From positions 650,047 to 714,046 of the forward strand of contig CAVWFS010000018.1 of NCBI GenBank assembly GCA_963754315.1: a stretch of 64,000 bases of DNA, given 5' to 3'. Source of the DNA: an uncultured Candidatus Rokubacteria bacterium (GTDB lineage: Bacteria > Methylomirabilota > Methylomirabilia > Rokubacteriales > CSP1-6). The notes beneath the pieces are model-generated. The model saw only the letters and a list, made by a program, of their open reading frames with translations, did no database searches and was not told the origin of the DNA. Below are positions 1 through 64,000 of the stretch, piece by piece (within the stretch, counting starts at the first letter, position 1; the number at the start of each line of letters is the position of its first letter). The translations under genes were made by a program, and so were the position numbers.

Positions 1-42
1 ACCTCGATAGAGTGGGCGAACCGGCCCGATCGGTCGCCGCTG

Positions 43-1164
43 GTGGCGGCGCTGGTGGCTGACGCCAGCGAACGAGTCGCGACCTTACCCGCTCGGCAGA
101 TCATCGGTCGTCGTTCGTCACGCGAGGCCAAGCTCGTCGCCATACCCCTAGCCGCGAGCCTGGCGCTCGCGCTGGCCCCGGCTGTTCCCGTGCCCTCCTT
201 GCGGCTGCCCGACTTCGCGTCGACGCGCGAGCCGGACAAGGCAGCTGACCGCGCCGAGACCGCGGTGATGCAGGAAGCCTCGCGGGCTTTGCCCAAGGAC
301 GCCCTCAAGCGGCCGTCCTTCGAGGAGCGCGACCTGGTGCCGCGGGCGGGGACCGGTGGCACCACCACCGCCGGCGACCTGTCGGCCATCTTCAAGGATA
401 CGTCCCTCGCTAACGCCCGGCCCGATTTCAACAGCTTTCTCAAGAAGGGCGACGAGCGGCTCAAGATGCTCGAGCAAGCCGATCGGCTGCCCGATCTGCA
501 GTCTGACTTCACCTCGAGCCAGTACAAGGTCATTTACCGGCAAGCCAAGGAGCTGCGAGGCGGTCTGACTCCGGATATCTCTCCCCAGAAGCTCAAGGAG
601 CTGCTCGAGGAGATGGATCGGTTGGGCCGAAAGGGAGGCAACAACTGGAGCCCCGACGCCGCGGAGGGCATGGAGGCGCTGGAGGGTGGCCAGACGGATC
701 GTGCCATGCAGGCCATGGAGAAGGCGCTCAACAAGATGCGCGCCATGGACGAGCAGCAGCGCTCAGGGAAGAACCTGCGCGGCGGGCGCGAGAGCGATCG
801 AGGGGCGGGGCGTGAGCGCGGTAGGGGGGGAGAAGGCGGCGGGCCGGAGGACCAGGATTTCGGCGAGGGTGAAGGCATGCTACCCGGGCGGGGTCGGAGC
901 GCGTCGCCCAAAGGAGAAGCGAGCCAGCGTCTGCGCGCTAATCCCTTCGATGTCGGTGTCGAAGGCGAGTCGCGCCGAGGGAAGAAGGAAGGGTTCGATA
1001 CCAACATGGTAGGGCGCGGAGGTCAGATGCCGTCCCGGATGCAGTACCTCGGGGTGATCGGACAGTATCGGAAGATGATGGAGGATGCCATCACGCGGGA
1101 GGCTATTCCGCGCGATCACCATGCGCAGATCAAGGAGTACTTCCAGTCTCTCGACGAGCGCTAG
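43..1164 (+). CDS. hypothetical low-complexity protein (Gly/Arg/Glu-rich disordered segment). Reading frame is open back to position 1, so it may be 5'-partial. First gene of the DUF58/vWA/TPR (Bat-like) cluster.
   Basis: ORF track. No stop in frame from nt 1. Stop lies 2 nt before the DUF58 gene start. No recognisable catalytic motif. Confidence 0.4.
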   Translation: MAALVADASERVATLPARQIIGRRSSREAKLVAIPLAASLALALAPAVPVPSLRLPDFASTREPDKAADRAETAVMQEASRALPKDALKRPSFEERDLVPRAGTGGTTTAGDLSAIFKDTSLANARPDFNSFLKKGDERLKMLEQADRLPDLQSDFTSSQYKVIYRQAKELRGGLTPDISPQKLKELLEEMDRLGRKGGNNWSPDAAEGMEALEGGQTDRAMQAMEKALNKMRAMDEQQRSGKNLRGGRESDRGAGRERGRGGEGGGPEDQDFGEGEGMLPGRGRSASPKGEASQRLRANPFDVGVEGESRRGKKEGFDTNMVGRGGQMPSRMQYLGVIGQYRKMMEDAITREAIPRDHHAQIKEYFQSLDER

Positions 1165-1166
1165 GC

Positions 1167-2057
1167 GTGCCGGTCAGCGCTCGTCAGAACGTATTCAGCC
1201 CCGAGTTCTTGGCGCAGTTGGAGCGACTCTCTATCGCGTCGCGCCGCTCGTTCCGCGGCCGCGTGAAGGGAGAGCGCCGTAGCCCCCGCAAGGGACAGAG
1301 CGTCGAGTTCTCGGACTACCGCGCCTACGGCGTCGGCGACGATCTCCGCTACGTCGACTGGAACATCTACGGGCGGACCGATCGCCTGCACGTCAAGCTC
1401 TTCGTCGACGAGGAGGATCTGTGCGTCCATCTGCTCCTCGACGCATCGGCGTCGATGGGGTTCGGTCGTCCCTCGAAGCTCGAGTACGGCGGGCGGCTGG
1501 CGGCAGCCCTTGGCTTCGTCGGGCTCGTCAACCTCGAACGGGTAGGGGTGGGTGTGCTACGCGAGCAGATCGCCGAAGGGTGGCCGCCCATGCGAGGCCG
1601 TAACCAGTTCATGGCGCTCACCAACTTTCTGGCAAATCTCCGGGCCGGCGGCCGGACCAGTCTCACCCCCGGGCTGGCCAACTACGCGGCCCGCGGACGG
1701 GAGCCCGGGATCGCGGTGGTGATCTCGGATTTTCTCGATCCGCAGGGGTACGAGGCGGGGTTACGTGCGCTCCTCGAGCATCGCTTCGAAGTTCACGTCG
1801 TGCATCTGCTGGATCCGGCCGAGATGAACCCCCAAATCGGCGGAGATCTACGGCTGATCGATAGCGAAACCGGGGAAGTGCGCGAGTTGACCGTCGACGG
1901 TGATGCATTGCGTGCTTATCGTGAGCGGCTCCGGAACTTCCTGGACGGACTGGAAGGCTTCTGTCGCGCCCAGGAGATTGGACACCACCGGGTGATGACG
2001 GATCTCCCCGTGGAGAGCGTCGTTCTCACCCATCTGCGAGGACTCGTGTTCGCATGA
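1167..2057 (+). CDS. DUF58-domain protein (vWA-like), Bat/MoxR-operon type.
   Basis: Motifs FSDYRAYGVGDDLRYVDWNIYGRTDRLHVK and LLLDASASMGFG are typical of DUF58. GTG start. ATGA overlap with the downstream gene. Confidence 0.75.
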   Translation: MPVSARQNVFSPEFLAQLERLSIASRRSFRGRVKGERRSPRKGQSVEFSDYRAYGVGDDLRYVDWNIYGRTDRLHVKLFVDEEDLCVHLLLDASASMGFGRPSKLEYGGRLAAALGFVGLVNLERVGVGVLREQIAEGWPPMRGRNQFMALTNFLANLRAGGRTSLTPGLANYAARGREPGIAVVISDFLDPQGYEAGLRALLEHRFEVHVVHLLDPAEMNPQIGGDLRLIDSETGEVRELTVDGDALRAYRERLRNFLDGLEGFCRAQEIGHHRVMTDLPVESVVLTHLRGLVFA

Positions 2058-5000
2058 GCTTTCTGTCCCCGCTGGCCTTCGCCCTCATCGGCCTCACCCT
2101 GCCCCTCGTCCTTCTGTACTTTCTGAAGGTCCGACGGCGAGAGCGGCAGGTTCCCAGCCTGCTCTTGTGGGACGCCGTCAAGCGTGACCGGGAGGCCTCC
2201 GCCTTCTTCCAGCGCCTGCAGCGCGACCCCCTCATAATTTTGCAAATTCTTGCCCTGATCGCGCTGGCCACGGCGCTGGCCCGGCCGACCATCACCGTCA
2301 CCGGTCACGGCGCCCGCAAGGTAGTGGTGGTGCTCGACCCGTCGGCGTCCATGCAGACGCGCGACATTCCCCCCTCGCGTTTCGCCCAGGCCAAGGCAGA
2401 GGCCGCTGCTCTCGTGAGCCGTCTCGGCGAAGGCGCCGAGGTCATGGTGATCGAAGCGGGGGTGCAGCCAAAGGTGGTGGCGGCGCTCTCACGAGAGCGC
2501 GAGCGGGCGTTAGGGGCCATCAGCGCCGCCCAGGCCAAGGACATGCCTAACCGGGTCGGCGAGGCAGTGCGCACGGCGCGTGCCCTGGTGGCCAACGATC
2601 CCGCGGCTGAGATCTACGTCTTCACCGACGGGGTAGGTCCCCTGGCGGAGGAGCGCGATCTCAAGGACACCCGCATTCGCTGGGTCGGGGTGGGGCGGGG
2701 CGGACGCAACGTGGCCATCACCAACCTGGCCGTGCGAAAGAACTACTACGGAGCCTTCGACTACCAGGCCTTCGTCTCGCTGGTGAACTACACACCCGAG
2801 ACGCAAGAATTTACCTTCTCGCTCGACATCGACGACAAGCCCATTGCCGAGAAGTCGGTGACCTTGGAGCCGAGCGTGCGTCGGTCGGTGGTCCTTCCCT
2901 TCAGCCACACGGGAGGGGGCACGGTGGCTGCCCGCCTGCGCATCAACGACGATCTGCCCGTCGACAACGTGGCCTATGCCGTGCTCCCGCCGGCGAAGAA
3001 GATCCAGGTTCTGCTCGTGAGCGGCGGGAACCTCTTCCTCGAGAAGGCCCTCAAGACCGACCCCCAGGTGGAACTCGAGACGCGGAGTGTGGATCAGTAC
3101 GAAGGAGGGATGGCGGGGGCGGACGTGGTCGTGCTCGACTCGGTCAACGTGCCGCGCGTGGGGCCCGGCCGCTTCGTGTTCGTCAACACCGTGCCGGGCG
3201 ACGTTCCCCTCGAGGTGATGGGGCGCCTTGAGCGCCCGGCCATCATGGACTGGGATCGAAACCACCTGATCATGCGGTATGTCGACTTCGCCAAAGTGGT
3301 GGTCGAGGATGCCATGCGCATCAGACCGCTGGCGGCCGGGCGGCCTCTCGTGGAAGCGATCGGCGGTCCTCTCATCTACGCCATCGAGGAGCAGGACCGG
3401 AAGGCGATCTTCGTGGGGTTCGACCTCTTCAAAACGGACTTGCCCTTGCGGGTGGCGTTTCCTCTCATCTTGTCCAACGGCCTTCGCTGGCTCCATCCGT
3501 CGGGCGCCGATCAGGCAAGCTTCCAGCTTGCCGCGGGACGGCCGATCTTGCTCCCGGTGCCGCATGGGGTGGCCACGGCCACCGTGACCACTCCTAGCGG
3601 GCGCAGCGTCAAGGCGCCAGTGACGCGGGGCGTGGTCAGTTTTAGCGAGACCGAGGAAGTCGGGACCTACACCCTGGCCACTGCAAAGGGTGAAACGAAG
3701 CTCGCCGTCACCCTGATGGACGCCGACGAATCGAACGTGACTCCGCGCGCCTTGCCAGCTTCGGCACCTCCGGGCGCGGTCCCGACCCCCTCCGTGCCTG
3801 TTCAGCGTGAATTGTGGCCGCTCTTCGTCCTCCTCGCGGTCGTGCTGCTCCTGTTGGAGGGCCTCCTCTACTGGCGTCGGCAGAGCGCCGGCCGGTTCCG
3901 GCCCCCCGTCAATTCGGGGGATCGGTGGGCGCTGGCCCTGCGGGGCGCTCTCGTGCTGGTCCTGGCGTTGACGTTCCTGCGCCCCAACCTGCCGCGTTGG
4001 GTGGATCGACTGAATGTGGTCTTCCTGCTCGATGTGTCAGACAGCGTAAGCCTGGCCGCTCGCGAGCGCGCCTACCGGTTTGCTTCCGAATCGACCAAGT
4101 ATGTCAAGGGCGGTGATCGCAACAGCGTGATCGTGTTCGGCGAGGAGGCGGTCGTTGATCAGCCCCTCGCGCATCGAGCCACTCTCGAGAGGCCCAGGGC
4201 GGCAGTGGGTGGTCGAGGCACAGACCTCTTCCAGGCAATCCAGCTTGCCCAGGCCGCGCTCCCGCCCGGGCAGGCCAACCGCATCGTGCTTTTGACGGAC
4301 GGCCGCCAGAACGCCGGGAACGCCTTGGCGGCGGCTCAGGCGGTCAAAGATGCCGGGGTCGACCTGTACTACGTGAGAGCCCCACTCACGTTCACGCAAG
4401 AAGTCGTGGCCGAGTCCATGGTGCTGCCGCAAGAAGTCAAGTACGGGGAGCCCTTCCAGGCCAAGGTGGTGGCGTGGAGCTACAAGGACACGCAGGGGCG
4501 CGTTTCTCTCTTTCGTAACGGAGAGTTTCTCGGCTCTCAGGTCGTCCGCCTGACCGCCGGCAAGAACGTGTTCAGCTATCGGCAGTCCCTCGACCAGAGC
4601 GGCATCCACGTCTATCAGGCTGCCGTCGAGGTGGATGGTGACACCATCGAGGACAACAACCGCGCGGTAGGAACGGTCGTCGTGCGCGGCCGGCCCCAGG
4701 TCCTCCTCGCCGAGAAAGACAAAACCCACGCCGCATCCCTGGTGGGTGCCTTGCGATCCCAGAACATCGAGGTGACCGTGGTCGAGCCGTCTGGGATTCC
4801 CAAGGACATTGCCGGCCTGCAAAAGTACGACGGGGTCATCCTCTCCAACGTCTCTTCGCTCAAGCTCGGTCGTGACCAGATGGTGAGCATCCGCGATTAC
4901 GTCCGCGACCACGGCGGCGGTCTGATGATGATCGGGGGTGAGGAGAGCTTTGGTCTGGGCGGCTATTACCGCACGCCCGTGGAGGAAGCCCTTCCCGTCA

Positions 5001-6436
5001 CCATGGAGGTGAAGCAGAAGATCGAGATCCCCAGCCTGGCCGTGGTGCTCTCAATCGACCGGTCGGGCTCGATGGCGATGTCGACGGACGAGAAGGTTAC
5101 GAAGCTCGACCTGGCCAAGGAGGCGGCGCATCTCGTCATCGACCTCCTCGACGAACGGAATGAAGTCGGCGTGCAGAGCTGGGATACCGAGTTCATCTGG
5201 GACTTCCCGGTCAAAGCCGCCAAGGACAAGGGGGCTGCCCACCACGCAGTGGCTACCATCAAGGCCGGCGGAGGTACCGACGGCTACCCGGCGCTCAAGG
5301 AGTCCTATTCCGTTCTCTTCGACCGTCCGGCGCTACTCAAACACGTCATCTTTCTGTCCGACGGTCAGATGACCCGTGGTGATTTCGCGGGACTCTTGCG
5401 GCGCATGTCTAAGGACAAGATTACCGTCTCCACAGTCGCCATCGGCAAGGACGCAGACGTCCAGCTGATGGTCGACATCGCCAAGTGGGGGCGAGGCCGC
5501 TTCTACTACACGGAGGACTCCCAGACCATTCCCCGGATCTTTACCTTGGAGACCCAGCTCGCCTCCAAGGCCTCACTCGTTGAGCAGCCTTTCAAGCCGG
5601 CCCTCACCTCGGCCAATCACGAAGGGGTGCAAGACATCGACTGGAAGGCTGCCCCCCCGCTCGGCGGCTACGTAGCGACGAGTCTCAAGAGCACGGCTGA
5701 ATTGGTGCTCATGAGTCACCAGGAGGATCCCGTTCTCGCGACCTGGCGGTTTGGGCTCGGGCGGACAGCCGCCTTTACCTCGGACGCCAAGGCCAAGTGG
5801 GGCGTCCTCTGGCTGCGCTGGCGAGACTTCAACAAGTTCTGGGCGCAGATCACGCGCTGGACGTTGCGGAGCGGCACGCGCAGCGACACGGTGGCGACCG
5901 TGGACCGCCGAGACGGCACCGGCGAGGTTGTGGTGGACGCAGTCGACGGCAAGGGGGAGTTCATCAACTTCCTCGACTCCCAGATCGGTGTGGTAGCGCC
6001 CAACCGGGAACGGACCGTGATCGACCTGGAGCAGATCGGTCCCGGCCGCTACCGTGGTCGCTTCCCCGCTCCCCAGGAAGGAGTCTACCTGGTAGGGATG
6101 GCCCAGCGCCGCAGCGACCGCGTGATTGGATCGCAGCTGGCCGGGTTGGTGGTACCGTATGCACAAGAGTTGCGCGACCTCGGCGTCGACGATGCGTTTC
6201 TGCGTGAGCTGACCGAGTTGACGGGAGGGGGTGCCGTTGACGACCCCAAGGACGTTTTCGAGCGGGGACGGCGGCAGTCCCGGATTGCGGTGGAGCTATG
6301 GCCCTGGCTAGTCGGGTTCGTGACCCTGATGATCGTCCCGGAGATCGCCCTGCGGCGGCTCGGTCCGAACGCGCTCTCGTGGTTCGGGCGTCGGCGCCGC
6401 GGGGGAGACCCTCCGGTGAACTCACAGGAGGCGTGA
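2054..6436 (+). CDS. BatA-like aerotolerance-type protein, 1460 aa: N-terminal double-TM domain followed by multiple von Willebrand factor A domains and a second TM segment.
   Basis: N-terminus LAFALIGLTLPLVLLYFLKVRRRE (BatA_N-like). Three vWA MIDAS-like motifs: VVLDPSASM, VVFLLDVSDSVS, LSIDRSGSMA. Internal hydrophobic segment near aa 590-640. Confidence 0.75.
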   Translation: MSFLSPLAFALIGLTLPLVLLYFLKVRRRERQVPSLLLWDAVKRDREASAFFQRLQRDPLIILQILALIALATALARPTITVTGHGARKVVVVLDPSASMQTRDIPPSRFAQAKAEAAALVSRLGEGAEVMVIEAGVQPKVVAALSRERERALGAISAAQAKDMPNRVGEAVRTARALVANDPAAEIYVFTDGVGPLAEERDLKDTRIRWVGVGRGGRNVAITNLAVRKNYYGAFDYQAFVSLVNYTPETQEFTFSLDIDDKPIAEKSVTLEPSVRRSVVLPFSHTGGGTVAARLRINDDLPVDNVAYAVLPPAKKIQVLLVSGGNLFLEKALKTDPQVELETRSVDQYEGGMAGADVVVLDSVNVPRVGPGRFVFVNTVPGDVPLEVMGRLERPAIMDWDRNHLIMRYVDFAKVVVEDAMRIRPLAAGRPLVEAIGGPLIYAIEEQDRKAIFVGFDLFKTDLPLRVAFPLILSNGLRWLHPSGADQASFQLAAGRPILLPVPHGVATATVTTPSGRSVKAPVTRGVVSFSETEEVGTYTLATAKGETKLAVTLMDADESNVTPRALPASAPPGAVPTPSVPVQRELWPLFVLLAVVLLLLEGLLYWRRQSAGRFRPPVNSGDRWALALRGALVLVLALTFLRPNLPRWVDRLNVVFLLDVSDSVSLAARERAYRFASESTKYVKGGDRNSVIVFGEEAVVDQPLAHRATLERPRAAVGGRGTDLFQAIQLAQAALPPGQANRIVLLTDGRQNAGNALAAAQAVKDAGVDLYYVRAPLTFTQEVVAESMVLPQEVKYGEPFQAKVVAWSYKDTQGRVSLFRNGEFLGSQVVRLTAGKNVFSYRQSLDQSGIHVYQAAVEVDGDTIEDNNRAVGTVVVRGRPQVLLAEKDKTHAASLVGALRSQNIEVTVVEPSGIPKDIAGLQKYDGVILSNVSSLKLGRDQMVSIRDYVRDHGGGLMMIGGEESFGLGGYYRTPVEEALPVTMEVKQKIEIPSLAVVLSIDRSGSMAMSTDEKVTKLDLAKEAAHLVIDLLDERNEVGVQSWDTEFIWDFPVKAAKDKGAAHHAVATIKAGGGTDGYPALKESYSVLFDRPALLKHVIFLSDGQMTRGDFAGLLRRMSKDKITVSTVAIGKDADVQLMVDIAKWGRGRFYYTEDSQTIPRIFTLETQLASKASLVEQPFKPALTSANHEGVQDIDWKAAPPLGGYVATSLKSTAELVLMSHQEDPVLATWRFGLGRTAAFTSDAKAKWGVLWLRWRDFNKFWAQITRWTLRSGTRSDTVATVDRRDGTGEVVVDAVDGKGEFINFLDSQIGVVAPNRERTVIDLEQIGPGRYRGRFPAPQEGVYLVGMAQRRSDRVIGSQLAGLVVPYAQELRDLGVDDAFLRELTELTGGGAVDDPKDVFERGRRQSRIAVELWPWLVGFVTLMIVPEIALRRLGPNALSWFGRRRRGGDPPVNSQEA

Positions 6437-6440
6437 CGAC

Positions 6441-7793
6441 ATGATTTGGCACCGTCGACGGCCCTCACCGTGGGTAGTCCTGGGTATCCTGACCGGCTTG
6501 GTCCTATTCGTGAGTGCGGCGAGCGGGGCGGCCAAGCCGCGAATCGTGGTCATCGTGCCGTTCAATACGGAGACGATCGATCGTGACAAGCAGTGGATGG
6601 GAGAGGGCGTCGCCCAGGTTCTGGCCCTCGGGCTGACCCAGCATCCGGCAACGGTCGTCGTGGAGAGCGCCCGCCTGCGCTCCTTCGCCAAACCGGAGGG
6701 TTGGACCGAGAGCAGCGTCGTCCAGGCGACACGAGGGATCAAGGCCGACGCCGCGCTCTTCGGCCAGATCGTCCGCAAGGGCCCTGATTTCGTGATCCAG
6801 CCCCGCCTGCTCGAGATGAAGGCGAGCGGCCCCGACGTGGTGAGTCTCGAGCCCATCACCAGCTCCGAGCCCGAGTTCCTGAGCCGCATCTCGGCCCTCC
6901 CCGTGACGTATGTGCGGACGATGAAGGTCGCCCTCAGCGAGGCGGAGATGGCGCGGATGGACCGAGCGTCTCGCCCGACGCAGTCGCTGCGCGCTTTCGA
7001 ACTGTTCGCCCGCGGCGCCATGGCCGTCCAACGCGGTGGTCAGGACGGTAACGAAGCCGCGGTGGAGATGTTCACCAAAGCCATCGAGGCGGACCCCACC
7101 TTCGCGGTGGGGCAATACACTCTCGGTACGGTTCACCAGGCGCTCAACAATCGCTGGAAGGCCACCGCTCAGTTCCGGGCCGCCGCTCAGCTTGATCCCG
7201 CGTATCCGGAGCCCATGAAAGCATTGGGTGACCTGTTTCTGGTGGCTCCCCGTCGGCTCTTCGACCAGGCGGTCGAGGCCTACACCAAGGCCATCGACCT
7301 GCGCCCGTTTTACGCGGACGCCCACGTGGGGCTCGGCGACGCACGAGCCGCAAAGGGCGAGGTGGACGGCGCTATTAGCGCCTACCAGAAGGCCCTGGTC
7401 TTCAATCCTGCTAATCCCAGGGTCTACATGAGTCTCGGCAAGATCTACTACAGCGAAAAGGGCCTGTACTACGAGTCAGTCACCGCCTACAAGAAGGCCA
7501 TCGAGCTGGATGCCCAGTCCGTCGAGGCGCGCATGGGACTGGGTGAGGTCTACGAAGACAAAGGACTCTATCGCGAGGCAGTCGACGAGTACAAGAAGGT
7601 GATCGAGCTGGAGGCCAAGCATACGGGGGCCCTCTACAACCTCGCCCTCGTCTACGAGAAGGTCGATCCGAAGGAAGCGATCGTGCAGTGGGAAAAGTAC
7701 ATCGCGCTGGCCTCGCAACTCCCCTCCGAGAAGGACTGGGTGGACGTGGCCCGACAGCACCTCCGGAAGCTCAAGAGCCAGGTGAAGGAGTAG
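6441..7793 (+). CDS. TPR-repeat protein with N-terminal signal peptide/TM (BatC-like partner of the vWA protein).
   Basis: Consecutive TPR units (AYTKAIDLRPFYADAHVGLGDA...AYQKALVFNPANPRVYMSLGKIY...AYKKAIELDAQSVEARMGLGEVY...). Hydrophobic N-terminus. Confidence 0.75.
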   Translation: MIWHRRRPSPWVVLGILTGLVLFVSAASGAAKPRIVVIVPFNTETIDRDKQWMGEGVAQVLALGLTQHPATVVVESARLRSFAKPEGWTESSVVQATRGIKADAALFGQIVRKGPDFVIQPRLLEMKASGPDVVSLEPITSSEPEFLSRISALPVTYVRTMKVALSEAEMARMDRASRPTQSLRAFELFARGAMAVQRGGQDGNEAAVEMFTKAIEADPTFAVGQYTLGTVHQALNNRWKATAQFRAAAQLDPAYPEPMKALGDLFLVAPRRLFDQAVEAYTKAIDLRPFYADAHVGLGDARAAKGEVDGAISAYQKALVFNPANPRVYMSLGKIYYSEKGLYYESVTAYKKAIELDAQSVEARMGLGEVYEDKGLYREAVDEYKKVIELEAKHTGALYNLALVYEKVDPKEAIVQWEKYIALASQLPSEKDWVDVARQHLRKLKSQVKE

Positions 7794-7804
7794 ACCGTCG
7801 CCAC

Positions 7805-8813
7805 GTGGACGAACTGAGAAAGGACACGACGAGCGGCCGTTGGGTTCTCGTCCGTCCGTCGTCCAAGCCCAACTCCGAGAGCGAGTGTTCCTACTGCCCG
7901 GGAGCGGAGCACCTGTCCGGCCCCGAGATCGCCGCGTACCGAAAGGACGGACCCCACCCCAACGGCCCAGGGTGGACGGTCCGGGTCGTACCGGAACGCG
8001 ATCCCTACTTTCGTATCGAGTGGGAGCTCGCGCGCGAGGGGATCGGTATGTTCGACATGATCACGCCTCGGGGGGCCAGCGAGCTGATCATCGAGTCGCC
8101 GACACATACCGACACCTTGGCGTCGATGGACGCCGAACACCTGGAGTCGATCCTCTGGATGTATCGGGACCGTATCATCGACCTCAAGCGCGACGGGCAG
8201 ATCCGCGACATTCTGATCTCGCGTCACCACAAGAAGCCGGGGGTTCCGAATCACCACCCGTACTCGCGGGTGTCAGCGATCCCCATCGTGTTCGATGCGA
8301 CCCGCCGAGAATTGCGGGAGGCGCGCGAGTACTACCAGTACAAGCGCCGATGCCTCTACTGTGACATCCTCCGCCAGGAGGTGGGGGCCGAGGAACGTCT
8401 TGTCCGTCTCACAAAGTTTTTCGCCGTCATCATCCCCTACGCCGCCCGCACCCCCCTGGAGACGTGGATCTTACCTCGACGTCATGGCTGCTCGTTCGAG
8501 GACGCCGTCAATCCTGAGACGACTGCAGACCTGGCCCGCCTGCTGTCAGGGTTCTTTCGCGCGCTGGCCACCGGGTCTGGAAGACCCGAGTTACGAGCTG
8601 GTCCTTCACAACGCTCCCAACATTCGTTCGCGAGTCATGCAAGGGGACTGGTCGAGTATCTACGATGACTATCACTGGCACATCGAGGTCATGACTCAAC
8701 TGGAGAGCGCCAATCGAGTGGGAGGCATCTACGTCAACGAGACGCCACCCGAGACATCGGCCGCCGCGCTGCGCGGTGCCTGGCAGGCGACCGGGGACGG
8801 TCTTCAGGGGTAA
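7805..8813 (+). CDS. GalT-like HIT-family nucleotidyltransferase (galactose-1-phosphate uridylyltransferase/ADP-glucose phosphorylase-like). The reading frame is broken by a +1 frameshift near 8572-8580, so this is either a sequencing error or a pseudogene.
   Basis: N-terminal CSYCPG Zn-motif and central YHWHIE (HxH) motif lie in two different frames: ORF 7688..8668 and ORF 8295..8813. Probable GTG start at 7805, just after the TPR gene stop. Confidence 0.65.
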
Positions 8814-10066
8814 AGACCACGGATTCGGTGACCCTCTGACACCCGGCGGATGCCCTCCATGAGGGCAGCGGTTCGCAGATCGACCCCTTCTTTGGATGCG
8901 ATGGCCCACACTCGGTTGAAGGCTCGCGTCATGACCTCCTGGAGCCTGGACACGATCTCCGTCTCTCGCCAGAAGTAGTACTGGAGGCCCTGGACCCACT
9001 CGAAGTAAGAGACCACCACACCTCCGGCGTTGGCCAGAATGTCGGGAACGACCGTCACCCCGCGTTCACGAAGGAGCTGATCGGCCTCCGGCGTCGTGGG
9101 GCCATTCGCGCCCTCCACCACGATGCTGGCCTTGATCCGCTCGGCGTTATCCTGGTGGATCTGCGAGCCGACCGCGGCCGGAAGCAGGATGTCACACGAC
9201 TGCTCGAGCAGTTCCGAGTTGGTCATGCTCTCTGTCCCTGCAAACCCCGCCACCGTACCGGCCTCGGCCACGTGACCTTCGAGAGCTCGAATGTCGATTC
9301 CGCGCTCGTTCCAAATGCCGCCCTGCACGTCGCTGACACCAGTGATCAGGGCGCCGTCGCGCCAGAGCAGGCGCGCCGCGACGGCTCCGACATTGCCAAA
9401 TCCTTGAATGGCCACCCTCCGTCCTCGCACTTCCTGCCCCAGGCGCTTGGCGGCCTGGTACAGCACGTACACGATGCCGCGGCCAGTCGCCTCCCGGCGG
9501 CCAGCGGACCCGCCAACAATCAAAGGCTTACCGGTGACGACGCCGGGTACGCTCTTGCCCTGGGTCATGGAGTAGGTGTCCATGACCCAGGCCATTGTCT
9601 GCTCGTCAGTGCCGAGGTCAGGAGCCGGGATGTCGAGGTCGGGGCCGATCATCAGGATGATCTCGGCCGTGTAGCGCCGGGTAAGGTTCTCGCGCTCCTG
9701 GACTGACAGCGCTCGGGGGTTACAGCGGACCCCACCCTTCGCCCCCCCGTAGGGCAAGTTCATCAGAGCGCACTTCCAGGTCATGAGCATGGCCAGGGCC
9801 GTGACCTCGCCCAGGTTGACGTCGAGGTCATAGCGGAGTCCACCCTTGGTCGGACCCAGAGCCGTGTTGTGATGGACACGGTACCCAATGAAAACGTTAG
9901 TTTTTCCGTCATCCATGCGAATCGGAATCGAGACCACCAGAGCCCGCCGAGGATACCGGAGGCGTTCGTGAACATCGCTCTCCAGCCCGATCTTGGAAGC
10001 CACGCGGTCCAGCTGGGCGACCGCGGTATGGTAAAGATGTGAATCGAATTCAGGATTTGCGGTCAT
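8804..10066 (-). CDS. gdhA: NAD(P)-specific glutamate dehydrogenase.
   Basis: Glu/Leu/Phe/Val dehydrogenase signature LPYGGAKGG and Rossmann segment GFGNVG. Start taken at MTANPEF. Confidence 0.9.
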   Translation of the reverse strand: MTANPEFDSHLYHTAVAQLDRVASKIGLESDVHERLRYPRRALVVSIPIRMDDGKTNVFIGYRVHHNTALGPTKGGLRYDLDVNLGEVTALAMLMTWKCALMNLPYGGAKGGVRCNPRALSVQERENLTRRYTAEIILMIGPDLDIPAPDLGTDEQTMAWVMDTYSMTQGKSVPGVVTGKPLIVGGSAGRREATGRGIVYVLYQAAKRLGQEVRGRRVAIQGFGNVGAVAARLLWRDGALITGVSDVQGGIWNERGIDIRALEGHVAEAGTVAGFAGTESMTNSELLEQSCDILLPAAVGSQIHQDNAERIKASIVVEGANGPTTPEADQLLRERGVTVVPDILANAGGVVVSYFEWVQGLQYYFWRETEIVSRLQEVMTRAFNRVWAIASKEGVDLRTAALMEGIRRVSEGHRIRGLYP

Positions 10067-10082
10067 GGGACCTCTTTTTCTC

Positions 10083-10088
10083 TTGACG
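10083..10088 (+). promoter_or_regulatory. putative sigma70 -35 hexamer (TTGACG) of the isc promoter.
   Basis: TTGACG about 110 nt upstream of the iscR start, followed by an AT-rich stretch (TGAAAAT) at appropriate spacing. Weak on its own. Confidence 0.3.
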
Positions 10089-10110
10089 CGCATCCGGGAT
10101 CGATGTGAAA

Positions 10111-10133
10111 ATACGACTAAATGAGTCGGCGAT
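10111..10133 (+). promoter_or_regulatory. IscR type-1 operator (autoregulatory site) upstream of iscR.
   Basis: ATACGACTAAATGAGTCGGCGAT fits the type-1 IscR consensus ATASYYGACTRwwwYAGTCRRSTAT. It contains the GACT-N5-AGTC inverted repeat and lies about 65 nt upstream of iscR. Confidence 0.55.
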
Positions 10134-10196
10134 CATAAAGATCGCCAACGGTTCGGGCTGTGACGCGTTCGAGCCGCCTCGGGGTGAGGGATATAG

Positions 10197-10655
10197 ATGC
10201 TCCGTTTTACCAAGCGTGCCGACTACGGGTTGATGGCGATTCATTATATCGCCGTCCACGAGGCAGTCGGTCCTGTCAGCGCGAAAAGGATCTCCGAGCA
10301 GTTCAATATTCCGCCGGAACTGCTGGCCAAGATCCTCCAGCGCCTGGCCAAGCGGGGACTGATCGCCAGCCAGAATGGGCCCAAGGGCGGCTATGTGCTG
10401 AGCCAGCGCTCGACCCAGGTAACGGTGGGGGATGTGATCCGGGCTCTCGAGGGGCCTGTACGCATCGTGAGCTGTTTGGAAGAATCGAGCGACTGCCCGC
10501 AACTGACCCGTTGCAATCTCCGCCGTCCCGTACAGAAGCTGCAGGTTGCCATCACCCAAATGCTGGACTCGATGAGCTTGGCCGAGCTGACCAGCGACGA
10601 CGTGCCAGAGATGCTTTCGATCGCCGGAACCAAGGAGGCCGACCGATGGCGTTGA
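10197..10655 (+). CDS. iscR: Fe-S cluster assembly transcriptional regulator IscR (Rrf2 family).
   Basis: Rrf2 HTH N-terminus (MLRFTKRADYGLMAIHYIA). Three Cys in VSCLEESSDCPQLTRC. Heads the isc operon. Confidence 0.9.
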   Translation: MLRFTKRADYGLMAIHYIAVHEAVGPVSAKRISEQFNIPPELLAKILQRLAKRGLIASQNGPKGGYVLSQRSTQVTVGDVIRALEGPVRIVSCLEESSDCPQLTRCNLRRPVQKLQVAITQMLDSMSLAELTSDDVPEMLSIAGTKEADRWR

Positions 10656-11872
10656 AGTTCCCGATCTTTCTGGACGCGCAGTCGACCACACCCGGCGATC
10701 CCCGGGTGATCGAGGCGATGATCCCATACTTCACCGAGAAGTTCGGTCATCCAGGCAGTCGTAACCACTCGTTCGGGTGGGAAGCGGAGAGCGCTGTCGA
10801 TCGCGCACGCGAACAGATTGGCAAGCTCATCGGTGCCCGCGATCCCAAAGAGATCGTCTTCACCTCCGGAGGGACGGAAGCGATCAACCTGGCCATCAAG
10901 GGTGTCGCCGAGATGTACCGGGAGAAGGGCAATCACATCGTCACCACCGCCATCGAGCAGCGCGCCGGTCTCGATGTCTGTCGGCGACTCGAGCGCCAGG
11001 GCTTCGTGGTGACCCACGTTCCTGTCCAGGCTGATGGGCTGGTGGACGTGGCCGAGATCGCCAAGGCCATCACCGACAAGACCATCCTGATTTCGGTGAT
11101 GTTCGCGAACAACGAGATCGGGACGATCCAGGACATCGCCGCCGTGGGCAAGCTGGCCAAGGACAAGGGAATCATCTTTCACACCGACGCAACCCAGGCC
11201 GTCGGCAAGATCCCTGTCAACGTGGAGAGCATGGGCGTCGATCTGCTCTCGTGTACCGCGCACCTGCTCTACGGGCCCAAGGGGGTGGGAGCTCTCTATG
11301 TCCGACGCAAAGCACCACGCGTTCGCATCGCGCCGCTTCTCGACGGTGGGGGGCACGAGCGCGGCATGCGATCGGGAACCCTTCCCGTTCCGCTCATCGT
11401 GGGCTTCGGGCGGGCGGCGGAGATTTGCGGCGAGGTGATGACGGAGGAAGGTCGCCGCCTGGCACGGCTGCGCGATACCCTGCAAGACACGATCTTGTCC
11501 AGCGTGGACGAGGCGTTTCTCAACGGCCACCCGGAGCGACGATTGCCGCACAACCTGAACATCTCGTTCGCCTACGTGGAGGGGGAGTCGGTCCTGATGG
11601 GGCTTAACAAGGAGACGGCCCTGTCGTCGGGGTCGGCCTGCACCTCGTCGACCCTGGAGCCATCCTACGTGATCGCCGCCCTCGGGGCCAGCGCCGAGCT
11701 CGCCCACTCCTCGATCCGCTTCAGCTTGCACCGGTTCACCACGGACGAGGAAGTGGCCTACGTGGGGAAGCGCACCATTGAGGTTGTGCAGCGTCTACGG
11801 GACATGTCGCCCCTTTACGAGCTGGCCAAAGAAGGTGTCGACCTGAAGACGATTCAGTGGAAAGCTGAGTAA
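10646..11872 (+). CDS. iscS: cysteine desulfurase IscS.
   Basis: MALKFPIFLDAQSTTP..., PLP-Lys context, active-site loop SSGSACTSS. Start overlaps the iscR stop and is preceded by AAGGAGG. Confidence 0.95.
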   Translation: MALKFPIFLDAQSTTPGDPRVIEAMIPYFTEKFGHPGSRNHSFGWEAESAVDRAREQIGKLIGARDPKEIVFTSGGTEAINLAIKGVAEMYREKGNHIVTTAIEQRAGLDVCRRLERQGFVVTHVPVQADGLVDVAEIAKAITDKTILISVMFANNEIGTIQDIAAVGKLAKDKGIIFHTDATQAVGKIPVNVESMGVDLLSCTAHLLYGPKGVGALYVRRKAPRVRIAPLLDGGGHERGMRSGTLPVPLIVGFGRAAEICGEVMTEEGRRLARLRDTLQDTILSSVDEAFLNGHPERRLPHNLNISFAYVEGESVLMGLNKETALSSGSACTSSTLEPSYVIAALGASAELAHSSIRFSLHRFTTDEEVAYVGKRTIEVVQRLRDMSPLYELAKEGVDLKTIQWKAE

Positions 11873-11887
11873 GGGAGGAGCCGGGGC

Positions 11888-12301
11888 ATGGCGTACAGCG
11901 AAAAGGTCGTAGACCACTACAACAACCCCCGCAACGTGGGGTCCTTCGCCAAGGATACGGCCGGAGTGGGGACAGGGCTCGTGGGGGCGCCGGAGTGCGG
12001 TGACGTCATGAAGCTTCAGATCAAGGTGAATCTCGAAACCGGGGTGATCGAGGACGCCAAGTTCAAGACCTTCGGGTGCGGGAGCGCCATCGCTTCCTCG
12101 AGCCTGGCCACCGAATGGTTGAAGGGGAGAACGGTGGAAGAGGCGGGGAAGATCAAGAACACCGACATCGTGAACGAGCTGAAGCTGCCCCCGGTCAAGA
12201 TTCATTGCTCGGTTCTCGCCGAGGACGCCATCAAGGCGGCTCTGGCGGACTACCGGGACAAGCAGGCGAAGTCGGCGGCGGGGACGGCCGCCCAGGGCTA
12301 G
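11888..12301 (+). CDS. iscU: Fe-S cluster scaffold IscU.
   Basis: GAPECGDVMKLQIKV...FKTFGCGSAIASSS...IHCSVLAEDAIKAA conserved IscU Cys/His ligands. Confidence 0.95.
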   Translation: MAYSEKVVDHYNNPRNVGSFAKDTAGVGTGLVGAPECGDVMKLQIKVNLETGVIEDAKFKTFGCGSAIASSSLATEWLKGRTVEEAGKIKNTDIVNELKLPPVKIHCSVLAEDAIKAALADYRDKQAKSAAGTAAQG

Positions 12302-12314
12302 GAGGGGATCAGTC

Positions 12315-12644
12315 ATGAGTGTCGCGCTCTCGGAAGCTGCTACGAAGCAGGTGAAGGAGCTCAAGCAGGCCCAACGCCTTCCCGACAACGTGTTCCTGCG
12401 CATGGGGGTGAAGGGCGGAGGCTGCTCGGGCATGGCGTACGCGCTGGAGTTCGACTCGGAGATCGGACCCCACGACAAGGAGTTCGAGGTCGATGGGGTG
12501 AAGGTTGTCGTCGACCGCAAGAGCTATCTGTATCTGAACGGCACCACGCTCGACTACGTCAAGCAGGGGTTGACAAGCGGCTTCACGTTCGTGAACCCCA
12601 ACGCCAAATCGAGTTGCGGGTGCGGGACATCGTTCTCGGCTTAA
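12315..12644 (+). CDS. iscA: A-type Fe-S carrier IscA.
   Basis: HesB/IscA signature GGGCSGMAY and C-terminal SCGCGTSF. Confidence 0.9.
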   Translation: MSVALSEAATKQVKELKQAQRLPDNVFLRMGVKGGGCSGMAYALEFDSEIGPHDKEFEVDGVKVVVDRKSYLYLNGTTLDYVKQGLTSGFTFVNPNAKSSCGCGTSFSA

Positions 12645-12664
12645 CCGGGTGAGGCGACCGCAAC

Positions 12665-12702
12665 GCCAACGGGCCCGGCTGACCGGGCCCGTTGGCATTT
12701 TT
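12665..12702 (+). terminator. perfect 14-bp GC-rich hairpin followed by a T-tract between iscA and hscB (intrinsic terminator or attenuator inside the isc operon).
   Basis: GCCAACGGGCCCGG-CTGA-CCGGGCCCGTTGGC followed by ATTTTT. Confidence 0.6.
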
Positions 12703-12724
12703 GGACATGCGTCGTGGGAGGGAC

Positions 12725-13316
12725 ATGGACTACTTCGAGATCTTCGGGCTGCCCCGGCGGTTGGCCGTTGACGAGAGCAGCGCTGCAGCGGCGCTTCTAT
12801 GAGCTATCCCGCCAGCATCACCCTGACTTTCATCTGGGTGCCTCGCCGGAGGATCAGGCGCGGGCCCTGAGCACATCGGCCCTGGTCAACGCCGCGTACC
12901 GCGCTCTGCGTGACCCCATCCGACGGATCGAGTATCTGCTTCGCCTCGAAGAGGGACGCGACGCGGAGGAGGGTGAAGCGGTCAAGCCCAAAGCCAGCCC
13001 TGGTCTGCTCGCCGAGATGTTCGAGATCCAGGAGGCACTCCAGGAAGCCAAGGGGGGCGGCGTCGACGAGGCCGGACTGGAGGCTCTGCGTCGGCAACGC
13101 GACGAGCTGAGCGCGCGCTGCCGCGCCGAGGAAACGCGCCTACAGGAGTCGCTTTCGCAGGCGTGGGACGCCGCCCCGCTCGTCGAGCGACCCCGAGCGT
13201 CGGCCGCTCTGCGGGAGGCGCTCGCCACTCGCGCCTATCTGCGGACCGTCATCGATGATCTCAGCCAGGTCCTGGGGGAGGAACAAGAGCCGCATGTCGC
13301 GCATCATCGGCATTGA
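12725..13316 (+). CDS. hscB: Fe-S co-chaperone HscB (J-domain). The N-terminus is encoded in a different frame from the rest of the gene, with an apparent +1 frameshift near 12776-12785.
   Basis: MDYFEIFGLPRRLAVDES (ATG 12725, frame 2) continues as ALQRRFYELSRQHHPDFH (HPD motif) in frame 0, which is ORF 12714..13316. Confidence 0.8.
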
Positions 13317-15126
13317 TCTGGGGACGACCAATAGCCTCGTCGCCTATGTGGACGAGGGGACGGGGCTTCCTCGCGTCATTGCCGACGCGAGCGGGGAAGT
13401 CCTGTTGCCATCCGTGGTCTCGTTCACCCCTGGCGGGATCCTCGTGGGGCATGCCGCGCGGCGCGCGCTGGTCAGGGAGCCGCGGAGCACGATCTATTCG
13501 GTCAAGCGGTTCATGGGGCGAGGTTTCGACGACGTCCGCGACGAGCTTCGCTACTTTCCGTTTACCGTGCGGGCGGTCGACGGCGTCGTCCGTCTGGTGG
13601 CCGGCGACCGTGAGGTGACGCCGCCCGAGGTGTCGGCCGTCATTCTCAAGTCCTTGCGGGAGCGGGCGGCGGCACACCTCGGGGAATCGATCGAGAAGGC
13701 GGTGGTCACCGTGCCCGCCTATTTCAACGATAGCCAGCGGCAGGCCACGCGTGACGCGGGCCGCATCGCGGGCCTCGACGTCGTCCGCATCGTCAACGAG
13801 CCCACGGCGGCTTCCCTCGCCTATGGGTTGCAGCGGCGCCGCGACGGCCTGATCGCCGTCTACGACCTTGGGGGCGGAACGTTCGATATCTCGATTCTGC
13901 GCGTGAAGGACGGAGTGTTCGAGGTGCTGGCCACCAATGGCGACACGCACCTCGGCGGCGACGACGTCGACCGGGCCATCCAGGTGATGTTCTTGGGGGA
14001 CATCCGAACCCGCCACGGGGTCGATCTGGGGGATGATGTCGAGGCCCTCCAGGAGCTCCGCTTGGCGGCGGAGGCAGCCAAGATCCGGCTGTCCACCGAG
14101 GAGCGGACCGTGGTGACCATCCCCTTCGATGGCTTCGTGTACCAGCGGCAGATGAGCCGCCGCGAGCTCGAGGTGCTCATGGAGCCCCTCGTCGCGCGAA
14201 CCCTCCAGCCGTGCCGGGGAGCCCTGCTCGATGCGGGGCTCACGGCAGCTGATATCGACGAGGTCGTTCTCGTGGGCGGATCGACCCGGGTGCCCCTGGT
14301 GCGCCGCCGCGTTCAGGAGCTGTTCGGGCGGACCCCGCACAGTCAGATCAACCCCGACGAGGTCGTGGCGCTCGGCGCCGCCGTGCAGGCTCACATCATG
14401 TCGGGAGGGATCGACCACATGCTGCTGCTCGATGTCACCCCGCTCTCGCTGGGGATCGAGACGTTGGGCGGCATCGTGAGCGTGCTCATTCATCGCAACA
14501 CGACCATCCCCACCAGTGCCAAGGAGCTGTTCACGACCTCGGTCGACGGACAGCGGGTGGTCGACCTGCACGTGGTGCAAGGCGAGCGCGAGCTGGCCAA
14601 GGACTGCCGCTCCCTCGCTCGCTTCGAGCTCTCCGACATCGATCCCATGCCGGCCGGTATGCCGAAGATCGAGATGACCTTCCTGATCGATGCCAATGGC
14701 ATCCTGCAAGTGACGGCGCGTGAGCTCCGCACGGGCAAGGTGGCCTCCATCGACGTGCGGCCGACGTACGGGTTGGCGGAGGCGGACGTGGCGCGGATGG
14801 TGGAAGAGTCGTTCACCTACGCGGAGGCGGACGTGGAGGCGCGCCTGCTCATCGAGACCCGCACGGAGGCCGAGACGGTCATCACGCACGTGGAGCGCGC
14901 CCTGCGGCAAGCGGGCGACCTCGCCACCGCCGAGGAGCGCGAGCAGATCGCCGCCGGGCTGGGGGAACTCCGGCGGGCGTGCGAGGGCACGGATCGAGAT
15001 CTCATCCGCGACAGGACCACCGAGCTCAACCGGATCACGGCCAGGCTGGCCGAGGAGATGATGGACGCCGCCCTCCGCGGGGCGCTCGGTCAGACGACGG
15101 CCGGGCAGAGGGAGGACCCCGCCTGA
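13294..15126 (+). CDS. hscA: Fe-S chaperone HscA (Hsp70 family).
   Basis: [18 protein letters not shown], Hsp70 signatures. Internal start MSRIIG chosen. Overlaps the hscB end. Confidence 0.9.
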
Positions 15127-15449
15127 TGGCCGTGCACAAGGTGACGTTTCTCCCCGCCAATGTCACCATCGAGGTCGACGATGCGAAGTACCCCCTCGCC
15201 GATCACGGCCGACCTGGCTCCCTCCTCGACATCGCTCTTGCTCACGACGTCTCTCTCGAGCACAACTGCGGCGGAAGCTGCGCCTGCACCACCTGTCATG
15301 TCATCGTGCGCCAGGGCGAATCGCATCTCTCGGCGATGGAAGCCGACGAGGAAGATCGACTCGACATGGCCGAGGGGCTGACCATTCACTCCCGTCTTGG
15401 CTGCCAGGCGATCGTGCAGGGCGACGTGACGGTGGAGATTCCCAAGTGA
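15126..15449 (+). CDS. fdx: [2Fe-2S] ferredoxin of the ISC system.
   Basis: [11 protein letters not shown]...C ligands. TGATG overlap with the hscA stop. Confidence 0.9.
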
Positions 15450-15454
15450 CACAG

Positions 15455-15655
15455 ATGGGTTGGCGCGACGCGGAAGATATCGGCATCGCCCTGGCCGAGC
15501 GTTTTCCCGACCTCGATCCCCTCACGGTGCGTTTCACCGATCTGCATCGCTGGGTGACCGAGTTGCCCGGGTTCGGCGATGACCCGAAGGGGTCGAACGA
15601 AAAGATCTTGGAAACCATTCAGATGGCCTGGCTGGACGAGTACCGGAACCGCTAG
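15455..15655 (+). CDS. iscX: IscX (YfhJ) Fe-S assembly accessory protein.
   Basis: [34 protein letters not shown]...[15 protein letters not shown] matches E. coli IscX closely. Confidence 0.85.
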
Positions 15656-15674
15656 GGTCTCTCCACCCGATGCC

Positions 15675-15896
15675 TCACCAACTGATCACTTGATCGGCAG
15701 CGAAGACGAGATCCAGGAGTTGGTCATACGAGAGGTCGGCGGGAACACGATGTGTGGTCACCCCGGGCGGGAGCGCGAGGAGTCCGGGGCCGGTCACGGC
15801 CACCGTCACCGTATCGCCGGCCGCGACCTGTCCGCGGATGACGTCGAGAGCACGCGACCAATCGGGCTGGCCGACAATGTGGAGCACGGCCGCCAT
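15675..15896 (-). CDS. DsrH/TusB-like sulfur-relay protein.
   Basis: About 73 aa from MAAVLHIV to the C-terminal W. Resembles the TusB/DsrH fold. Third gene of a DsrE-F-H ordered triplet. Confidence 0.55.
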   Translation of the reverse strand: MAAVLHIVGQPDWSRALDVIRGQVAAGDTVTVAVTGPGLLALPPGVTTHRVPADLSYDQLLDLVFAADQVISW

Positions 15897-16252
15897 CAGA
15901 AGCTGAGGACGCGCCGGCTGGCACGCACGAGGTCGACGATGGTGGCTGCGTTCACGAGTCTGACGGGATGGCCATCGGCGTTCCAATCGGACTCGGACGG
16001 CCGCGACGCCTCCTCCACGTGGAAGGGGATTCCAAGGGCCTTAAGGTTGGAGCGAAACTTGGCAATGTCGTCACCATCGACGAGGTCATCGGTATCGCCG
16101 TCGAGGAGGTGGACACCGGGACCCGTGAGCACGAAGGTGACCTCGTTCTCTCCCGAGACGATGCCAAGCCCGATCCGCATGGCCTCATTGGCCCGGTGGG
16201 ACTGGCGGGGATCGAGGGAGATGAGCACGAGGACGGGGCCCTGGTCGGTCAC
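15896..16252 (-). CDS. DsrF/TusC-like sulfur-relay protein.
   Basis: 118 aa DsrE/DsrF-like fold (VLVLISLDPRQSHRANEAMRIGLGIV...EVTFVLTGPGV). Middle gene of the triplet. Confidence 0.55.
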   Translation of the reverse strand: MTDQGPVLVLISLDPRQSHRANEAMRIGLGIVSGENEVTFVLTGPGVHLLDGDTDDLVDGDDIAKFRSNLKALGIPFHVEEASRPSESDWNADGHPVRLVNAATIVDLVRASRRVLSF

Positions 16253-16268
16253 GAGACGGCGAGGGGGC

Positions 16269-16592
16269 TCAGTTGAGCGCGATGAAGCGGTCGGTGCCGT
16301 TGATGATGTCGGTCAGCACCACCAGACCGCAGTACGTGATGTCGCTGGCGTCCTCCAATGGGATCCTGCGCTTCTGGCACCCGTAGGCGCAGACGAAGAG
16401 CTTGGCTCCCTGTGCGGGCAGTGCGCGCACACGCGGTTCGGCGAGGGCGGTGACCCCGTCGTCGATGAGGTAGAGATACACGGACGCCCCACGCCCGAGG
16501 GCAGCGGTGGCCAGGCCGAGGGCCGTTTCGAGGTTCACATGCTGGGGCCCGGTCGAGAGCATCAGACCGAGCTTTTTTCGGGCTAGATCCAT
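16269..16592 (-). CDS. DsrE/TusD-like sulfur-relay protein (candidate active-site Cys in KLFVCAYGC).
   Basis: DsrE-family architecture with a conserved Cys region. Probable start at MDLARKK. Divergent from the nifS-like gene. Confidence 0.55.
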   Translation of the reverse strand: MDLARKKLGLMLSTGPQHVNLETALGLATAALGRGASVYLYLIDDGVTALAEPRVRALPAQGAKLFVCAYGCQKRRIPLEDASDITYCGLVVLTDIINGTDRFIALN

Positions 16593-16632
16593 CCGGGGGA
16601 GCCTAGCATCGGGTAGGGAGGAGAGCAAGCGC

Positions 16633-17790
16633 ATGAGTCGTCGAGTGTACCTGGATCACAACGCGTCGACGCCGGTCCATCCCGAAGTCGTGGCGGAGAT
16701 GCTGCCGTTCTTGACCGAGCGTTTTGGCAACCCGTCGAGTGTGCACGCCTTTGGCCGCGAAGCGCGGGAAGGGCTCGACCTGGCTCGTGAAAAGGTGGCC
16801 CGGCTACTCGGGGTGCGGCCGGACGAGGTCGTCTTCACGTCGGGGGGGACGGAGTCGGACAACTTCGCGCTCAAGGGGCTGGCGGAGGCAAGAGGGAAGG
16901 GACACATCATCACCTCGCGCATCGAGCACCACGCGGTGCTTCGGACATGCCAGGCTCTGGAGAGCCTCGGCTTCGCAGTCACCTATCTCCCAGTGGACAA
17001 GCACGGTATGGTCGACCCCGACGACGTCCGCCGCGCCATTCGCCCGGACACGTTCATCGTCAGCGTGATGCACGCTAACAGCGAGATCGGTACCGTTCAG
17101 CCCATCGCTGCCATCGGGGCCGTGGCCCGTGAGCACGACATCACTTTCCATGTGGACGCCGTGCAGACCTTCGGGAAGATCCCGATCGAGGTGGAGGGTT
17201 GGGGAATTGACCTCCTATCTTGCTCGGCGCATAAGATCTACGGTCCAAAGGGGGTGGCCGCCCTCTTCATCCGACGAGGGACTAAGATGGTCTCCATCCA
17301 GCACGGGGGCGAGCACGAACGTCGCCGCCGAGCCGGGACAGAGAACGTGGCCAGTATTGTGGGCTTTGGCAAGGCGGCGGAGGTGCGAGCGCGTGACATG
17401 GTGGAGGAAGGCAAGCGTCTGCGCGCCCTCCGTGAGCGCCTGTGGGAGGGGATCAGCGCACGCGTGCCCGACGTGCGGCTGAACGGCCATCCGACGGCGC
17501 GCGTGCCCGGCACCGTCAACCTGGGTTTCCGCCACGTGGAATCGGAGTCCATCGTGCTGGGCCTCGACCTGAAAGGTATCGCAGTCTCCGCTGGCTCTGC
17601 CTGTACCTCCGGGAATGTCGAGCCGTCCTACGTCCTGGTGGCCATGGGAGTTGCCCTCGAATGGGCCATGGGGGCCGTGCGCTGTTCGCTCGGACGCGAG
17701 ACCACCGCAGAGGACGTGGACTATGTCATCGACTGTGCGGTACCCCTCGTGCGCAAGCTCCGTGAGGCCCTTCCGGCGGCCGCCGTCTGA
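16633..17790 (+). CDS. second cysteine desulfurase (NifS/IscS-like, class I aminotransferase-V).
   Basis: [21 protein letters not shown] (PLP-Lys), active-site loop SAGSACTSG. Start MSRRVY at 16633. Confidence 0.9.
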
Positions 17791-17801
17791 GGTACGAGAC
17801 C

Positions 17802-18467
17802 ATGTTTGACTCGATCCGCCGCGACATTCAAGTGGTCCTCGAGCGCGATCCAGCCGCCCGCTCAGCTCTGGAGGTTCTGGTTTGCTATCCGGGGGTCCAC
17901 GCCCTCGCCTTTCATCGCCTCGGGCATCGCTTCTGGCAGGCAGGATGGCCGACCCTGGCCCGTTTCACCTCCCATGTCGCACGCGCCCTCACCGGCATCG
18001 AGATCCATCCCGCCGCCCGGCTCGGGAATGGTCTCTTCATCGATCACGGGATGGGGGTGGTGATCGGAGAGACGGCGGAGGTCGGGGAAAATGTGACTTT
18101 GCTCCAGGGGGTGACACTCGGCGGGACCAGCCTCAAGCGTGAGAAGCGCCATCCTACGCTCGGCGACAACGTGGTCGTGGGGGCGGGTGCGGCCGTCCTC
18201 GGCGCCATCGCCATCGGTGACAACAGCCGGATCGGAGCCGGTTCGGTCGTGGTGCGCGACGTGCCGGCCAACGCCGTGGTGGTGGGTGTCCCGGGGAAGG
18301 TGACCTACAAAGACGGCCAGCGGGTGAGCGCCGGGATTGACCTGAACCAGACGGATCTGCCCGATCCGGTCGCGAAAGCGATCGAGCATCTGCTCGACCG
18401 CATCCAGACGCTCGAGGGGGAGGTCGAGGCGCTCCGGCGCGTGACGGAGTCGGAGCGGGTCGAGTGA
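17802..18467 (+). CDS. cysE: serine O-acetyltransferase.
   Basis: SAT N-terminal domain plus hexapeptide repeats ([41 protein letters not shown]). Confidence 0.9.
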
Positions 18468-18485
18468 ACTGCCGGGTGACCTGAC

Positions 18486-19055
18486 ATGAACCGGGAAACG
18501 GCGTGGGCGATTCTGACCGAATTCACCCAGGGCGATAGCCTCCGAAAGCACGCTCGGGCCGTGGAGGCCTCCATGCGCGCGTACGCGGTCCGCTTCGGAG
18601 AGGATCCCGAGGTGTGGGGCACCGCCGGGATCTTGCACGACTTCGACTACGAGATGCATCCACTTGCCCCGGCCCACCCACTGAAAGGGGCCGAGATCCT
18701 GCTCGCCCGCGGTGTCTCCGACCCTGTCATTCGCGCCATCGTTGCCCACGCTGACTACGCTGGCATGCCGCGGGTGACGTTGCTCGACCGAGCGCTTTAC
18801 GCTTGCGACGAGCCCACGGGTTTCATCCATGCCTGCGCCCTCGTCCGGCCGGGTCGCGTCATCAGTGGCATGCCCGCTTCGTCGGTGCGCAAGAAGCTCA
18901 AGGACAAGGGGTTTGCACGCACGGTGAACCGCGACGATGTGTATCGGGGCGCGGTCGAGTTGGGCATCGAACTCGACGAGCACTGCGACTTCATCGTGGC
19001 GGCCCTGAGCGAGATCGCCCCCGAAATCGGTTTGCGCCAATCTTCCGAAACCTAG
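18486..19055 (+). CDS. HD-domain phosphohydrolase.
   Basis: Spaced H...HD...D metal-binding residues (GILHDFDYEMH, AHADYAG). Family level only. Confidence 0.65.
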   Translation: MNRETAWAILTEFTQGDSLRKHARAVEASMRAYAVRFGEDPEVWGTAGILHDFDYEMHPLAPAHPLKGAEILLARGVSDPVIRAIVAHADYAGMPRVTLLDRALYACDEPTGFIHACALVRPGRVISGMPASSVRKKLKDKGFARTVNRDDVYRGAVELGIELDEHCDFIVAALSEIAPEIGLRQSSET

Positions 19056-19116
19056 CCGGTTCGACTCCGGCTCTCGGGGGCCTGTCAAAACTCCGCTGCA
19101 AGCCGCGATAAGGTCT

Positions 19117-19350
19117 CGAGGGCGTCCTGAGCGAGGTGGGGTTTGGGGGGGGGCCCGCCATTTCGGGGCCTACGAGAGCGAGCGCAGGACCGAGGGGCGC
19201 CCCGGGTAACCCGGGGCGTCCTGAGCGAAGGGGGGTTTGGGGGGCCATTTCGGGGCCCCCACGAGCGAGCGCAGGACCGAGGGGCGCCCCGGGTAACCCG
19301 GGGCGTCCTGAGCGAAGGGGGGTTTGGGGGGCCATTTCGGGGCCCCCCAA
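19117..19350. repeat. about 2.6 tandem copies of an ~87-bp GC-rich element carrying nested palindromes/hairpins (REP-like or MITE-like).
   Basis: Unit GGGGCGTCCTGAGCGAAGGGGGGTTTGGGGGGCCATTTCGGGGCCCCCACGAGCGAGCGCAGGACCGAGGGGCGCCCCGGGTAACCC is repeated directly. Contains GGGGCGCCCC, CCCGGG-TAA-CCCGGG and GGGGGGCC-ATTTC-GGGGCCCCC. Confidence 0.85.
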
Positions 19351-19358
19351 TAAAACAA

Positions 19359-20540
19359 TTGCCCATCGTTCACGTCGACATGGACGCCTTCTACGCGGCT
19401 GTCGAGCAACGCGACAGGCCCGAGCTACGCGGTCGCCCCGTCATCGTGGGCGCCAACCCCCGTGGACGGGGAGTGGTGTCAGCAGCTTCTTACGAGGCGC
19501 GGCCGTTTGGCGTTCGCTCGGCAATGCCCATCGGCCAGGCGGCGCGACTGTGCCCCGAGGCGGTGTTTCTGCCCGTCGACATGCCACGCTACCAGCGGGT
19601 CTCCACCCAGATCATGGAGCTCCTCGCGACCTTCTCGCCTCTCGTGGAGCAGATCTCGGTGGACGAGGCGTTCTTGGATCTTACCGGTACCGAGTCGCTG
19701 TTCGGCGACCCGGTCGATGCCGTGCGGCGAATCAAGACGATGATCCACGCCGAGACGGGACTGACCGCGTCGGCGGGGCTGGCGTCGAACAAGTTCGTGG
19801 CAAAGGTCGCCTCCGATCTCGGGAAGCCTGATGGCCTTGTCGTGGTCCCATCAGGCGAGGAATCCGCGTTCCTGGCTCCACTTCCGGTCGAGCGGCTGTG
19901 GGGGGTGGGACGCGTCATGGCGAAGGAACTGCAGGCGCTCGGGATCCGCACCATCGGCCACCTGCAGGCGCTGCCGCGCCGCGTGCTTGCCCGACGGTTC
20001 GGTCAACATGGTGATCACCTGTTCGAACTCGCTCGGGGACGCGACCGACGGCCGGTGGAGCCGGACGTGACGGCAAAGTCCATTGGAGCCGAGGAGACCT
20101 TTGCGCGCGACTGCCGGGATCCGGGGCGACTCCTGCTCGTTCTCCGCGCTCACGCCGAGCGAGTAGCCGCGGAGGTCCGGCGCCAGAATCTCGCCGCTGC
20201 CTGCGTCGCGGTGAAGGTTCGCTTCGCCGACTTCAGCACCGTGACGCGACGCTCCAGTGGGGACCCGACCCAGGACGGCCTCGAACTGTATCGGCGGGCG
20301 ACGATTCTCCTGCGCCGCGTCTCGTCGTCCCAGCCCGTAAGACTGATCGGTCTCTCTGTGTCGCAGCTGACAGCCGCGGGGCGAGGGCAGCTTCCCCTGC
20401 TTGACGGTGCTGCCCTCCGGCGAGAGCGGTTGGCGCGGGCGGTCGACGGGCTGACGCAACGGTTTGGTCTCGACACTGTGCGGCCCGCCTCGCTGTTAGA
20501 ACGGCGCGAGGACGACTCGCGGCCTCGCCGTTCGACCTGA
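19359..20540 (+). CDS. dinB: DNA polymerase IV (Y-family translesion polymerase). Start is uncertain: TTG at about 19359 or ATG at 19380.
   Basis: IVHVDMDAFYAAVEQRDRPELRGRPVIVG, SIDEAFLDLTG, palm/fingers motifs. The ORF-track N-terminal extension (19143) runs through the repeat array and is rejected. Confidence 0.85.
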   Translation: MPIVHVDMDAFYAAVEQRDRPELRGRPVIVGANPRGRGVVSAASYEARPFGVRSAMPIGQAARLCPEAVFLPVDMPRYQRVSTQIMELLATFSPLVEQISVDEAFLDLTGTESLFGDPVDAVRRIKTMIHAETGLTASAGLASNKFVAKVASDLGKPDGLVVVPSGEESAFLAPLPVERLWGVGRVMAKELQALGIRTIGHLQALPRRVLARRFGQHGDHLFELARGRDRRPVEPDVTAKSIGAEETFARDCRDPGRLLLVLRAHAERVAAEVRRQNLAAACVAVKVRFADFSTVTRRSSGDPTQDGLELYRRATILLRRVSSSQPVRLIGLSVSQLTAAGRGQLPLLDGAALRRERLARAVDGLTQRFGLDTVRPASLLERREDDSRPRRST

Positions 20541-20548
20541 TCCGCAAG

Positions 20549-21373
20549 TTGCCTCGTCGCGAGACTTCGAATACACTGACTGAACAGCGGTTCAGTCTGG
20601 CCGGAGGTGCCTCTCGAATGGATCGGCCGATCTCCTATGACAAGCTCGCGCGCGAGGACCGATTCGTCAGGATGCGTGCCAGGGATGTGGCCGCCCTGAA
20701 AGTCGAGCAGGGACTTCCGCCTTTCCCCGACCTGGCTAGCCGCCCGTCCATGTGCGAGCGGGTGCACGGTATCTTCGTGGGCGAGTTGCAGGCAATGGAG
20801 GGCGCCGGGCGTACGGTCTACGACTTCCCGGACGCGCCCTGGGAGTTCACCATGGACATGGCGCGACAAGTGTGGGATGAATCGCGCCACGTTGAGATCT
20901 ACCTCGGTCTCCTCGACCACCTGGATGGCTACGTGGGCGAGTTTCCAGAGACGACCATCCTGTGGCGCTGCGCCTGCGCCGAGGACGCCGCAGCGCGCGT
21001 GGCGGGTGTCAACCGCGGACTCGAGGGGCTCGCTTGTGACGTCTTCAACCAACTCATTCACATCGCGGGCAAGATCGGCGATCCGATCATCGAGAAGTCG
21101 GTGGACTATGTGCTGGCCGATGAGATCACCCATGTGCGCATGGGATCGAAGTGGCTCAACAAGCTGACCGAGGGCAATCCGGAGCGGCGCCAGCGCGCTA
21201 TTGAATTCCAGGAGTCGATCGACGATCGCTTCAATCTGGGCGGGGTGCGCCAGGACGGACAGCACGAACAAGTCCAGATTTCCATCGCCAAGGACGCCCG
21301 CCGACTAGCCGGATTCACCGACGAGGAAATCGAGCGTCTGATCAAGAGCACACAGCGTTCGCCCGTCTATTGA
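20549..21373 (+). CDS. ferritin-like diiron-fold protein (DUF455-like). Function unknown.
   Basis: Two E-x-x-H motifs spaced as in diiron four-helix bundles: DESRHVEIY and DEITHVRMG. Start may be the internal MDRPISY. Confidence 0.45.
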   Translation: MPRRETSNTLTEQRFSLAGGASRMDRPISYDKLAREDRFVRMRARDVAALKVEQGLPPFPDLASRPSMCERVHGIFVGELQAMEGAGRTVYDFPDAPWEFTMDMARQVWDESRHVEIYLGLLDHLDGYVGEFPETTILWRCACAEDAAARVAGVNRGLEGLACDVFNQLIHIAGKIGDPIIEKSVDYVLADEITHVRMGSKWLNKLTEGNPERRQRAIEFQESIDDRFNLGGVRQDGQHEQVQISIAKDARRLAGFTDEEIERLIKSTQRSPVY

Positions 21374-22335
21374 TGGACGGTCATCGCCTCGCCGGCGACC
21401 TGTCGGTCGACGCCTCGGCCCGCCTGATCCGCCACTACCGCTACGTCGAGGAGCGGATGATGCGTGTGATGGGCGGCTGGATCGCTCTCACCCCCGAACT
21501 GCCTGCCAAGCTCTTGCTCGGTCGTCACGTGTGGGATTGCGCCCAGCATGCCGACCTGTGGGGGCGTCGCCTTCCCGAGTTGCGCACAGCCACGCAGCAG
21601 TCGGAACCGGCTAACGAGGCGGTCGTCCGCTTCATGGATACTCTGGAGGCCGAGGAGGGTTACGCCGAAACGCCAGAGCGCCTGGCCGGGATCTACCGTG
21701 TGCTCAAACCCCACCTGCTGTCGGTGTACATCAACCACCGTGCCCGGGCCAATCCCGTGTTCGAGCCACCCACGCGGCGAATCCTTGATCGCTGTGTGGA
21801 CGAGGAGTCTCGGCACGCCGCTGCTGGCCAGATCGTGCTGGAGGCCTTGACCCGTGAGCCGGATCCCCGCCGGCGAGCCGAGGCTTGGGAGGAGCAGCTT
21901 CAGCGAGCCCTGCAGGAGGCAGGGGGGATCACCGGTAACACCCCCGTTCAGCCGGGTGCGAGGATCACCCACCCCCGCGCCTACGATGACGTGATCTCCC
22001 TCGGCCGGGTTTTGGCCAGGCCGGACCTGCCCGTTGAGCTGAAGCGTGAGCTCGACCGCCATCGGCGCGCCGTCGAAGCCGGCGACCTCGCGTCGCTGGC
22101 GGCGCAGGTCTTCGAGGCCGAATGGGAACACGTGCAGACCGAGTATGGGAGGCTGTCCGTTCCGCTCACGGCCTCCGAGGTCGTCGCCGTCGCAAAGATC
22201 GGCGCCTATCGAATGGTCAAGCTGGCCTTCAAAGGTCCACGTGGCCTCGCCGTCGTCCAACAGCAGTGGCGACAGGCCGACGACGCCTGGCGGCTCTACA
22301 GCGCGGAAGTGGTACGTATCGAACCTGCCGCCTGA
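21373..22335 (+). CDS. hypothetical protein with ferritin-like N-terminal region (DEESRHAAAG) and an uncharacterised C-terminal domain. Translationally coupled to the upstream ferritin-like gene.
   Basis: TGATG overlap with the upstream gene. Single E-x-x-RH motif. No other recognisable family. Confidence 0.4.
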   Translation: MDGHRLAGDLSVDASARLIRHYRYVEERMMRVMGGWIALTPELPAKLLLGRHVWDCAQHADLWGRRLPELRTATQQSEPANEAVVRFMDTLEAEEGYAETPERLAGIYRVLKPHLLSVYINHRARANPVFEPPTRRILDRCVDEESRHAAAGQIVLEALTREPDPRRRAEAWEEQLQRALQEAGGITGNTPVQPGARITHPRAYDDVISLGRVLARPDLPVELKRELDRHRRAVEAGDLASLAAQVFEAEWEHVQTEYGRLSVPLTASEVVAVAKIGAYRMVKLAFKGPRGLAVVQQQWRQADDAWRLYSAEVVRIEPAA

Positions 22336-22374
22336 CCCGGTGATTTTCCCTTGAAAGCCTGGTGCGGTTCCCAT

Positions 22375-22557
22375 GAGCCCCCAGCATCTCCCGTTGGCGC
22401 CCTCGGGCCCCGAGGCGTTCGAGCGTCGGGTGGGGCGGCATGGGGGGGCCCGTTCGAGGCCCCAGCATCTGGCGTGGGATCGAGGGGCGCCCCGGGTTGC
22501 CCGGGGCGTGCCGAGCGTTGGGGGGGCATGGGGGGCCCGTTCGAGGCCCCCCATCTA
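22375..22557. repeat. about 2 tandem copies of a ~90-95-bp GC-rich hairpin element homologous to the 19117-19350 repeat.
   Basis: GGGGCGCCCCGGGTTGCCCGGGGCGTGCCGAGCGTTGGGGGGGCATGGGGGGCCCGTTCGAGGCCCCCC is roughly 80% identical to the unit at 19.2 kb. An upstream partial copy is ...CATGGGGGGGCCCGTTCGAGGCCCC. Confidence 0.8.
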
Positions 22558-23904
22558 ATGTTCAAGACCGTCCTCGTCGCTAACAGGGGCGAGATCGCCC
22601 GTCGCGTCTTTCGCGCGTGCCGGCGCCTCGGGGTCCGGACGGTAGCCGTCTTTTCGGAGGCTGACGCCGACTCGCTTCACGTCCGGGAGGCCGATTCAGC
22701 TGTGCTCATTGGGCCTCCTCCCGCCCGCCAGAGCTATCTGGCCATCGACAGGATCATCGCGGCGGCCCATCGAACCGGTGCCGATGCCGTGCATCCTGGT
22801 TATGGATTCCTCTCGGAGAACTGGCAGTTTGCGGACGCGTGCGTACGCGCGGGCTTGGCTTTCGTAGGGCCGTCGCCGGATGCCATCCGCGCCATGGGCG
22901 ACAAAACAGAGGCACGCCGGATCATGAGGGCGGCAGGCCTGCCCATCGTGCCCGGCAGTCCGGGACCTGCCGGCGATCAGGGCGAGGTCGCGCGGATTGC
23001 TACGGAGGTCGGCTATCCGGTGATCCTCAAGGCTGCGGGTGGGGGCGGTGGTATCGGTATGGCCCGGGTGAACAAAGGATCCGAGCTGGCCTCCGCTTAC
23101 GCCACCGCGGCGCGACGAGCCCAGGCGGCGTTCGGCACGGACACGCTCTATGTCGAGCGCTATCTCGAGCGGCCGCGTCACGTCGAAGTTCAGGTGTTCG
23201 GGGACAGCCATGGAGCACTCCTACACCTGCACGAGCGGGAGTGCTCGATCCAGCGCCGCCACCAGAAACTCGTTGAGGAATCGCCGGCCCCTGTGCTCGC
23301 GTCCCCCACACGCGCCGCGCTCGCTGCGGCCGCTGTGACGGGGGCTCGGACCATCGGGTATGAGAATGCGGGGACCGTGGAGTTCCTCGTCGACCAGGCC
23401 GGTCACTTCTATTTCCTCGAGATGAATACCCGGCTGCAGGTCGAGCATGCCGTTACCGAGGAAGTGACCGGCCTCGACCTCGTCGTCGAGCAGCTTCGGG
23501 TGGCGGCGGGTGAGCGCCTTAGCTGGTCGCCCGAGACTGTCGTCTCGCGCGGGTCGGCCATCGAGTGCAGGGTGTACGCTGAGGATCCCGACCGAGCGTT
23601 CCTTCCGTCGCCTGGAACGATCGGCCGTCTCGAGCTGCCGACCGGGAAGGGTGTACGGGTCGAGTCGGGAGTCGAAGTGGGCAGCACGGTGTCCGTCCAC
23701 TACGACCCTTTGTTGTTCAAGCTCATCGTCCATGGGGATTCCCGGGTGGAGGCCCTCGGACTGATGGAGGATGCTCTACATCGCTGCCTGGTCGACGGCG
23801 TCAAGACCAATCTGGCCTTCCTGCGGCGCGTGATAGCCTCGGAGGCGTTTCGCGTCGGACAGACTCATACGCAGATGGTCGAACAAGGAGCCTTCAATGC
23901 CTGA
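22558..23904 (+). CDS. accC: biotin carboxylase subunit (ATP-grasp), 449 aa.
   Basis: MFKTVLVANRGEIA..., ATP-grasp glycine-rich loop, FLEMNTRLQVEH, C-terminal BC domain. ATG at 22558 lies after the repeat array. Confidence 0.9.
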   Translation: MFKTVLVANRGEIARRVFRACRRLGVRTVAVFSEADADSLHVREADSAVLIGPPPARQSYLAIDRIIAAAHRTGADAVHPGYGFLSENWQFADACVRAGLAFVGPSPDAIRAMGDKTEARRIMRAAGLPIVPGSPGPAGDQGEVARIATEVGYPVILKAAGGGGGIGMARVNKGSELASAYATAARRAQAAFGTDTLYVERYLERPRHVEVQVFGDSHGALLHLHERECSIQRRHQKLVEESPAPVLASPTRAALAAAAVTGARTIGYENAGTVEFLVDQAGHFYFLEMNTRLQVEHAVTEEVTGLDLVVEQLRVAAGERLSWSPETVVSRGSAIECRVYAEDPDRAFLPSPGTIGRLELPTGKGVRVESGVEVGSTVSVHYDPLLFKLIVHGDSRVEALGLMEDALHRCLVDGVKTNLAFLRRVIASEAFRVGQTHTQMVEQGAFNA

Positions 23905-24112
23905 GGAGATCAAGGCGCATATCACGGGTGTCGTCTTTCAGATCACTGCCAAGCCCGGAGACTCCGTGGCCAGCGGCGATCCCGTGATTGTGCTGGAGTC
24001 CATGAAAATGGAAATCCCTGTAGAGGCGCCGCGCGCCGGCTCGGTCCTGGAGGTCTGTGTTCAGGAGGGGCAGACGGTTCAGGAGGGCGATACTGTTGCG
24101 CTTCTTGAGTGA
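23897..24112 (+). CDS. minimal biotin carboxyl carrier protein (71-aa biotinyl domain only).
   Basis: Biotinylation motif ESMKME inside a hybrid-barrel biotinyl/lipoyl domain. Overlaps the accC stop. Confidence 0.8.
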   Translation: MPEEIKAHITGVVFQITAKPGDSVASGDPVIVLESMKMEIPVEAPRAGSVLEVCVQEGQTVQEGDTVALLE

Positions 24113-24149
24113 TCTGATGCCGATCTAGAAGCTCCGGTCCTCCGGGCCA

Positions 24150-24190
24150 AGCACCCGGGGGGGTGGGGGCCCTTTCGGGGCCCCCATGAG
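24150..24190. repeat. single copy of the GC-rich hairpin module (same family as 19.2 kb and 22.4 kb repeats). Sits between convergent BCCP and rpoD ends and is a likely bidirectional terminator.
   Basis: GCACCCGGGGGGGTGGGGGCCCTTTCGGGGCCCCCATGAGGC. The GGGGGCC-CTTTC-GGGGCCCCC hairpin matches the repeat core. Confidence 0.6.
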
Positions 24191-24191
24191 G

Positions 24192-25685
<1,494 letters not shown>

Positions 25686-26083
25686 GATGGCACCGAGTTT
25701 GGGTTTTCATCTGTTTCGATGCATTAAATGTATCGGGCGGTTCCCCGTCAGTATCTGACTCAAAAATCGGGCCAGGCTGGTACGCGGAGCGCGGGCGGTC
25801 AGGGCCTCGCTCCGGGTCAGCAGGCTGTCGATCGTAAGACCGTGCCAAGGCAGAGAATATTCACTCGTGTCGCCTCTGGCGCGCAGTCGCGAGCAAGCTG
25901 GTTGATCCCGGGCGACTCTCGCGGAACGCCAGCCTCATGGCATGTTTGCCATATCGTGTTGAAACGATGTCCTACGGACGGACGTTCCCTGCGTTCCTCC
26001 TCGACCTGAGGGGACGAAGCCTGTAGCCTGCGGAAAGGCGCCGGTTTGGCGCAAACACTACCAAAAGCGGGAGGAGCGGCTGG

Positions 26084-27520
26084 ATGGGCGTTGCCCCAAG
26101 TGCGAGCTATAGCCTCACGGTACGTCTGGAGATCACCAACCGGCCTGGCATGCTCGGTCGGGTCGCCATGGCTATCGGGGGGGCAGGGGGGGATATCGGA
26201 GCTGTTGACATCGTGGAGTCGCTGCCCGCCCGCGTCATCCGGGACATCACCATCAAGGCCCGTGATAGCCATCACGGACAGCAAATCGTGAACCGTCTGA
26301 AGCGACTGGCCGGTGTCAAGGTCGTCAACATCTCGGACAGGACCTTCCTGCTGCACCTTGGTGGCAAGATCGAGGTCCGCAACAAGGTGCCGATTCGCAC
26401 CCGCGACGACCTTTCAATGGTTTACACCCCCGGGGTGGCCCGTGTCTGTCTGGCAATCCGGGACGATCGCGAGCGAGCCTTTGCCCTCACCATGAAGCAC
26501 AACAGTGTCGCCGTAGTGACAGATGGCACCGCCGTCCTGGGCCTGGGCGACATCGGACCGGAGGCCGCCTTGCCCGTGATGGAGGGCAAAGCCATGCTCT
26601 TCAAGGAGTTTGCGGGTGTCGATGCCTTTCCCATCTGCCTCGGTTCGAAGGACGTCTCCACCATTGTGGAGACCGTGAAGCTCATTGCCCCCGGCTTCGG
26701 GGGCATCAATCTGGAGGACATCGCGGCTCCTCGCTGCTTCGAGATCGAGGATCGCCTTCGCAAGGAGCTCGACATTCCGGTGTTTCATGACGACCAGCAC
26801 GGCACTGCGGTCGTCGTTCTGGCGGCCCTCCTCAATGGTCTCCGGATCGTTCGCAAGGAGCTCCGGCGGCTGCGGGTTGTGGTGACCGGGGTCGGCGCGG
26901 CGGGAACCGCCACCATCAAGATCCTGCTCTCCAGTGGCGTGTCGGACATCATCGGGGTCGACGAGCACGGAATCATTCATGGCAACCGGGACCGAGGCCT
27001 CGACTTCATGAAGCGATGGGTGGCCAGCACTACGAATCCGCGCAATGTGAAGGGGGGGCTGGCCGAGGCCCTTGAGGGCGCCGATGTCTTCATCGGGCTG
27101 TCGGTGCCGCGTCTGCTGACGGTGCGCGGCCTCAAGCGCATGGCGCGAGATCCTATCGTGTTCGCCATGGCCAACCCTGTGCCCGAGATTCAACCGGAGG
27201 AGGCAGGTCGCCACGTTCGCGTCATGGCCACCGGCCGCTCCGACTATCCGAACCAAATCAACAATGTGCTGTGTTTCCCGGGCTTCTTCCGCGGACTGCT
27301 CGACTCGCGAGCGCGGGCAGTGAACGACGAAATGAAGCTGGCGGCCGCCCGCGCCATCGCCGCCTCGGTGACCAAGAGCGAGTTGAGCGAGGAGTACATC
27401 ATCCCGAGCGTCTTTAACAAGAGCGTGGCGCCCGCCGTCGCCGAGGGGGTGGCGCGTGCCGCCTCCGCCACCGGCGCGGCCCGGCGCCGTAGACGGCTGG
27501 ACCTGTCCAGCATCTCATGA
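26084..27520 (+). CDS. NAD(P)-dependent malic enzyme with N-terminal ACT regulatory domain.
   Basis: ACT domain (LTVRLEITNRPGMLGRVAMAIG), then malic enzyme core (VYTPGVARVC, GTAVLGLGDIGPEA, FHDDQHGTAVV, VVTGVGAAG). Confidence 0.85.
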   Translation: MGVAPSASYSLTVRLEITNRPGMLGRVAMAIGGAGGDIGAVDIVESLPARVIRDITIKARDSHHGQQIVNRLKRLAGVKVVNISDRTFLLHLGGKIEVRNKVPIRTRDDLSMVYTPGVARVCLAIRDDRERAFALTMKHNSVAVVTDGTAVLGLGDIGPEAALPVMEGKAMLFKEFAGVDAFPICLGSKDVSTIVETVKLIAPGFGGINLEDIAAPRCFEIEDRLRKELDIPVFHDDQHGTAVVVLAALLNGLRIVRKELRRLRVVVTGVGAAGTATIKILLSSGVSDIIGVDEHGIIHGNRDRGLDFMKRWVASTTNPRNVKGGLAEALEGADVFIGLSVPRLLTVRGLKRMARDPIVFAMANPVPEIQPEEAGRHVRVMATGRSDYPNQINNVLCFPGFFRGLLDSRARAVNDEMKLAAARAIAASVTKSELSEEYIIPSVFNKSVAPAVAEGVARAASATGAARRRRRLDLSSIS

Positions 27521-28239
27521 CCTCCCCCCGGTGGTCGGTCGTCATTCCGGCGCTGAATGAAGCCCGGCGCTTGCCTCCGTACCTCGCCCGGGTCGTGAGT
27601 TATTTCGATGCCCGGAGCGAGCCCTACGAAATCATCGTGGTCGACGACGGGAGCACCGACGACACGCTGGCCCGGGTCGAGAGCTTCGCGCGCGAGCACG
27701 GGGCCGTGCGCGGTCTTGCCTTGGCGGGCCATGAGGGCAAGGGCGCGGCCGTCCGCCGCGGCATGCTGGCCGCGGCGGGGACATACCGACTCTTTACCGA
27801 CGCGGATGGCGCGACGCCCATCGAGGAACTGGATCGTTTCGAGCCGGCCCTGGTTGCAGGAGCCGACATCGTCATCGGCTCGCGCACGGTTGGGGACGCG
27901 TCGGTAGCGGTAGTGTCTCGCTTGCATCGGTCCGCAGCGCGTAGTCTTTTCAGCTGGATGGTCAGCCGCCTCGGCCTGAAGGGCGTGTCGGATTCGCAGT
28001 GCGGCTTCAAGGCCTTCGAGGGAGCCGTGGCCGAGGCGCTCTTCGGAGCGCTTCGCACCCCAGGTCTCGCGTTTGACGTCGAACTGCTCATGCGCGCGCG
28101 GACGGCCGGCTACCACATCGTGGAGGTGCCGGTGAACTGGACCGAGCAGGCGGGTGGCAGGGTCGGCATCCTCCGGCACGGACCGTTGATGGCCCTGGAG
28201 ATCCTGCGCGTCCGGCGGCGGCTCAAGGGTTTGTCGTGA
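27517..28239 (+). CDS. family-2 glycosyltransferase (polyprenol-phosphate sugar transferase, ArnC/DPM1-like).
   Basis: VVIPALNE...IIVVDDGSTDDT...DADG motifs typical of GT2 polyprenyl-phosphate glycosyltransferases. ATGA overlap with the upstream gene. Confidence 0.8.
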   Translation: MTSPRWSVVIPALNEARRLPPYLARVVSYFDARSEPYEIIVVDDGSTDDTLARVESFAREHGAVRGLALAGHEGKGAAVRRGMLAAAGTYRLFTDADGATPIEELDRFEPALVAGADIVIGSRTVGDASVAVVSRLHRSAARSLFSWMVSRLGLKGVSDSQCGFKAFEGAVAEALFGALRTPGLAFDVELLMRARTAGYHIVEVPVNWTEQAGGRVGILRHGPLMALEILRVRRRLKGLS

Positions 28240-29394
28240 GACGGGCGCAGCGCGCGCTGGCGGTCGAGCCGTTCCTCGCCGTGGAGATCGCCGAACGCGC
28301 CCAGGCCTTGGAGCGCGGCGGCGCCGACATCGTGCACTTCGAGTTCGGCGAGCCGGATTTCCAGGCACCCTCCGTCGTGCTCGAAGCCGCCGCAGAAAGC
28401 GCTCAAAGACGGACGGACTAAGTACACGTCCAGCCTCGGTATCCTCCCGCTGCGGGAAGCCATCGCCGAACACTATCTCAGTACCTACGGCGTGGCCATC
28501 TCGCCCGATCAGATCCTGGTCACGCCGGGAACGTCACCGGCCATGCTCCTGCTCTTCGGGCACTTGCTGGATCCGGGGGACGAGGTGATTCTGAGCGATC
28601 CCTACTACGCGTGTTATCCCCACTTCATCCGGTATGCGGACGGCGTCCCGGTCTTCGTACCCATCTTCGAGGCGGATCAGTTCCAGTACCGGCCAGAGGC
28701 GATTGACCAGCAACGGGGGCCGCGGACGCGCGCGGTCCTCGTGAACTCGCCGGCAAATCCGACAGGGGCTGTCCTCAGCGCGCAGCGGATGGCGGCCGTG
28801 GCGCGACTGGCGGACCAGGAAGGTCCCTTCATCGTTTCCGACGAGATCTATCACGGTCTCAGCTACGAGGGGCGTGACCACTCGATCCTGGAGTTCACGG
28901 AGCGTGCCTTCGTCCTCAACGGGTTCTCCAAGGCGTTTGCCATGACGGGGTGGCGGCTCGGTTACCTGATCGGCCCGGCGGACCATATCAGGGCCCTGCA
29001 GACGCTATACGGAAACTTCTTCATCGCGACCAACGAATTCGTGCAGTGGGCGGGGGTGGCAGCGCTGCGCGAGGCCCACGAGGACGTTCGCCGTGCTCGC
29101 GCGATCTTCGACGAGCGGCGTCGCGCCATGGTGGCCGGTCTTCGTGAAGTCGGACTGGGGGTGGGTTTCGAGCCGACCGGGGCCTTCTACGTGCTTGCCG
29201 ACGCCCGCCGGTATACGAATGATTCGGCCCGTTTCGCCTACGAGATCCTGGAAAGGAGCCACGTGGCAGTGACACCCGGCGCTGCCTTCGGCCCTCGGGC
29301 TGAGGGATACTTGCGATTCTCCTACGCCACGTCGGTTGATCGGATTGGGGAGGGGCTGCGCCGTATCAGGCGTTTTCTGGACGATCTAGGGTGA
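28236..29394 (+). CDS. class I/II PLP-dependent aminotransferase (aspartate/aromatic aminotransferase-like). Apparent +1 frameshift near 28392-28402 splits off the N-terminal 55 codons.
   Basis: ORF 28236..28421 (IVHFEFGEPDFQAP...) and ORF 28492..29394 (NPTGAVL, SKAFAMTGWRLGY PLP-Lys region) are consecutive parts. The intervening KALKDGRTKYTSSLGILPLREAIAEHY is readable in the downstream frame. Confidence 0.8.
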
Positions 29395-31550
29395 CGCGAG
29401 CGCCAAGAGGGCGGGAACGTCGACAGGCTCTGTGGGCGATGGCTGTGGGGTTCACGGCCCTCTCGTTGGTGGCGGTCGTTTGGTTTTCCCTCGATCGCCG
29501 ACCACCTGAATGGGACTACGCGAACCATCTCGAAGAGGCCGTCCGCTGCGCCCATGGATTCGCCCGGGCAGACTGGGATGCTGTTCTCGGTCACTCGGCG
29601 TTCTACCCCCCCCTCGTTCCCTGTGCAGCCGGTCTCGTCTATTTGGCGGTTCCGACCGATGTCGCCGCGGCGGCGGTGGTGCTCGTCACCGCCCTGGGGC
29701 TCGGCATGCTGGGGACCTACCTGCTCGCCCGCCCCGTTGCCGGCGAGACAGGAGGAGCTGTGGCCGCCCTGCTGTACGGTACCGCTCCGTTCGTGGTGTT
29801 CTCGATGCTCCACTTCCAGCTTGATCTGCCCCTCACGGCGATGGTCGCGCTGATGCTCGTCGTGGCGCGACGAGCGGATGGTCTGCGCCAGCCGGGTTGG
29901 GCCCTGCTGGGTGGTGTGACCTTAGGGCTCGGGTTGCTCGTCAAGCCTCCGTTCATGCTGTATGTCATGCCAGCGCTCCTCTGGCTGCTACGGGGAATGC
30001 GAGATGGGCGGGGTGCCTTCAACGGTCTCCTGTTGCTCATCACGGGCGTGGGGATCGCGATTCCTTGGTACGGACCACGACTCTTCGGTCTTCCGACACA
30101 GGTGGCTTGGCGCTCGGTGTCGGCCGGCGAGTCGGTCCATCTCGATCCGCAGACATGGGCGGCGCTCACGCGCTACCTCACGTGGTTCCCGACGCAGTTC
30201 GGCGTGGCGGCGGCCGTCGTCTTCCTGGTGGGGCTGGCCGTGGCCATCGCCCAACGACACTGGTGGCTGCTCATGTCGCTGGGGGCCCCCTTCCTGGTCT
30301 TCGAGTTGCTGCGCAACAAGAACCTGCGCTACACGCTACCGCTCTTGCCTGTGGCCGCCGTGGTGGCGGCCCTCGGGTGGCGCGCACTACCTCGTCGGGG
30401 GCGGATGGCGGTGGCGGCTGTGCTGGCGGTGGTGGCAGTTCTGCAGATCAGCGCCACCGCCTTCGACCTCCCACGGGCGGCGACGGTGCCCGGCCTGGCT
30501 CTCCCCCTCGGTGTCGGCTCTCCGCCAGTGAGGGATGATTGGCCCTTGCGTCGGATCTTGGCCCTCATCGCACACGACAGCGGAGGGCGCTCGGCGACGG
30601 TGAGCATCGTGGCCAACCACCCGTTCTTCTCGAAGTCGAATTTCAGCTACTACGCCGTCCGGGAGGGGTTGCCGTTCGAGTTTGTCCGCGCCTGGGATGA
30701 CACGCCGCTCGGCATCGACTACATGGTCCTCAAGACGGGCGACGTAGGACCGGCGTGGACGGAGAAGAAGATTCGCCACGTCATGACACGGATGGAAACC
30801 GAGGCCGATCTCGCCCAGGTCTTCCCCGTGATTGGGCGCTTCACCCTGCCGGACGGTTCCCAGGCGATCGTTCGGGCTCGGCGACTGACACCGGTCCTGG
30901 ACGTCACTCCGGCGATGGTGGCGGAGGCGGCCGAGCGAGCGTTCTGGAAGTGGGTCGACAACTACGCGCGGGACGTGGTGGGAGGGCGAGTGAGTCTCTC
31001 GTACGGCGCCGATGTGCGCGAGGGACGCTTCAGGCGTGTCGAGCTGGCCGCGGCAGGCGCGACGTTCGCCGAATTTCAGCGGCGACGCGCCGCACGCCTC
31101 CGGGTCGAGGATGTGAGGATGGTCTTCGACGACGTGGTCATCAATCCGTTCAGCGCGGTCCGCGCGGCGCACCTGGATCTGCTCGCGGTCGGGGGCCTGC
31201 GGCTCGAGCGGGCGATGATCAGAGCAGACGATCTGGCTCGCTTCCTCGGCGAACTGCCCAAGATGCACACCCAAGTGAGACTTGACCACGGAGCCCTGGA
31301 GGTCGTGGTGAGCCAGTTCGGACCAGACTTCACGGGGAGGGTCCGCGTGCTGCCGGCGGCCGGCGTTCGGCCGTTTACGCTCATCGCCGAGGACGTCCGG
31401 GTGGGACCTCTTCCGTTACCAACCGCGCTCGTGCGTTGGGTGACGCGGCAGTTCGATCCCACGGGACGCATCGCTCGGCGCCTGGTCATGCCCGTAACCG
31501 TCGGGCGGATCACCATCGAGCCTGCCGCCGTCACCATCTCGTCTGACTAG
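29391..31550 (+). CDS. GT-C fold membrane glycosyltransferase (ArnT/PMT-like, family 39/83-like), about 12 TM helices, plus a ~330-aa C-terminal extracytoplasmic domain of unknown function.
   Basis: Polytopic hydrophobic N-terminal 380 aa with a DxD-like loop. Overlaps the aminotransferase stop. The C-terminal domain has no recognisable motif. Confidence 0.65.
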   Translation: MTRAPRGRERRQALWAMAVGFTALSLVAVVWFSLDRRPPEWDYANHLEEAVRCAHGFARADWDAVLGHSAFYPPLVPCAAGLVYLAVPTDVAAAAVVLVTALGLGMLGTYLLARPVAGETGGAVAALLYGTAPFVVFSMLHFQLDLPLTAMVALMLVVARRADGLRQPGWALLGGVTLGLGLLVKPPFMLYVMPALLWLLRGMRDGRGAFNGLLLLITGVGIAIPWYGPRLFGLPTQVAWRSVSAGESVHLDPQTWAALTRYLTWFPTQFGVAAAVVFLVGLAVAIAQRHWWLLMSLGAPFLVFELLRNKNLRYTLPLLPVAAVVAALGWRALPRRGRMAVAAVLAVVAVLQISATAFDLPRAATVPGLALPLGVGSPPVRDDWPLRRILALIAHDSGGRSATVSIVANHPFFSKSNFSYYAVREGLPFEFVRAWDDTPLGIDYMVLKTGDVGPAWTEKKIRHVMTRMETEADLAQVFPVIGRFTLPDGSQAIVRARRLTPVLDVTPAMVAEAAERAFWKWVDNYARDVVGGRVSLSYGADVREGRFRRVELAAAGATFAEFQRRRAARLRVEDVRMVFDDVVINPFSAVRAAHLDLLAVGGLRLERAMIRADDLARFLGELPKMHTQVRLDHGALEVVVSQFGPDFTGRVRVLPAAGVRPFTLIAEDVRVGPLPLPTALVRWVTRQFDPTGRIARRLVMPVTVGRITIEPAAVTISSD

Positions 31551-31581
31551 TGGATCTCCTTCGCGCGGGAGGTGTCGCGGT

Positions 31582-32262
31582 ATGAGGGAAACGAAGCAGG
31601 CCAAGCGGGCCCGGGTGCGCACGATTTTCCGCCTTCTCGAGCGCGCGTATCCCGATGCGAAGATCGCGCTCGACTTCACCACCCCGCTCGAGCTGCTGGT
31701 GGCCACCATCCTCGCCGCGCAATGCACGGACGCCCGCGTCAACCTCGTGACCCCTTCCTTGTTCCGCGCCCACCGTTCGGCCCGCGACTACGCCTCCGCC
31801 GATCCGGGCGTTCTCGAGGAGGAGGTCCGCTCGACGGGCTTCTTTCGGGCCAAGACCCGCGCCATTATCGGGATGGCGCGCGCGCTGCTCGAGCGCCACG
31901 GCGGCGAGGTGCCGCGCAGCCGGCAGGCCCTGACGGCCTTGCCGGGGGTGGGACTCAAGACTGCGAACGTGGTGCTTGGCAATGCGTTCGGCGAACCCGC
32001 CATCGCCGTCGATACTCACGTGCTGCGCATCGCGCAGCGTCTTGGCCTGGCGCGGGGGGGCGATGCGGATCGCGTCCACGACCAACTCGTCGAGGTGCTT
32101 CCGCGTGCGACCTGGACGCGGTTCTGCCATCTGATCCAGGCGCACGGCCGTCGCACGTGCACGGCGTTGAAGCCAGCCTGTCCGGTGTGTCCCGTTCGGG
32201 CGCAGTGCCCCTGGCCAGGCAAAACGTCCTCGCCCAGGACGAGCAAGAGGCGCGCTCCTTGA
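31582..32262 (+). CDS. nth: endonuclease III (DNA glycosylase/AP lyase).
   Basis: HhH-GPD motif (LPGVGLKTANVVL) and C-terminal 4Fe-4S ligands CTALKPACPVCPVRAQC. Confidence 0.9.
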   Translation: MRETKQAKRARVRTIFRLLERAYPDAKIALDFTTPLELLVATILAAQCTDARVNLVTPSLFRAHRSARDYASADPGVLEEEVRSTGFFRAKTRAIIGMARALLERHGGEVPRSRQALTALPGVGLKTANVVLGNAFGEPAIAVDTHVLRIAQRLGLARGGDADRVHDQLVEVLPRATWTRFCHLIQAHGRRTCTALKPACPVCPVRAQCPWPGKTSSPRTSKRRAP

Positions 32263-32332
32263 CACGGGGTAGGGGTTGGTCTAACGTACGTTTTTGCGTG
32301 TTTTTGGGCGGCAGCACGCCGAGGACGGTTCG

Positions 32333-32755
32333 ATGACGTCGAAAGAGTGTGAAGCTCAGCGGAATTGGTTCGTGATCAACGCCGAGGGTAAGGTCCTCGG
32401 GCGGTTGGCCTCCCGCGTAGCGACCCTGCTGCGGGGCAAACACAAAGTCACCTTTGTCCCGCATCTCGATGTCGGTGACCACGTCGTGGTCGTGAATGCC
32501 GAGAAAGTGCACCTCACGGGGCGCAAGAGTCGGCTGAAGCTCTATCGCACGCATTCGGGATACATCGGAAGCCTCCGTGAGGTCACGGCCGAGCAGATGC
32601 TGATCCGTCACCCCGAGCGCGTGATCGAGTGGGCGGTGCAAGGTATGCTCCCCAAGAACCGCTTGGGGCGGGCCATGGCCCGAAAGCTCAAGGTGTACCG
32701 CGGGGCCGACCACCCGCACCAGGCCCAACAGCCCCAGACCCTGGAGATCCGCTGA
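32333..32755 (+). CDS. rplM: 50S ribosomal protein L13.
   Basis: [28 protein letters not shown]... Start chosen at the internal MTSKE. Confidence 0.9.
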
Positions 32756-33150
32756 TGGCGGTGCTGGAGCGTTCGTACGGAACGGGTCGTCGAAAGACCT
32801 CCGTGGCGCGTGTGTGGATCAAGCCCGGATCCGGCCGCATCGTGGTGAATCGTCGGTCGTTCGAGAACTACTTCCCGCGCGAGACCCTGCGCATGATCAT
32901 CGCCCAGCCGTTTCAGGTGACTGGTACCGATGGTCAGTTCGACGTCGCTGTGAACGTGGGCGGTGGCGGGCCAACCGGCCAAGCGGGAGCCGTACGTCAC
33001 GGCATCGCGCGCGCTCTGGTGCGCCACGACGACAAGCTCCGCCTACCCCTGAAGAAGGCCGGACTCCTCACGCGTGATCCGCGGATGCGCGAACGCAAGA
33101 AGTACGGGCAGCCGGGCGCCCGCCAGAAATTCCAGTATTCGAAGCGGTAG
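32755..33150 (+). CDS. rpsI: 30S ribosomal protein S9.
   Basis: [14 protein letters not shown]...[19 protein letters not shown]...[22 protein letters not shown] overlap with rplM. Confidence 0.9.
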
Positions 33151-33162
33151 GGCGGGGCCGGG

Positions 33163-34218
33163 GTGATGTCGATTCGCGTGGCCGTCGCCGGGGCGAGCGG
33201 ATACATCGGTGCCGAGCTCATCCGGCTCCTGCTCCGTCATCCACGGGTTGAATTGACGGCGGTGACGTCGGAGCGGCTGGCCGGGGAGCGGCTCGATCGA
33301 GCGTATGCCCACCTACGAGGTCTCACCGACCTCGTGTTCCACGACCTCGATGCCGACTGGCTAGCGGGGGCGGCCGACGTGACCATGCTCGCCCTGCCGC
33401 ACTTGGAGTCGCAACGCGTGGTTCCCGTTTTGCGCCGGCACGGCCGTCGGGCGATCGACCTCTCAGCGGACTACCGCCTGCGCGATGCGAACGACTACGT
33501 CACCTGGTACAAGGCGGCCCATGTGGATCCATCGGGGCTAGCCGAGGCGGTCTACGGGATGCCGGAGTTGCATCGCAAGGCCATTGTCGGCGCTTCCCTG
33601 GTCGCCGTGCCGGGGTGCTATCCGGCGGGCGCCATTCTGGCCACGGCGCCGCTATTCAGAGCGGGCATGGCGCGAGCAGACGGTATCGTCGTGGACGGTA
33701 AGTCGGGGGTGACGGGGGCGGGGGCCCAGGGTCGAAAGATCGACCCCATGTATCTCTATACCGAGGCCAACGAGAATGTGCAGGCCTATGGGCTCGGTTT
33801 CCATCGACACACTGCGGAGATGGAGCAGGAGATGAGCGCTCTGCTGGGGGAGACGATCCGGGTGTCCTTCACCCCGCATCTTCTGCCTCTCAACCGAGGG
33901 CTGTTCACGACCGTCTCGGTTCCACTGGCCCGCTCGATCTCGACTGCCGAGCTCGTCCGCTGCTACCGCGAGTTCTATGCCGGGGAGCCGTTCGTGCGCG
34001 TCGCGGACGAGGGGGGCTACCCCACCACGCGGCACGTAGTCGGCTCCAACTTCTGCGACGTCACGGTGATCGCCGACCCCCGTACACAGCGCGCCACGTG
34101 TGTCTCCGCCCTCGACAACCTCGGTAAGGGCGGATCGGCGAACGGTATTCACAATCTCAACGTGATGATGGGATGGGACGAGCGTACCGGCCTCGACGCT
34201 CCGCCCACGTATCCCTAG
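33163..34218 (+). CDS. argC: N-acetyl-gamma-glutamyl-phosphate reductase.
   Basis: GASGYIGAELIRLL and active-site GCYPAG region. Confidence 0.9.
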   Translation: MMSIRVAVAGASGYIGAELIRLLLRHPRVELTAVTSERLAGERLDRAYAHLRGLTDLVFHDLDADWLAGAADVTMLALPHLESQRVVPVLRRHGRRAIDLSADYRLRDANDYVTWYKAAHVDPSGLAEAVYGMPELHRKAIVGASLVAVPGCYPAGAILATAPLFRAGMARADGIVVDGKSGVTGAGAQGRKIDPMYLYTEANENVQAYGLGFHRHTAEMEQEMSALLGETIRVSFTPHLLPLNRGLFTTVSVPLARSISTAELVRCYREFYAGEPFVRVADEGGYPTTRHVVGSNFCDVTVIADPRTQRATCVSALDNLGKGGSANGIHNLNVMMGWDERTGLDAPPTYP

Positions 34219-34256
34219 CCGCCACCATGCTGAGTCCAGGACCGGGCGCTCGGTAG

Positions 34257-35471
34257 ATGCCCGAATTGGAGTGGCTAGACGGCGGAGTGACGGCCGTCCC
34301 CGGGATTCTGGCGGGGGCGGTGGCGGGGGGTATCAAGCCGAGCGGCAAGAAAGATTTGGCCTTGGTGCACTCCCCAACGCCAGCGCGGGTCGCCGCGGTC
34401 TTCACCTCGAACCAGGTCAAGGGGGCGCCCGTCCTCGTGTCGATGGAGCACGCCCGCGGTGGCGTGGCCCAAGCCATCATTGCCTCCAGCGGGTGTGCCA
34501 ACGTCTGCACGGGCGAGCAAGGGATCCGCGACGCGCGCGAGATGACCAAATCGGTGGCTGACCTCTTGCGGATCTCGCCCCAGCACGTCTTGATCGCGTC
34601 CACCGGGGTCATCGGCGTTCCGCTTCCGATGGATCGAATCCGTGGAGCGCTGCCGAAGCTGGTCAAAGCCCTCTCCCCCCAGGGGGGTCGTGCGGCCGCC
34701 GAGGCCATCATGACCACTGACACGCGGCCCAAGGAGGCGGCGCTCCGGGTGGAGGTAAGCGGGCGCCCCATCACGCTCGGTGGCATGGCCAAGGGGGTGG
34801 GGATGATCGAGCCACACCTGGCCACCATGTTCTGTTTCGTCACCACCGATGCCGTGATTGCGCGCGACGCCCTGGCCGGTATCACGCGGCGGGCGGTTGA
34901 CCGATCGTTCAACCGCATCAGCGTGGATAGTGATCAGTCGACGAGTGACACCGTCGCCGTACTGGCCAACGGACTGGCCGAGAACGCCGCCCTCGAGCGA
35001 GGCAGCCGAGGGCTCCGCCAGTTCGCGCGGGGGCTGGAAGCCCTGATGGACCGGCTGGCGCGTATGCTCATCGTCGACGGGGAAGGGGCTACCAAGCTGG
35101 TCACGATCAGCGTGCGGGGGGCGGCCTCTCGCCGCGATGCCACCGTCGCTGCCCGCAGCGTGGCGAACTCCCCGCTGGTGAAGACGGCCATCAACGGGCA
35201 GGACCCCAACTGGGGGCGCATCATGATGGCGCTCGGAAAGGCGCCCGCGCGGGTGGAACAGGCGCGGGTGAGCATCGCCTTCGGCGAGGAGACCATCGTC
35301 GAGCGCGGGATGCTGCGCGAGGGCGTACGGCTCGAGAAGATCCACGAGGTGATGACCCAGGCCGAGTACGCCATTACCATCGATCTGGGCCTGGGCTCGG
35401 GTGAGGACAGGGTGGTGACGTGCGACCTCTCCGAGGAATACGTCCGCATCAACGCCAAGTACACGACATGA
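34257..35471 (+). CDS. argJ: bifunctional glutamate N-acetyltransferase/amino-acid acetyltransferase.
   Basis: ArgJ family, autoproteolytic ATMF/C site ([13 protein letters not shown]). Confidence 0.9.
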
Positions 35472-35559
35472 CGCACATGATCACGCACGCCGCGACACCA
35501 TCGGTGCGGAGCCCGGGTGGCTCCGAGCGCGCGGCGGAGGCACAACCGAGGGAGGAATC

Positions 35560-36321
35560 ATGGCCGCATTGACGATGAAGGAATTGTTGGAGGCCGGCGT
35601 GCATTTCGGCCACCAGACCAAGCGTTGGAATCCCAAGATGCAGAAGTACATCTTCGGCGAGCGCAACGGCATTTACATCATTGACTTGCAAAAGACGCTC
35701 AAGAAGTTCCGCGAGGCCTACGCCTTCGTGCGTGACTTGGCGGCGGGGGGCGGGACGGTGCTCTTCGTGGGCACCAAGAAGCAGGCGCAGGAAACGGTGC
35801 TGGAAGAGGCCGCGCGGTGCGGAATGTTCTACGTCAACCAGCGCTGGCTGGGCGGGACGCTCACCAACTTCACCACCATCCGCAAGTCCATCGCCCGCCT
35901 CAAGCGCCTCGAGGAAATGCGGGATACCGGAGAGTACGACCGGCTACCTAAGAAAGAAGCGCTCGAGCTGGAGCGGGAGCGCCAGAAGCTCGAGAAGGCC
36001 CTGGTGGGCATCAAGACGATGGAGCAGCTGCCGGCGGCAGTGTTCATCGTCGATCCGCGCAAGGAAGCCATTGCGGTGGCGGAGGCGCAGCGGCTGGGGA
36101 TCTCCATCGTGGCCATCGTGGACACCAACTGCGACCCCACTGGAATCGACTACCCCATTCCCGGCAACGACGATGCGATCCGGGCCGTGCGGCTGATTGC
36201 TTCCCGCGTGGCTGACGCCATCAACGAGGGTCGGGGCACCTTGGCCAAGGACACTGACGAGATTGAGCCCGGCGATGGCGGGGTGGATCTCGAGATGCCC
36301 GTCGCAGTCGCGGAAGCCTGA
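35560..36321 (+). CDS. rpsB: 30S ribosomal protein S2.
   Basis: [19 protein letters not shown]... RBS GAGGGAGG upstream. Confidence 0.95.
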
Positions 36322-36324
36322 GCC

Positions 36325-36930
36325 GTGGCGACGGACGCGCAGACGGTCAGGGAGCTCCGGGACCAAACCGGAGCGGGAGTCATGGACTGCAAGGTCGCCC
36401 TGCAAGCCACGAGCGGCGATCTCCAGGCTGCCCTCGAGTACTTGCGCAAGAAGGGATTGGCCGACGCCGCCAAGCGCGGGCATCGGGAGACACGCGAAGG
36501 ACTGGTAGAGGCGTACATCCATCCGGGTGGGAAGCTCGGCGTGCTGGTCGAGGTCGCTTGTGAGACGGACTTCGTGGCGAAGACCGATGCCTTCCGGGAG
36601 CTGGTGCGCGACCTGGCGATGCAGGTCGCAGCCGCCAATCCTGCCTACGTGTCGCGGGACGAGGTCCCGCCCCACGTACTCGAAAAGGAGCGTGAGATCT
36701 ATCGTGCCCAGATGGCCGACCAGAAGAAGCCGCCGCCCGTGCTCGATAAGATCGTCGAGGGCAAGCTCGAAAAGTTCTTCAGTGAGCAGTGCCTCCTCGA
36801 GCAGGCCTTTGTGAAGGACGCCTCCGGCAAGACCCGGGTCAAGGACGTGGTCGATGGGGTCAACGCCAAGACCCAAGAACGCATCGTCATCAAGCGCTTT
36901 GCCCGCTTCAGGATCGGCGAGGGGGGGTAG
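36325..36930 (+). CDS. tsf: elongation factor Ts (short form).
   Basis: VRELRDQTGAGVMDCKVAL...KKG and LVEVACETDFVAKTDAF motifs. Confidence 0.9.
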   Translation: MATDAQTVRELRDQTGAGVMDCKVALQATSGDLQAALEYLRKKGLADAAKRGHRETREGLVEAYIHPGGKLGVLVEVACETDFVAKTDAFRELVRDLAMQVAAANPAYVSRDEVPPHVLEKEREIYRAQMADQKKPPPVLDKIVEGKLEKFFSEQCLLEQAFVKDASGKTRVKDVVDGVNAKTQERIVIKRFARFRIGEGG

Positions 36931-36933
36931 ACC

Positions 36934-37677
36934 ATGGCGGCGGACGCCGGTTGCTCACGCCCGGCCTACCGCCGAGTAGTCCTGAAGCTCTCGGGAGAGG
37001 CGCTGGCCGGGAACCTCGGCTACGGCATCGACCCTCCCGTACTCTCCCGGATCGGCCAGGAAGTACGCGACGTGGCCGGGCTGGGAGTTCAAGTGGCCAT
37101 CGTCATCGGAGGCGGGAACATCTTCCGTGGCATTGCCGCCAGCGCCGGGGGGATGGAGCGGGCCACCGCAGACTACATGGGTATGCTGGCCACCGTGATC
37201 AACGCGCTCGCGCTCCAGGACGCTCTTGAGAAAGCCGGGCTACAGACCCGAGTTCTCTCGGCCATCGAGATGCGTGCGGTGGCGGAGCCGTACATCCGAC
37301 GGCGCGCGATTCGCCACCTCGAGAAGGGGCGGGTGGTCATCTTCGCGGCGGGTACCGGCAATCCCTTCTTCACCACCGACACGGCGGGCGCGCTGCGTGC
37401 AATCGAGATCGGGGCCGACGTGATCATGAAGGCCACCAAGGTCGACGGCATCTACACCGCCGATCCCAAACGCGACGCCGGCGCCGAGCGCCTGGAGCGG
37501 GTGACGTACATCGACGTCCTCAGCCGACGGCTCGAGGTGATGGACACCACCGCTATTTCGCTGTGTATGGAAAACTCACTGCCCATCGTCGTGTTCGACC
37601 TCACCAGCACGGGGAACATCAGGCGAATCGTGCTCGGCGAGCCGGTCGGTTCCATCGTGTCGTCCACGGGAGGGTGA
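36934..37677 (+). CDS. pyrH: uridylate kinase.
   Basis: [37 protein letters not shown]-like motifs. Confidence 0.9.
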
Positions 37678-37678
37678 C

Positions 37679-38233
37679 ATGCAGGCACTCATGAAGGAAA
37701 CAGAGGCCCGTATGGTGGCCGCCGTCGATGCCCTGTCCCGCGAGCTGGCTTCCATTCGCACAGGACGGGCCTCGGCCAGCTTGCTCGATACGATCCGGGT
37801 CGACTACTACGGGACGATTACCGCGCTCAACCAGATGGCGTCGATCACCGTCCCCGATGCACGCACCATTACCATTCAGCCCTGGGAGATTGGGCAGCTC
37901 AAGGCGATCGAGAAGGCCATCGTGGCGTCCGATCTCGGCCTCACCCCGATGAACGACGGCAAGATCATCCGCCTCACCCTGCCCACCCTGACCGAAGAAC
38001 GCCGCAAGCAGTTGGCCAAGACGGTGGGCAAAGTGGCCGAGGAAGGACGCGTGGCCATCCGCAATCTCCGGCGCGAAACGAACGACAAGCTCAAGGCCAT
38101 GGCCAAGGACAAGAAGGTCTCGGAGGACGAAGAGCGTCGCGGCCATGAACAGATCCAGAAGACGACCGATCGCTTCATCGCCAAGGTGGACGAGCTGCTG
38201 AAGAAAAAGGAAGGGGAGATCCTCACCATCTAG
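37679..38233 (+). CDS. frr: ribosome recycling factor.
   Basis: RRF family (SIRTGRASASLLD...LTEERRKQL). Confidence 0.9.
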   Translation: MQALMKETEARMVAAVDALSRELASIRTGRASASLLDTIRVDYYGTITALNQMASITVPDARTITIQPWEIGQLKAIEKAIVASDLGLTPMNDGKIIRLTLPTLTEERRKQLAKTVGKVAEEGRVAIRNLRRETNDKLKAMAKDKKVSEDEERRGHEQIQKTTDRFIAKVDELLKKKEGEILTI

Positions 38234-38237
38234 TCTA

Positions 38238-39029
38238 ATGGGGCCATCGATGGCGGCTCTACGATCTCGGGGCTCGTTGCCGGTGAGACCGGTCGGCGAA
38301 GAGGCAAGGCTTCTCGACGCTTTGCGCTCGCACCCTGTACCCGAGCACGTGGCCATCATCATGGACGGCAATGGCCGGTGGGCCACTCGGCGCGGGCGGC
38401 CGCGGATGGTTGGCCATCGAGAAGGCGTGAAGACCGCCCGGCGCATCGTGGCGGCGGCGGGGACGGCCGGCCTCCGCTACTTGACGCTCTTCGCCTTCTC
38501 CACCGAGAACTGGAGCCGCCCGCAGGCGGAAGTCCTGACTCTCATGAGCTTGCTCGAGAAGTCCGTCGCGGCTGAGCTACCCGACCTCATGCGACAGAAC
38601 GTCCGCCTGCGCGTGCTCGGCCGACCCCACCGGGTCCCCGAGGCCGTCCAACGCGGTATCGACCGCGTAGTCCGCGAGACGGCTGACAACACAGGCCTCA
38701 CCCTGCTCATGGCCTTCAATTACGGGGGGCGTGACGAACTGCTCGACGCCGTGCGGGCGATAGCCCGCCAGGTGAAGACAGGCGAGCTTGACCCTGACGA
38801 CATCGGCGAGAAGCACGTGGCGCGCGCCCTGTACACGGCAGACGTGCCGGACCCCGATCTGCTCATCAGGACCAGCGGGGAGATGCGGATCTCGAACTTC
38901 CTGCTGTGGCAGATCGCGTACACCGAGCTGTGGATCACGCCGATCCTGTGGCCCGATTTCGGAGCGGTCGATCTGTATCGGGCTATCGTGGAGTTTCAGG
39001 GACGAACGCGCCGTTTCGGCGGGGTGTGA
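38238..39029 (+). CDS. uppS: undecaprenyl diphosphate synthase (cis-isoprenyl transferase).
   Basis: HVAIIMDGNGRWA and FSTENWSRP motifs. Confidence 0.9.
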   Translation: MGPSMAALRSRGSLPVRPVGEEARLLDALRSHPVPEHVAIIMDGNGRWATRRGRPRMVGHREGVKTARRIVAAAGTAGLRYLTLFAFSTENWSRPQAEVLTLMSLLEKSVAAELPDLMRQNVRLRVLGRPHRVPEAVQRGIDRVVRETADNTGLTLLMAFNYGGRDELLDAVRAIARQVKTGELDPDDIGEKHVARALYTADVPDPDLLIRTSGEMRISNFLLWQIAYTELWITPILWPDFGAVDLYRAIVEFQGRTRRFGGV

Positions 39030-39871
39030 TGGAGACCGCGGAGGTTGCTTCCGTACAAGGTGCCGGCGTGTCCAGCGGGCTGAGGAAGCGCGTGGTGAGC
39101 GCCGTGGTTCTGGTCCCCATCATGGTGTGGATCGTGGCGGGGGCTCCCGCCTGGCTGTTCACCACCGTCGTGGTCGTGGTGAGCGGCGCGGTCGCGTGGG
39201 AGTTTGGCAGGCTCTTCGAGCGGGCCGGCCACGCCATCCAGCCGGTGCTCATCGTGCTCTGCACGGCGGCGGTGACGGCAAGCTTTCTGGTGCCTGGTGC
39301 TCCCATTGCGGTGCTGGTGGGCGTCACCGTCCTCCTCCTTGCGTCGCCTCTGGTGGCCGCAGGTCCCGTGTCGAGTGAGGGAACGACGGTCGGGCTCACC
39401 TGCCTGTGCTACGCGGGTGTTCTTCTGGGACATGCGCTTCTCCTACATCAACTGCCCGATGGCCGGGCGCTGATCCTATTTTTGCTCGCGGTGACCTGGG
39501 CCGGCGAGAGCGCCGCCTATGTGGTGGGTTCGACCGTTGGGCGACATCAGCTGGCGCGGACCATCAGCCCTGGTAAGACCGTTGAGGGCGCGGTCGGTCA
39601 ACTGCTCGCCTCCCTGGGGGTCGCCCTTGGGCTCGGGTGGTTGGTGCCGGGCTGGTCGCCAATCGAGTCGGCGGGGGCCGGCCTCCTGTTAGGGGTCGTC
39701 GGACAAATCGGGGATTTGGCAGAGTCTCAGATCAAGCGAAGCGTCGGAGCGAAGGACGCGGGGGCCCTCATCCCAGGCCACGGTGGCCTGCTGGACCGAA
39801 TCGACGGTCTTCTGTTCAACGCGCCTGCGCTCTTCTACTACTGGGTGGGCGTCTTGGGAGGGCGCGCATGA
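39029..39871 (+). CDS. cdsA: phosphatidate cytidylyltransferase.
   Basis: Polytopic membrane protein with C-terminal CTP-transferase signature (SQIKRSVGAKDAGALIPGHGGLLDRIDGLLFNAP). Start METAEV overlaps the uppS stop. Confidence 0.85.
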   Translation: METAEVASVQGAGVSSGLRKRVVSAVVLVPIMVWIVAGAPAWLFTTVVVVVSGAVAWEFGRLFERAGHAIQPVLIVLCTAAVTASFLVPGAPIAVLVGVTVLLLASPLVAAGPVSSEGTTVGLTCLCYAGVLLGHALLLHQLPDGRALILFLLAVTWAGESAAYVVGSTVGRHQLARTISPGKTVEGAVGQLLASLGVALGLGWLVPGWSPIESAGAGLLLGVVGQIGDLAESQIKRSVGAKDAGALIPGHGGLLDRIDGLLFNAPALFYYWVGVLGGRA

Positions 39872-41043
39872 AACGTCTTACCATCCTGGGCGCCACCGGG
39901 TCCGTTGGCCTGCGAGCCCTCGAGCTGGTCTCGAGCTTTCCCGAGGAGTTTCGGGTGGTTGGCCTCGCCGCGCGGGGCTCCAACATCGACCTGCTCGCCG
40001 ATCTCTGCCGCAAGTACGGACCCAAGGCGGTGGCCCTGCTCGATGAGGGGGCCGTCGATCGCCTCGCCGCCGTGCTGCCGGCTCCGCGGCCGGAGCTCCT
40101 CCGCGGGCCGGCCGGACTGATTGAGCTGGCTGGCCAAGTGGACGCCGATATCGTGATCTCCGCGCTGGTGGGGGCGGCAGGCTTGCTTCCCACCATGGCC
40201 GCCATTCGGGCGGGCCGAACGCTCGCCCTCGCCAACAAGGAAACTCTCGTCATGGCGGGCAGCCTCATGACGGCGGCCGCCCGCGCGCGGGATGTAGCGC
40301 TTCTGCCCGTGGATTCCGAGCACAGCGCAGTGTTTCAATGTCTGCAGGGGCACAACCGGCAGGATGTGCACCGCATCCTCCTCACGGCGTCCGGTGGGCC
40401 TTTCCGTAATCGGCCCAAGGACGCGTTTGAGTCCATCACCGTGGAGGATGCCCTTCGTCATCCCACCTGGAAGATGGGCGCCAAGATCACCATCGATTCG
40501 GCAACCCTGATGAACAAGGGTCTCGAGATCATCGAGGCACGCTGGCTGTTCGACCTGGCGCCTGACCGCATCGCGGTCGTCGTGCACCCACAGTCGATCG
40601 TCCACTCCATGGTCGAGTACATCGACGGATCGATCATCGCGCAACTCGGGGTCGCCGACATGGGGGTGCCTATCCTCTATGCCTTGACCTACCCGGAGCG
40701 TCGCCCCACGCCCGCCGCTCGGCTCGACCTCGCGCGGATTGGCCAGCTGACCTTCGAGGAGCCCGACACCGACCGGTTCCCCTGCCTTGCTCTGGCGCGT
40801 GCCGCCCTGACGCAGGGTGCCCGGGCCCCGGTCGTGCTCAACGCCGCCAACGAAGTCGCGGTGGCAGCTTTCCTCGAACGCCGCCTCGGATTTGCGGATA
40901 TCCCTATACTGATCGAGCGGGCTCTCTCGGCTGATCCCGGGGGAGGCTTAAACTCCATCGAAGAGTGTGTCGCGGTCGACGGTGAGACACGTCGGCGCGT
41001 GCAGGCGCTCGTCGATCAGCGTGCGGGAGGGCGATCGAAGTGA
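39868..41043 (+). CDS. dxr: 1-deoxy-D-xylulose 5-phosphate reductoisomerase.
   Basis: LTILGATGSVG, LANKETLV, DSEHSAVFQC motifs. ATGA overlap with cdsA. Confidence 0.9.
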   Translation: MKRLTILGATGSVGLRALELVSSFPEEFRVVGLAARGSNIDLLADLCRKYGPKAVALLDEGAVDRLAAVLPAPRPELLRGPAGLIELAGQVDADIVISALVGAAGLLPTMAAIRAGRTLALANKETLVMAGSLMTAAARARDVALLPVDSEHSAVFQCLQGHNRQDVHRILLTASGGPFRNRPKDAFESITVEDALRHPTWKMGAKITIDSATLMNKGLEIIEARWLFDLAPDRIAVVVHPQSIVHSMVEYIDGSIIAQLGVADMGVPILYALTYPERRPTPAARLDLARIGQLTFEEPDTDRFPCLALARAALTQGARAPVVLNAANEVAVAAFLERRLGFADIPILIERALSADPGGGLNSIEECVAVDGETRRRVQALVDQRAGGRSK

Positions 41044-42402
41044 CCACGGTCGTATCGTTCATTGTCGTCATCGGGGTCCTGATCCTGATTCACGAGCTTG
41101 GCCACTTCATCATGGCGCGGCTGACCGGGGTCGGTGTGGAGCGGTTTTCCATCGGCTTCGGCCCCGTGCTCCTGCGCTGGCGCGGCAAGGAGACCGAGTA
41201 CTGCCTGTCCGCGATTCCCATGGGCGGATACGTAAAGATGGTCGGCGAGGAGAACCCGCTCGAAGGCGGTGGGTCGGCGGCCTCCGATCCTGCGAAAGCC
41301 TTTGCCACCAAGCCCCTCTGGGCCCGCTTCCTCATCGTCTTCGCTGGCCCGGCGATGAACTTCGTCCTGGCCGCCGTGATCTTCGCCATCGTGCTCGGTA
41401 CCGTGGGCCGCCCGGTGTGGCCGGCCGTGGTGGGTAAGGTCGCACCCGGGGGACCAGCGGCAGCTCTGCAGAGCGGAGACCTTGTCGTGCGGGCGAACGG
41501 CGAGGCCGTCCGGAGCTGGGAGGATCTGGATCGGGTGATCGCCGCGTCGCATGGCCGCCCCCTGCAGCTTGTGGTAAAGCGGGCCGGCGTCGAGCAGACC
41601 CTGATGCTGACCCCGCGTCACTCCGTCACGCGCGATCCCATTTTCAAGGAACCGCGGGACACATGGGACATTGGGGCGGGTCCCCAGCTCACCCCGCAGA
41701 TCGGTATCGTGAACGGCGGCTCGCCGGCAGAGCGGGCGGGGCTCAAGCCGGGGGATGTCATCCTCGCCGTGTCTGGGGAACCGGTCTTCACGCCCGAGGA
41801 TCTGATGCTGGCTATCCAGAAGCGGCCCGGGCAAACGTTCGACCTCACCGTCGAACGGGGCGGGCAGCGCCAGACGCTCCCCGTGTCCGCCGAGCGCAAG
41901 ATCGACAAGAGTCCATCCGGCGAGGAGGTCGAGGTCGGCCGCATCGGCGTGTCCATCGTCACCCGGACCGTGAGGTACGAGCCCTATTCGCCGTTGGCCG
42001 CCGTGTGGTACGGCGGCGTACGGACGTGGGATATGACGGCTGGTGACGGTGAAGGGGTTGTGGAAGATTGTCTCCCGCCAGATCGACTCCTCGAACATTG
42101 GTGGTCCCATCCAGATCGCATCCGAAGCGGGTCGGCAGGCTCAGGAAGGGCTTGGTTCCCTCGCTCTCTTCACGGCCATCATCAGCGTGAACCTGGCCGT
42201 GCTGAACTTGCTGCCGGTGCCGATGCTCGACGGTGGCCACTTGTTGTTCTTCGTCATCGAAGCCGTGCTGGGCCGACCGCTGTCGCTCCGGAAGCGCGAG
42301 GCCGCTCAGCAGCTCGGATTCGTGCTCCTGGTCCTCCTCATGGTGTTCGCGCTCTACAACGACCTTGTGCGGATTGACGCCTTCAAGTTCCTACGCCAAT
42401 AG
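41040..42402 (+). CDS. rseP: RIP zinc metalloprotease RseP (site-2 protease). Apparent +1 frameshift near 42036-42040 separates the last ~119 codons.
   Basis: HELGHFIMA (HExxH), PDZ domain, then ORF 42043..42402 carrying the NLLPVPMLDGGHLLF motif. Junction TWDMT/LVTVKGLWK aligns with E. coli RseP. Confidence 0.85.
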
Positions 42403-42409
42403 AGGATCT

Positions 42410-43489
42410 ATGATCACTCGGCGAAAGACTCGTCAGATTCAGGTGGGCGCGGTGAAGGTCGGAGGTCAGGCTCCGATTACCGTGCAGTCCATGACCAAGA
42501 CGGACACCCGTGACGTGCAGGCAACGTTGCTGGAGATCTGGGCGTTGGAGGCGGCCGGGTGCGACATCGTACGCTGCGCTGTCCCCGTGCGGGAAGCGGC
42601 GGAGAAGCTGGGCGAGATCAAACGGCAGATCCGCATTCCGCTGGTGGCCGACATCCACTTCAACTACAAGCTGGCTCTGATCGCCCTCGAGCAGGGCGTG
42701 GACGGGCTGCGCCTGAACCCGGGCAACATCGGGGGTGTCGCCTTCGTGCGCGAGGTCGTCAACCTGGCCAAGGAGCGGAAGATCCCCATCCGGATCGGAG
42801 TCAACGCGGGCTCACTGGAGAAGGATCTTCTGACCCGGTACCAGGGGCCGACCCCGGAAGGTATGGTGGAATCAGCCCTCCGCCACATCCGGATCCTGGA
42901 GGACCTGGACTACCCCGAGCTGAAAGTGTCGTTGAAGGCCTCCGATCCGCTGATGATGATCGAGGCGTACCGGATGCTTGCCGAGCAGGTCGACTATCCG
43001 TTCCACCTCGGGGTGACCGAGGCGGGGACACCGGGGGTGGGCACCATCAAGTCGGCCGTAGGGCTGGGGGCGCTGCTCTCGGAGGGAATCGGCGATACCA
43101 TCCGGGTGTCCCTGTCGGCCGATCCGACGGAAGAGGTTGGTGTCGGCCTCGATATCCTCAAATCGCTCGGGCTTCGCCGCGGGGGTCTCACGTTCGTGTC
43201 CTGTCCGTCGTGCGGACGAGCGGACGTGGACCTCGTGAAGCTGGCGCGCGAGGTGGAGGCAGAGTTCAAAGGCCTGAACGAGGAGATCCACATCGCGGTG
43301 ATGGGGTGCGAGGTCAATGGTCCCGGCGAGGCCCGGGCCGCCGACATCGGCGTGGCCGGGGGACGGGGGATCGGGCTGATCTTCAAGAACGGCGAGGTGA
43401 TTCGCAAGGTACCGGAAGCGGACATCGTCCGCGCCATGCGGGAAGAGGTGAACAGGTTCCTCGAAGAGCGGCGGGCGACCAAGGTCTAG
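42410..43489 (+). CDS. ispG: 4-hydroxy-3-methylbut-2-en-1-yl diphosphate synthase (GcpE).
   Basis: MITRRKTRQIQVG...SMTKTDT..., CPSCGR and MGCEVNGPGE Cys motifs. Confidence 0.9.
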   Translation: MITRRKTRQIQVGAVKVGGQAPITVQSMTKTDTRDVQATLLEIWALEAAGCDIVRCAVPVREAAEKLGEIKRQIRIPLVADIHFNYKLALIALEQGVDGLRLNPGNIGGVAFVREVVNLAKERKIPIRIGVNAGSLEKDLLTRYQGPTPEGMVESALRHIRILEDLDYPELKVSLKASDPLMMIEAYRMLAEQVDYPFHLGVTEAGTPGVGTIKSAVGLGALLSEGIGDTIRVSLSADPTEEVGVGLDILKSLGLRRGGLTFVSCPSCGRADVDLVKLAREVEAEFKGLNEEIHIAVMGCEVNGPGEARAADIGVAGGRGIGLIFKNGEVIRKVPEADIVRAMREEVNRFLEERRATKV

Positions 43490-43490
43490 G

Positions 43491-45203
43491 GTGCGATTCA
43501 CGCGGTCGCTCGTTCCCACCCTTCGGGAGGTCCCCGCCGACACCGAGGCCATCAGCCATCGCCTCATGCTGCGGGCCGGGTTGGTGCGACAGCTGGGTGC
43601 AGGGATCTACGTGTATCTGCCACTCGGGCAGCGCGTCCTCGACAAGATCAACGGCATTCTCCGCGAGGAGATGAATGCGATCGGCGGGCAGGAGATCACC
43701 ATGCCCGTGCTGCACCCGGCCGAGATCTGGCGCGAATCCGGACGATGGGACGCCGTCGGCGAGGAGATGTTCCGTCTGAAGGACCGCCACGGGCGCGACC
43801 TCTGCCTGGGGATGACTCACGAGGAGGTGGTCGCGTGGCTGGCCGCCCGGGAGATCCGGTCCTATCGCGATCTTCCCCAAGTCTGGTACCAGATCCAGAC
43901 CAAAGAGCGCGACGAGGCCCGCCCGCGCTCAGGCGTACTGCGCACGCGGGAGTTCCTCATGAAGGACTCCTACACCCTCGATCCCGACGCGGCGTCGCTC
44001 GAGCGCTCGTATACGGCCCACGAACACGCCTACCGACGCATCTTCGACCGCTGTGGGCTCCGTTACCACGTCGTGCAGGCCGACCCTGGGATGATGGGGG
44101 GACTGGGTTCCCACGAGTTCATGGCGCCTAGCGCGGCCGGCGAGGACGAGATCGCCCTTTGTGCGGCGTGTGGTTACGCGGCCAACGTGGAGCTCGCCAG
44201 GGGGAGACCGGCCGTGCCCGAGTTCCCGGCCGAGGAGCGTGCCGAGGTGGCGACACCGAACGCGCGCACCATCGCCGAGGTTTCGGGCCTGCTCGGCATC
44301 GATCCGCGTCGCACGATAAAGTCGCTTCTCTACGTGGCCGAGAAGTCCGGCCCCATCCTCGCCCTCGTCCGAGGAGATCACGCGATTCACGAGCGGAAGC
44401 TCGCGCGCGCGCTGGCCGAGCCGTTTCGTCCGGCGCACCCGGGCGAAATCCAAGAGCATCTGGGCGCACCCGCCGGGAGTGTGGGACCGCTGGGAGTCAG
44501 CCTGCCTGTCCTTGCCGACGAGGTCCTTGCCGACGGCCGTTACGTGGTCGGCGCCAACCGCGAGGGCTTCCACCTGCGCGGGGTGGTGCCTGGCCGAGAT
44601 TTCACGTGCCGATTCGTCGATCTGCACACGGTGGCTCCCGGGGAAGCGTGCCCGCAGTGTGGTGGCGCCCTGGTGGTGGAGCGGGTCATCGAGATCGGCA
44701 ACATCTTCAAACTCGGCACGACGTACTCGGTGCCGTTGGGCGCCATGTACCTGGACGAGGCGGGCAAGGAGCAACCCGTCGTGATGGGCAGCTATGGCAT
44801 CGGGCCGGCACGCATCGCAGCGGCCGCCGTTGAACAACTGAACGACGACGACGGCATCGTTTGGCCGTGGTCGATCGCGCCCTTCCACGTCCACATCGTT
44901 CTCGTCAGCGGCCGTGATGCCGAGCAACGGAATGCCGCCGAGACCATCTATGCCGAGTGCTGGCGCCATGGTCTGGAGGCCTTGCTCGACGACCGGGATG
45001 AGCGGCCGGGGGTGAAGTTCAAGGACGCGGATCTGTTGGGAATTCCCCTGCGGATTACGGTGGGCAATGCCCTCACCCGCGAGGGAGTCGTAGAGATCCG
45101 AACGCGACGCGATGGGGCCCAGTGGCGCGCCCCGAAGGATCAAGTGTTTAGTACCCTCCTCGACCTCAGAGCGACACTGGCCGGAGGGTCCGCCACGCGC
45201 TGA
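43491..45203 (+). CDS. proS: prolyl-tRNA synthetase (bacterial type with INS editing domain).
   Basis: Class II motifs, FRLKDRHGRDLCLGMTHEE, C-terminal anticodon-binding domain. GTG start. Confidence 0.9.
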   Translation: MRFTRSLVPTLREVPADTEAISHRLMLRAGLVRQLGAGIYVYLPLGQRVLDKINGILREEMNAIGGQEITMPVLHPAEIWRESGRWDAVGEEMFRLKDRHGRDLCLGMTHEEVVAWLAAREIRSYRDLPQVWYQIQTKERDEARPRSGVLRTREFLMKDSYTLDPDAASLERSYTAHEHAYRRIFDRCGLRYHVVQADPGMMGGLGSHEFMAPSAAGEDEIALCAACGYAANVELARGRPAVPEFPAEERAEVATPNARTIAEVSGLLGIDPRRTIKSLLYVAEKSGPILALVRGDHAIHERKLARALAEPFRPAHPGEIQEHLGAPAGSVGPLGVSLPVLADEVLADGRYVVGANREGFHLRGVVPGRDFTCRFVDLHTVAPGEACPQCGGALVVERVIEIGNIFKLGTTYSVPLGAMYLDEAGKEQPVVMGSYGIGPARIAAAAVEQLNDDDGIVWPWSIAPFHVHIVLVSGRDAEQRNAAETIYAECWRHGLEALLDDRDERPGVKFKDADLLGIPLRITVGNALTREGVVEIRTRRDGAQWRAPKDQVFSTLLDLRATLAGGSATR

Positions 45204-45237
45204 GCTTGCCTGGTCCCCAACCTCGTGCTAAAGTCTT

Positions 45238-45266
45238 GAAAAAGTGGGCGTCGCCCACTTTTTTAC
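45238..45266 (+). terminator. rho-independent terminator downstream of proS (bidirectional A-tract/hairpin/T-tract).
   Basis: AAAAAGTGGGCGTCGCCCACTTTTTT. Confidence 0.7.
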
Positions 45267-45281
45267 TTTTGGTGATCGCCG

Positions 45282-45749
45282 ATGCCGGACGACGCTCAAC
45301 TCGCGCGGATCGAGAAGGTCATCCAGCCGGTGCTGGGAGAGCATGGCTTGGAACTGGTCGATCTCGACTGCAGAGGCGTCCGTCCGCGTGCTGTGCTGCG
45401 GGTGTTTGTCGACAAGGTGGGTGGAGTGCGGGTGGCTGACTGCGAGCGGTTAAGTCGGGAACTGGGGGATATCCTGGACGTGGCGGGTGTGATCGAAGGC
45501 GCCTACGACTTGGAGGTGTCCTCACCCGGCCTGGACCGGCCCCTCCGCAAGGAGCGAGAGTTCCGCTGGGCGCTCGGAAAGCCCGTGCGATGCTGGGTCG
45601 CCGGGGGAGAGGAGTTCGCCGGGCGTCTGGCCGAAGTGGCGGATGAGCGGCTCGTGCTGGAACGCGCGGGGCAACGAGTGGAAGTCTCCCGTGCGGCATT
45701 GACCAAGGCTCGCCTCGACATCGAGATACCCTGGTCGCGGCGACCGTGA
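45282..45749 (+). CDS. rimP: ribosome maturation factor RimP.
   Basis: RimP family (LELVDLDCRG...VFVDK...LEVSSPGLDRPL). Immediately upstream of nusA. Confidence 0.85.
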   Translation: MPDDAQLARIEKVIQPVLGEHGLELVDLDCRGVRPRAVLRVFVDKVGGVRVADCERLSRELGDILDVAGVIEGAYDLEVSSPGLDRPLRKEREFRWALGKPVRCWVAGGEEFAGRLAEVADERLVLERAGQRVEVSRAALTKARLDIEIPWSRRP

Positions 45750-45756
45750 CGATAGC

Positions 45757-47073
45757 GTGAATCGCGAACTGATTACCGTGATCGAGCAGATTGGACGCGA
45801 GAAGGGGATCAATCCCGAAATCCTCTTCGAGGCGCTGGAGTCTGCCCTCCTGTCGGCCGCCAAGAAGACCCCCGACAGCGTGCGCATGGAACTGGATCGC
45901 AAGACGGGGGCCCTGCGCCTGTACGGGCGGAAGAAGGTCGTCCAGGAGGTCGAGGATCCCTCCATGGAAGTCGCCCTAGGCGAAGCGAAGGCCCTCAACC
46001 CGGCCGCCGAAGTGGGGGACGAGCTGGAGCAGGAGCTTCCCCCCCAGCAGTTCGGGCGCATCGACGCCCAGCGCGCCAAGCAGGTGATCCTGCAGCGCGT
46101 GCGCGACGCCGAGCGCGAGAGCATCTACTCGGAGTTTGCCAACAAGGAAGGGCAGATTGTCCGGGGCGTGATTCATCGGATCGAGAAGCGTAACGTGATC
46201 CTAGAGATCGGGAAGGCAGAGGCCGTTCTCCCCGAGCGCGAGCAGATTCCCGGTGAGCGCCACAATCCAGGCGATCGCGTCCGCGCGTATGTCCTGGAAG
46301 TGCGGCGCACGGCCAAGGGGCCTCAGGTGGTTCTCTCACGGACGCACCCCGGATACCTGGTTCGACTCTTCGAAACGGAGATTCCCGAGATTCAGGAGGG
46401 GATCGTGATTGTGAAGGCCGCTGCTCGCGAAGCAGCGGAGCGAGCCAAGGTTGCGGTGGCGTCGACCCGGCGCGACGTCGATCCGATCGGGGCCTGCGTC
46501 GGACTGCGGGGCACGCGGATCCAGGTCATCAGCCGGGAGTTGCGGGGCGAGAAGATTGATATCATCGAGTGGTCGCAGGATCCCTCCACCTTCGTGGCCC
46601 GAGCGCTGTCCCCGGCCAAAGTCTCGTCGGTGACCATCGCCGAGTCAGAGGGTCAGGAGGACACTCCGGCTGCGCTCGTGGTGGTTGCTGATAACCAGCT
46701 CTCGCTAGCCATCGGCAAGAAGGGGCAGAACGCGCGGCTGGCCGCCAAGCTCACCGGGATGCGGATTGATATCAAGAGCGAGTCGGAGCTTGAGGCCGAG
46801 GAGGCGGCGACGGGCACGGAGCCGCGTGCCGCGCTCCTGAGTCTCCCCGAGGTGTCGGTGGAGATCGCCGATGCGCTCGTGTCAGCTGGCCTGGGTTCGC
46901 CCGGTGCCATCGTTCATGCGGGGGTCGATCGTCTGCGGGAGGTTCACGCGATCGGCTCACACTCCGAGACAATCTATCGGGCGGCTGAAGAGTGGGTGGC
47001 GGCCCGACGCTCCCCGGCGGTCTCCCCAAGCGCGGAGGCGTTCACGCCGGATCCGCCCGCGGACCAGACGTGA
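45757..47073 (+). CDS. nusA: transcription termination/antitermination factor NusA.
   Basis: N-terminal NusA domain, S1, two KH domains (GACVGLRGTRIQ). GTG start. Confidence 0.9.
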   Translation: MNRELITVIEQIGREKGINPEILFEALESALLSAAKKTPDSVRMELDRKTGALRLYGRKKVVQEVEDPSMEVALGEAKALNPAAEVGDELEQELPPQQFGRIDAQRAKQVILQRVRDAERESIYSEFANKEGQIVRGVIHRIEKRNVILEIGKAEAVLPEREQIPGERHNPGDRVRAYVLEVRRTAKGPQVVLSRTHPGYLVRLFETEIPEIQEGIVIVKAAAREAAERAKVAVASTRRDVDPIGACVGLRGTRIQVISRELRGEKIDIIEWSQDPSTFVARALSPAKVSSVTIAESEGQEDTPAALVVVADNQLSLAIGKKGQNARLAAKLTGMRIDIKSESELEAEEAATGTEPRAALLSLPEVSVEIADALVSAGLGSPGAIVHAGVDRLREVHAIGSHSETIYRAAEEWVAARRSPAVSPSAEAFTPDPPADQT

Positions 47074-47336
47074 GCGAACCTCAGCGCACCTGTGTCGGCT
47101 GTCGTCAGGCCCGGCCCGCGCGAACCCTGATTCGGCTTGTTCGCCGCCCATCGGGTGAGGTGGTGGTGGATTCGACGAAACGGCTGCCCGGGCGCGGTGC
47201 CTATCTCTGCCCGGGGCCTGCATGCCTCGCGCGCGGTCTCGAGCGTGGCCGTCTCGCGCACGCGTTCCGGAAACCATGTGAGGTCAGGGTCAACCTGGCC
47301 GAGGAGGTGAGCGAGCGGTGGCCGCAGCCAAGGTGA
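47070..47336 (+). CDS. ylxR: YlxR/RnpM (DUF448) RNA-binding protein.
   Basis: RTCVGCRQ...GRGAYLCP motif. Conserved position between nusA and infB. GTG start overlaps the nusA stop. Confidence 0.7.
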   Translation: MSEPQRTCVGCRQARPARTLIRLVRRPSGEVVVDSTKRLPGRGAYLCPGPACLARGLERGRLAHAFRKPCEVRVNLAEEVSERWPQPR

Positions 47337-49918
47337 AGGTGATCGAACTCGCCAAGGAGCTTGGCGTGACCAGTAAGGACCTGATGGTCGCCGCCGAGGA
47401 GATGGGGCACAAGGGCGTGCGCGCCATGACACCCCTCGATAGCACGCTCGCCAACGCCCTCCGCGTCAAGCTCGGTAAGGGCCGCGATCTGCCCGAAGAG
47501 CCGAAACCGAAGCGTCCCGCCCGGGTCAAGACAGCCGAGGGCAGCCGAGGGCAGTGGAGTTGTTGACGGGGCGCCGGCCAAGATCGTGCGCCCGCGACGG
47601 CCGACACAAGCCACCGAGGAAGAGCCGCTCGAGCTACGACCGGCCGCGACCATTGTGAAGCCCAAGCCGGTCCCTGTTAGCGTTGAACCTCTCGTCGAGC
47701 CCACCCCCGCCGTCAAGTCCGAGGTCAAAACGGAGCCGGAGCCTCCACTTGTGGAGCCTGTCACGCCTGCTGTGGTTCCAATCGAACCCCTTGTCTCTCG
47801 CCCCCTCCGGTACCTCCTCCCCCGCCCAGGAAGCCGGAGCCGAGGATCGTGCCTTTCCGGCCGAGCGAGCGGCCAGGTCCCACGCCCCCCGCCCGCACAC
47901 CACGCCAACCCTTTGGACCGTTCTCACCTCCGCGCGTGACGATGGGTCCGCCGAGGCCGGCGGCACCGCCTCTGCCTCCGCGTCAGCCTCGTCCGTCTGC
48001 GGAGCCCGTGCCGGTGGTCGCACCGGCCGCTGCAACCTTGTCGCCGACGGCTGCCATGCCATCACCGTTGGCCGCCCCGCCCCCATCGACGGTCGTGGAG
48101 GCTACCGCTCCACCGGTCGTTCCCGAGACCCTCGTCGCCCCGGCTGCCGTCACCGAGACGCCGCCAGTCGAAGTCAAGCGCGAGCTCATCAGGGTGCCGG
48201 AGTCGGTCACCGTGGCCGAGTTGGCCGAAAAGATGCGCCGCAAGTCGGGTGAGGTCATCAAGGCTCTGCTCGAGCTCGGCGTCATGCGGATGGTCAACGA
48301 CTTGCTCGATCCGACCGAAGCCAAGCTGGTTGCCGACAAGTTCAACGTGGACCTCGAGATTCGCTCGATGGAAGGTGGCCTGGTGGAGGAGGACGAGGTC
48401 GATCCCGCGCAGCTGACCCTGCGTCCGCCCGTCGTCACGGTCATGGGGCACGTCGACCACGGCAAGACCTCTCTGCTCGATGCCATCCGGCGCACCAAGG
48501 TCGCCGAGAAGGAGTTTGGTGGCATCACCCAGCACATCGGCGCCTACCAGGTGATGACCTCGCACGGCAAGGTAACCTTCCTCGACACGCCAGGTCACGA
48601 AGCGTTCACGGCCATGCGCGCCCGCGGAGCCCAGGCGACCGACATCGTGATCCTCGTGGTAGCCGCCGACGACGGCGTGATGCCGCAGACCGTGGAGGCG
48701 GTCAGCCACGCCCGAGCCGCCAACGTCCCGATCATCGTCGCTGTCAACAAGGTCGACAAGCCCGAGGCCGACCCGGATCGGGTCAAGCGCGAGCTGGCCA
48801 ACCTCAACCTCGTTCCCGAGGAGTGGGGCGGGCAGACCATCTACGTACCGACATCGGCCAAGAGAGGGACGGGTATTGATCAGCTCCTGGAAATGACTGC
48901 GCTGCAAGCAGAAGTCCTCGAGCTCCGGGCCAACTCCAACCGTGCCGCCAAGGGTGTGATCATCGAGAGCCGTCTCGATCGTGGACGCGGTGCGGTGGCG
49001 ACGGTGCTGATCCAGAATGGGGCCCTGCACGAGGGCGACGCTGTCGTGGTCGGTTCACACTCGGGGCGCATCCGGGCCCTGGTCGATCCGGCGGGCAAGA
49101 AGGTCAAGACGGCGGGGCCGTCCGATGCGGTCGAGGTCCTGGGGCTGTCCGGGGTGCCCTCGGCCGGCGACGTTCTCGTGGCAGTCTCCGACGAGCGCAA
49201 GGCGCGGCAGATTGCGGGCATGCGTCAGGATCGCGACAAGTCCAAGACAAAGGCGGCGACCCGCATCACCCTGGAAGGGCTGCACAAGCAGATTCAGACG
49301 GGCGAGGTGAAGGAGCTGCGGCTGATTCTCAAGGCCGACGTGCAGGGCTCGGTGGAGGCCCTGACTGAGTCACTGGAACGACTGTCGACGGACGAAGTCA
49401 AGCTGAAGGTCATTCACGCCTCGGTGGGGGCGATCAACGAGAGCGACGTCATGCTGGCGTCGGCCTCCAACGCGATCGTCCTCGGCTTCAACGTCAAGGC
49501 AGAAGGCAAGGCGGCTACCCAGGCGCAGTCCATTGGGGTTGACGTGCGCCACTACAACGTCATCTACGAGGCCATCAACGACCTGAGGGCAGCCCTGGCT
49601 GGTCTGCTGGCGCCGGAGATCCGTGAGACGATCATCGGCCGCGCCCAGGTACGGCAGATGTTCAGCATCTCCAAGCTGGGCCCGATCTGCGGCAGCTACG
49701 TGGAGGAGGGCAAGATCACCCGAACCGGACGCGTCCGCGTCAAGCGGGGGACCGAGGTGTTTGGCGAGGGCACCGTCTCGTCCCTCAAGCGCTTCAAGGA
49801 CGAGGTGCGTGAGGTGGCGGCTGGCCTCGACTGCGGAATCGGCGTCACCGTCAGCGGGGTACAGGCCGGCGACGTCCTCGAGATCTTCAGCACCGAGGAA
49901 GTGGCGCGCACGCTCTGA
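47318..49918 (+). CDS. infB: translation initiation factor IF-2. As sequenced, the gene is interrupted in the low-complexity linker by a 10-bp tandem duplication (+1) and a second 1-nt indel (-1) about 260 nt downstream.
   Basis: Three consecutive ORFs are involved. 47318..47566 is the IF2_N domain ([17 protein letters not shown]). 47586..47939 is the Pro/Ala/Val-rich linker. 47849..49918 carries the G-domain ([24 protein letters not shown]) and the C-terminal domains. Confidence 0.85.
47533..47552 (+). repeat. perfect 10-bp tandem duplication (AGCCGAGGGC x2) inside infB that shifts the frame and leads to a TGA 12 nt later.
   Basis: Direct reading of ...ACAGCCGAGGGCAGCCGAGGGCAGTGG... Removing one copy fuses ORF 47318 with ORF 47586. 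Confidence 0.8.
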
Positions 49919-49934
49919 TCGCGGAGAGGGAACG

Positions 49935-50225
49935 ATGGCCGTCGCACGTGTGGCCCTCGGCACCATCGAGCTGCACCTGCCCGGCGCCGACTCGCTCAAG
50001 GGTAAGCGGCATATCCTACGGTCCCTCAAGGACAAGCTTCGGAATCGTTTCGCCGTCGCGGTGGCCGAAGTGGACCATCACGATGTGTGGCAACGGGCGA
50101 CCCTCGCCGTGGCCTACGTGTCCCACGACGCGCGACACGCCGATTCTGTGGTGGCCAAGGCCATCGACTTCATCGAGACGCACGTGGACGGGGAGGTCCT
50201 GGACACGTCGCTGGAGATTCTGTGA
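49935..50225 (+). CDS. DUF503 (YlxP-like) protein between infB and rbfA.
   Basis: Conserved syntenic position. RBS GAGGGA. About 96 aa. Confidence 0.7.
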   Translation: MAVARVALGTIELHLPGADSLKGKRHILRSLKDKLRNRFAVAVAEVDHHDVWQRATLAVAYVSHDARHADSVVAKAIDFIETHVDGEVLDTSLEIL

Positions 50226-50581
50226 TGCAGGGCAAGCGGCTGGATCGTGTGAATCAGCTCATCAAGGAAGAAGTGTCGTTGCTCCTGCAGCGGGAGCTGA
50301 AGGACCCGCGCCTCGGTTTCGTTACCGTCACCGATGTTGAGACGACCAAGGACCTACGGCAGGCCAAGATCTACGTATCAGTCCTGGGCAACGAAGACCA
50401 ATGGGTGGCCTCCCTCAAGGGATTGTCGAGCGCGCGCGGCTTCATCCGCCATTGGCTGCGCGATCATCTCGACCTGCGCGTGACCCCCACCCTGGAGTTT
50501 CGGCCGGACCGCTCCATGGAACACGCCGCCCACATCCAGAGCCTTCTCGCGCGTCTGGCCACCGACGAGCGCCCGGCGTGA
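50225..50581 (+). CDS. rbfA: ribosome-binding factor A.
   Basis: RVNQLIKEEVSLLLQRELKDPRLGFVTVTDVETTKDLRQAKIYVSVLG. Confidence 0.85.
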   Translation: MQGKRLDRVNQLIKEEVSLLLQRELKDPRLGFVTVTDVETTKDLRQAKIYVSVLGNEDQWVASLKGLSSARGFIRHWLRDHLDLRVTPTLEFRPDRSMEHAAHIQSLLARLATDERPA

Positions 50582-51564
50582 CCACGCGTCGGGTGCCCGA
50601 CGAGATCCTGGCCCTCCTGGGTGGCCACGGTGGGCGGGCTCTCATGCTCGGACACGTCCATCCCGATGGGGACGTGCTCGGGACCCTGCTCGCCCTCGGA
50701 CTCGCACTGCAGACGCGCGGTTGGCAGGTCGTCTACGGAGGCCCCCATCCGGCGCCAGCCATTCTCGATTTCCTCCCCGGGGTCGAGCACTACCGTGTTC
50801 TGGAGGGCCTTCAAGGGAGCTTCGAGGTGGCCGTGCTCACCGACTGCCCGAACCCTGATCGTACCGAGGGGTTGATCGGCCAGGCACGCCAGGTTTCGGG
50901 CCGAATCGTGAACATCGACCACCATCCTGACAATCGGCGCTACGGGGACGTGAACTGGGTGGTTCCGCAGGCGGCGGCCACCGGCGAGTTGGTCTACGAG
51001 CTGCTGGTTGCGTTGGGAATTGCCATCACGCCGGCCATGGCGACCAATTTGTTCGCGGCCATTCACACCGACACGGGGTCCTTTCGCTATTCGAACGTGA
51101 CCCCAGATACCCTTCGCATTGCCGGGGCCCTCGTGGCGGCCGGTGCCGACCCTGCGATGGTATCGGGGAATCTCTACGAGCGACGCGCACCAGAGGCTCT
51201 GCGCTCGCTGGCCGAGGTCCTCGGGCGTGTTCAGATGAGCGAGGACCGCCGGGTAGCCTGGCTGAGCCTGCCGGGCGGCCTCGTTCCCGATGACTTCATC
51301 GATGCCGAAGACCTCGTCACCTATCCACGCTCCATCGGATCGGTCCGGGTGGCATGCCTGTTCCGGGAGCGCGACGGGCGTGTGAAGGTGAGCCTTCGCG
51401 GCAAGGGAGAAGCTGACGTACGTCAGATCGCAGCCAGGTTCGGAGGTGGGGGGCACCCGAACGCGGCCGGCTGTAGCGTCGACGGCTCGCTGGAGGGGGT
51501 GACCAAGGACGTGCTCGCCGTGGTCTTCCAGGCGGTGGCCTCCACCGACCCGAGCCTGGACTAA
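50578..51564 (+). CDS. nrnA: DHH/DHHA1 phosphoesterase (NrnA-like oligoribonuclease/pAp phosphatase).
   Basis: HVHPDGDVLGT, NIDHHPDN (DHH) and GGGH (DHHA1) motifs. GTG start overlaps the rbfA stop. Confidence 0.75.
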   Translation: MTTRRVPDEILALLGGHGGRALMLGHVHPDGDVLGTLLALGLALQTRGWQVVYGGPHPAPAILDFLPGVEHYRVLEGLQGSFEVAVLTDCPNPDRTEGLIGQARQVSGRIVNIDHHPDNRRYGDVNWVVPQAAATGELVYELLVALGIAITPAMATNLFAAIHTDTGSFRYSNVTPDTLRIAGALVAAGADPAMVSGNLYERRAPEALRSLAEVLGRVQMSEDRRVAWLSLPGGLVPDDFIDAEDLVTYPRSIGSVRVACLFRERDGRVKVSLRGKGEADVRQIAARFGGGGHPNAAGCSVDGSLEGVTKDVLAVVFQAVASTDPSLD

Positions 51565-51567
51565 CAC

Positions 51568-52506
51568 ATGAAGCGAACGCGGATCGCGGCGCATTCCGGC
51601 GTCTTGGTGGTCGACAAGGCCGCTGGTCTCACCTCGTTCGACGTCGTGGCGCGCGCCCGGCGAGCGCTCGGGGAGCGCCGCATTGGCCATGCCGGCACCC
51701 TAGATCCAGCAGCGGTGGGGGTCCTGCCTTTGCTCGTGGGCGAGGCCACGAAGCTGATGGCCTACTTGATCGAGCAGGACAAAGAGTACGTCGCGATCGT
51801 CCGACTTGGCGTGGCCACGGACACGCAAGACCTGAGCGGACGGATCATGGCCACCAAGCCTGTACCAACGCTCGATCGAGGCCAGCTGGAACGCGTTCTC
51901 AAGAGGTTCGTCGGCCGCATCCGTCAGGCCCCCCCCATGTACTCGGCTGTCCATCACGAAGGGCATCGCTTGTACGAGTTCGCACGCCAGGGTATCGAGG
52001 TTGTGCGGGAAGCGCGTGAGGTGGTGGTGCACGCAATCGAGCTTCTCGACATGCTGAGTGACCAGATCACCTTGAGGGTCGTCTGCGGCAAGGGGACCTA
52101 TCTGCGCGCAATCGCGGCCGACGTCGGGGCAGACTTGGGCTGTGGCGGCGCCATCGAGCATCTGGCACGGGTCCGAGTGGGACCCTTCAACCGTGTCGAG
52201 GCGCTGCCGTCAGACGACCTTGATCGGCTGGAGCGATCGGCCTTGCTGGAGCGCCTGCTTCCCGTCGATGCGCCGCTGGCTGCTTGGCCGGTGATCGCAC
52301 TGGGTGACCGTGACGCCACCGCCTTCATACATGGCCAACCGGTGCCGTTACCCCGGGGTCGGGCCCAGCAGGGGGCGTTCGTCCGGATTCAGCACCAGGA
52401 GGGCCAGTTTCTGGGGGTGGGTGTGGCCGTTGCGGGAGGTACTCGCGTCAGGCCTGAACGAGTCGTCCATGCGGATTGTCCGGGGTATCGAGTCCGCCCC
52501 GCCTGA
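51568..52506 (+). CDS. truB: tRNA pseudouridine(55) synthase.
   Basis: VVDKAAGLTSFDVV...GHAGTLDPAAVGVLPL catalytic Asp motif. Confidence 0.9.
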   Translation: MKRTRIAAHSGVLVVDKAAGLTSFDVVARARRALGERRIGHAGTLDPAAVGVLPLLVGEATKLMAYLIEQDKEYVAIVRLGVATDTQDLSGRIMATKPVPTLDRGQLERVLKRFVGRIRQAPPMYSAVHHEGHRLYEFARQGIEVVREAREVVVHAIELLDMLSDQITLRVVCGKGTYLRAIAADVGADLGCGGAIEHLARVRVGPFNRVEALPSDDLDRLERSALLERLLPVDAPLAAWPVIALGDRDATAFIHGQPVPLPRGRAQQGAFVRIQHQEGQFLGVGVAVAGGTRVRPERVVHADCPGYRVRPA

Positions 52507-53386
52507 GTCGGCCGGGGGCGTCGTTGCTCTCGGCGTCTTCGACGGCATTCACCTTGGTCACCGCAAGATCCTGGGGTTTGCGGTCGGTCGGAGCCGCGAT
52601 CTGACAGTGGCCTCGCTTGCCTGCACATTCGATCCGCAGCCGGTCGAGGTGCTCCAGCCGGAACGGGCGCCAGTGCCCATCACGACTCTCGAGGAGCGGC
52701 TTGAGCTGATCGCCGAAGCCGGTGTTCAGATGACGATCGTGCTGCCCTTCACGGCGGCTCTCGCCGGCATGGAGCCGGAGGCATTCATCGAGGACGTGAT
52801 GCTCAGGAAGCTCGGGGTGCGGGAGATCGTGGTGGGGTTCAATCATCGCTTCGGCCGGGGTGCGCGCGGCGACCCCGCCTTGCTGGAGGCCCTCGCCGCC
52901 CGACTGGGTTTTCGCGCCCACGTGGTGGCGCCGCTGATCGTGGATGGGGGGCCCGTGTCGTCGACGGAGATTCGCGCGGCCCTCCAGCGAGGCGACCTCG
53001 ACCGTGCCCACCGCTTGCTCGGGCGCGACTATTCGCTCGGCGGTGAGGTCGTTCGCGGCGCCGGTCGCGGGCGAACCCTTGGCTTCCCAACCGCCAACGT
53101 CAAGCCCGAACGGCCCCCGCTCATCCCTTTCGGGGTCTACGCCTGCTGGGCTTGGGTGGCCGGGGAGCGCCTCAAGGCCGTCGTCAACGTTGGAAGCCAG
53201 CCCACCTTTGGTGAGAATGCGGTGGCCATTGAAGCCCATCTCCTCGATTTCGAAGGCGATCTCTATGGGTGCCGCGTCCGTCTTGCTTTCGTCCGTCGCC
53301 TCCGCGCTGAGATGAGGTTTCCGTCGGTTGACGCGCTCCGGAAGCAGATTGGCACGGACGCGGCCGAGGCCCGAAGCCTCCTCTAG
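52469..53386 (+). CDS. ribF: bifunctional riboflavin kinase/FMN adenylyltransferase.
   Basis: GVFDGIHLGHRKIL, RFGRGARGD, C-terminal riboflavin kinase (GFPTANV...E). Start MRIVRG overlaps the truB end. Confidence 0.9.
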   Translation: MRIVRGIESAPPESAGGVVALGVFDGIHLGHRKILGFAVGRSRDLTVASLACTFDPQPVEVLQPERAPVPITTLEERLELIAEAGVQMTIVLPFTAALAGMEPEAFIEDVMLRKLGVREIVVGFNHRFGRGARGDPALLEALAARLGFRAHVVAPLIVDGGPVSSTEIRAALQRGDLDRAHRLLGRDYSLGGEVVRGAGRGRTLGFPTANVKPERPPLIPFGVYACWAWVAGERLKAVVNVGSQPTFGENAVAIEAHLLDFEGDLYGCRVRLAFVRRLRAEMRFPSVDALRKQIGTDAAEARSLL

Positions 53387-53504
53387 GCGGCTACGCCGTG
53401 GGCATGGTACACTCTGGAGGTATCTGCTGGTCACGTAAGGGTTTTTGAACCCGTCCCGGCGGATTCCATCCTCGGGGCGAGGCGATTGCACGGAGGCCCA
53501 CCAC

Positions 53505-53774
53505 ATGCCGTTGAACGTTGAGAAGAAGCGAAGCGTGATCGAACAGTTCAGGACGCACGAAGGCGACACGGGGTCGCCGGAGGTCCAGATCGCCCTGCTC
53601 AGTGAGCGAATCAACGGGCTCACGGATCACTTCAAGCAGCACGCCAAAGACCACCACTCCCGGCGCGGCCTGCTGATGCTCATTGGCAAGCGTCGGGGTC
53701 TGATCGAGTACCTGAAGGCGAAGGATCCTGAGCGCTATCGGACGGTGCTCGACAAGCTCGGGATCCGTCGGTGA
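53505..53774 (+). CDS. rpsO: 30S ribosomal protein S15.
   Basis: [57 protein letters not shown]. Confidence 0.9.
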
Positions 53775-53907
53775 TTGACGGTCTTACCACGAAATCGGAT
53801 TGGTCCTCGGACGGGGAGCTCCCGGGGGCCCTCGGGCGGACACAGGTCCGGCCCGGCATTCATGACGGTCGCCGACAGACGGCAGACCCACGAGGACAAG
53901 CATTCGT
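53775..53907 (+). promoter_or_regulatory. pnp 5' leader with GC-rich palindromes (candidate RNase III processing/autoregulatory hairpin).
   Basis: 133-nt untranslated gap between rpsO and pnp. Contains the palindrome GGGAGCTCCC and GGGGGCCCTCGGGCGG. Confidence 0.35.
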
Positions 53908-56038
<2,131 letters not shown>

Positions 56039-56046
<8 letters not shown>

Positions 56047-57304
56047 AGAGTATCGCAAGAGCGTCCTTCCCAACGGGATCCGCATCCTCACCGAGCGTAT
56101 GCCGCACGTTCGCTCGGTCGCGGTGGGAATCTGGGTGGGCACAGGCTCCCGACGTGAACCGGACGATCGGGGCGGGATCTCTCACCTGATCGAGCACCTG
56201 GTGTTCAAGGGGACGGCCACCCGGAGCGCGGAAGACATCGCGCGCACCATGGATTCGGTCGGTGGCCAGATGGACGCCTTCACGACCAAGGAACATACCT
56301 GCTTCTACGTGCAGGTTCTCGACGAGCACCTGCCATTGGCTGTGGATCTGCTCACCGATATCCTCCTGCACCCCCTCTTCAACGCCGAGGAGTTGGAGCG
56401 CGAGAAGTCGGTGGTCCTGCAAGAGATCAAGATGGTGGAGGATACGCCGGACGACATTATCCACGATATCTTTGCCGAACAGGTCTGGAAAGGGCATCCC
56501 CTGGGACGGCCCATCCTGGGAACTCGTGACGGCGTGAACGGGTTCACGCGGTCGACAGTGACCTCCCACTTCACTGACGAGTACGTGCCCCCCAAGATCA
56601 TCGTGGCCGTCGCCGGCAATGTCGAGCATGCGCGTGTCGTCGATCGCTTCGCGACCGCTTTCGGCGGCTTCCGGCGGGCACCCCTCGAGCGTGCCGACTC
56701 GCTTCCGCAGATGACCCCGAGCGTGCAGATCGTGAGCAAGAGCCTTGAGCAAGTGCACGTGGTCATGGGCTTCCCGGGACTCGCGCACGCGGCCCCTGGG
56801 CGTTACGCGCTCGTTGTCCTGAACGACATCATGGGGGGAAGCATGTCGTCTCGGCTCTTTCAGGAGGTGCGCGAGCGCCAGGGCCTGGTGTACTCGATCC
56901 ATTCCGGGGCCCAGAGCTACCTCGACACGGGCCTGCTGTACCTCTACGCCGCCACCGAGGCGTCGAACTTCTCCAAGATGCTCAAGTCGATCCTCAAGGA
57001 GTTGCGTGAGCTGAAGAAGAACGGTGTCTCTGCCGAAGAGCTGGTCCGGGCCAAGGATCACCTCAAGGGCGGTCTCATGCTTGGCCTCGAGTCGACGAGC
57101 AGCAGGATGAATCGCCTGGCCAAGCACGAGATGCACTTCGGCGCGTTCATGTCCATGGACGCCATGTTGGCCGCCATCAGCGCCGTCCGGCACGAGGAGG
57201 TCCAGGCGCTGGTGGGAGAGCTGCTGGATGAGGAGCGGCTGGCCCTCGCCACCCTCGGTCCGCTCGACCGGCGCAATCTCCCACGCGAACTGCTCCACCG
57301 CTGA
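56039..57304 (+). CDS. M16-family zinc peptidase (PqqL/YmxG-like).
   Basis: Inverted zinc motif HLIEHLVFKG (HxxEH). GTG start overlaps the pnp stop. Confidence 0.8.
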
Positions 57305-57311
57305 GCCTTCC

Positions 57312-58607
57312 ATGATCGAGCGCTACACCCGTCCGGATATGGGGCGGATCTGGAGCGAGGAGACCAAGTACGCCACCTGGCTGCGGGTCGAGCTGGCCGT
57401 GTGCGAGGCCTACGCGCGCCGGGGACGCATCCCTCCCGAGGCCCTGGCGCGAATCCTGGCCAAGGCGCGAATCGACATCGGCCGGATCCAGGAGATCCTG
57501 GTCCGGGTCAAGCATGAGATGATCGCGCTTCTCACCAGCCTCGAGGAAGACCTCGGGGAGGACTCTCGCTTCGTCCACATCGGCCTGACCTCGTCCGACG
57601 TGTGGGACACCGCCACGGCGCTGCAGCTTCGCGATGCAGCCGACCTGCTGATCGCGGGCCAGGAGCGCCTGCGCCGCGTGCTAGGGGACTTGGCCCTGCG
57701 CCACAAGGACAGCGTCATGGTGGGGCGGACGCACGGGGTGCACGCCGAGCCCATCACCTTCGGGCTTAAGGTCGCTGTCTGGTATGCCGAAGCCGAGCGG
57801 AATCTCGAGCGCTTGCGCCGGGCCCAGGCTGCCATCGCCGTGGGCAAGCTGTCGGGGGCAGTGGGAAGCTTTGCCCACGTGGACCCGGATCTCGAGGAGG
57901 AGGTGTGCCGCGCGCTCAGTCTGGCGCCGGCGCCCGCGTCGACCCAGGTCATCCAGCGAGACCGTCACGCCGAGTACTGTGCCGCGCTTGCCATTGCCGG
58001 TGCCTCTCTGGAGAAGATCGCTCTCGAGATCCGCGGCCTGCAGCGCACGGAGGTTCTCGAGGTGGAGGAACCGTTTGGGGAGGGGCAAAAGGGTTCCAGC
58101 GCCATGCCTCACAAGCGCAACCCCGAGCTGGCCGAGCGGATCTGCGGGCTGGCCAGGCTCCTGCGGACCAATGCTCTGGCCGCCCTGGAGAACGTGGCCC
58201 TCTGGCACGAGCGGGATATCAGCCATTCGTCGGTGGAGCGCGTCATTTTTCCCGACTCCACCATCCTGCTCGACTACCTGCTGGATCTGACGGCGTCCGT
58301 GCTGGAGGGATTGCGGGTGGATCCTGCTCGCATGATCGAGAACTTCGACCGCAGTCACGGCCTCGTGTACTCTCAGCGTGTGCTCCTGCGACTGACGGAA
58401 GCAGGCTTGGCCCGGCAGGTAGCGTACGAGCTGGTCCAGGGCCTCGCCATGCGCGCCTGGCGCGAGCGGCGCCCCTTCTTCGACCTGCTGGCCAGCGAAC
58501 CCGCTGTCACCCGCCACATCAATGCCGAAGAGCTCAAGGCATGTTTCGAACCCGCCTGGTACGTGCGGAACGTTGACGCGGTCTTTCGGAGACTCGGCCT
58601 CACGTGA
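57312..58607 (+). CDS. purB: adenylosuccinate lyase.
   Basis: MIERYTRPDMGRIWSEE..., fumarate-lyase signature GSSAMPHKRNP. Confidence 0.9.
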   Translation: MIERYTRPDMGRIWSEETKYATWLRVELAVCEAYARRGRIPPEALARILAKARIDIGRIQEILVRVKHEMIALLTSLEEDLGEDSRFVHIGLTSSDVWDTATALQLRDAADLLIAGQERLRRVLGDLALRHKDSVMVGRTHGVHAEPITFGLKVAVWYAEAERNLERLRRAQAAIAVGKLSGAVGSFAHVDPDLEEEVCRALSLAPAPASTQVIQRDRHAEYCAALAIAGASLEKIALEIRGLQRTEVLEVEEPFGEGQKGSSAMPHKRNPELAERICGLARLLRTNALAALENVALWHERDISHSSVERVIFPDSTILLDYLLDLTASVLEGLRVDPARMIENFDRSHGLVYSQRVLLRLTEAGLARQVAYELVQGLAMRAWRERRPFFDLLASEPAVTRHINAEELKACFEPAWYVRNVDAVFRRLGLT

Positions 58608-59356
58608 CCTCCGGGCAGCGGAAGCCCACCACCTCCCAATCGGCACCCCGCACGTCGTCCAAGCTCTACGAAGGCAAGGCCAAGATCGTGTACGCCACAA
58701 CTGATCCGGCCCAGGTCATCCAGTACTTCAAGGATGACGCCACCGCATTCAACGCGCTCAAGCGCGGGACCATCGTCGGCAAGGGTGTGGTGAACAATCG
58801 GATGTCGGCCATCGTCTTCAAGCGGCTCGAGCGGGCAGGCGTACCCACTCACTATCTGGGTACCCCGTCCGACCGCGAGATGCTCTGCCGGCGGCTGGAC
58901 ATCATCAAGGTGGAGACCATCGTGCGCAATGTGGTGGCGGGTAGTCTGGCCAAGCGAACAGGGCTTGCCGAAGGGACCGTCATGGCCCGGCCCGTCGTCG
59001 AGCTGTATCTCAAGTCCGACCCGCTGGGCGATCCCATGATCAACGACGATCACGTGCGTCTGCTGAATCTGGCGACTCCCCGGGAGCTCGCCTGGATGCG
59101 GTGTACCGCGCTCCGCGTCAACACCGTCCTGCGGCCCTACCTCGAGCGCCGGGGACTGTGTCTCGTCGACTTCAAGCTCGAGTTCGGCCGGCGGGGCCGG
59201 CAGCTCTATCTGGGCGATGAGATCTCGCCCGACACCTGCCGTCTGTGGGACGTCACGAGTCGGGAGAAGCTCGACAAGGATCGGTTCCGGCAGGATCTGG
59301 GAGGAGTTGAGGAGGCCTACCAGGAGGTGTACCAGCGGCTCGTGAAGCGGCCATGA
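58604..59356 (+). CDS. purC: phosphoribosylaminoimidazole-succinocarboxamide synthase.
   Basis: LYEGKAKIVY...DFKLEFG SAICAR synthase motifs. GTG start overlaps the purB stop. Confidence 0.9.
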   Translation: MTSGQRKPTTSQSAPRTSSKLYEGKAKIVYATTDPAQVIQYFKDDATAFNALKRGTIVGKGVVNNRMSAIVFKRLERAGVPTHYLGTPSDREMLCRRLDIIKVETIVRNVVAGSLAKRTGLAEGTVMARPVVELYLKSDPLGDPMINDDHVRLLNLATPRELAWMRCTALRVNTVLRPYLERRGLCLVDFKLEFGRRGRQLYLGDEISPDTCRLWDVTSREKLDKDRFRQDLGGVEEAYQEVYQRLVKRP

Positions 59357-59622
59357 CCTTGCGGGTTCTCGTCCGGCTCAAGCCCGGGATCATGGACGTG
59401 CAAGGCACGGCAGTGCAGCGCGCTCTGGTGGGGCTCGGCTTCGGTGATCTCACGGGGCTCCGGATCGGCAAGGTGATCGAGATGGATCTCGAAGCCCCAT
59501 CGCCCGAGAGGGCGCGGGCGCGCGCGGAGGACATGTGCAGGAAGCTTCTGGCCAATCCGGTCCTCGAGGACTATGAGGTCCACGTGCTCGGCGATGTTGC
59601 GACACCAGGGCCAGGACGCTAA
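59353..59622 (+). CDS. purS: FGAM synthase PurS subunit.
   Basis: About 89-aa PurS family (VLVRLKPGIMDVQGTAVQRAL). Confidence 0.9.
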   Translation: MTLRVLVRLKPGIMDVQGTAVQRALVGLGFGDLTGLRIGKVIEMDLEAPSPERARARAEDMCRKLLANPVLEDYEVHVLGDVATPGPGR

Positions 59623-59637
59623 GATGAGTCGGCTTTC

Positions 59638-60351
59638 ATGAACTTCGGTGTGGCCGTGTTCCCCGGTACCTGGAGTGATGCCGACTTTCACCATGTCATC
59701 GCCGATGTTCTCGGCCAGCCCGTCCGTTACGTCTGGCACCGAGAAACCGACCTCACGCAGCTCGACTGCGTGATTCTGCCCGGCGGGTTTGCCTACGGCG
59801 ACTATCTGCGGGCGGGGGCGGTGGCAGCGAGGTCACCCCTCGTCCGCGTTCTCCCCGAGTTCGTGGCAAGGGGGGGCTTTGTGCTCGGATCGTGCAATGG
59901 CTTCCAAATCTTGTGTGAGGCAGGGCTTCTGCCGGGCGCGCTCATGCGCAACGAGTGTCTGCAGTACCGATGTCAGATGGTCCACCTGCGCGTTGAGAAC
60001 ACCGATACGGTCTTCACGCGGGCCTGTCGGGAGGGGCAAGTGCTGACCATGCCGATCTCCCACGGGGAGGGCAGGTACTACGCCGATCCAGGCACCCTGG
60101 AACGGCTGCAGAACTCGAAGCAGATCGTGTTTCGCTACGCTACCGCCCACGGACAACTCACCCCTGAGACCAATCCCAATGGATCGCTGGGCGCCATCGC
60201 GGGAGTCGTGAATGAGTCGGGAACCGTGCTCGGTATGATGCCGCATCCCGAACGTGCGGCCGAGATGATTCTTGGAGGAGCGGATGGCCTCTTGATCTTC
60301 CAGTCTCTCCTCGGACTGCTCGTCGAGGCGGGCACCTTCACGCGTCGGTAG
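59638..60351 (+). CDS. purQ: FGAM synthase glutaminase subunit PurQ.
   Basis: Class I GATase triad region (GSCNGFQIL...MPHPER). Confidence 0.9.
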
Positions 60352-60434
60352 CCATCGCCACCGAGGTTTCGCCCTCCGTCACCGCCGAGCTCGCCGGGTC
60401 ACTCGGTCTGACTTGTGACGAGTACGAGCGTATT

Positions 60435-62579
60435 GTGACGCGTCTGGGGCGGCAGCCTACCTACGCAGAGCTCGGGCTGTTCTCGGCACTGTGGTCAGAG
60501 CATTGCTCGTACAAGCACTCGCGGGTTTTCCTGCGCCGGCTGCCGCAGACCGGTCCGGCTGTCCTGCAGGGTCCGGGCGAGAACGCGGGAGCGATCGACA
60601 TCGGGGACGGCTGGGCTGTGGTCTTCAAGATCGAAAGTCACAACCACCCTTCCTTCATAGAGCCCTTCCAGGGGGCGGCCACCGGGGTGGGGGGAATCCT
60701 GCGCGACATCTTCACCATGGGGGCACGGCCCATTGCGCTGCTCGATTCGCTCCGTTTCGGGGATCCCGCCGACCCTAAGACCCGGCACCTCATTCAGGGA
60801 GTCGTAGCGGGCATCAGCTGGTACGGCAACTGCTTTGGCTGCCCGACGGTGGGGGGCGAGATCGCCTTCGCCCCCGAGTATTCAGGCAATCCCCTCGTCA
60901 ACGTCATGTGTGTCGGGCTCGTCCGCGCTGACAAGATCTTTCGGGCTCGGGCCGAGGGGCTCGGGAACCCGGTCTTCTACGTGGGCAACAAGACGGGTCG
61001 GGACGGGATCCACGGGGCGACCATGGCCTCCGCCGCTTTTGACGAGCGGGCCGCAGAGCGGCGCCCCACGGTCCAGGTGGGCGATCCCTTCACCGAGAAG
61101 CTCTTGCTCGAGGCGTGCCTGGAAGCGATGGCCAGTGGAGCCGTGATAGGGATCCAGGATATGGGGGCGGCCGGGTTGGCCTGCTGCACCTCGGAGATGC
61201 CGGCGCGGAGCGACACGGGAATGGACGTTGACCTCACCCGTGTTCCCCGCCGCGAGAGCGGGATGTCGGCTTACGAGATCCTTTTGTCGGAGTCCCAGGA
61301 GCGCATGCTCTTGGTGGCGGAGAACGGGCGGGAGCCGGAGATCGGGCGCATCTTCGCCAAGTGGGATCTCGATGCGGTCGAAATCGGTCGCGTGACCGCG
61401 GGGCCTGATCTCGTCGTACGGCTCGATGGAGCCGAGGTGGCGCGAGTGCCGGTTGAAGCGCTGAACGCAGCGCCGATCTATGAGAAACCCACGGCGGCTC
61501 CGCCGTGGCTGGCCGCGCAGCGGGCGGTCGATCCCCTGGCCTTCGCCGAGCCAGCTGATGGCACCGAGGCGCTCGAGGCGCTGCTGGGCTCGCCAACGAT
61601 CGCGTCGAAGGCCTGGGCGTTTCGTCAATACGACCAGCAGGTTGGCCTCAACAGCCTGGTGGCCCCCGGCTCCGACGCGGCGGTGCTGCGCGTCAAAGGA
61701 ACGCGGCGAGGCTTGGCGGTTGCCACTGACGGCAATGCCCGCTATGTCGCACTCGATCCGCGGCGCGGAGCGGCCATGGCGGTGGCCGAGGCGGCCCGGA
61801 ACGTGTCCTGTGCCGGCGGTCGCCCTCTGGGAGTGACGGACTGTCTGAACTTCGGCTCGCCGGAGCGACCGGAGATCCTGTGGCAGTTCGTCAACGCCAT
61901 CGAGGGCATTGCCGAAGCGTGCCGCGCGCTCCAGCTGCCGGTAGTGGGGGGCAACGTTTCCTTCTACAATGAGACCAGTGGCCACGCTATCCCACCCACG
62001 CCGATCATCGGGGTGGTGGGGGTCCTGGATGAAGTCGAGCGGCACGCCACCCAGTGGTTCAAGGGTGATGGCCATCGGATCGCGCTGTTGGGCGGCGCCG
62101 ACATCAGCCTCGGGGGCAGCGAATACCTCTGGACCCGACATGGCGTGTTGGGAGGAGAGCTGGCGCCGCTCGATCTCGACCTGGAGGGGCGTGTCCAGGC
62201 GGCGGCGCGGGCTGCCGTGCAGGCCGGTCTGGTTTCGGCCTCTCACGACTGCGCCGAAGGGGGGCTAGCCGTTGCGCTGGCGGAGGGATGCGTTTCCGGA
62301 CCGGAGCTCATCGGGTGCACGGTGACGCTCGCCGAGTCCCACCGGGCAGACCTCGCCCTGTTCGGCGAGGGCCCGTCACGGCTCGTGGTGACGGTCGAAA
62401 CGGAGCGAGCCCGGGCCTTCGAGGCGCTGATGGCCGAGTGGCTCCTCCCGTGGTGCTGGATCGGGCAGACGGGGGGGCCGCGGATGGTAGTGGCGATAGG
62501 GGGGCAAACGGTCGTGAACGCGGATCTCGGTCGGCTCCAGACCGCGTGGAGGAACGGATTTGAACGTCACGTGGGGTGA
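60435..62579 (+). CDS. purL: FGAM synthase II (PurL, small type). N-terminal homology continues about 27 codons upstream of the ORF-track GTG, to about 60354, with no canonical start codon in frame.
   Basis: [39 protein letters not shown] aligns with B. subtilis PurL residues ~22-60. The in-frame upstream codons [18 protein letters not shown] have no ATG/GTG/TTG. Confidence 0.9.
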
Positions 62580-63972
62580 CGACAAGTTCCACGACGAATG
62601 TGGGCTCTTCGGTATCTGGAACCATCCGGAGGCCGCCAACGTGACCTATCTCGGCCTCTATGCCCTCCAGCATCGTGGACAGGAGTCCGCGGGTATCGCG
62701 GCTAGTGACGGCACCGCCTTTCACACCGAGAAGGCCATGGGCTGGGTGGCCGACGTCTTCAGTCCAGAGCGGCTGCGCCGGCTCCCCGGCACGCGAGCGA
62801 TCGGACACGTCCGCTATTCGACGGCAGGCAGCTCGAACCTGCGCAACGCCCAGCCCATCACGGCCAGCACGGCGCGGGGTCCCATCGCCATCGCCCACAA
62901 CGGCAATTTGACGAATGCGGACCACTTGCGACGTGAAATGGAGCGCGACGGCGCCATCTTCCAGTCAAATTCCGACACCGAGGTGATTCTGCACCTCCTG
63001 GCGCGGGCCCCGGCTGCACCGCTCGAGGAGCAGCTGCCCCACGTCCTCGCTCAGGTTCAGGGTGCCTATTCGCTGCTCCTGCTCACGCCGGACGCCCTCT
63101 ACGCCGTGCGCGATCCGTATGGGTTCCGACCGCTTTCGCTTGGGCGCCTCGACCACGCGTGGCTGGTGGCCTCCGAGACCTGCGCGCTCGATCTCATGGA
63201 GGCCCAGACCGAGCGGGACGTGGAGCCGGGAGAGCTGGTCGTCGTGAGCGACGCCGGGATCAAGTCGATCCGGGCCTTCGCGCCGCGCGCCCGGCTGCAG
63301 TGCGTGTTCGAGTACGTGTACTTCGCGCGCCCGGATTCGATCCTGTGGGGACGCAACGTGCATACCGTGCGCAAGGCGCTCGGTCACCAACTGGCGCGCG
63401 AGCATCCGGTTCTGGCCGATATCGTCATCCCCGTTCCCGACTCGGGCGTGAGCGCCGCCCTCGGCTACTCCGAGGAATCGGGGACACGCTACGAGATGGG
63501 GCTGATCCGTAACCACTACGTCGGCCGCACCTTCATCGAACCAAAGCAGGGGATCCGCCACTTCGGGGTGAAGGTGAAGCTCAACCCCATGCGCACGATG
63601 CTGGAGGGGAGGCGGGTGGTGGTCGTGGACGATTCGATCGTGCGCGGCACGACGAGCCGCAAGATCGTCAGGATGATCCGCAGTGCTGGCGCCCGCGAGG
63701 TTCACATGCGCATCTCGTCGCCCCCAATTCAGTGGCCGTGTTACTACGGGATCGATACACCCACACGGAGAGAGCTCATTGGGTCTAGCCACGACGTGGA
63801 GGAGATCCGGCGCTACCTGAGTGCCGATAGTCTGGGTTATTTGTCGCTGGAGGGGATGCTGAAGGCCACCGGGGCCGATCCCGAGCACTTCTGCCACGCA
63901 TGCTTCACCGGTGACTACCGCGTCGGGATCGAGCCCGAGCCGGCCGCTCAGCTCCGACTCTTCGAACCATAG
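62560..63972 (+). CDS. purF: amidophosphoribosyltransferase with N-terminal propeptide.
   Basis: Propeptide then nucleophile Cys (HDECGLFGI), PRTase motif [13 protein letters not shown], 4Fe-4S Cys ligands. TTG start overlaps the purL stop. Confidence 0.9.
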
Positions 63973-64000
63973 CCGAGACCAGGAATGACTTGACCCGGAT

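Follow-up and report, generated by a model that had tools for sequence, protein, structure and literature searches.

The window, as the whole 64,000-nucleotide stretch analysed here is called, carries five protein-coding genes whose reading frames are interrupted, together with a short tandem repeat within the last of them:

7805..8813, + strand, GalT-like HIT-family nucleotidyltransferase gene, with one extra T at 8576 (GGG-T-CTGGAA)
12725..13316, + strand, hscB, the J-type co-chaperone of the isc operon, with an extra C at 12778, in codon 18
28236..29394, + strand, class I/II PLP-dependent aminotransferase gene, with an extra base at 28392-28393, at about codon 52
41040..42402, + strand, rseP, a site-2 metalloprotease gene, with an extra base at 42038, at about codon 333 and upstream of the LDG motif
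47318..49918, + strand, infB, encoding IF-2, with C inserted at 47535 and TC inserted at 47794-47795
47535..47554, + strand, a perfect 10-bp tandem, CCGAGGGCAG x2, seen on alignment to L012, L013 and L006

The coding frame shifts inside each of the five genes no more than 5 nt from the coordinates at which the initial annotation had placed its disruptions, and GC3 frame plots, three-frame translations and alignments to sister contigs all bear these disruptions out. The sister contigs come from the same Rokubacteria/Methylomirabilota population and are about 99% identical to the window, and alignment to them resolves the breaks into six frame-breaking events in five genes, not the six genes originally counted. 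Five of the events add a single base and one adds two, giving seven inserted bases. An earlier tally of five +1 events, a 10-bp tandem duplication and a -1 indel, seven events in all, does not hold. The presumed -1 indel is actually a +2 insertion that expands (TC)2 to (TC)3 at 47794-47795, and the tandem duplication is no event of its own but the product of the single extra C at 47535, the sisters already carrying the imperfect repeat CGAGGGCAG-C-CGAGGGCAG, which this base converts into the perfect tandem. Multi-way alignments spanning roughly 54 kb give the window 7 private inserted columns, which belong to 6 events, and 0 private deletions; every one of these indels breaks a frame. None of the 55 genes between positions 2314 and 60228 contains a further coding frameshift or a premature stop, the sole other coding indel among them being an in-frame GGC at 56035. 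An Rfam scan and a tRNA scan of the window found nothing.

Removal of the extra bases yields proteins of 335, 196, 385, 453 and 865 aa, in the order of the genes above, which match the lengths of the contig_43192 proteins exactly and differ from sister proteins by 1-10 aa. In the GalT-like gene, where the incoming frame terminates 90 nt past position 8576, the ORF without the extra T encodes a protein exactly as long as its sister counterpart, with a difference of 1 aa. The repaired product stays under the NCBIfam equivalog cut-offs (67.5 against 102.1 for TIGR00209, 80.8 against 448 for NF008724) and gives borderline matches to the Pfam families GalP_UDP_transf and GalP_UDP_tr_C, so that only the name 'GalT-like' is justified. 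The repaired HscB, equal in length to its sister, scores above threshold for both of its domains (31.9 against 27.8 for PF00226, DnaJ; 28.9 against 22.1 for PF07743, HSCB_C), and its gene, lying with iscA on one side and hscA on the other, qualifies as hscB. The repaired aminotransferase has the length of its counterpart in L021, from which it differs by 4 aa, and matches NCBIfam aminotransferase profiles over its full length. RseP reaches 328.1 bits against TIGR00054 (cut-off 147.55) over profile positions 5-419 of 421, and IF-2, which is as long as its counterpart in L012 with 10 aa differing, reaches 787.9 bits against TIGR00487 (cut-off 424.4) over residues 287-865; the profile matches of RseP, IF-2, HscB and the aminotransferase can all be described as end to end. 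Both infB insertions fall in the non-conserved N-terminal linker upstream of the IF-2 core, and although together they add 3 nt, a stop at 47564 in the incoming frame prevents the second from rescuing the first.

The comparison draws on 3-7 sequences per site, including as many as four long-read assemblies (ERZ25039531, -541, -555 and -565) and the short-read SPAdes/JGI contigs L004, L005, L014 and L015. Short-read contigs cover three of the six sites, while 8576, 28392 and 47535 are witnessed by long-read assemblies only; the contigs matched through IscR end before the GalT-like site, leaving it with no short-read witness. All six insertions are private to the window and absent in every other sequence that spans the respective site. 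The extra T at 8576 is not found in L001, L002 or L003, the extra C at 12778 is missing from these three and from the short-read contig L004, and the extra base at 42038 is missing from the short-read contig L005 as well as from L012, L013, L020, L021, L022 and L023. The orthologues in the sisters are uninterrupted ORFs at all six sites; a comparison with orthologous loci was among the checks proposed in the initial annotation. Where the other assemblies differ from one another by indels, most of these preserve the frame (3, 21 or 24 nt) or are intergenic. Pattern scans of metagenome contigs for the rseP site and the second infB site matched neither the intact nor the inserted allele, and a scan of genome contigs returned relatives at no more than 76% amino-acid identity, amounting to a phylum-level placement. 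With all six insertions missing from the other assemblies of this population, they are almost certainly assembly errors, not biology.

A programmed origin of the shifts, in which ribosomal frameshifting or transcriptional slippage would still yield full-length proteins, can hardly be credited. Five of the six events could be corrected by one kind of shift (+1), and the programmed +1 frameshifting of the prfB type likewise involves one extra nucleotide relative to a continuous ORF. The window differs from that system in having neither a conserved shift site nor a stimulatory sequence context, and in having unshifted orthologues: none of the six sites has an X_XXY_YYZ heptamer within 30 nt, in line with the failure to notice one on first reading, no prfB-like stop context is present, and the longest run nearby is C5, with no A/T run of slippage length. 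As every sister contig has a plain, unbroken ORF at the orthologous site, such a shift would be unconserved even within the species.

The sequence context of the insertions also sets them apart from classical homopolymer-length miscalls of a sequencing platform. Such miscalls are the best-known consensus error of Nanopore sequencing (PMC9262707) and had been offered initially as an example mechanism, and two intergenic differences between the window and its sisters, at 19145 and 24157, fall within G runs. None of the six coding events, however, lies within a homopolymer of at least 4 bases, which makes this explanation extremely unlikely for the frame breaks. At 8576, 12778 and 28392 the inserted base is unlike both of its neighbours; at 42038 and 47535 it lengthens a run merely to 2; and at 47794 it is a unit of a TC dinucleotide repeat. 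The statement that +1 events often sit in short G/C/A runs does not hold, a run being extended at those two sites only.

Several of the insertions lie at or beside positions at which strains differ. Positions 28392 and 42038 are polymorphic among the sisters, C versus G, and the window carries GC, that is, both alleles adjacent to each other. At the aminotransferase site the window has GC, against C (CAA, Gln) in some sisters and G (GAA/GAG, Glu) in others; at the rseP site it has GGC, against GC (Leu) or GG (Val) in the sisters. The hscB break is flanked by a G-to-A difference, the sisters reading GAGGG-AGCG and the window GAGAGCAGCG. The signature of two adjacent alleles is directly visible at two of the six window sites only, and the sisters show the same pattern too, for instance L020 and L023 at window position 36672, and L023 in three events. 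Of the six window events, three are no more than 2 nt from a polymorphic column, where 0.8 would be expected, a modest enrichment (p = 0.03); in L020, L022 and L023 pooled, 32 of 62 events lie near polymorphic columns, the background being 0.26 (p = 2e-5).

Insertions of this kind are not confined to the window. Private columns in the sister long-read contigs comprise 120 inserted against 18 deleted (p = 1e-19), with 13-44 private inserted columns apiece in L013, L020, L022 and L023, and the many private frameshifts of these contigs strike other genes, among them essential ones (rpoD, rpsB, tsf, dxr, pnp, infB). Short-read contigs totalling about 45 kb contain almost no such frameshifts, the one exception being L029, which looks chimeric and has an extra A in nth at window position 32090. 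The same insertion bias at other sites in the sister long-read contigs supports the error reading for the window.

Were the insertions real, the window would represent one strain that has very recently pseudogenised its GalT-like gene, hscB, the aminotransferase gene and rseP and makes only an IF-2 truncated at the N-terminus, from an internal start. The extra bases are present in the sequence as given, and the GTG at 47849, from which IF-2 could in principle be started, opens an ORF of 689 aa that still includes all of the conserved IF-2 core (287-865 in the numbering of the repaired protein). The frameshifted ORFs of bacterial genome decay, for instance in host-restricted bacteria, likewise continue in another phase. 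Such pseudogenes differ from the present case in that here pN/pS shows no rise, no nonsense mutation is found, the breaks are unshared with 99%-identical relatives and the housekeeping gene infB is struck. With contig_43192 as the reference, the five broken genes, read in their repaired frames, have a pN/pS of 0.153 and the 50 intact genes one of 0.111 (Fisher p = 0.25), a comparison that is insensitive to very recent pseudogenisation, as events of that age would leave pN/pS unraised. The broken genes remain under purifying selection, and the relaxed selection or degeneration suggested as an alternative in the initial annotation finds no counterpart in a raised pN/pS or in nonsense mutations, which occur in 0 of the 55 genes.

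Real mutation would further have to produce six private frameshifts in 53 kb of coding sequence, when a sister contig of 99% identity has none, with neither in-frame nor intergenic private indels beside them, insertions exclusively, a bias shared with the evident noise of the sister long-read contigs, and two sites that resemble merged SNP alleles. None of the six is carried by any other assembly, and exact-protein look-ups found no record of the window's RimP or GT2, nor, among 153 billion gene positions, of its truncated 445-aa RseP or its 82-aa IF-2 fragment. Recent pseudogenisation is on these grounds very unlikely. The proteases and co-chaperones encoded by rseP and hscB are dispensable in some bacteria, and to our knowledge none of the affected genes has been strictly proven essential in this phylum; even so, that at least some of the insertions are genuine, the strain lacking functional RseP and HscB and living on an N-terminally truncated IF-2 begun at GTG 47849, is most improbable.

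The six frame breaks are, on the evidence of the aligned sequences, very probably consensus insertion errors that arose during assembly or polishing of a metagenome-assembled contig, the real genes being intact. This agrees with the reading preferred at the outset, that of assembly indel errors, in that the insertions are private, their removal restores ORFs of sister length and the sister contigs are noisy in the same way. The error would consist of one base, and once of two, inserted at a non-repetitive position, unlike a classical homopolymer miscall. For at least part of the sites, co-assembled strains may differ by a SNP and the consensus may write both alleles in tandem, G and C becoming GC, in which case the tandem alleles would add one base and shift the frame. 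Such merging of alleles is a plausible source of part of the insertions.

The contig most probably derives from a long-read-only assembly. Related GTDB genomes within this clade are Nanopore MAGs of Microflora Danica, and the ERZ assemblies appear to belong to the same long-read project, whose pipeline ran metaFlye and a single round of Medaka, with no polishing by short reads, and whose authors named microdiversity as a limiting factor (PMC12313526). Nanopore consensus sequences are known to be prone to frameshifts from indels (PMC9262707). In long-read-only metagenomes (Nanopore, metaFlye and Medaka; IDEEL-type tests), single-base indels likewise truncate or split conserved genes (PMC9262707, PMC12313526), and errors of this class are private to one assembly, fall randomly over essential and non-essential genes and vary in rate between contigs of the same population. 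The window, for which the same platform is presumed, differs from that class in that its events are outside homopolymers, are exclusively insertions and lie in several cases at strain SNPs.

Insertion-only errors outside homopolymers, located partly at strain SNPs, constitute a checkable failure of long-read consensus in strain-rich soil metagenomes, which is of relevance to those polishing or quality-checking such MAGs. The biological weight of the breaks themselves is small, as the affected genes have ordinary housekeeping roles and the population carries them intact. Unless the frameshifts are repaired, automated annotation of the contig will nonetheless list the GalT-like protein, HscB, the aminotransferase, RseP and IF-2 in truncated or split form, which in an uncultured phylum could pass for gene loss.

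All of the frame breaks reported in the initial annotation are present in the window, the GC3 frame plot placing switches in phase within uninterrupted coding sequence near 8530-8560, 12770-12800, 28250-28400 and 42040 and twice in 47300-47960, while three-frame translations show conserved protein sequence resuming in another frame at each break. In pairwise and multiple alignments, the coding sequence of the window differs from its sisters by exactly six private insertions, that is, insertions present in one assembly alone among the aligned sequences:

8576: insertion of T in the GalT-like gene
12778: insertion of C, beside a G-to-A difference, in hscB codon 18
28392: insertion of G in aminotransferase codon ~52
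42038: insertion of G in rseP codon ~333
47535: insertion of C in infB
47794-47795: insertion of TC in infB

The alignments thus give six events in five genes rather than the six split genes first counted. The 10-bp tandem duplication described earlier exists as a perfect 10-mer repeat but not as a separate event, as the sisters already carry CGAGGGCAG-C-CGAGGGCAG and the single extra C at 47535 perfects it; the supposed -1 indel in infB is actually a +2 insertion, (TC)2 becoming (TC)3. The infB insertions sum to 3 nt, without functional mutual compensation because a stop closes the incoming frame at 47564, 29 nt past the first insertion.

The window is a bacterial chromosome segment of 65% GC, in which gene tables and ORFs show an ordinary housekeeping gene order with the following groups:

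BatA/VWA protein, TPR protein, GalT-like gene, gdh
iscR-iscS-iscU-iscA-hscB-hscA-fdx-iscX
rpoD, malic enzyme, GT2 glycosyltransferase, aminotransferase
rplM-rpsI, argC, argJ
rpsB-tsf-pyrH-frr-uppS-cdsA-dxr-rseP-ispG-proS-rimP-nusA-infB-rbfA-nrnA-truB-ribF-rpsO-pnp
pur genes

Species representatives labelled Candidatus Rokubacteria, Rokuibacteriota or Methylomirabilota share no more than 76% identity with its NusA, which places the organism in this phylum as an uncultured member. Between a hypothetical gene and dinB lies an 87-bp intergenic tandem repeat (19157-19347; 2.2 copies, 96% matches), whose copy number varies among sister contigs. It holds a GC-rich hairpin motif, GGGGGCCATTTCGGGGCCCCC, which recurs with 0-3 mismatches in two more intergenic regions (22531-22551 and 24165-24185; 4 matches vs 0 expected) and resembles a repeat family of the REP or terminator type.

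Sister contigs 98-99% identical to the window (L-numbers below) were retrieved by exact-protein look-ups with small intact window proteins (IscA, Frr, S15, DUF503, S9 and IscR), and comprise four long-read-style assemblies (ERZ25039531 contig_43192, ERZ25039565 contig_4295, ERZ25039541 contig_119374 and ERZ25039555 contig_27198) as well as many low-coverage SPAdes and JGI contigs. The comparison with related loci proposed in the initial annotation bears out its preferred reading of assembly indel error, as all six insertions are missing from every other sequence covering each site and repair restores the ORFs. The GalT-like ORF is intact (335 aa) in L001, L002 and L003, which also carry hscB at 196 aa, the extra C being absent from short-read L004 as well. 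The aminotransferase ORF has 385 aa in L021 and L023; L020 and L022 lack the 28392 insertion, their own frameshifts splitting the gene elsewhere. The rseP ORF reaches 453 aa in L005 (short-read), L012, L013, L021, L022 and L023, and L020 lacks the insertion, its 393-aa rseP being shortened by an error of its own. The infB ORF has 865 aa in L012, and the TC is also missing from L013, L014 and L015. In short-read L014 (JGI 3300045370 Ga0495071_0001938), 79 nt are deleted between two similar short repeats (window ~47540-47620) of infB's variable N-terminal linker; the gene is thereby split into 86 + 607 aa, and the deletion may be either a true variant or an artefact of repeat collapse.

When the seven inserted bases are deleted, the window ORFs match the sister lengths exactly (335, 196, 385, 453 and 865 aa), with 1 amino acid difference in the GalT-like protein, 6 in HscB, 4 in the aminotransferase, 3 in RseP and 10 in IF-2. 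Repaired RseP passes TIGR00054 (328 bits vs a cut-off of 147.55) and IF-2 passes TIGR00487 (788 vs 424.4 bits), HscB passes Pfam DnaJ and HSCB_C, and the aminotransferase aligns over its whole length with models of PLP aminotransferases. In the profile search the repaired 'galT' product scores below the GalT cut-offs, and is therefore named only GalT-like. Programmed frameshifting or slippage can be set aside for practical purposes, there being no slippery heptamers at the sites, as the initial annotation had also seen, and no long A/T runs, with orthologous sites unshifted.

Relatives from this clade in GTDB bear genome names of the form MFDxxxxx.bin and have 'contig_N' records, which fits the Microflora Danica long-read project, and from this we infer the window's own platform. 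That project used Nanopore-only metaFlye assemblies with one Medaka round and no short-read polishing, its authors regarding microdiversity as a limiting factor (PMC12313526), and indel-induced frameshifts are a recognised weakness of Nanopore-type consensus sequences (PMC9262707). Across the multi-way alignments, 7 inserted columns and no deletions are private to the window, and contig_43192 is almost clean of private indels. In each of the remaining long-read contigs, private columns number 13-44 inserted vs 1-7 deleted (pooled 120:18, p=1e-19), their errors splitting rpoD, rpsB, tsf, dxr, pnp, infB and others at places that vary by contig. Short-read contigs from other samples, ~45 kb in all, show essentially no coding frameshifts beyond the window's own sites; the single exception, in chimeric-looking L029, adds an A to nth at window 32090. 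The frameshifts therefore follow assembly type and not lineage. The last ~14 kb of contig_43192 (L003/L111, record 511458-524972) repeats the isc region in inverted orientation (first copy L001/L110, record 480419-500748), with split genes and many deletion-biased errors (16 deleted vs 1 inserted column), and resembles an artefact of fold-back or chimerism at the contig end.

Homopolymer miscalls, offered earlier as an example mechanism, do not fit, no window event lying in a run of at least 4 bases. At 28392 the sisters have C (Gln) or G (Glu) and the window GC, and at 42038 they have GC (Leu) or GG (Val) and the window GGC. Such placing of both alleles in tandem recurs in the sisters, including three private insertions of L023 and the tsf site 36672, where L020 and L023 have GC and other contigs C or G. 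Private insertions lie within 2 nt of a polymorphic column in 3/6 window cases (0.8 expected, p=0.03) and in 32/62 pooled from L020, L022 and L023 (background 0.26, p=2e-5). We infer that some of the errors, at least, arise from allele juxtaposition: where strains are mixed, the consensus would put both alleles of a SNP in adjacent columns, yielding an extra base. The same extra G is shared by two different long-read assemblies at 28815 in the aminotransferase gene (L020 and L022) and at 36672 (L020 and L023), which is a recurrent, context-dependent consensus error and not random noise.

Genuine strain-specific pseudogenisation is very improbable, as six private frameshifts, every one an insertion, would have to have arisen with no in-frame, intergenic or nonsense changes alongside them, in a lineage whose relatives, 1% diverged, keep the genes intact. 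Codon-by-codon comparison of 55 genes (53 kb) between the window in repaired frame and contig_43192, the cleanest sister, gave a pN/pS of 0.153 in the five broken genes vs 0.111 in the 50 intact ones (n.s., Fisher p=0.25). The relaxed selection or degeneration raised earlier as an alternative thus finds neither significantly raised pN/pS nor any premature stop in these 55 genes, the test being blind to very recent mutations; the coding sequence has just one other indel, GGC in frame at the pnp end. Three in-frame length polymorphisms occur among population members: this GGC (56035-56037, pnp C-terminus), present in the window and missing from contig_43192; 24 nt of nusA (46399-46422) missing from L014; and 21 nt of infB (48975-48995) missing from L016. 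Those between-assembly indels that may plausibly be genuine keep the frame in this way, unlike the six frameshifts. Divergence from contig_43192 peaks locally over rbfA (50225-50581) and the nrnA-like DHH gene (50578-51564), nrnA having a pS of 0.084 and pN of 0.021 vs ~0.02 and ~0.002 elsewhere and adjacent truB a pS of 0.004, which suggests recombination between strains.

The six frame breaks are almost certainly an assembly artefact and no biological novelty; their use is only as an annotation warning and to illustrate concretely how insertion errors can be SNP-associated and lie outside homopolymers.

Follow-up and report, generated by a model that had tools for sequence, protein, structure and literature searches.

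Three small genes on the minus strand of a 64-kb stretch of Rokubacteria DNA (the whole of which is called the window here) encode a shrunken variant of the known DsrEFH/TusBCD complex and not a new kind of system. We demonstrate homology of the three subunits, an invariant cysteine, conserved synteny, and the identity of the neighboring genes in relatives. The trio most likely serves as a persulfide relay with a housekeeping role, probably for s2U34 of tRNA, and we hold with moderate confidence that it would act as a compact DsrEFH/TusBCD-type persulfide carrier passing sulfur from a cysteine desulfurase to a biosynthetic acceptor, most likely MnmA. For the window itself, the gain is that three genes, mostly 'hypothetical' in public records, now have a solid functional annotation.

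Layout of the locus, its promoter and flanking genes

The layout was established from a list of the ORFs and by reading the sequence directly. The E-like gene (16269-16592, minus strand, 107 aa), the F-like gene (15896-16252, minus strand, 118 aa, GTG start) and the H-like gene (15675-15896, minus strand, 73 aa) follow one another in E-F-H order, and the H-like ATG overlaps the F-like TGA stop codon in the sequence TGATG, by which translation of F and H would be coupled. Longer mechanical ORFs were rejected for the E-like gene (121 aa, to 16634), since essentially all homologs are 107 aa, and for the H-like gene (103 aa), whose shorter start agrees with the homolog lengths and the gene overlaps. 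The H-like gene converges, with 19 nt between them, on iscX (15446-15655, plus strand; Pfam PF04384, 1e-32; TIGR03412, 7e-31) at the end of the ISC operon iscR-iscS-iscU-iscA-hscB-hscA-fdx-iscX (10197-15655, plus strand), which was recognized from the ORF list and synteny and whose fdx and iscX identities were confirmed by Pfam/NCBIfam. At the other end of the trio, the E-like gene diverges across a gap of exactly 40 nt (16593-16632) from a nifS-like gene (16633-17790, plus strand, ATG at 16633), which is followed by cysE, encoding serine O-acetyltransferase (17802-18467, plus strand; TIGR01172, 242.1 bits, cutoff 210.65), and by an HD/HDIG gene (18486-19055, plus strand), which ends the nifS-like operon. 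A sequence-only reading of this DNA had described the same arrangement, namely three small minus-strand genes in E-F-H order that converge on iscX and lie ~40 bp from a divergent desulfurase gene followed by cysE and an HD gene, and it was confirmed throughout, the nifS-cysE-HD succession by family models as well as by the ORF listing. The ISC / H-F-E / nifS arrangement is fixed in Rokubacteria: the same order was found in every one of the ~80 species genomes fetched, as well as in further metagenome contigs, and is therefore not due to chance. An Rfam search of positions 8000-24000 gave no match.

The 40-bp gap holds a putative sigma-70-like promoter for the trio (16600-16628, minus strand), with a -35 box TTGCTC at 16623-16628, a 17-nt spacer and an extended -10 element, TGnTAGGCT, that ends at 16600, 7 nt from the E-like ATG. 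Conservation argues for its function, as a TGnTAnnnT element 6-10 nt from the start codon with TTGnnn at a spacing of 17-18 nt was present in all of the distinct Rokubacteria upstream regions (87/87). The trio operon would thus be driven by a conserved promoter of its own, and the 7 nt between the -10 element and the ATG predict an mRNA that is leaderless or near-leaderless. A generic consensus scan for promoters and terminators did not call a promoter, and the single terminator-like site that it gave, inside cysE, was at chance level. The -35 box overlaps the ribosome-binding site of the nifS-like gene, whose ATG is preceded by the SD sequence GGAGAG.

The nifS-like protein has the PLP-Lys (SAHK) and SAGSAC active-site motifs, scored 524.9 bits against TIGR03402 NifS (cutoff 530.75) and 341 against the NF002806 IscS subfamily (over the cutoff of 304), and found its best PDB relatives among cysteine desulfurases/IscS (1e-110 to 1e-118); by sequence it is classified as a second class I (NifS/IscS-type) cysteine desulfurase. 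The HD/HDIG protein matched PF01966 (27.2 bits) and TIGR00277 HDIG (31.6 bits), had no sequence relative in the PDB and is predicted to be a metal-dependent phosphohydrolase; the position of its gene is kept in Rokubacteria. The reported absence of TusA, TusE/DsrC and MnmA from the window was borne out, as neither these nor DsrAB occurred among the larger ORFs of the 64 kb, a CPxP screen of its small ORFs gave nothing resembling TusA, and tblastn with TusE, TusA and MnmA queries found no match within it.

Homology of the three subunits

Judged by profile and structural model, the E-like protein is a shortened DsrE/TusD homolog. It scored 28.4 bits against PF02635, over the gathering cutoff of 22.7; its family profile matched DsrE (2hy5_A) at 9e-6 and TusD (2d1p_A) at 6e-5, and hhalign against E. 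coli TusD gave 94.8%. The AF2 model (pLDDT 96.3) had A. vinosum DsrE 2hy5_A as its top Foldseek match (E 5.5e-7, TM 0.82) and YchN as the second-best. A conserved cysteine had been pointed out in KLFVCAYGC, and its first Cys, Cys68 in FVCAYGC, is indeed the one position that never varies in 47 diverse E-like proteins and aligns with Cys78, the active site of DsrE/TusD (the Cys in MVVCVAAAQRRG of DsrE and in LNICVAAALRRG of TusD), making it the candidate persulfide-carrying residue. The DsrE fold could also serve here in a redox, 'peroxiredoxin-like' or small-molecule-binding role outside any sulfur relay, given that several homologs carry the JGI label 'predicted peroxiredoxin' and that many DsrE-fold proteins, YchN for example, are uncharacterized. 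The sole invariant residue, however, is the Cys whose counterparts in DsrE/TusD and in DsrE type II are proven persulfide sites, and the three-gene E-F-H architecture together with repeated TusA/ThiF/MnmA/desulfurase neighbors indicates sulfur transfer; we regard a non-relay role as very improbable.

The F-like protein is best described from its sequence relationships as a Cys-free, shortened DsrF/TusC-type paralog with the conserved motif DPRxSHRxxEAxRIAxG. Its own PF02635 score of 19.9 bits lies under the cutoff of 22.7, and it was placed because relatives match PF02635 (10 of 17 family members, best 1.5e-9) and because hhalign aligned it with the E-like profile over its full length (93.5%). 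The alignment with E. coli TusC was weak though full length, and the F-like profile found no DsrF/TusC match among PDB sequences. At least nine natural E-F fusion proteins exist, which, along with the predicted F-H translational coupling, lends indirect support to a physical complex.

The H-like protein can be linked only through Nitrospirota intermediate sequences, which identify it as a truncated DsrH/TusB homolog. The window protein alone matched nothing in Pfam/NCBIfam even at an E of 10, and its single-sequence AlphaFold model (pLDDT 64) had no Foldseek match; a profile built from Rokubacteria and Verrucomicrobia sequences found no match in the PDB and aligned with TusB/DsrH over the C-terminal 20 residues only. 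The assignment was solved only after Nitrospirota forms of 77-93 aa had been added, the resulting alignment (A8) matching TusB/DsrH/TM0979 at 96.6% in hhalign (E 6e-10). PF04077 was matched by 4 of 19 family members (best 2.8e-8), and tblastn found an H-like gene in 80 of 88 loci with an F-like gene. The H-like protein contains no Cys, and the Rokubacteria forms are without the central DsrH segment 'vYvL.dDl.aRG', which counts against a relay role. The proposed DsrE/DsrF/DsrH (TusD/C/B) homology of the three ORFs in canonical order is thus supported, for F and H by way of their relatives' profiles; at the level of the individual proteins the Pfam search was mixed, as the E-like protein passes PF02635, the F-like protein falls below the cutoff and the H-like protein has no match.

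Gene neighborhoods and the proposed sulfur relay

The trio family is small (226 clusters at 50% identity) and is hosted by Rokubacteria, Nitrospirota and Verrucomicrobiota, with E, F and H in this order on one strand in the window and in all relatives. The best 80 matches of the genome-contig scan were all from Rokubacteria; the distant contexts come from a metagenome scan and single look-ups. Adjacency to nifS is a single-lineage trait; other phyla have the trio beside mnmA or tusA, at the 3' end of an ISC operon, or flanked by hisS and dnaA. One Nitrospirota contig, from Manganitrophaceae (L096), has mnmA immediately upstream of the trio on the same strand, and an ISC operon converges on the trio; this MnmA matched PF03054 at 7e-65 and is also so named in the source record. 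A tusA gene is the direct neighbor in three loci (L129, L178 and L179), in the first of which it (PF01206, 1.6e-25) is divergent from the trio just after iscA-hscB-hscA, and more distant branches have E-F-H-TusA and ThiF-E-F-H-TusA operons. Desulfobacterota-like candidate relatives are located in ThiS/ThiF/TusA contexts. The trio of Nitrospira sits between hisS and dnaA-dnaN-gyrB, a housekeeping context. Several features of these neighborhoods weigh against a thiolation relay: the window has none of tusA, tusE/dsrC and mnmA, an adjacent mnmA was seen in one lineage and a directly adjacent tusA in three loci, Fontisphaera persica has no sulfur-metabolism gene near its trio, and the conserved synteny of Rokubacteria could be inherited rather than functional.

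We propose that E, F and H would assemble at ~32 kDa per E-F-H trimer, with the Cys-free F-like and H-like subunits as structural partners. Cys68 of the E-like subunit would accept sulfane sulfur mobilized from cysteine by a class I cysteine desulfurase, presumably IscS or the adjacent NifS-like enzyme, either directly or via a TusA-type carrier encoded elsewhere, and the sulfur would be handed to a biosynthetic acceptor, the likeliest being the tRNA 2-thiouridine(34) synthase MnmA. The suggestion in the sequence-only reading of a route for tRNA thiolation gains support from the neighbors of relatives (mnmA and tusA), and for this genome it is a probable function. The E. coli TusBCD-TusE-MnmA route is not reproduced, since tblastn found no TusE homolog within 10 kb of the trio in ~178 loci. 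We raise more tentatively, as a possibility that is on balance doubtful, a widespread TusE-free Tus-like pathway outside the gammaproteobacteria, in which the compact E-F-H proteins of Methylomirabilota, Nitrospirota and Verrucomicrobiota would carry sulfur from ISC/NifS-type desulfurases for s2U34, TusA would be optional and the acceptor would be the Fe-S-dependent C-type MnmA.

That this traffic is separate from Fe-S assembly, as had been proposed, is only partly supported. Most Rokubacteria have nifS-like, nifU_N and cysE in one cluster, with the NifU_N (NifU-type) scaffold gene following the nifS-like gene, so that the nifS-like module, too, belongs to the Fe-S assembly type and the separation does not stand as it was worded; nifU and a small HTH gene have been lost from the window locus. 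The trio might accordingly be viewed as an accessory of Fe-S biogenesis that takes or buffers the persulfide of IscS or the NifS-like enzyme and feeds or regulates sulfur supply to IscU/NifU, for which SufE/CsdE acting with SufS/CsdA offer an analogy. It lies between the ISC and nifS-nifU-cysE operons in all Rokubacteria loci, its -35 box overlaps the nifS-like ribosome-binding site, and the 3' end of the ISC operon (iscX/fdx/hscA) adjoins it, in differing arrangements, in at least four other lineages of differing GC content (L096, L095/L169, L149/L166, L129, L142/L152). DsrE-family proteins, however, are not known to act in ISC or NIF assembly, and many carriers have the trio far from Fe-S genes (Nitrospira, hisS-dnaA; Fontisphaera). 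The ISC adjacency, moreover, fits tRNA thiolation equally well, because IscS is also the sulfur source for that process, and we consider an Fe-S accessory role rather unlikely.

A dissimilatory function in Rokubacteria, in which a type II-like DsrEFH would deliver sulfur to DsrC for oxidation or disproportionation that depends on DsrAB, appears quite unlikely. Neither dsr genes nor tusA nor yeeE/yedE occur in the 64-kb window or beside the trio in Rokubacteria loci, and the trio is present in every Rokubacteria genome sampled, in Nitrospira and in Fontisphaera, none of them with dsr genes alongside. Nitrospira are nitrite oxidizers and Fontisphaera is a heterotroph, lifestyles that speak against such a function. 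The marks of DsrEFH type I are missing as well, there being no dsr genes in the window or the Rokubacteria flanks and no Cys in the H-like protein. It is true that some Rokubacteria have dsrAB (PMC6018805) and that type II is equally compact (33 kDa and Cys67, against 31.8 kDa and Cys68 here) and includes a Nitrospirota-rich subtype (PMC13293266), but the dsrEFH genes reported with Rokubacteria dsrAB group with canonical sulfur-oxidizer sequences (PMC6018805), and the phyla given for type II include neither Methylomirabilota nor Verrucomicrobiota (PMC13293266).

The persulfide-relay reading of the trio bears on how such genes are used. The dsrEFH genes serve as genomic markers for sulfur oxidation in uncultivated bacteria (PMC6018805), and compact DsrEFH type II has been proposed as a sign of hidden sulfur-oxidation capacity (PMC13293266). 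A related compact E-F-H clade is fixed in housekeeping contexts (ISC operon, nifS, mnmA, hisS-dnaA) in Rokubacteria, Nitrospira and Verrucomicrobiota, and its genes therefore cannot be read as dissimilatory markers without a check of context. If the TusE-free pathway were true, a considerable clade of 'DsrEFH type II-like' genes would have housekeeping functions and would not mark dissimilatory sulfur oxidation. Judging by 2010 work as cited in PMC7025502, the sulfur routes upstream of MnmA vary, and these phyla may thus use a Tus-like relay for tRNA thiolation.

Comparison with known systems

The YrvO-MnmA pair of B. subtilis and the minimal NifS/NifU Fe-S modules likewise have a dedicated second class I desulfurase by sulfur-acceptor genes, but contain no DsrE-type relay, and nifU_N is missing from the window. 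DsrEFH type I of A. vinosum (PDB 2HY5) provides in DsrE the best structural and profile match of the E-like protein and shares the E-F-H operon order and the Cys78-equivalent chemistry. It differs in that the window trio lies outside any dsr cluster, all of its subunits are shorter, with loop deletions, and its H-like protein is without Cys, so that the conserved Cys20 of DsrH has no counterpart.

The E. coli TusBCD complex (tusD-tusC-tusB; PDB 2D1P) has the same order (D/E, C/F, B/H), an aligned active Cys in the D/E subunit and a biosynthetic, housekeeping genomic setting, and the mnmA neighbor of one relative and the tusA neighbors of others fit the logic of the Tus pathway. Unlike TusBCD, with 128/119/95 aa, the window proteins have 107/118/73 aa, the similarity is detectable by profiles only, and TusE was not found near the trio in any locus examined. 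The E. coli MnmA is of the D-type, whereas the trio-adjacent Nitrospirota MnmA carries CC...CxxC motifs, which are those of the Fe-S-dependent C-type.

Likened by published values, the nearest published relative of the trio is the compact DsrEFH type II (Plum-Jensen et al., ISME J 2026, PMC13293266), a complex with a predicted trimer of 33 kDa that transfers sulfur by way of the active Cys67 of its DsrE, with TusA as its exchange partner in vitro, and whose genes are syntenic with tusA and yeeE/yedE and occur mostly with reductive dsrAB in Desulfobacterota and Nitrospirota. The neighbors in the window (ISC, nifS-like, cysE and HD, with no dsr, tusA or yeeE) are different, and the H subunit is cut further, to 73 aa. 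Shared with type II are the three co-transcribed small genes, poorly recognized by sequence annotation, and the co-encoded tusA, here in distant family members only; the window trio also resembles type II in its compactness and candidate active Cys, with a computed E-F-H trimer of 31.8 kDa and a Cys in the same place of a DsrE of ~105 aa (Cys67 there, Cys68 here).

Locus layout and the divergent gap

The ISC operon iscR-iscS-iscU-iscA-hscB-hscA-fdx-iscX (10197-15655, plus strand; fdx and iscX confirmed by Pfam and NCBIfam) is met by three convergent minus-strand genes encoding DsrH/TusB-, DsrF/TusC- and DsrE/TusD-like proteins, namely H-like (73 aa, 15675-15896), F-like (118 aa, GTG start, 15896-16252) and E-like (107 aa, 16269-16592), with the H-like ATG overlapping the F-like stop codon (TGATG). 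Longer mechanical ORFs of 103 aa (H-like) and 121 aa (E-like) were set aside, as homologues support the shorter starts; the 107-aa form of the E-like protein was adopted because nearly all of its homologues have that length. Exactly 40 nt separate the E-like ATG from the start of the divergent, plus-strand nifS-like gene (16633-17790). Its product is a class I cysteine desulfurase of 385 aa, and downstream on the same strand lie cysE (17802-18467), which exceeds the TIGR01172 cutoff, and a gene for an HD/HDIG protein (18486-19055). The nifS-like product scored 524.9 bits against the TIGR03402 NifS model, just below the 530.75 cutoff, and passed the IscS-subfamily model NF002806; its PDB relatives are cysteine desulfurases (1e-110 to 1e-118). 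These coordinates confirm the arrangement described in the sequence-only reading, in which the trio converges on iscX and diverges across a gap of ~40 bp from a nifS-cysE-HD module. In agreement with the same reading, TusA, TusE and MnmA were not found in the 64-kb window, nor was DsrAB, and the rest of the window consists of housekeeping genes. The source organism belongs to Candidatus Rokubacteria (Methylomirabilota), a placement based on the names that its closest homologues carry.

The stop codons of iscX and the H-like gene lie 19 nt apart (gap 15656-15674), and no terminator-like hairpin was found in this convergent gap; the two transcripts would overlap unless ended by other means. Among relatives the same gap ranges from 7 to about 215 nt.

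Across Rokubacteria the length of the divergent gap is conserved, at 36-43 nt in almost every locus, and 87/87 distinct upstream regions have both TTGnnn and an extended -10 element TGnTA[CG]GCT at 17-18 nt spacing, with the start codon 6-10 nt past the -10 element. In the window (gap 16593-16632) the minus-strand elements are TTGCTC (16623-16628) and TAGGCT (16600-16605, within TGnTAGGCT), with a 17-nt spacer and 7 nt to the E-like ATG. From this conservation we infer that the element is the trio's own sigma-70-type promoter, whose mRNA would be leaderless or near-leaderless, in keeping with the lack of any Shine-Dalgarno sequence ahead of the E-like start. The putative -35 box shares bases with the nifS-like Shine-Dalgarno sequence, which is read from the opposite strand. 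Alternatively, the conserved element may be a regulator-binding site instead of a promoter; a generic consensus promoter scan made no call in the gap.

Other features of the window were recorded alongside the locus. Between the HD gene and dinB lies a tandem 87-nt repeat (19120-19331, about 2.4 copies, 95% identical) that contains the palindrome GGGGCGCCCCGGGTAACCCGGGGCG and gives spurious long ORFs on both strands; a diverged copy (67%) is located at 22447-22533, upstream of a biotin carboxylase gene, and the repeat looks like a REP/MITE-like intergenic element. Downstream of dinB (20549-22335) are adjacent genes for a DUF455 protein (274 aa) and a 321-aa protein without a Pfam match. Positions 43-7793 hold a BatA/VWA aerotolerance-like cluster composed of an ORF without a Pfam match, a DUF58 protein, a 1460-aa BatA-VWA-GATase1-like protein and a TPR protein.

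Identity of the E-like, F-like and H-like proteins

The E-like protein passed Pfam PF02635 (28.4 bits versus a cutoff of 22.7), and a profile built from 47 diverse relatives scored best, among PDB sequences, against DsrE of A. vinosum (2hy5_A, 9e-6) and TusD of E. coli (2d1p_A, 6e-5), with a full-length hhalign match to E. coli TusD at 94.8%. An AlphaFold model made from 32 homologues (pLDDT 96.3) likewise returned DsrE as the top Foldseek match in the PDB (E 5.5e-7, TM 0.82). The sole invariant column in the 47-sequence alignment is Cys68, the first Cys of FVCAYGC, whose counterpart in the alignments with DsrE and TusD is the active-site Cys78; the cysteine put forward earlier as a persulfide carrier is therefore conserved among homologues. 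Such conservation does not extend to the second Cys of FVCAYGC.

The F-like protein alone fell below the PF02635 cutoff (19.9 bits), and 10 of 17 members of its family matched this model (best 1.5e-9); its profile aligned with the E-like profile over the full length (93.5%). It has no Cys, and its invariant residues fall within the motif DPRxSHRxxEAxRIAxG. For the H-like protein alone, Pfam, PDB sequence and fold searches found no relative. Its Nitrospirota relatives (77-93 aa), however, keep the DsrH-type segments 'vvLiQDGV' and 'vyvL.dD..RG', and an alignment including these forms matched TusB/DsrH/TM0979 (96.6%, E 6e-10), with 4 of its 19 members matching PF04077 directly; the central DsrH segment has been lost from the Rokubacteria and Verrucomicrobia forms. 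Judged from these profiles, all three proteins are shortened DsrE/F/H (TusD/C/B) homologues in canonical order, so that the family assignment of the sequence-only reading stands for each, for F and H by way of family profiles. The calculated mass of an E-F-H trimer is 31.8 kDa.

Distribution, gene neighbourhoods and candidate function

Only 226 representatives at E up to 1e-3 were recovered when 1.84 billion cluster representatives were searched exhaustively; the family is a branch of the DsrE superfamily that is both small and distinct. Three phyla carry it: Rokubacteria, Nitrospirota (Nitrospira and Manganitrophaceae among them) and Verrucomicrobiota, the last with the cultured Fontisphaera persica as one carrier. 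In at least 9 representatives E and F are naturally fused into one protein of about 230 aa, which supports a physical complex of the two predicted subunits.

Every one of the ~80 Rokubacteria species genomes retrieved, and many metagenome contigs, carried the same block of ISC operon, convergent H-F-E and divergent nifS-like operon. In most Rokubacteria a NifU_N scaffold gene (PF01592, 6e-30) directly follows the nifS-like gene, before cysE, and a 60-aa HTH_17 gene lies between cysE and HD, as in the comparison locus L001 (5564-6805). Both are absent from the window (gaps 17790-17802 and 18467-18486) and from its closest relative, locus L111; several other Rokubacteria lineages lack nifU only. 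Because most Rokubacteria have nifU_N, we regard the module as ancestrally a NifS/NifU-type Fe-S module with cysE, and it is not obviously a route apart from Fe-S assembly. The earlier proposal of a sulfur relay separate from Fe-S assembly is thus weakened in its second part, while its first part is strengthened by the homology and by mnmA and tusA neighbours in relatives.

The trio no longer adjoins nifS outside Rokubacteria, where other sulfur-relay neighbours are found instead. The Manganitrophaceae locus L096 (Nitrospirota, 51% GC) has a co-oriented mnmA (8855-9988) as the nearest upstream neighbour of E-F-H, and its ISC operon is convergent with these genes; this MnmA bears the CC...CxxC motifs of the Fe-S-dependent C-type enzyme (PMC7025502). 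Locus L129 has the order iscA-hscB-hscA, divergent tusA (PF01206, 1.6e-25), E-F-H, and E-F also adjoins iscX/fdx/hscA in six loci of differing GC content (L095, L169, L149, L166, L142, L152). On such recurrent ISC adjacency rests the view that the trio is an accessory in ISC/NIF Fe-S assembly, which we consider unlikely. In the 24 Nitrospira-type contigs the trio is just downstream of hisS, followed by dnaA in 13 and, further on in some, by dnaN and gyrB; in Fontisphaera no sulfur gene was found near it. A more distant compact branch occurs in ThiS-ThiF-E-F(-PALP), ThiF-E-F-H-TusA and E-F-H-TusA operons (loci L176, 888-3679; L177; L178, 5189-7150; L179, 6001-7089), whose gene content suggests possible links with thiocarboxylate-type sulfur transfer. 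Across about 178 loci, no TusE/DsrC homologue was found at a distance of up to 10 kb from the trio.

The housekeeping contexts, together with the occurrence of mnmA and tusA beside the trio in relatives, lead us to lean slightly towards a compact DsrEFH/TusBCD-type persulfide relay with tRNA s2U34 synthesis by MnmA as its most likely target. In this scheme IscS or the NifS-like enzyme would mobilise sulfane sulfur, and Cys68 of the E-like protein would receive it, either directly or via a TusA encoded elsewhere, carry it and hand it to a biosynthetic acceptor. Given the invariant cysteine and these neighbours, a function unrelated to sulfur appears very improbable.

Comparison with known systems

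Canonical TusBCD and DsrEFH type I (the A. vinosum-like dissimilatory form) are clearly homologous to the trio, but they are larger and were reached by profiles only. The closest published system, compared by its published description, is DsrEFH type II (May 2026), a compact 33-kDa trimer with active Cys67 that sequence annotation recognises poorly; it exchanges sulfur with TusA, donates to DsrC in vitro, and is encoded mainly in Desulfobacterota and Nitrospirota, beside tusA and yeeE, co-occurring with reductive dsrAB (PMC13293266). A dissimilatory, type II-like role would suit the compact size and Cys position that the window trio shares with that complex; in the window and the Rokubacteria loci, however, the trio shows neither tusA/yeeE synteny nor neighbouring dsr genes, the phyla listed for type II (PMC13293266) do not include that of the window, and we hold such a role to be quite doubtful. 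Some Rokubacteria reportedly carry dsrEFH alongside dsrAB, and the sequences in question group with those of sulfur oxidisers (PMC6018805); the trio sits in another context and turned up at every Rokubacteria locus sampled, for which reasons we judge it to be a different set. It represents a clade of compact, putative DsrEFH/TusBCD-like relays that are set in housekeeping contexts and have a truncated H subunit, a finding that bears both on the use of dsrEFH-type genes as sulfur-oxidation markers and on sulfur supply to tRNA thiolation outside gammaproteobacteria.

Follow-up and report, generated by a model that had tools for sequence, protein, structure and literature searches.

The window analysed here, a stretch of 64,000 nucleotides from an uncultured Candidatus Rokubacteria bacterium, carries a G+C-rich repeat at three intergenic sites, all on the forward strand: array A, a tandem repeat with a period of 87 bp upstream of dinB (19113-19352), array B, a tandem repeat with the same period upstream of accC (22386-22556), and locus C (24121-24190), a decayed element in the gap between two convergent genes, BCCP (ending at 24112) and rpoD (ending at 24192). 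The repeat unit is a ~79-nt element containing two hairpins, H1 and H2, and matches to its covariance model in the window are confined to these three sites. Furthermore, the core GGGGGCCNNTTCGRGGCCCC has five matches in the window, all on the forward strand, where 0.05 would be expected, and the H1 palindrome is found at three sites (six matches counting the complementary strand), where 0.03 would be expected. The kinship of the three loci, proposed in an earlier note on this DNA, is borne out, locus C being a decayed copy of the element that makes up arrays A and B.

Array A begins 58 nt beyond the end of the upstream gene (19055) and contains about 2.6 units, as had been proposed: Tandem Repeats Finder reports a period of 87 and 2.2 copies with 96% matches (19157-19347), to which is added a truncated first unit starting at ~19113-19119. 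In this first unit (19113-19171; covariance-model match 19113-19163, E = 0.04; nhmmer match 19119-19171, model positions 27-72) the H1 stem-loop is deleted (TCGAGG|GCGTCCTGAGCG), and the G-run and a degenerate H2 are kept. Two full copies follow, the first at 19187-19265 (84.6 bits, E = 5e-14, model positions 1-79, with palindrome and core matches; H1 at ~19194-19222, H2 at 19239-19260) and the second at 19274-19352 (90.4 bits, E = 5e-15; H1 at ~19281-19309, H2 at 19326-19348). The TTG start codon of dinB at 19359, placed there because the Pfam IMS domain begins at residue 6, lies 10 nt past the end of the second copy.

The unit of array B, put at 90-95 bp in the earlier note, in fact has the period of 87 already given, with core matches at 22444 and 22531. 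Of its two units, just the 3' unit (22477-22556; 76.3 bits, E = 2e-12, with a predicted fold; H1 at 22484-22512, H2 at 22530-22552) is intact. The 5' unit (22386-22469; covariance-model match with E = 0.06, core match 22444-22463) is degenerate, has a variant H1 (CCTCGG-GCC-CCGAGG) together with an H2 at 22442-22463, and is 67% identical to its neighbor. Between the units of arrays A and B the identity is 74% (gapped) or 67% (ungapped), somewhat below the 80% first estimated. The accC start codon, placed at ATG 22558 because the Pfam Biotin_carb_N domain begins at residue 1, lies 5 nt past the end of the full copy. At locus C the H2-type hairpin is present at 24165-24185; what had been taken for a single core copy is, however, a decayed element that aligns over its full length (24121-24190; 34.3 bits, E = 9e-5; nhmmer match 24137-24187).

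Within the element, H1 is a 13-bp stem with a perfect 9-bp inverted repeat at its core, bracketed by the conserved bases CGA…GAGCG, and in the H2 module an unpaired G-run precedes a G/C hairpin of 10 bp (xTGGGGGGCC-AUGUCGG-GGCCCCCCAx'). The two hairpins, ~29 and ~27 nt in size and accompanied by conserved unpaired segments, are unlike each other, and the G+C content of the element exceeds 70%. Both the perfect palindrome CGCCCCGGG-TAA/TTG-CCCGGGGCG and the GGGGGGCC…GGCCCCCC hairpin are as originally described, and the fold of one unit (array A, second full copy), at -52.4 kcal/mol (z = -3.6), has stems of 13 bp in H1 and 9 bp in H2. An alignment of 108 sequences yields the consensus (a)TCGAGG…CCGAGCGtt…CCCCCCAnnT, with the unpaired motifs CGA, GAGCG and GGGGGG nearly invariant; 94.4% of cells are paired. 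Both stems are kept by compensatory changes: double-sided changes number 89 versus 23.8±3.5 in shuffled alignments, and none of 500 shuffles reaches the observed value. One H1 pair, for example, occurs as AU 63, GC 23 and CG 13 times, and whole H1 stems have been rewritten yet remain paired, so that the shape of the hairpin is conserved above the sequence of its stem. The outer H2 pair is likewise variable (GC 37, AT 33, TA 23, CG 20) and is paired in 69.6% of cases versus 42.2±3.6% in shuffles, and changes in this stem are accompanied by changes in how long the unpaired G-run is. Compensatory changes of this kind could also be produced in the absence of selection, by template-switch 'correction' of quasi-palindromes.

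Outside the window, a scan with a strict composite pattern, whose counts are lower bounds, places the unit at at least 117 stretches from at least 37 MAG assemblies, and the repeat is clearly a dispersed family, contrary to the refuting case set out in the earlier note, a unit confined to these loci with no true kinship among them. Among the matches listed, 33 of 37 assemblies are labeled Rokubacteria or Methylomirabilota, the other four carrying the labels Acidobacteria, Candidatus Acidoferrum or 'uncultured bacterium'. Searching 733 kb of the loci that the pattern had picked out, the covariance model detects 167 copies, and 166 of 176 H2-type hairpins in such MAG loci lie inside elements. 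Copies are as similar between genomes (74.3% identity) as within one genome (73.5%), which gives no sign of recent bursts. The window has no Rfam match at gathering thresholds, the region 18950-24350 giving chance-level hits alone (E ≥ 2), and no description of the element was found in the literature; the family appears to be undescribed.

Copies are gained and lost between related species. In the more distant relatives L126 and L127 the array B site is empty; L127 has an independent copy upstream of dinB in the opposite orientation, and in L126 the region upstream of dinB is free of the element. At a finer scale, tandem amplification affects single modules or entire units, and near-identical strains vary in copy number: strains 99.2-99.5% identical have 3, 5 or 3 H2 hairpins in array A and 2 or 3 in array B, and in whole units array A ranges from 3 to 5 and array B from 0 to 3 between strains, differences that come from metagenome assemblies and may partly reflect assembly error, particularly in homopolymer lengths. 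Strain L003 has lost array B, with half a hairpin left behind, and strains L002, L006 and L007 carry the locus C hairpin in exactly inverted form. Elsewhere as many as seven copies of just the H1 module precede a single H2, these (H1)n-H2 arrays occurring in L115 (seven H1 modules), L063 (five), L026 and L040. Overall, 32 of 158 arrays (~20%) have two or more copies on one strand and 126 are single copies.

Taken from the sequences compared here, the dinB and accC arrays are local tandem amplifications of a Rokubacteria-wide two-hairpin element, and it is likely that loci A, B and C are all copies of a Rokubacteria-specific (order Rokubacteriales, phylum Methylomirabilota) structured interspersed repeat of ~79 nt that is REP/BOX-like, gained and lost, and locally expanding. 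Such an element would be a non-autonomous, REP/BOX-like sequence whose way of spreading creates no target-site duplication; once in place, it would grow and shrink through replication slippage or unequal recombination, with template switching reshaping the hairpins. We infer all of its effects at the RNA level: the co-transcribed, very stable hairpins would act as generic barriers, providing protection from 3'-exonucleases, partial termination or decoupling of neighboring cistrons, and the element is probably such a hairpin barrier in transcripts and not a dedicated regulator of dinB or accC. Where H2 lies 10 nt (dinB) and 5 nt (accC) upstream of the start codon, at the position expected of a Shine-Dalgarno sequence, the arrays probably dampen or insulate translation initiation.

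The copies, in either orientation, are found almost exclusively at places where one or more genes end. Of the 158 arrays, 50 lie in the arrangement →E→, 41 in →E←, 36 in ←E← and 5 in ←E→; of the 132 that can be classified, 127 border the 3' end of one or more genes. Divergent regions are depleted (5/132 versus a background of 100/806, p = 0.0013) and convergent regions enriched (41/132, p = 8e-8). The H2 end abuts stop or start codons; where an opposing gene stops, its stop codon is a median of 3-4 nt away. This enrichment at convergent and depletion at divergent gene ends would suit a cis element that serves the host and is under selection site by site, namely a factor-dependent or U-tract-independent terminator, an RNA-processing site or an mRNA stabilizer, read by a conserved Rokubacterial protein through CGA…GAGCG and the G-run. 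The strong covariation of both stems, the near-invariant unpaired motifs, the single consensus with equal identity within and between genomes, and a different but compensated hairpin found in L126 at the position of locus C point the same way. Despite these features we regard this explanation as a tentative one, with a limited chance of being right, since between co-directional genes the element occurs in both orientations (50 versus 36, p = 0.16), G·U and A·C counts show no strand asymmetry (12 versus 8, in copies found independently of the search pattern), flanking genes are intact in close relatives with empty or deleted sites, copy number drifts among near-identical strains, and the hairpins have no U-tract. 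In fact, a consensus scan finds no intrinsic terminator at any element, and the 3' flank has no T-run (profile A-t-S-T…); as no U-tract follows the hairpins of any copy, they are not intrinsic terminators of the canonical type, one of the roles first suggested for them.

The constancy of the consensus across the order is not obviously explained by a purely selfish element. It is conceivable, if somewhat more speculative still, that the element is the cis half of an order-wide partnership with a host or domesticated protein, either a new HUH-type or other enzyme acting on single-strand hairpins or a termination or processing factor, which would recognize three features: the invariant bases CGA…GAGCG, in which a tandem G·A motif is possible, the G-run left unpaired, and the hairpin H2. 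Such a partnership would explain the constant consensus in at least 37 assemblies, the equality of within- and between-genome diversity, and the covariation of G-run length with the H2 stem.

Mobility is deduced solely from presence and absence between species, as neither a mobilizing enzyme nor an exact insertion boundary was found. The earlier description of the repeats as REP/BIME-like holds for their behavior, the copies being extragenic, hairpin-forming, downstream of genes and depleted between divergent genes, and REPs likewise lie mainly on the downstream side of coding regions, where the neighboring ORFs are co-directional or convergent (PMC3733652). The resemblance to the REP/BIME sequences of Enterobacteria and Pseudomonas, including REPINs, extends to high copy number, G+C-rich imperfect palindromes, compensatory stem changes, the absence of target-site duplication, frequent clustering and likely RNA hairpins at transcript 3' ends. 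A REPIN/RAYT- or IS200/IS605-type system, in which a single-copy, vertically inherited HUH tyrosine transposase recognizes single-stranded DNA hairpins and copies them without target-site duplication, would account for this distribution, for the lack of both terminal inverted repeats and target-site duplications, for the conservation of hairpin shape over H1 stem sequence, and for an order-wide persistence with equilibrium-like diversity. However, one end of the REP palindrome carries an unpaired tag, GTAG or CGTC (PMC3733652), and the consensus here has neither tag at a stem foot, CGTC occurring in minority variants alone (GAGCGTC, CACGTC). The element also has two unlike hairpins and a G-run in ~79 nt where a REP is one palindrome of 20-40 nt, and its consensus is order-wide where REPs are confined to a species or genus. 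REP clusters are alternating or inverted pairs, the mobile unit of a REPIN being a pair of inverted REPs, whereas the multi-copy arrays here are direct repeats on one strand and include no inverted dimers; where neighboring copies lie on opposite strands, they are separated by kilobases that contain ordinary genes. A crude motif screen of ~1 Mb of element-containing loci found no RAYT or HUH…Y-x-x-NP ORF, and the genes flanked by inverted copies look, from their sequence, like ordinary housekeeping genes. Such a system is consequently rather doubtful.

MITE-like elements had also been suggested. For a classical MITE, which derives by deletion from an insertion sequence with a DDE transposase, the size of ~80 nt, the number of copies, the stable fold and the intergenic setting would fit, as would the many transposases of Rokubacteria genomes (PMC5712423). 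This origin is nevertheless very unlikely: the fraction of 138 single copies whose flanks share a 3-mer or a 4-mer peaks, over all offsets, at 0.065 and 0.036, respectively, within the range of shuffled controls, and when the 108-sequence alignment is inspected, ATCGAGGAGCGCC at the 5' end is unlike the reverse complement of the 3' end TGACATGGGGGGCC. The Correia (Neisseria) and RUP (pneumococcus) MITEs are similarly short, abundant, structured, non-coding, insertion-polymorphic between relatives and able to sit against gene ends, but the Rokubacteria element differs in having no terminal inverted repeats, target-site duplication or known parent insertion sequence. Least probable is a locus-specific dinB/accC leader (such as a riboswitch or attenuator, an RNA thermometer, or a tandem operator bound by a dimeric repressor), for which the ends of the arrays 5-10 nt before the start codons and the perfect inverted repeat of H1 might speak, and which is largely ruled out by the family distribution, as the element, in one orientation or the other, neighbors hundreds of unrelated genes, is missing in front of accC in L003, L126 and L127 and in front of dinB in L126, and has no Rfam match.

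Compared with the BOX elements of Streptococcus pneumoniae (boxA-(boxB)n-boxC), the element is similar in being a modular composite with one variably amplified tandem module, in its strain-to-strain length variation and predicted stable RNA structure, and in its presumed co-transcription with neighbors, with ORFs crossing the arrays (PMC3049150). BOX elements have terminal inverted repeats and target-site duplications (PMC3049150), both lacking here, and belong to a host of different phylum and base composition (39.5% G+C in the pneumococcal genome; PMC3049150). No resemblance to the sequences of boxA, boxB and boxC was noticed, and the amplified piece differs, being the H1 module or the whole H1+H2 unit. 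The element is REP/BOX-like in behavior, and this two-hairpin Rokubacteria family appears new to the literature.

The earlier exclusion of a CRISPR array is supported for these repeats, and direct intergenic tandem repeats whose period of 87 bp is a multiple of three recall the MIRU-VNTR loci of Mycobacterium tuberculosis. MIRUs, reportedly described by Supply et al. in 1997, are said to be direct tandem repeats of 40-100 bp that lie between the genes of a cluster, point the same way as those genes and vary in number from strain to strain; short ORFs proposed for them would overlap the stop and start codons on either side, a form of translational coupling. The unit described here is, by comparison, dominated by hairpins and elsewhere mostly single-copy, and it has no such overlapping ORF, the upstream gene ending well before array A. 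Furthermore, the strain variants include 1- and 2-nt indels inside units, and as these are not multiples of three the repeats are non-coding. In agreement with the suspicion that their translations are spurious fusions, the ORFs 19143-20540 and 22351-23904 cross the repeats in frame with dinB and accC, and in public gene calls accC reaches into the hairpin (458 or 453 aa).

The 64-kb window carries the same repeat at three intergenic loci. Array A (19113-19352), between an HD-domain gene (stop at 19055) and dinB, is a tandem repeat with a period of 87 bp; array B (22386-22556), with the same period and core matches at 22444 and 22531, separates a gene for a 320-aa hypothetical protein (stop at 22335) from accC; and locus C (24121-24190) presents a lone hairpin of the second type found in the unit (H2, below) between the convergent ends of a biotin-carboxyl-carrier gene (23897-24112, plus strand) and rpoD (24192-25685, minus strand), the identities of the genes around the arrays being Pfam-based. 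The core GGGGGCCNNTTCGRGGCCCC occurs five times in the window, on the plus strand only and confined to these loci (0.05 occurrences expected), and the palindrome GGGGCGCCCCGGGNNNCCCGGGGCG has three sites, each matched on the complementary strand as well (0.03 expected). The repeats claimed at these places in the earlier note are thus real. Its count of about 2.6 copies for array A also holds, Tandem Repeats Finder giving 2.2 copies with 96% matches at 19157-19347, to which a truncated first unit starting near 19113 is added. For array B, in which the first unit is degenerate, the count of about two copies stands, but a unit of 90-95 bp and ~80% identity to array A give way to the 87-bp period and to 74% in gapped alignment.

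The TTG start of dinB (19359) lies 10 nt past the end of array A and the ATG of accC (22558) 5 nt past the end of array B, with no Shine-Dalgarno sequence in either gap; in both of these stretches (19349-19361 and 22553-22560) the hairpin that precedes the start comprises 9-10 G-C pairs. In public ENA gene calls, accC starts 5-10 codons too early, inside the hairpin (453 or 458 aa versus 448), the spurious fusion that had been suspected. Because indels between strains are not multiples of three, the repeats are non-coding, and a coding repeat or N-terminal extension is ruled out. A structured RNA of a known class finds no match, with no tRNA or tmRNA anywhere in the window and no Rfam family corresponding at gathering or permissive thresholds, and a CRISPR array is excluded, as already proposed, by contiguous units that lack spacers.

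Each unit, of ~79 nt, consists of a first hairpin (H1), an unpaired G-run and a second hairpin (H2). In the window, H1 is GGGGCGCCCCGGG-TAA-CCCGGGGCGUCCU, with 13 pairs (two of them G·U), CGA on its 5' side and GAGCG on its 3' side, and H2 is GGGGGGCC-AUUUCGG-GGCCCCCC. The predicted fold of one unit, at -52.4 kcal/mol (z = -3.6) on the plus strand and -45.0 kcal/mol on the minus strand, agrees with the hairpin-dense character claimed for it. The consensus of 108 aligned copies is (a)TCGAGGAGCGCCACGGCTTCGCCGGGGCGCTCCGAGCGTTGGGGGGTnTGGGGGGCCATGTCGGGGCCCCCCAnnT, and conservation drops to background ~8 nt upstream and 4 nt downstream of it. Within this 108-sequence alignment 94.4% of cells are paired, compared with 40-63% for partners offset by 1-3 columns, and double-sided changes affect 89 cells versus 23.8±3.5 in shuffles, none of 500 shuffles being as high. 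Single pairs are compensated (for example AU in 63, GC in 23 and CG in 13; CG in 66 and GC in 39), and copies from outside the search pattern have wholly rewritten H1 stems with pairing retained (for example GAGGCCGTCCGCGG-CTTCG-CCGCGGACGGTCC). H2 reaches two pairs past its G/C runs, which are equal in length (6/6 in 84 copies, 5/5 in 52), and its outermost pair (GC 37, AT 33, TA 23, CG 20) is formed in 69.6% of cases versus 42.2±3.6% in shuffles. Compensatory changes have preserved the structure of the element. Pairing in H1 and H2 could be maintained without selection through template-switch correction of quasi-palindromes, a well-established route of mutation. Strand-specific selection on RNA was rejected as an explanation: the 36:4 ratio of G·U to A·C among pattern-selected copies is an artefact of how they were ascertained, the ratio in pattern-independent copies being 12:8. 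The structure may thus be conserved on either strand, as RNA or as DNA.

The length of the unpaired G-run (in the window, 19228-19233 and 19315-19320) covaries with the paired G-run and C-run of H2 across 153 copies from the retrieved loci L008-L124 (6/6/6 in 56, 5/5/5 in 32; Spearman rho 0.52), which may reflect alternative pairing or subfamily history.

Beyond the window, GTDB species-representative genomes were scanned with the composite pattern CCGGGGCGNNCNGAGCGN{8,25}GGGGCCN{3,9}GGCCCC, a strict pattern that makes all counts lower bounds and a seed set that leans toward the consensus. At least 117 stretches were found, spread over 37 assemblies among the matches listed. Of these assemblies 33 are labelled Candidatus Rokubacteria, Rokuibacteriota, Methylomirabilota or Methylomirabilia; the other four (Acidobacteria, Candidatus Acidoferrum and two of 'uncultured bacterium') may be mis-binned contigs. 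Single assemblies contribute up to 12 distinct 8-kb blocks, again among the matches listed. A covariance model built from the 108-copy alignment and run on the window with filters off scores the full units at 85, 90 and 76 bits, recovers two truncated units, aligns locus C over its full length as a decayed copy (E = 9e-5) and finds no further copy in the 64 kb. In 733 kb of MAG loci it detects 167 copies, or about one additional array per ~20 kb besides the seeded ones, in loci selected for containing a copy. Since 166 of 176 H2-type hairpins belong to elements, the lone hairpin at locus C is best read as element-derived, in line with the single copy claimed between the carrier-protein and rpoD ends. 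The two-hairpin element is a dispersed family, specific to Rokubacteria. Copies are no more alike within genomes (73.5% identity) than between them (74.3%; permutation mean 74.2±0.8%), and thus give no sign of genome-specific subfamilies or recent bursts, and a phage origin was rejected on zero matches in viral contigs.

Gene context was classified for 158 arrays, with genes predicted by our own heuristic, a codon log-likelihood finder trained on element loci that reproduces the public calls around the window. The flanking genes are co-directional for 50 (→E→, where E is the element) and 36 (←E←) arrays, convergent for 41 (→E←) and divergent for five (←E→), compared with 600 co-directional, 106 convergent and 100 divergent pairs in the background of adjacent genes. 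The distribution is biased to gene 3' ends, with depletion in divergent regions (p = 0.0013) and enrichment in convergent ones (p = 8e-8); between co-directional genes, orientation shows no significant bias (p = 0.16). When the gene next to H2 is opposing, its stop codon is at a median of 3-4 nt from the H2 end; when it is on the same strand, its start is ~15 nt away. The H1 end follows an upstream stop by ~16-19 nt. TAG and TAA are enriched among stop codons adjoining H2 (p = 4e-4), consistent with a weak target preference for A/T or simply with the scarcity of A/T-rich spots in genomes of ~70% G+C.

The window is conspecific with contigs in the ENA metagenome assemblies ERZ25039531, ERZ25039555 and ERZ25039565. 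Sister strains and related species were retrieved by exact-protein look-ups and their identity was measured over flanking genes; copy-number and homopolymer differences among them rest on metagenome assemblies. The window has three H2 hairpins in array A and two in array B, strain L002 (99.2% identity) five and three, L004 (99.5%) three and three, and L003 (97.1%) four in array A, with array B wholly deleted. In L003 (8630-8665, versus window 22336-22557) ~220 bp are gone upstream of accC, and this loss is a true deletion rather than a site that was never filled: the last H2 survives as its 3' half, with a CC microhomology at the junction (TGACC followed by GTTCGGGGCCCCCCATC). The more distant L125 (85%) has both arrays; L126 (80%) has neither, a 42-nt spacer standing at the site of array B; and L127 (78%) lacks array B (10-nt spacer) and carries a separate copy in opposite orientation upstream of dinB (3929-3974), together with a second copy (9074-9153) adjoining an additional gene, of the DinB_2 family, that has been inserted between those for the carrier protein and RpoD. 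At 78-80% identity, the empty sites of L126 and L127 are too diverged for base-by-base alignment of insertion boundaries. From these presences, absences and hairpin counts it follows that elements are gained and lost at the scale of species, and that copy number drifts at the scale of strains. Tandem units carry 8 nt of local spacer; the arrays therefore expanded on site once an element had inserted, rather than through further insertions. At other loci only the H1 module has been amplified, with up to seven copies preceding a single H2.

The evidence best supports a structured interspersed repeat that resembles REP and BOX and whose architecture and host are new, and the dispersed REP-like family put forward in the earlier note is thereby upheld. 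Placement and hairpins recall REP sequences (PMC3733652), from which the element differs in having no GTAG or CGTC tag in its consensus, no inverted dimers and no RAYT-like ORF in the sampled loci, where inspection of genes bracketed by inverted copies revealed only housekeeping-like ones. Modular amplification and strain-variable length resemble pneumococcal BOX elements, the (H1)n-H2 arrays paralleling their boxA-(boxB)n-boxC logic (PMC3049150); unlike BOX, the element has neither target-site duplication, for which 3-mers and 4-mers give no signal at any offset, nor terminal inverted repeats, the consensus termini not being inverted repeats of each other. The same two results remove the likeness to MITEs suggested in the earlier note, and its suggestion of terminators fails for the canonical intrinsic type, since neither that consensus nor one for a sigma-70 promoter occurs at elements. 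With MIRUs it shares variable-number direct tandem repetition inside a gene cluster, but is non-coding. No description was found in the literature by taxon, repeat class or literal sequence, and repeats go unmentioned in the main paper on Rokubacteria genomes.

Such an element would spread without leaving a duplication behind, and slippage or unequal exchange would give rise to arrays. Once transcribed, the hairpins may act as barriers that stabilise upstream messages or attenuate read-through, and ribosome access would be hindered wherever H2 takes the place of a Shine-Dalgarno sequence, dinB and accC being examples. Liang, Rudd and Deutscher reportedly found in 2015 that a REP within ~15 nt of the stop codon lowers translation of the upstream gene in E. 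coli; by analogy, a similar effect is conceivable here, given a spacing of 0-5 nt. Very stable hairpins set against stop and start codons probably shape operon expression. Arrays A and B are not special devices dedicated to regulating dinB or accC, because the element flanks hundreds of unrelated genes and is missing from these sites in relatives.

Rokubacteria are abundant, uncultured inhabitants of soil and groundwater, with large genomes reported to be 8-17% non-coding (PMC5712423). Extrapolated roughly to a whole genome, one extra array per ~20 kb may amount to a few hundred copies, and the element would therefore make up a substantial, uncharacterised share of this DNA. It misleads gene callers, as in the public accC start placed inside a hairpin, may cause breakpoints in short-read assembly, and supplies variable-number tandem repeats usable in strain typing. 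The family is also a clean test of how a consensus stays constant across a whole order without terminal repeats or target duplications.

In variants of 100-121 nt, the H1 loop contains a further, nested hairpin, such as GGGTGCG-TCC-GCGCACCC (L055 6731-6851, L058 4903-5022, L068 5803-5902, L089 5254-5353 and L097 3909-4008). Direct repeats at window 7257-7619 (102-nt period, 69-73% identical), within an apparent coding region, are probably protein sequence repeats unrelated to the element. Directly after the TAG stop of the HD-domain gene, GCCGGTTCGACTCCGGC (19053-19086) forms a stem-loop that shows the consensus of a tRNA T-arm (GGTTCGAnTCC), with an acceptor-like TCTCGGG downstream; ARAGORN calls no tRNA in the window. 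Kept in L002-L004 and missing in L125, it could be the remnant of a tRNA 3' end, for example at an old integration site. At locus C, the 21-nt hairpin (24165-24185, GGGGGCCCTTTCGGGGCCCCC) is present as its exact reverse complement (GGGGGCCCCGAAAGGGCCCCC) in L002 (10269-10288, minus-strand core; 99.2% identical in flanking genes) and in the short contigs L006 and L007, with the same downstream flank (ATGAGGCTAATTCTC). This inversion is a hairpin 'flip' of the kind made by template switching, and suggests that the hairpin extrudes in vivo.

Follow-up and report, generated by a model that had tools for sequence, protein, structure and literature searches.

Two adjacent genes of an uncultured Candidatus Rokubacteria bacterium, here called A and B, probably encode a single two-subunit enzyme of the ferritin-like kind that activates oxygen, in which A would be catalytic and B, a degenerate partner, would have a structural or substrate-handling role; we put the probability of this reading at roughly 60%. 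The genes were analysed within a 64,000-nucleotide stretch of DNA (the window; G+C content, ~65%). Taken singly, A is an ordinary member of a known, uncharacterised family, DUF455. B consists of an N-terminal domain related to DUF455 (BN), a linker and a putatively NTF2-like C-terminal domain (BC). The triad of DUF455, pseudo-DUF455 and NTF2-like domains recurs without annotation in Pfam or NCBIfam, and we found no paper on this combination in the literature.

Gene structure and the metal site of protein A

The list of open reading frames contained two frames on the + strand, at 20549–21373 and 21370–22335. The initial annotation began gene A at TTG 20549, which is 69 nt too early: nearly all of the ~1,700 homologues of A are 251 aa long and begin with MDRPI or MERPI, and we therefore assign the start to ATG 20618. 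This codon is preceded, at a distance of 8 nt, by a Shine-Dalgarno-like GGAGGTG read from the sequence (20603–20609, + strand), and the corrected gene (20618–21373, + strand) encodes a protein of 251 aa. Gene B (21373–22335, + strand) encodes 320 aa from ATG 21373, a start that agrees with the 320-aa homologue P0001 (99% identity). The genes overlap in the TGATG described initially (21371–21375, + strand), in which the stop codon of A (TGA, 21371–21373) and the start codon of B (ATG, 21373–21375) have one base in common. This overlap suggests that translation of A and B is coupled; reading of the A/B junction revealed no obvious Shine-Dalgarno sequence for gene B. Both ORFs are real, and not chance frames, because A matches DUF455 with 94.8 bits and each protein has more than 1,600 homologues.

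The DUF455 match (PF04305; E = 8e-27, gathering cut-off 34.3 bits) makes A a member of that family and aligns aa 56–262 of the long ORF with profile positions 51–247. The initial proposal of a DUF455 or ferritin-like protein is thus borne out. The two motifs noted at the time, DESRH and DEITH, are present and supply E88/H91 and E169/H172 to a full set of six ligands, E56, E88-x-x-H91, E136 and E169-x-x-H172. The corresponding codons on the + strand are 20783–20785 (E56), 20879–20881 (E88), 20888–20890 (H91), 21023–21025 (E136), 21122–21124 (E169) and 21131–21133 (H172). All six residues, including both E-x-x-H pairs, are invariant in a 19-sequence family alignment, and the same holds at every covered position (95–99 of 99 domains) for DUF455 domains of other lineages. 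Conservation of A within the phylum is high, with a mean column identity of 89% in the 19-sequence alignment and a median identity of 83% over 79 loci. A diverse profile of the fused family described below aligned, through its DUF455 half, the ExxH...E...ExxH pattern onto the diiron ligands of the bacterioferritin ferroxidase centre and of R2-like ligand-binding oxidase (E ~1e-5). Judged by these residues, A carries a complete carboxylate-bridged dimetal site, most likely of the diiron kind, and we predict that it is the catalytic subunit.

Modelling of A with AF2 reached a pLDDT of only 45, because the alignment used for it (19 sequences, 85% identical) was too shallow. The model is unusable, and the ferritin-like fold of A is therefore taken from sequence profiles alone. 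When A, B and their shallow profiles were compared with PDB sequences, nothing significant was returned; one match, to Crov588, was rejected as a repeat-protein artefact, its individual domain E-values all being >100. NCBIfam holds no model that matches A, B, the fused proteins or the stand-alone BN proteins. Homologues of A are labelled 'DUF455 family' or 'ferritin-like domain-containing protein' by NCBI and JGI. Literature searches for DUF455, PF04305 and COG2833 found no functional study; DUF455, a ferritin-like family of wide distribution, is mentioned in papers on bacteria and several eukaryotes, without characterisation there.

Domains of protein B

Homologues of B fall into more than 1,600 sequence clusters. 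All are annotated 'hypothetical', none contains a Pfam domain, and those that are named belong to Candidatus Rokubacteria/Methylomirabilota. With a pLDDT of 86, the AF2 model of B shows a helical bundle at aa 12–182, a variable linker, and a C-terminal part of three helices and four strands. On this basis we divide the protein into BN (aa 1–190; 21373–21942, + strand), a linker of poor conservation with indels in the family alignment (aa ~191–219; 21943–22029, + strand), and BC (aa ~220–318 plus the stop codon; 22030–22335, + strand).

[quoted passage not shown] Its relationship to DUF455 is barely visible to Pfam: B scores 12.6 bits (E = 0.1; cut-off 34.3) over the second half of the domain only, and weak matches were obtained for seven of 24 members of the B family (best E, 0.0035). 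Profile-profile alignment with hhalign matched BN to DUF455 over 167 columns and all four core helices, with a probability of 97.9% and an E-value of 3.6e-13, when the alignments were extended with distant homologues; shallow family alignments gave a probability of 37%. Since B lies below the Pfam cut-off yet is clearly homologous by profile-profile comparison, we regard it as a distant paralogue of DUF455 and not as a member by the family criterion.

The hhalign alignment equates the ligands of A with residues of BN as follows: E56 with E26, E88 with C56, H91 with H59, E136 with K112, E169 with E145, and H172 with H148. The corresponding codons of gene B (+ strand) are 21448–21450 (E26), 21538–21540 (C56), 21547–21549 (H59), 21706–21708 (K112), 21805–21807 (E145) and 21814–21816 (H148). 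B thus retains four of the six ligand positions, among them the single EESRH motif (E145/H148) noted initially, and the remaining two are occupied by Cys and Lys, so that the ligand set is incomplete. In the AF2 model, C56 and K112 are mid-helix residues, each in one of the four long helices. Across 84 BN domains, position 112 is K in 59, L or I in 19 and R in four, and never D or E; position 56 is D in 41, H in eight and C in seven; position 59 is H in 68, position 145 is E in 53, and position 148 is H in 48. The initial annotation described A and B as two diiron-type ferritin-like proteins. Both are ferritin-like and A has the full diiron set, but B, with its Cys and Lys, is not of the diiron type, and none of its ligand positions is invariant across the 84 domains. 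By these residues, BN is a degenerate, site-deficient paralogue of DUF455.

BN may nevertheless bind a metal of its own. Within the phylum it is ~80% identical, and the family alignment shows E26, H52, C56, H59, H114, H122, E145 and H148 to be invariant; this strong conservation, which includes a mid-helix Cys and several His, exceeds what a passive scaffold should need and could reflect metal binding. A candidate half-site would consist of E26, C56 and H59, perhaps with E145/H148, and H52, H114 and H122 are nearby. Elsewhere, most BN domains have a residue at position 56 that could serve as a ligand, and most keep His59, as counted above. Both subunits would then be metalloproteins, with BN providing a second catalytic, redox-relay or sensing centre. 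Against this stand the lack of any ligand position invariant across BN domains and several fused proteins that have lost most of the candidate ligands, such as P0290 (Q56, S59, T145, Q148). A dinuclear site in BN is excluded, because 82 of 84 domains have Lys, Leu, Ile or Arg at the helix-3 position. We consider a metal-binding BN rather unlikely, and prefer to see BN as a partner of A that has given up the metal site.

The C-terminal domain was described initially as an unrelated domain of ~150 aa. It is indeed unrelated to the N-terminal half, but its length is ~130 aa, made up of a 30-aa linker and a domain of ~100 aa. The block of lowest confidence in the B model, aa 211–220, has a pLDDT of 58, and the two preceding 10-residue blocks have values of 81 and 78. 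In its secondary structure, three helices and a curved four-stranded sheet, the modelled BC fits an NTF2-like fold. Its best Foldseek matches in the PDB are also NTF2-like (3fka, AtzH and the CaMKII hub), with target-normalised TM-scores of ~0.45–0.6 and E-values of 6e-3 or weaker. Weak Pfam matches among the 24 B-family members include two to AtzH-like and two to DUF4864; when isolated BC or its free-standing homologues were searched against Pfam, no family was reached even at E = 5. These free-standing homologues are genes of 100–130 aa that lie between BN and DUF455 genes elsewhere (hhalign probability 98.2%, E = 3.5e-14).

Linkage of A and B and genomic context

Patterns specific to BN identified 80 genomes of the phylum Methylomirabilota/Rokubacteria. 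Gene A lies directly upstream of gene B in 79 of them, and the one exception is a contig that breaks off at B. The A–B gap is -4 to +37 nt in the majority of the 65 related loci that were evaluated, with an overlap of 1 or 4 nt in 14. The region iscS-cysE-HD-dinB-A-B-accC-BCCP-rpoD is, however, syntenic across the phylum, and because the whole neighbourhood is conserved, the adjacency of A and B within the phylum is weak evidence when taken by itself.

Stronger evidence comes from other phyla. When 1.84 billion cluster representatives were searched with a profile of B alone, 1,277 relatives emerged. Among these are ~20 diverse proteins of 405–550 aa, each representing a cluster at 50% identity, that start with BN and continue into a complete DUF455 domain; those with a named source include proteins of Bacteroidota, Chloroflexota/Anaerolineae and Longimicrobium. 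Given ~20 diverse representatives, the fused proteins are unlikely to be artefacts of assembly or gene calling. Their pairwise identities of 25–45% mark the fused family as an old one. In their alignment the six DUF455 ligand columns are invariant; none of the BN ligand columns is, and the helix-3 Lys is nearly so.

Domain mapping in 85 loci revealed further arrangements of the same modules. The order found in the window, DUF455|BN-BC, is accompanied by fusions with an extra DUF455 copy and by the orders BN|BC|BC|DUF455|DUF455 and DUF455|BN|BC|DUF455. One BN gene, at locus L084, stands alone; within 8 kb of it there is no DUF455. A fused query was used to retrieve the metagenome loci, which makes co-occurrence in them partly a product of the selection; this bias does not affect the search of cluster representatives or the genome scan, as both started from B only. 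The idea of a heteromeric enzyme, raised in the initial annotation, is strengthened by the fusions and by the alternative gene arrangements in other phyla. Since other bacteria fuse both in one protein, A and B very probably work as one enzyme.

The gene upstream of A had been called dinB, and it does encode an IMS-family polymerase. It adjoins A in 39 related loci and is absent from 26 others with enough upstream sequence; the link of dinB to A and B is not constant even within the phylum. The window contains 87-nt palindrome-containing repeats, which are found upstream of dinB (copies at 19120–19350) and downstream of B. Between the dinB stop codon (20540) and A there are none. The repeats therefore bracket dinB, A and B together, and not A and B alone as first described. 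The suggestion that A and B form an independently regulated unit is not upheld, given this position of the repeats and the absence of a promoter-like site between dinB and A. A scan for promoters and terminators gave nothing above chance, the only terminator-like hairpin, itself at chance level, being located after B.

The initial annotation saw no obvious substrate gene nearby, and we agree; nor does the window contain a reductase or ferredoxin gene near A and B. The Fer4-type cysteine motif CxxCxxCxxxC[P/G] is absent from the entire 64 kb. In four other loci (L085, L166, L167 and L168) a gene for a Fer4 ferredoxin of 90–94 aa overlaps or directly follows the fused gene. These loci represent three distinct fused homologues, P0302, P0428 and P0411, of the Chloroflexota type. 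A ferredoxin gene beside the fused genes points to a redox enzyme, and some fused homologues lie in catabolic-looking clusters that combine a Fer4 ferredoxin with dehydrogenases and transporters.

No partner gene common across clades emerged when the neighbourhoods of the 85 loci from other lineages were clustered. The recurrent neighbours are lineage-specific: TetR with PEPCK; GH38, FAA hydrolase, enolase-superfamily and M20 genes; and sigma-70. Because the neighbours differ between lineages, no pathway or substrate can be assigned to A and B. Other recurrent neighbours were dismissed as antisense ORF artefacts in high-GC DNA. A link to haem biosynthesis, considered on account of a URO-D gene beside one fused homologue, was dropped, since a related locus, with URO-D-family genes beside genes for a corrinoid protein, a pterin-binding protein and RACo, is a methyltransferase system.

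In the two-subunit enzyme that we propose, A would bind a dimetal centre, probably diiron, and activate O2 as the catalytic subunit. B would have arisen from a duplicated DUF455-like domain that lost its helix-3 carboxylate (now Lys112) and exchanged the helix-2 Glu for Cys56. BN would pair with A in a pseudo-symmetric dimer, where it would stabilise A or shape access to the site of A. For BC, conceivable tasks are the binding or presentation of a small and perhaps hydrophobic substrate, the capping of the active site, and oligomerisation. The electrons for O2 activation would probably be delivered by a ferredoxin. The domain identities, the ligand patterns, the paralogy, the strict co-occurrence and the fusions are observations; a physical A–B complex, iron as the metal, oxygenase or oxidase chemistry, and a division of labour between the two proteins are what the model predicts.

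A broader reading, which we find distinctly doubtful, is that DUF455, BN and the NTF2-like domain form a widespread three-module system for O2 activation that has a housekeeping role in Methylomirabilota/Rokubacteria and binds a second metal in the BN half-site. The housekeeping role is suggested by the ~83% identity of A across the phylum and by its almost constant linkage to the biotin-carboxylase/biotin-carrier pair. If this were true, the chemistry could concern a cofactor or a lipid precursor, and a second, different metal in the Cys/His half-site of BN would take part in catalysis or electron relay.

It is unlikely that A and B handle iron, as a ferroxidase, a mini-ferritin or a bacterioferritin-like protein for storage or detoxification, and do not oxidise a substrate. 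The motif similarity to bacterioferritin would permit such a role; it says little about function, because the ligands are common to all ferritin-like proteins. A itself has no match to the Ferritin family in the Pfam search and is larger than ferritin subunits. Its pairing with a paralogue that lacks a full site, and with an NTF2-like module, also speaks against iron handling, as do the catabolic-looking clusters in which fused homologues are found.

We think it very unlikely that A is one of the known diiron enzymes, whether a MiaE-like tRNA hydroxylase, an aldehyde-deformylating oxygenase or an acyl desaturase. Aldehyde decarbonylase is matched weakly and locally around the second ExxH (E = 0.2–1), acyl-ACP desaturases give marginal profile matches (E = 0.1–0.4), and five of 24 B-family members match MiaE_2 weakly (best E, 2e-4), but all these matches are far under the family cut-offs and confined to the common metal motif. 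Against the ADO (aldehyde deformylating oxygenase) models, A scores 11.4 bits in Pfam (cut-off 28) and 11.6 bits with TIGR04059 (cut-off 222.65). Assignment to a desaturase or to MiaE, both named in the initial annotation, likewise fails the family tests, and A does not match the MiaE model.

That A and B adjoin only through gene order inherited in one phylum, with no functional relationship, is extremely improbable: the neighbourhood is conserved throughout the phylum, but BN and DUF455 are fused in several other phyla, the modules occur in at least four arrangements, and A and B are coupled or tightly spaced in most loci.

Comparison with known systems

The likeness of A to DUF455 (PF04305, ferritin-like clan) lies in a profile match well over the cut-off and in the E / ExxH / E / ExxH ligand set. 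The family description mentions neither an obligate degenerate paralogue as partner of an A-type protein nor an NTF2-like module. A large branch of DUF455 can now be recognised in which the catalytic domain is always accompanied by a paralogue deficient in the metal site, either fused to it or encoded next to it, and in many cases by a small NTF2-like module too. B, previously without annotation, becomes a defined family, and its pairing with A yields a concrete, testable model of quaternary structure. The Chloroflexota-type clusters with their dedicated ferredoxin offer a practical entry to the search for a substrate.

By analogy, the closest known parallel to A and B is phenylacetyl-CoA epoxidase, in which catalytic PaaA and structural PaaC have the same fold at 17% sequence identity (PMC4498308). 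PaaA is insoluble alone; the small subunit PaaB binds near the PaaA/PaaC interface, and electrons come from a separate reductase (PMC4498308). A and B likewise combine a catalytic subunit with a partner of the same fold that lacks a full metal site, and BN would play the part of PaaC beside PaaA, or of the beta beside the alpha subunit in bacterial multicomponent monooxygenases. If the analogy extends to solubility, A may be hard to study on its own. The two systems are not the same: A does not match PaaA_PaaC and the best E-value in the B family, 0.0024, is not significant; the accessory module of B resembles NTF2 rather than PaaB; paa genes and a CoA-ligase context are lacking; and the Chloroflexota-type homologues have a Fer4 ferredoxin as putative electron donor in place of a PaaE-type reductase.

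The alpha and beta subunits of bacterial multicomponent monooxygenases, which act on methane, toluene and phenol, are much larger and belong to different sequence families, and A and B are not accompanied by genes for a gamma subunit, an effector or a reductase. The fused homologue P0302 scores 24.8 bits against Phenol_Hydrox, just over the whole-protein cut-off of 24.4, with no single stretch significant. Another fused homologue reaches 22.2 bits, and A has no match and is not a member.

An active diiron protomer whose folding or assembly requires a paralogue that has lost metal ligands is also known from yeast Rnr2/Rnr4 and from ferritin H/L. These proteins have no specific sequence kinship to A and B, weak R2-like matches being found at the motifs, and their roles differ. 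Finally, the helices and curved sheet of the modelled BC may correspond to those of NTF2-like and SnoaL-like domains, such as AtzH, the CaMKII hub and ketosteroid isomerase.

Conservation of the gene pair and the downstream biotin genes

When the window pair (20618-22335) is compared with the A-B loci of Methylomirabilota/Rokubacteria genomes (L001-L080), the DUF455 protein A proves far more conserved than its partner B, with median identities of 83% and 51%, respectively. Most of the divergence in B is confined to the linker and the C-terminal domain; the N-terminal ferritin-like domain (BN) remains ~80% identical.

B is followed in the window by a biotin carboxylase gene (accC, 22558-23904) and a gene encoding a 71-residue biotinyl carrier with an ESMKME motif (23897-24112). 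No carboxyltransferase gene adjoins this pair. Of 64 related loci from the L001-L080 set, 61 have a biotinyl-carrier gene no more than 3 kb downstream of B, sometimes immediately 3' of it. The linkage to this gene is tighter than that to dinB, the gene directly upstream of A in the window.

BN and DUF455 in other lineages

At four loci, a small Fer4 ferredoxin gene (L085, 9257-9529; L166, 7267-7551; L167, 7260-7532; L168, 1781-2053) comes directly after a Chloroflexota-type gene in which BN is fused to a full DUF455 domain. The surrounding genes are of catabolic type, encompassing a corrinoid methyltransferase set with RACo, AP_endonuc_2, Amidohydro_2, Rieske and PhyH proteins, aldehyde dehydrogenase, and ABC transporters.

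A single lineage carries consecutive genes for BN, two tandem copies of the NTF2-like C-terminal domain of B, and two tandem DUF455 paralogues (L113, L115, L118, L125, L133, L138, L142, L160, and L137, the sequence of which breaks off inside the second DUF455 gene). Upstream there is often a TetR-family gene; downstream there is usually a gene for a GTP-type PEP carboxykinase.

BN also occurs as a stand-alone gene of 216 residues with a His-rich helix-2 motif, HxxxxHxxH (L084, 8001-8651; GCA_024276425.1). DUF455 domains are absent within 8 kb of this gene, which has a VanY-family gene on one side and a sigma-70 gene on the other. In L092, L093 and L158, too, a sigma-70 gene is found one to a few genes downstream; in L149 there is one on the opposite strand.

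Repeat elements around dinB-A-B

Tandem repeats with a unit of ~87 nt lie upstream of dinB (19120-19350, 2.5 copies) and downstream of B (22370-22555, ~2 diverged copies). Because every unit contains two GC-rich palindromes, GGGCGCCCCGGGTAACCCGGGGCGTCC and TGGGGGGCCATTTCGGGGCCCCCCA, these are REP/MITE-like intergenic elements. The GGGCGCCCCGGGTAACCCGGGGCGTCC palindrome occurs at only three places in the 64-kb window, all in these flanking repeats (5 matches when both strands are counted, versus 0 expected by chance). The listed ORF starts of dinB (19143) and accC (22351) are artefacts, as the mechanical reading frames extend into the repeats.

The A-B spacer measures 97-297 nt in a few related Rokubacterial genomes, compared with at most 37 nt in most loci. 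In two loci (L028, L039) it opens with a GGGGGGCCCC motif resembling the ~87-nt element of the window, which suggests that repeat-like elements can insert between the coupled genes.

Follow-up and report, generated by a model that had tools for sequence, protein, structure and literature searches.

Two small insertions that split infB in a Rokubacteria/Methylomirabilota metagenome contig are very probably consensus errors

The window, by which we mean the whole stretch of 64,000 nucleotides analysed here (G+C content 65.5%), carries infB within the conserved cluster proS-rimP-nusA-ylxR-infB-DUF503-rbfA-nrnA-truB on the + strand. The order of the cluster is the same in two more distant relatives (L001 and L002), in the same-species contig_4295 (L003) and in a short-read outgroup contig (L086), and it is the neighbourhood expected of a bacterial IF2 gene. 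The start codon of infB is GTG 47318 (+ strand), and the N-terminal reading from this codon is that of the IF2_N fold. The parts of the gene as it stands in the deposited sequence, and the features found within them, are the following:

47318..47566, + strand: infB 5' fragment, an 82-aa ORF with a GTG start that holds the first IF2_N subdomain and the start of the linker; deposited separately as P0126
47532..47554, + strand: perfect tandem repeat, C AGCCGAGGGC AGCCGAGGGC AG (TRF: period 10, 2.3 copies, 100% match)
47535..47536, + strand: first lesion, one extra C that shifts the infB frame (CC in the window, a single C in contig_4295 and contig_43192)
47537..47793, + strand: out-of-frame linker segment with an IF2-like reading in the +1 frame relative to the start codon (tblastn frame 3)
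47687..49918, + strand: infB 3' part in the original frame, comprising the remainder of the linker, the second IF2_N, the G domain, EF-G_D2, the IF-2 domain and the C-terminal domain
47794..47799, + strand: second lesion, two extra nucleotides (TC) that return the reading to the start-codon frame ((TC)3 in the window, (TC)2 in four same-species assemblies)

Read from GTG 47318, the ORF encoding IF2_N closes at TGA 47564-66, as stated in a first-pass annotation made from this sequence. Together with TAG 47678 and TGA 47684, this gives three start-frame stops inside the shifted segment, and the conclusion of that annotation that no full-length IF2 is encoded as written is correct. The linker reading resumes in the +1 frame, where the tblastn match in frame 3 lies, and ends …PIEPLV; it returns near 47800 to the start frame, which is also the frame of the G domain. 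Two indels therefore do restore the frame jointly, with the return to the G-domain frame about 260 nt downstream as had been described, and the intervening 258 nt lie out of frame and include stop codons. With three stops in the frame that is read between the lesions, the pair does not amount to a functional compensated frameshift. The frame of the 3' part is open from 47687 and its first start codon is GTG 47849, and the deposited 3' CDS (P0018, 634 aa) starts at GTG 48014. P0018 and the 82-aa P0126 are both recorded on one contig of 920,187 bp (NCBI/ENA).

As written, no one ORF runs unbroken from the N1 subdomain through to the C terminus; such an ORF appears when three nucleotides are deleted: removal of C47535 and TC47794-95 gives an ORF of 865 aa without stops. 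A Pfam search with the repaired 865-aa protein identified IF-2 (PF11987; 1e-42), GTP_EFTU (3e-36), EF-G_D2 (1e-26) and IF2_N (7e-18, in two stretches), which is the domain set of a bacterial IF2. Aligned without gaps to the intact IF2 of contig_43192 (L095), also 865 aa long, the repaired protein shows 98.7% identity; its identity is 99.8% with P0124, the C-terminal fragment from contig_4295, and, in end-to-end alignments with 2–3 short gaps, 94.3% with P0001 and 93.3% with P0002. Its closest full-length homologues are annotated IF-2 proteins of Rokubacteria/Methylomirabilota (859–872 aa, 82–94% identical), the alignments covering the whole repaired query. Seven of the seven more distant relatives (P0001–P0006 and P0123) are full-length and in frame, with 859–872 aa, and none of the relatives compared has a split infB as a conserved state.

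Several further searches concern the wider setting of the gene. With P0018 as query against genome contigs, distant IF2s of 47–56% identity were retrieved, and there were no Rokubacteria among the matches listed. Two DNA scans of metagenome contigs gave one distant match, L087; L001 itself was also not recovered in them. Neither the Rfam scan nor the promoter scan gave a match; two sites resembling terminators, where 0.6 would be expected by chance, were considered irrelevant.

The repeat at the first lesion had been described as AGCCGAGGGC present twice head-to-tail, and the two copies are indeed found at 47533-47542 and 47543-47552. The repeat is not a chance occurrence, because none of 200 sequences simulated from the window with a first-order Markov model contained a perfect period-10 run of 13 matches. 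It had been taken for a 10-bp unit, originally single-copy, that was freshly duplicated; the relatives contradict this: an imperfect 9+10-nt repeat, GCGAGGGCA GCCGAGGGCA (19 nt, encoding A-R-A-A-E-G), is already there in the same-species assemblies. Contig_4295 (L003/L096) and contig_43192 (L095) both read ACAG-CGAGGGCAGCCGAGGGCAGT, encoding T-A-R-A-A-E-G-S, and in the DNA alignment the more distant homologues L001 and L002 read ACA CCGAGGACA GCCGAGGGCA GT, encoding K-T-P-R-T-A-E-G-S. Two adjacent units, 9+10 nt encoding T-[PA]-R-[TA]-A-E-G-S, occur in every relative compared, which answers in the negative the question, posed earlier as a check, of whether the repeat is single-copy in the closest infB relatives. 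Compared with the same-species assemblies the window is longer by 1 nt, not 10, and it is the extra C at 47535/36 that turns the imperfect 9+10 repeat into a perfect 10+10.

Two arguments built on the fresh duplication change accordingly. A 10-bp microduplication had been considered atypical of base-calling error, but what actually sets the window apart from relatives is one base inserted into a near-repeat that was already there, and this is a typical consensus error. Reads with one copy of AGCCGAGGGC, which had been proposed as a refutation, would be an unsound one: since intact relatives have 19 nt at this position, such reads are not expected even for an intact gene. Gene conversion homogenising the two repeat copies was considered and is unneeded, as the same-species assemblies differ by one C only. 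One further sequence with an N-terminal ORF of 81 aa (L005/P0128; coverage 0.9) is chimeric past window position 47527 and is uninformative on this lesion.

At the second lesion, the surplus TC lies within GTCTCTCG (47793-47800), which abuts the first C5 run (47801-05) on its 5' side. The window reads CTTGTCTCTCGCCCCC where contig_4295, contig_43192, the JGI contig L097 and the short-read SPAdes contig L004 read CTTG--TCTCGCCCCC, and the C5 runs are identical in the window and in all four of these same-species assemblies. The 1-nt deficit that had been placed in a C5 run is instead a 2-nt surplus, TC, absent from four independent same-species assemblies. Nor are the two indels of opposite sign, as had been suggested: both are insertions, +1 and +2, with a net gain of 3 nt. 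Neither insertion occurs in the other assemblies that cover the respective site (n=2 for the first lesion, n=4 for the second).

Private indels were defined as sites at which all covering sister assemblies (2–4) agree against the window. Eleven such sites were identified, namely six frame-breaking insertions in genes, one intergenic site (12679) and four in an intergenic 87-bp tandem repeat. The frame-breaking insertions outside infB, identified by sister comparison, are:

8576, + strand: private +1 insertion, frameshifting a GalT-like gene (7805-8810)
12778, + strand: private +1 insertion, frameshifting hscB (12725-13313)
28392, + strand: private +1 insertion, frameshifting a class I/II aminotransferase gene (28236-29391)
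42038..42039, + strand: private +1 insertion, frameshifting rseP (41040-42399), GACGGCTGG compared with GAC-GCTGG

Proteins of the sister assemblies and the outgroup served as tblastn queries to test for gene splits. Of about 60 genes lying between 1.9 and 59.6 kb, five (infB, the GalT-like gene, hscB, the aminotransferase gene and rseP) are split across two frames and the remainder are colinear, so that the contig carries frame-breaking indels comparable to those of infB in other conserved genes. All six frameshifting lesions are insertions and lie outside long homopolymers, a pattern that fits a noisy consensus and that replication slippage would equally give. A possible error mechanism, the retention of both SNP alleles, was noted at the first lesion, where CCG in L001 and GCG in L003 correspond to GCCG in the window, and the same pattern is seen at rseP (GGT in L086, GCT in L003, GGCT in the window). 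As a general mechanism this is suggestive, but it was set aside as it leaves the TC insertion unexplained.

The same-species set used for these comparisons consisted of four long contigs belonging to a single ENA series (ERZ25039531, ERZ25039541, ERZ25039555 and ERZ25039565) together with short contigs. The long contigs have Flye-style names and range from 164 kb to 1.66 Mb. Outside the noisy stretches of contig_4295 this contig is 99.3% identical to the window, and contig_43192 is 98.6% identical; with about 0.3–1% SNPs and a sequence difference of about 0.5–1% relative to the window, the sister assemblies represent other strains or populations and not replicates. They hold private indels of their own, unrelated to those of the window: 10 in 49 kb covered by contig_43192, 22 in about 56 kb of unique coverage by contig_4295, 32 in 20 kb covered by contig_27198 and 43 in 20 kb covered by contig_119374. 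These break dxr, pnp, tsf, rpsB, a rpoD-like gene and purB, and infB of contig_4295 has a different frameshift, an extra C at window position 48110 that divides it into ORFs of 310 and 574 aa. Lesions private to one assembly, with sisters that each carry others, are what is expected of artefacts. In the short-read outgroup contig L086, 21 of 21 tested genes are intact. The JGI contig L097 has a 79-nt out-of-frame deletion in the same infB linker, and other anomalies besides. At the end of contig_43192 the isc region is present twice, in inverted orientation, and the second copy is full of broken genes, which points to a foldback artefact.

Of the explanations that compete with consensus error, the one given by the first-pass annotation, in which a single-copy AGCCGAGGGC underwent a de novo 10-bp tandem microduplication (+10) and a C5 run then lost 1 nt (-1), would account for the copies being perfect and adjacent, and its net +9 restores the frame; taking out one 10-nt copy and adding a C does open the frame. 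The alignments refute it all the same. Relatives show the 9+10 structure, every one of them already having two copies, and deleting 10 nt loses three conserved residues, whereas the 1-nt repair gives the protein stretch exactly as in contig_43192 and contig_4295; at the second site, the C5 runs being the same in four same-species assemblies, TC is the sole difference. Programmed recoding would involve a +1 shift near UGU UGA C (47558-47567) and then a -1/+2 shift near 47794-47805; alternatively, phase variation by slipped-strand switching at the repeats would toggle a long isoform. A +1 shift at the UGA would yield exactly the normal protein length, and the sequence has UGA-C at the stop, a weak stop context reminiscent of prfB, with GGAG just upstream. 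Even so, we regard these readings as extremely improbable: the frameshifted structure occurs in no relative (two covering the first lesion, four covering the second, and seven distant homologues in frame), by inspection tRNA-Cys on UGU cannot re-pair on GUU, inspection of 47787-47823 revealed no X XXY YYZ slippery heptamer, and two independent events would be needed in one gene. Repeats of two to three units are, moreover, too short for efficient phase variation.

The remaining alternative is that both insertions are real slippage mutations (C to CC in the near-repeat, (TC)2 to (TC)3) and that infB is truly split. This is unlikely, as is its corollary that the cell makes an 82-aa N1 (IF2_N) peptide and a truncated IF2 from an internal GTG/ATG at 47849, about 47939 or 48014. 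Each lesion is a copy of neighbouring bases within a repeat context, the outcome expected of slippage, the linker of the independent contig L097 is also out of frame through its 79-nt deletion, and GGAG lies 9–12 nt upstream of GTG 47849. According to the Pfam analysis of the repaired protein, the 3' ORF retains the second IF2_N and all catalytic domains. In E. coli, the N1 subdomain lies in Domain I, which binds NusA. E. coli produces shorter IF2 isoforms from internal in-frame starts, and chromosomal deletion of its Domain I slows growth by only 15–41% (PMC12297416). Against a real split, four other genes of the window are likewise broken by private insertions of this type, unrelated private indels are as frequent or more frequent in the sisters, and a split gene is conserved in none of the relatives. 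Once a first frameshift had arisen, selection would not favour a second one that brings back the frame ahead of the putative internal start. The putative Shine–Dalgarno sequence and GTG sit inside the conserved protein motif KPEPRIV, where conservation is at the protein level because synonymous changes occur there among relatives. A population with a naturally split infB, producing a free 82-aa N1 peptide and an IF2-beta-like factor from an internal start, is accordingly quite unlikely; were it real, it would show that cells in the wild can do without the long IF2 isoform, the 79-nt deletion of L097 would hint at the linker as a recurrent site of loss, and the lesions would constitute a natural experiment on the dispensability of the IF2 N-terminal domain.

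Judged from the sequence comparisons, the disruption of infB very probably reflects consensus errors in a Rokubacteria/Methylomirabilota MAG built from long reads. We infer that the insertions are most likely technical and not true strain mutations, and that the contig most likely derives from long reads, in line with the 920-kb length of the source contig and with sisters of up to 1.66 Mb. The pattern of private indels across the window and its sisters is the signature of a noisy long-read consensus, and such indels are known to produce gene calls with shifted frames in MAGs from long reads (PMC9262707). The breakage of five housekeeping-type genes in 58 kb, essential infB included, would be implausible for a free-living cell. 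An assembly artefact had been among the options raised by the first-pass annotation and is a live one. In the scenario of consensus error, an ordinary, intact-type bacterial IF2 gene would have gained two small insertions when the consensus of a noisy metagenome assembly was built from long reads. One would be the extra C at 47535/6 in the existing imperfect 9+10 repeat, by accident perfecting it, and the other the extra TC in the short (TC)n run at 47794-99. Because the insertions add 3 nt in total, the 258 nt separating them would lose the frame and run into stops, and gene-calling programs would report infB as two ORFs, of 82 and 634 aa.

If the errors were independent, a compensating pair 260 nt apart would be somewhat unexpected, a mild coincidence. 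By rough estimate, with six frameshifting indels in 58 kb the chance of two falling within 260 nt is about 0.13, and about 0.5 of such close pairs would compensate the frame. The pairing of the lesions does not show selection for frame restoration. The infB observation is real in the deposited sequence and was mis-described, the gene being a standard IF2 of known kind. It matters mainly for quality control, since about 8% of the window genes are split by 1–2-nt insertions, and analyses of gene content, pseudogenes and protein length in this MAG and its sisters will be biased unless the assemblies are polished or frameshift-corrected. It also demonstrates that an apparently perfect microduplication can come from a single-base error within an existing near-repeat.

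Three known systems bear comparison with the locus. The programmed +1 frameshift of prfB (RF2) resembles it in that a UGA-C stands in frame a short way past the frame change, with an SD-like GGAG upstream; here, by contrast, the arrangement is unconserved in relatives, the P-site codon cannot re-pair and a second compensating shift is required. The E. coli isoforms IF2-alpha, -beta and -gamma come from the same gene, with an N1 subdomain, flexible linker, N2 subdomain and G domain, and Domain I of the E. coli protein is dispensable but beneficial (PMC12297416). A truncated product from an internal start in the window would resemble IF2-beta/gamma; the E. coli isoforms, however, arise from one intact ORF, whereas here the long form is abolished as written and the internal start is putative. 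The third comparison is with the indel or frameshift consensus errors of long-read metagenome assemblies (Nanopore or PacBio CLR), as measured by IDEEL-type tests. Nanopore errors are classically deletions in long homopolymers, whereas the six frameshifting lesions here are 1–2-nt insertions in short repeats or non-homopolymer sequence. As in such assemblies (PMC9262707), small private indels split conserved genes into adjacent ORFs, the indels differ between assemblies of the same organism and are absent from the short-read assembly of a relative, and the contigs are very long (0.5–1.7 Mb) for a soil-type uncultured lineage.

Four window-private insertions of +1, that is, sites where all covering sister assemblies agree against the window, were identified in addition to those in infB. 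Each of them breaks one conserved gene into two frames, and none of the sister assemblies covering these sites (2–4 per site) contained the insertion:

8576, private +1 insertion in a GalT-like gene (7805-8810)
12778, private +1 insertion in hscB (12725-13313)
28392, private +1 insertion in an aminotransferase gene (28236-29391)
42038, private +1 insertion in rseP (41040-42399)

At two private insertions, the one in rseP (42038-42040) and one in the proline-rich linker of infB (47534-47536), the window resembled both alleles of a one-substitution site among relatives. The infB site reads CCG in L001, a contig of a more distant relative, GCG in L003 (contig_4295, same species) and GCCG in the window; the rseP site reads GGT in the short-read outgroup contig L086, GCT in L003 and GGCT in the window. 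This both-alleles pattern may be a hint of a consensus error arising from a mixture of strains. The hscB insertion lies 100 nt from a private deletion of 1 nt at 12679, in the intergenic region between iscA and hscB, forming a second close pair of indels of opposite sign in the window; mismatches were also observed near this pair. Private indels were also present in an intergenic repeat:

19157-19347, 87-bp tandem repeat upstream of dinB (2.2 copies, 96%)

This repeat holds four window-private indels as well as a GC-rich palindrome. Its copy number seems to differ in contig_43192, because the BLAST match splits there and dinB is shifted onward by 168 nt relative to its position in contig_4295.

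The sister contigs contained irregularities of their own. In contig_4295 (L003/L096, 1.66 Mb), infB carries a separate frameshift, an extra C in CTCCCACC at window-equivalent position 48110, and a 3-kb stretch encoding pnp and an M16 peptidase (L003 16589-19408) showed 4–10% mismatches and dense indels against the window. The independent JGI contig L097 of the same species lacks 79 nt of the infB linker (about 1670-1690, corresponding to about 47518-47597 in the window), a deletion that, as assembled, removes the tandem repeat of the linker and puts infB out of frame, resulting in ORFs of 86 and 607 amino acids; nusA of this contig, as assembled, has an in-frame deletion of 24 nt. Contig_43192 (ENA ERZ25039531) contains the isc gene cluster twice, in opposite orientations (L088 and L090) near the contig end. 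Many genes in the terminal copy are broken, and the inverted duplication therefore probably arose during assembly, as a foldback or chimeric artefact.

Within the otherwise variable infB linker, the motif RKPEPRIVP[FY]RPSERP… (47824-47945) was retained at homologous positions across Rokubacteria relatives (full-length IF2 homologues P0001-P0006), the underlying DNA changes being synonymous. An in-frame GTG at 47849, preceded by GGAG, also falls within this region. The conserved IF2 linker motif may represent a binding site.
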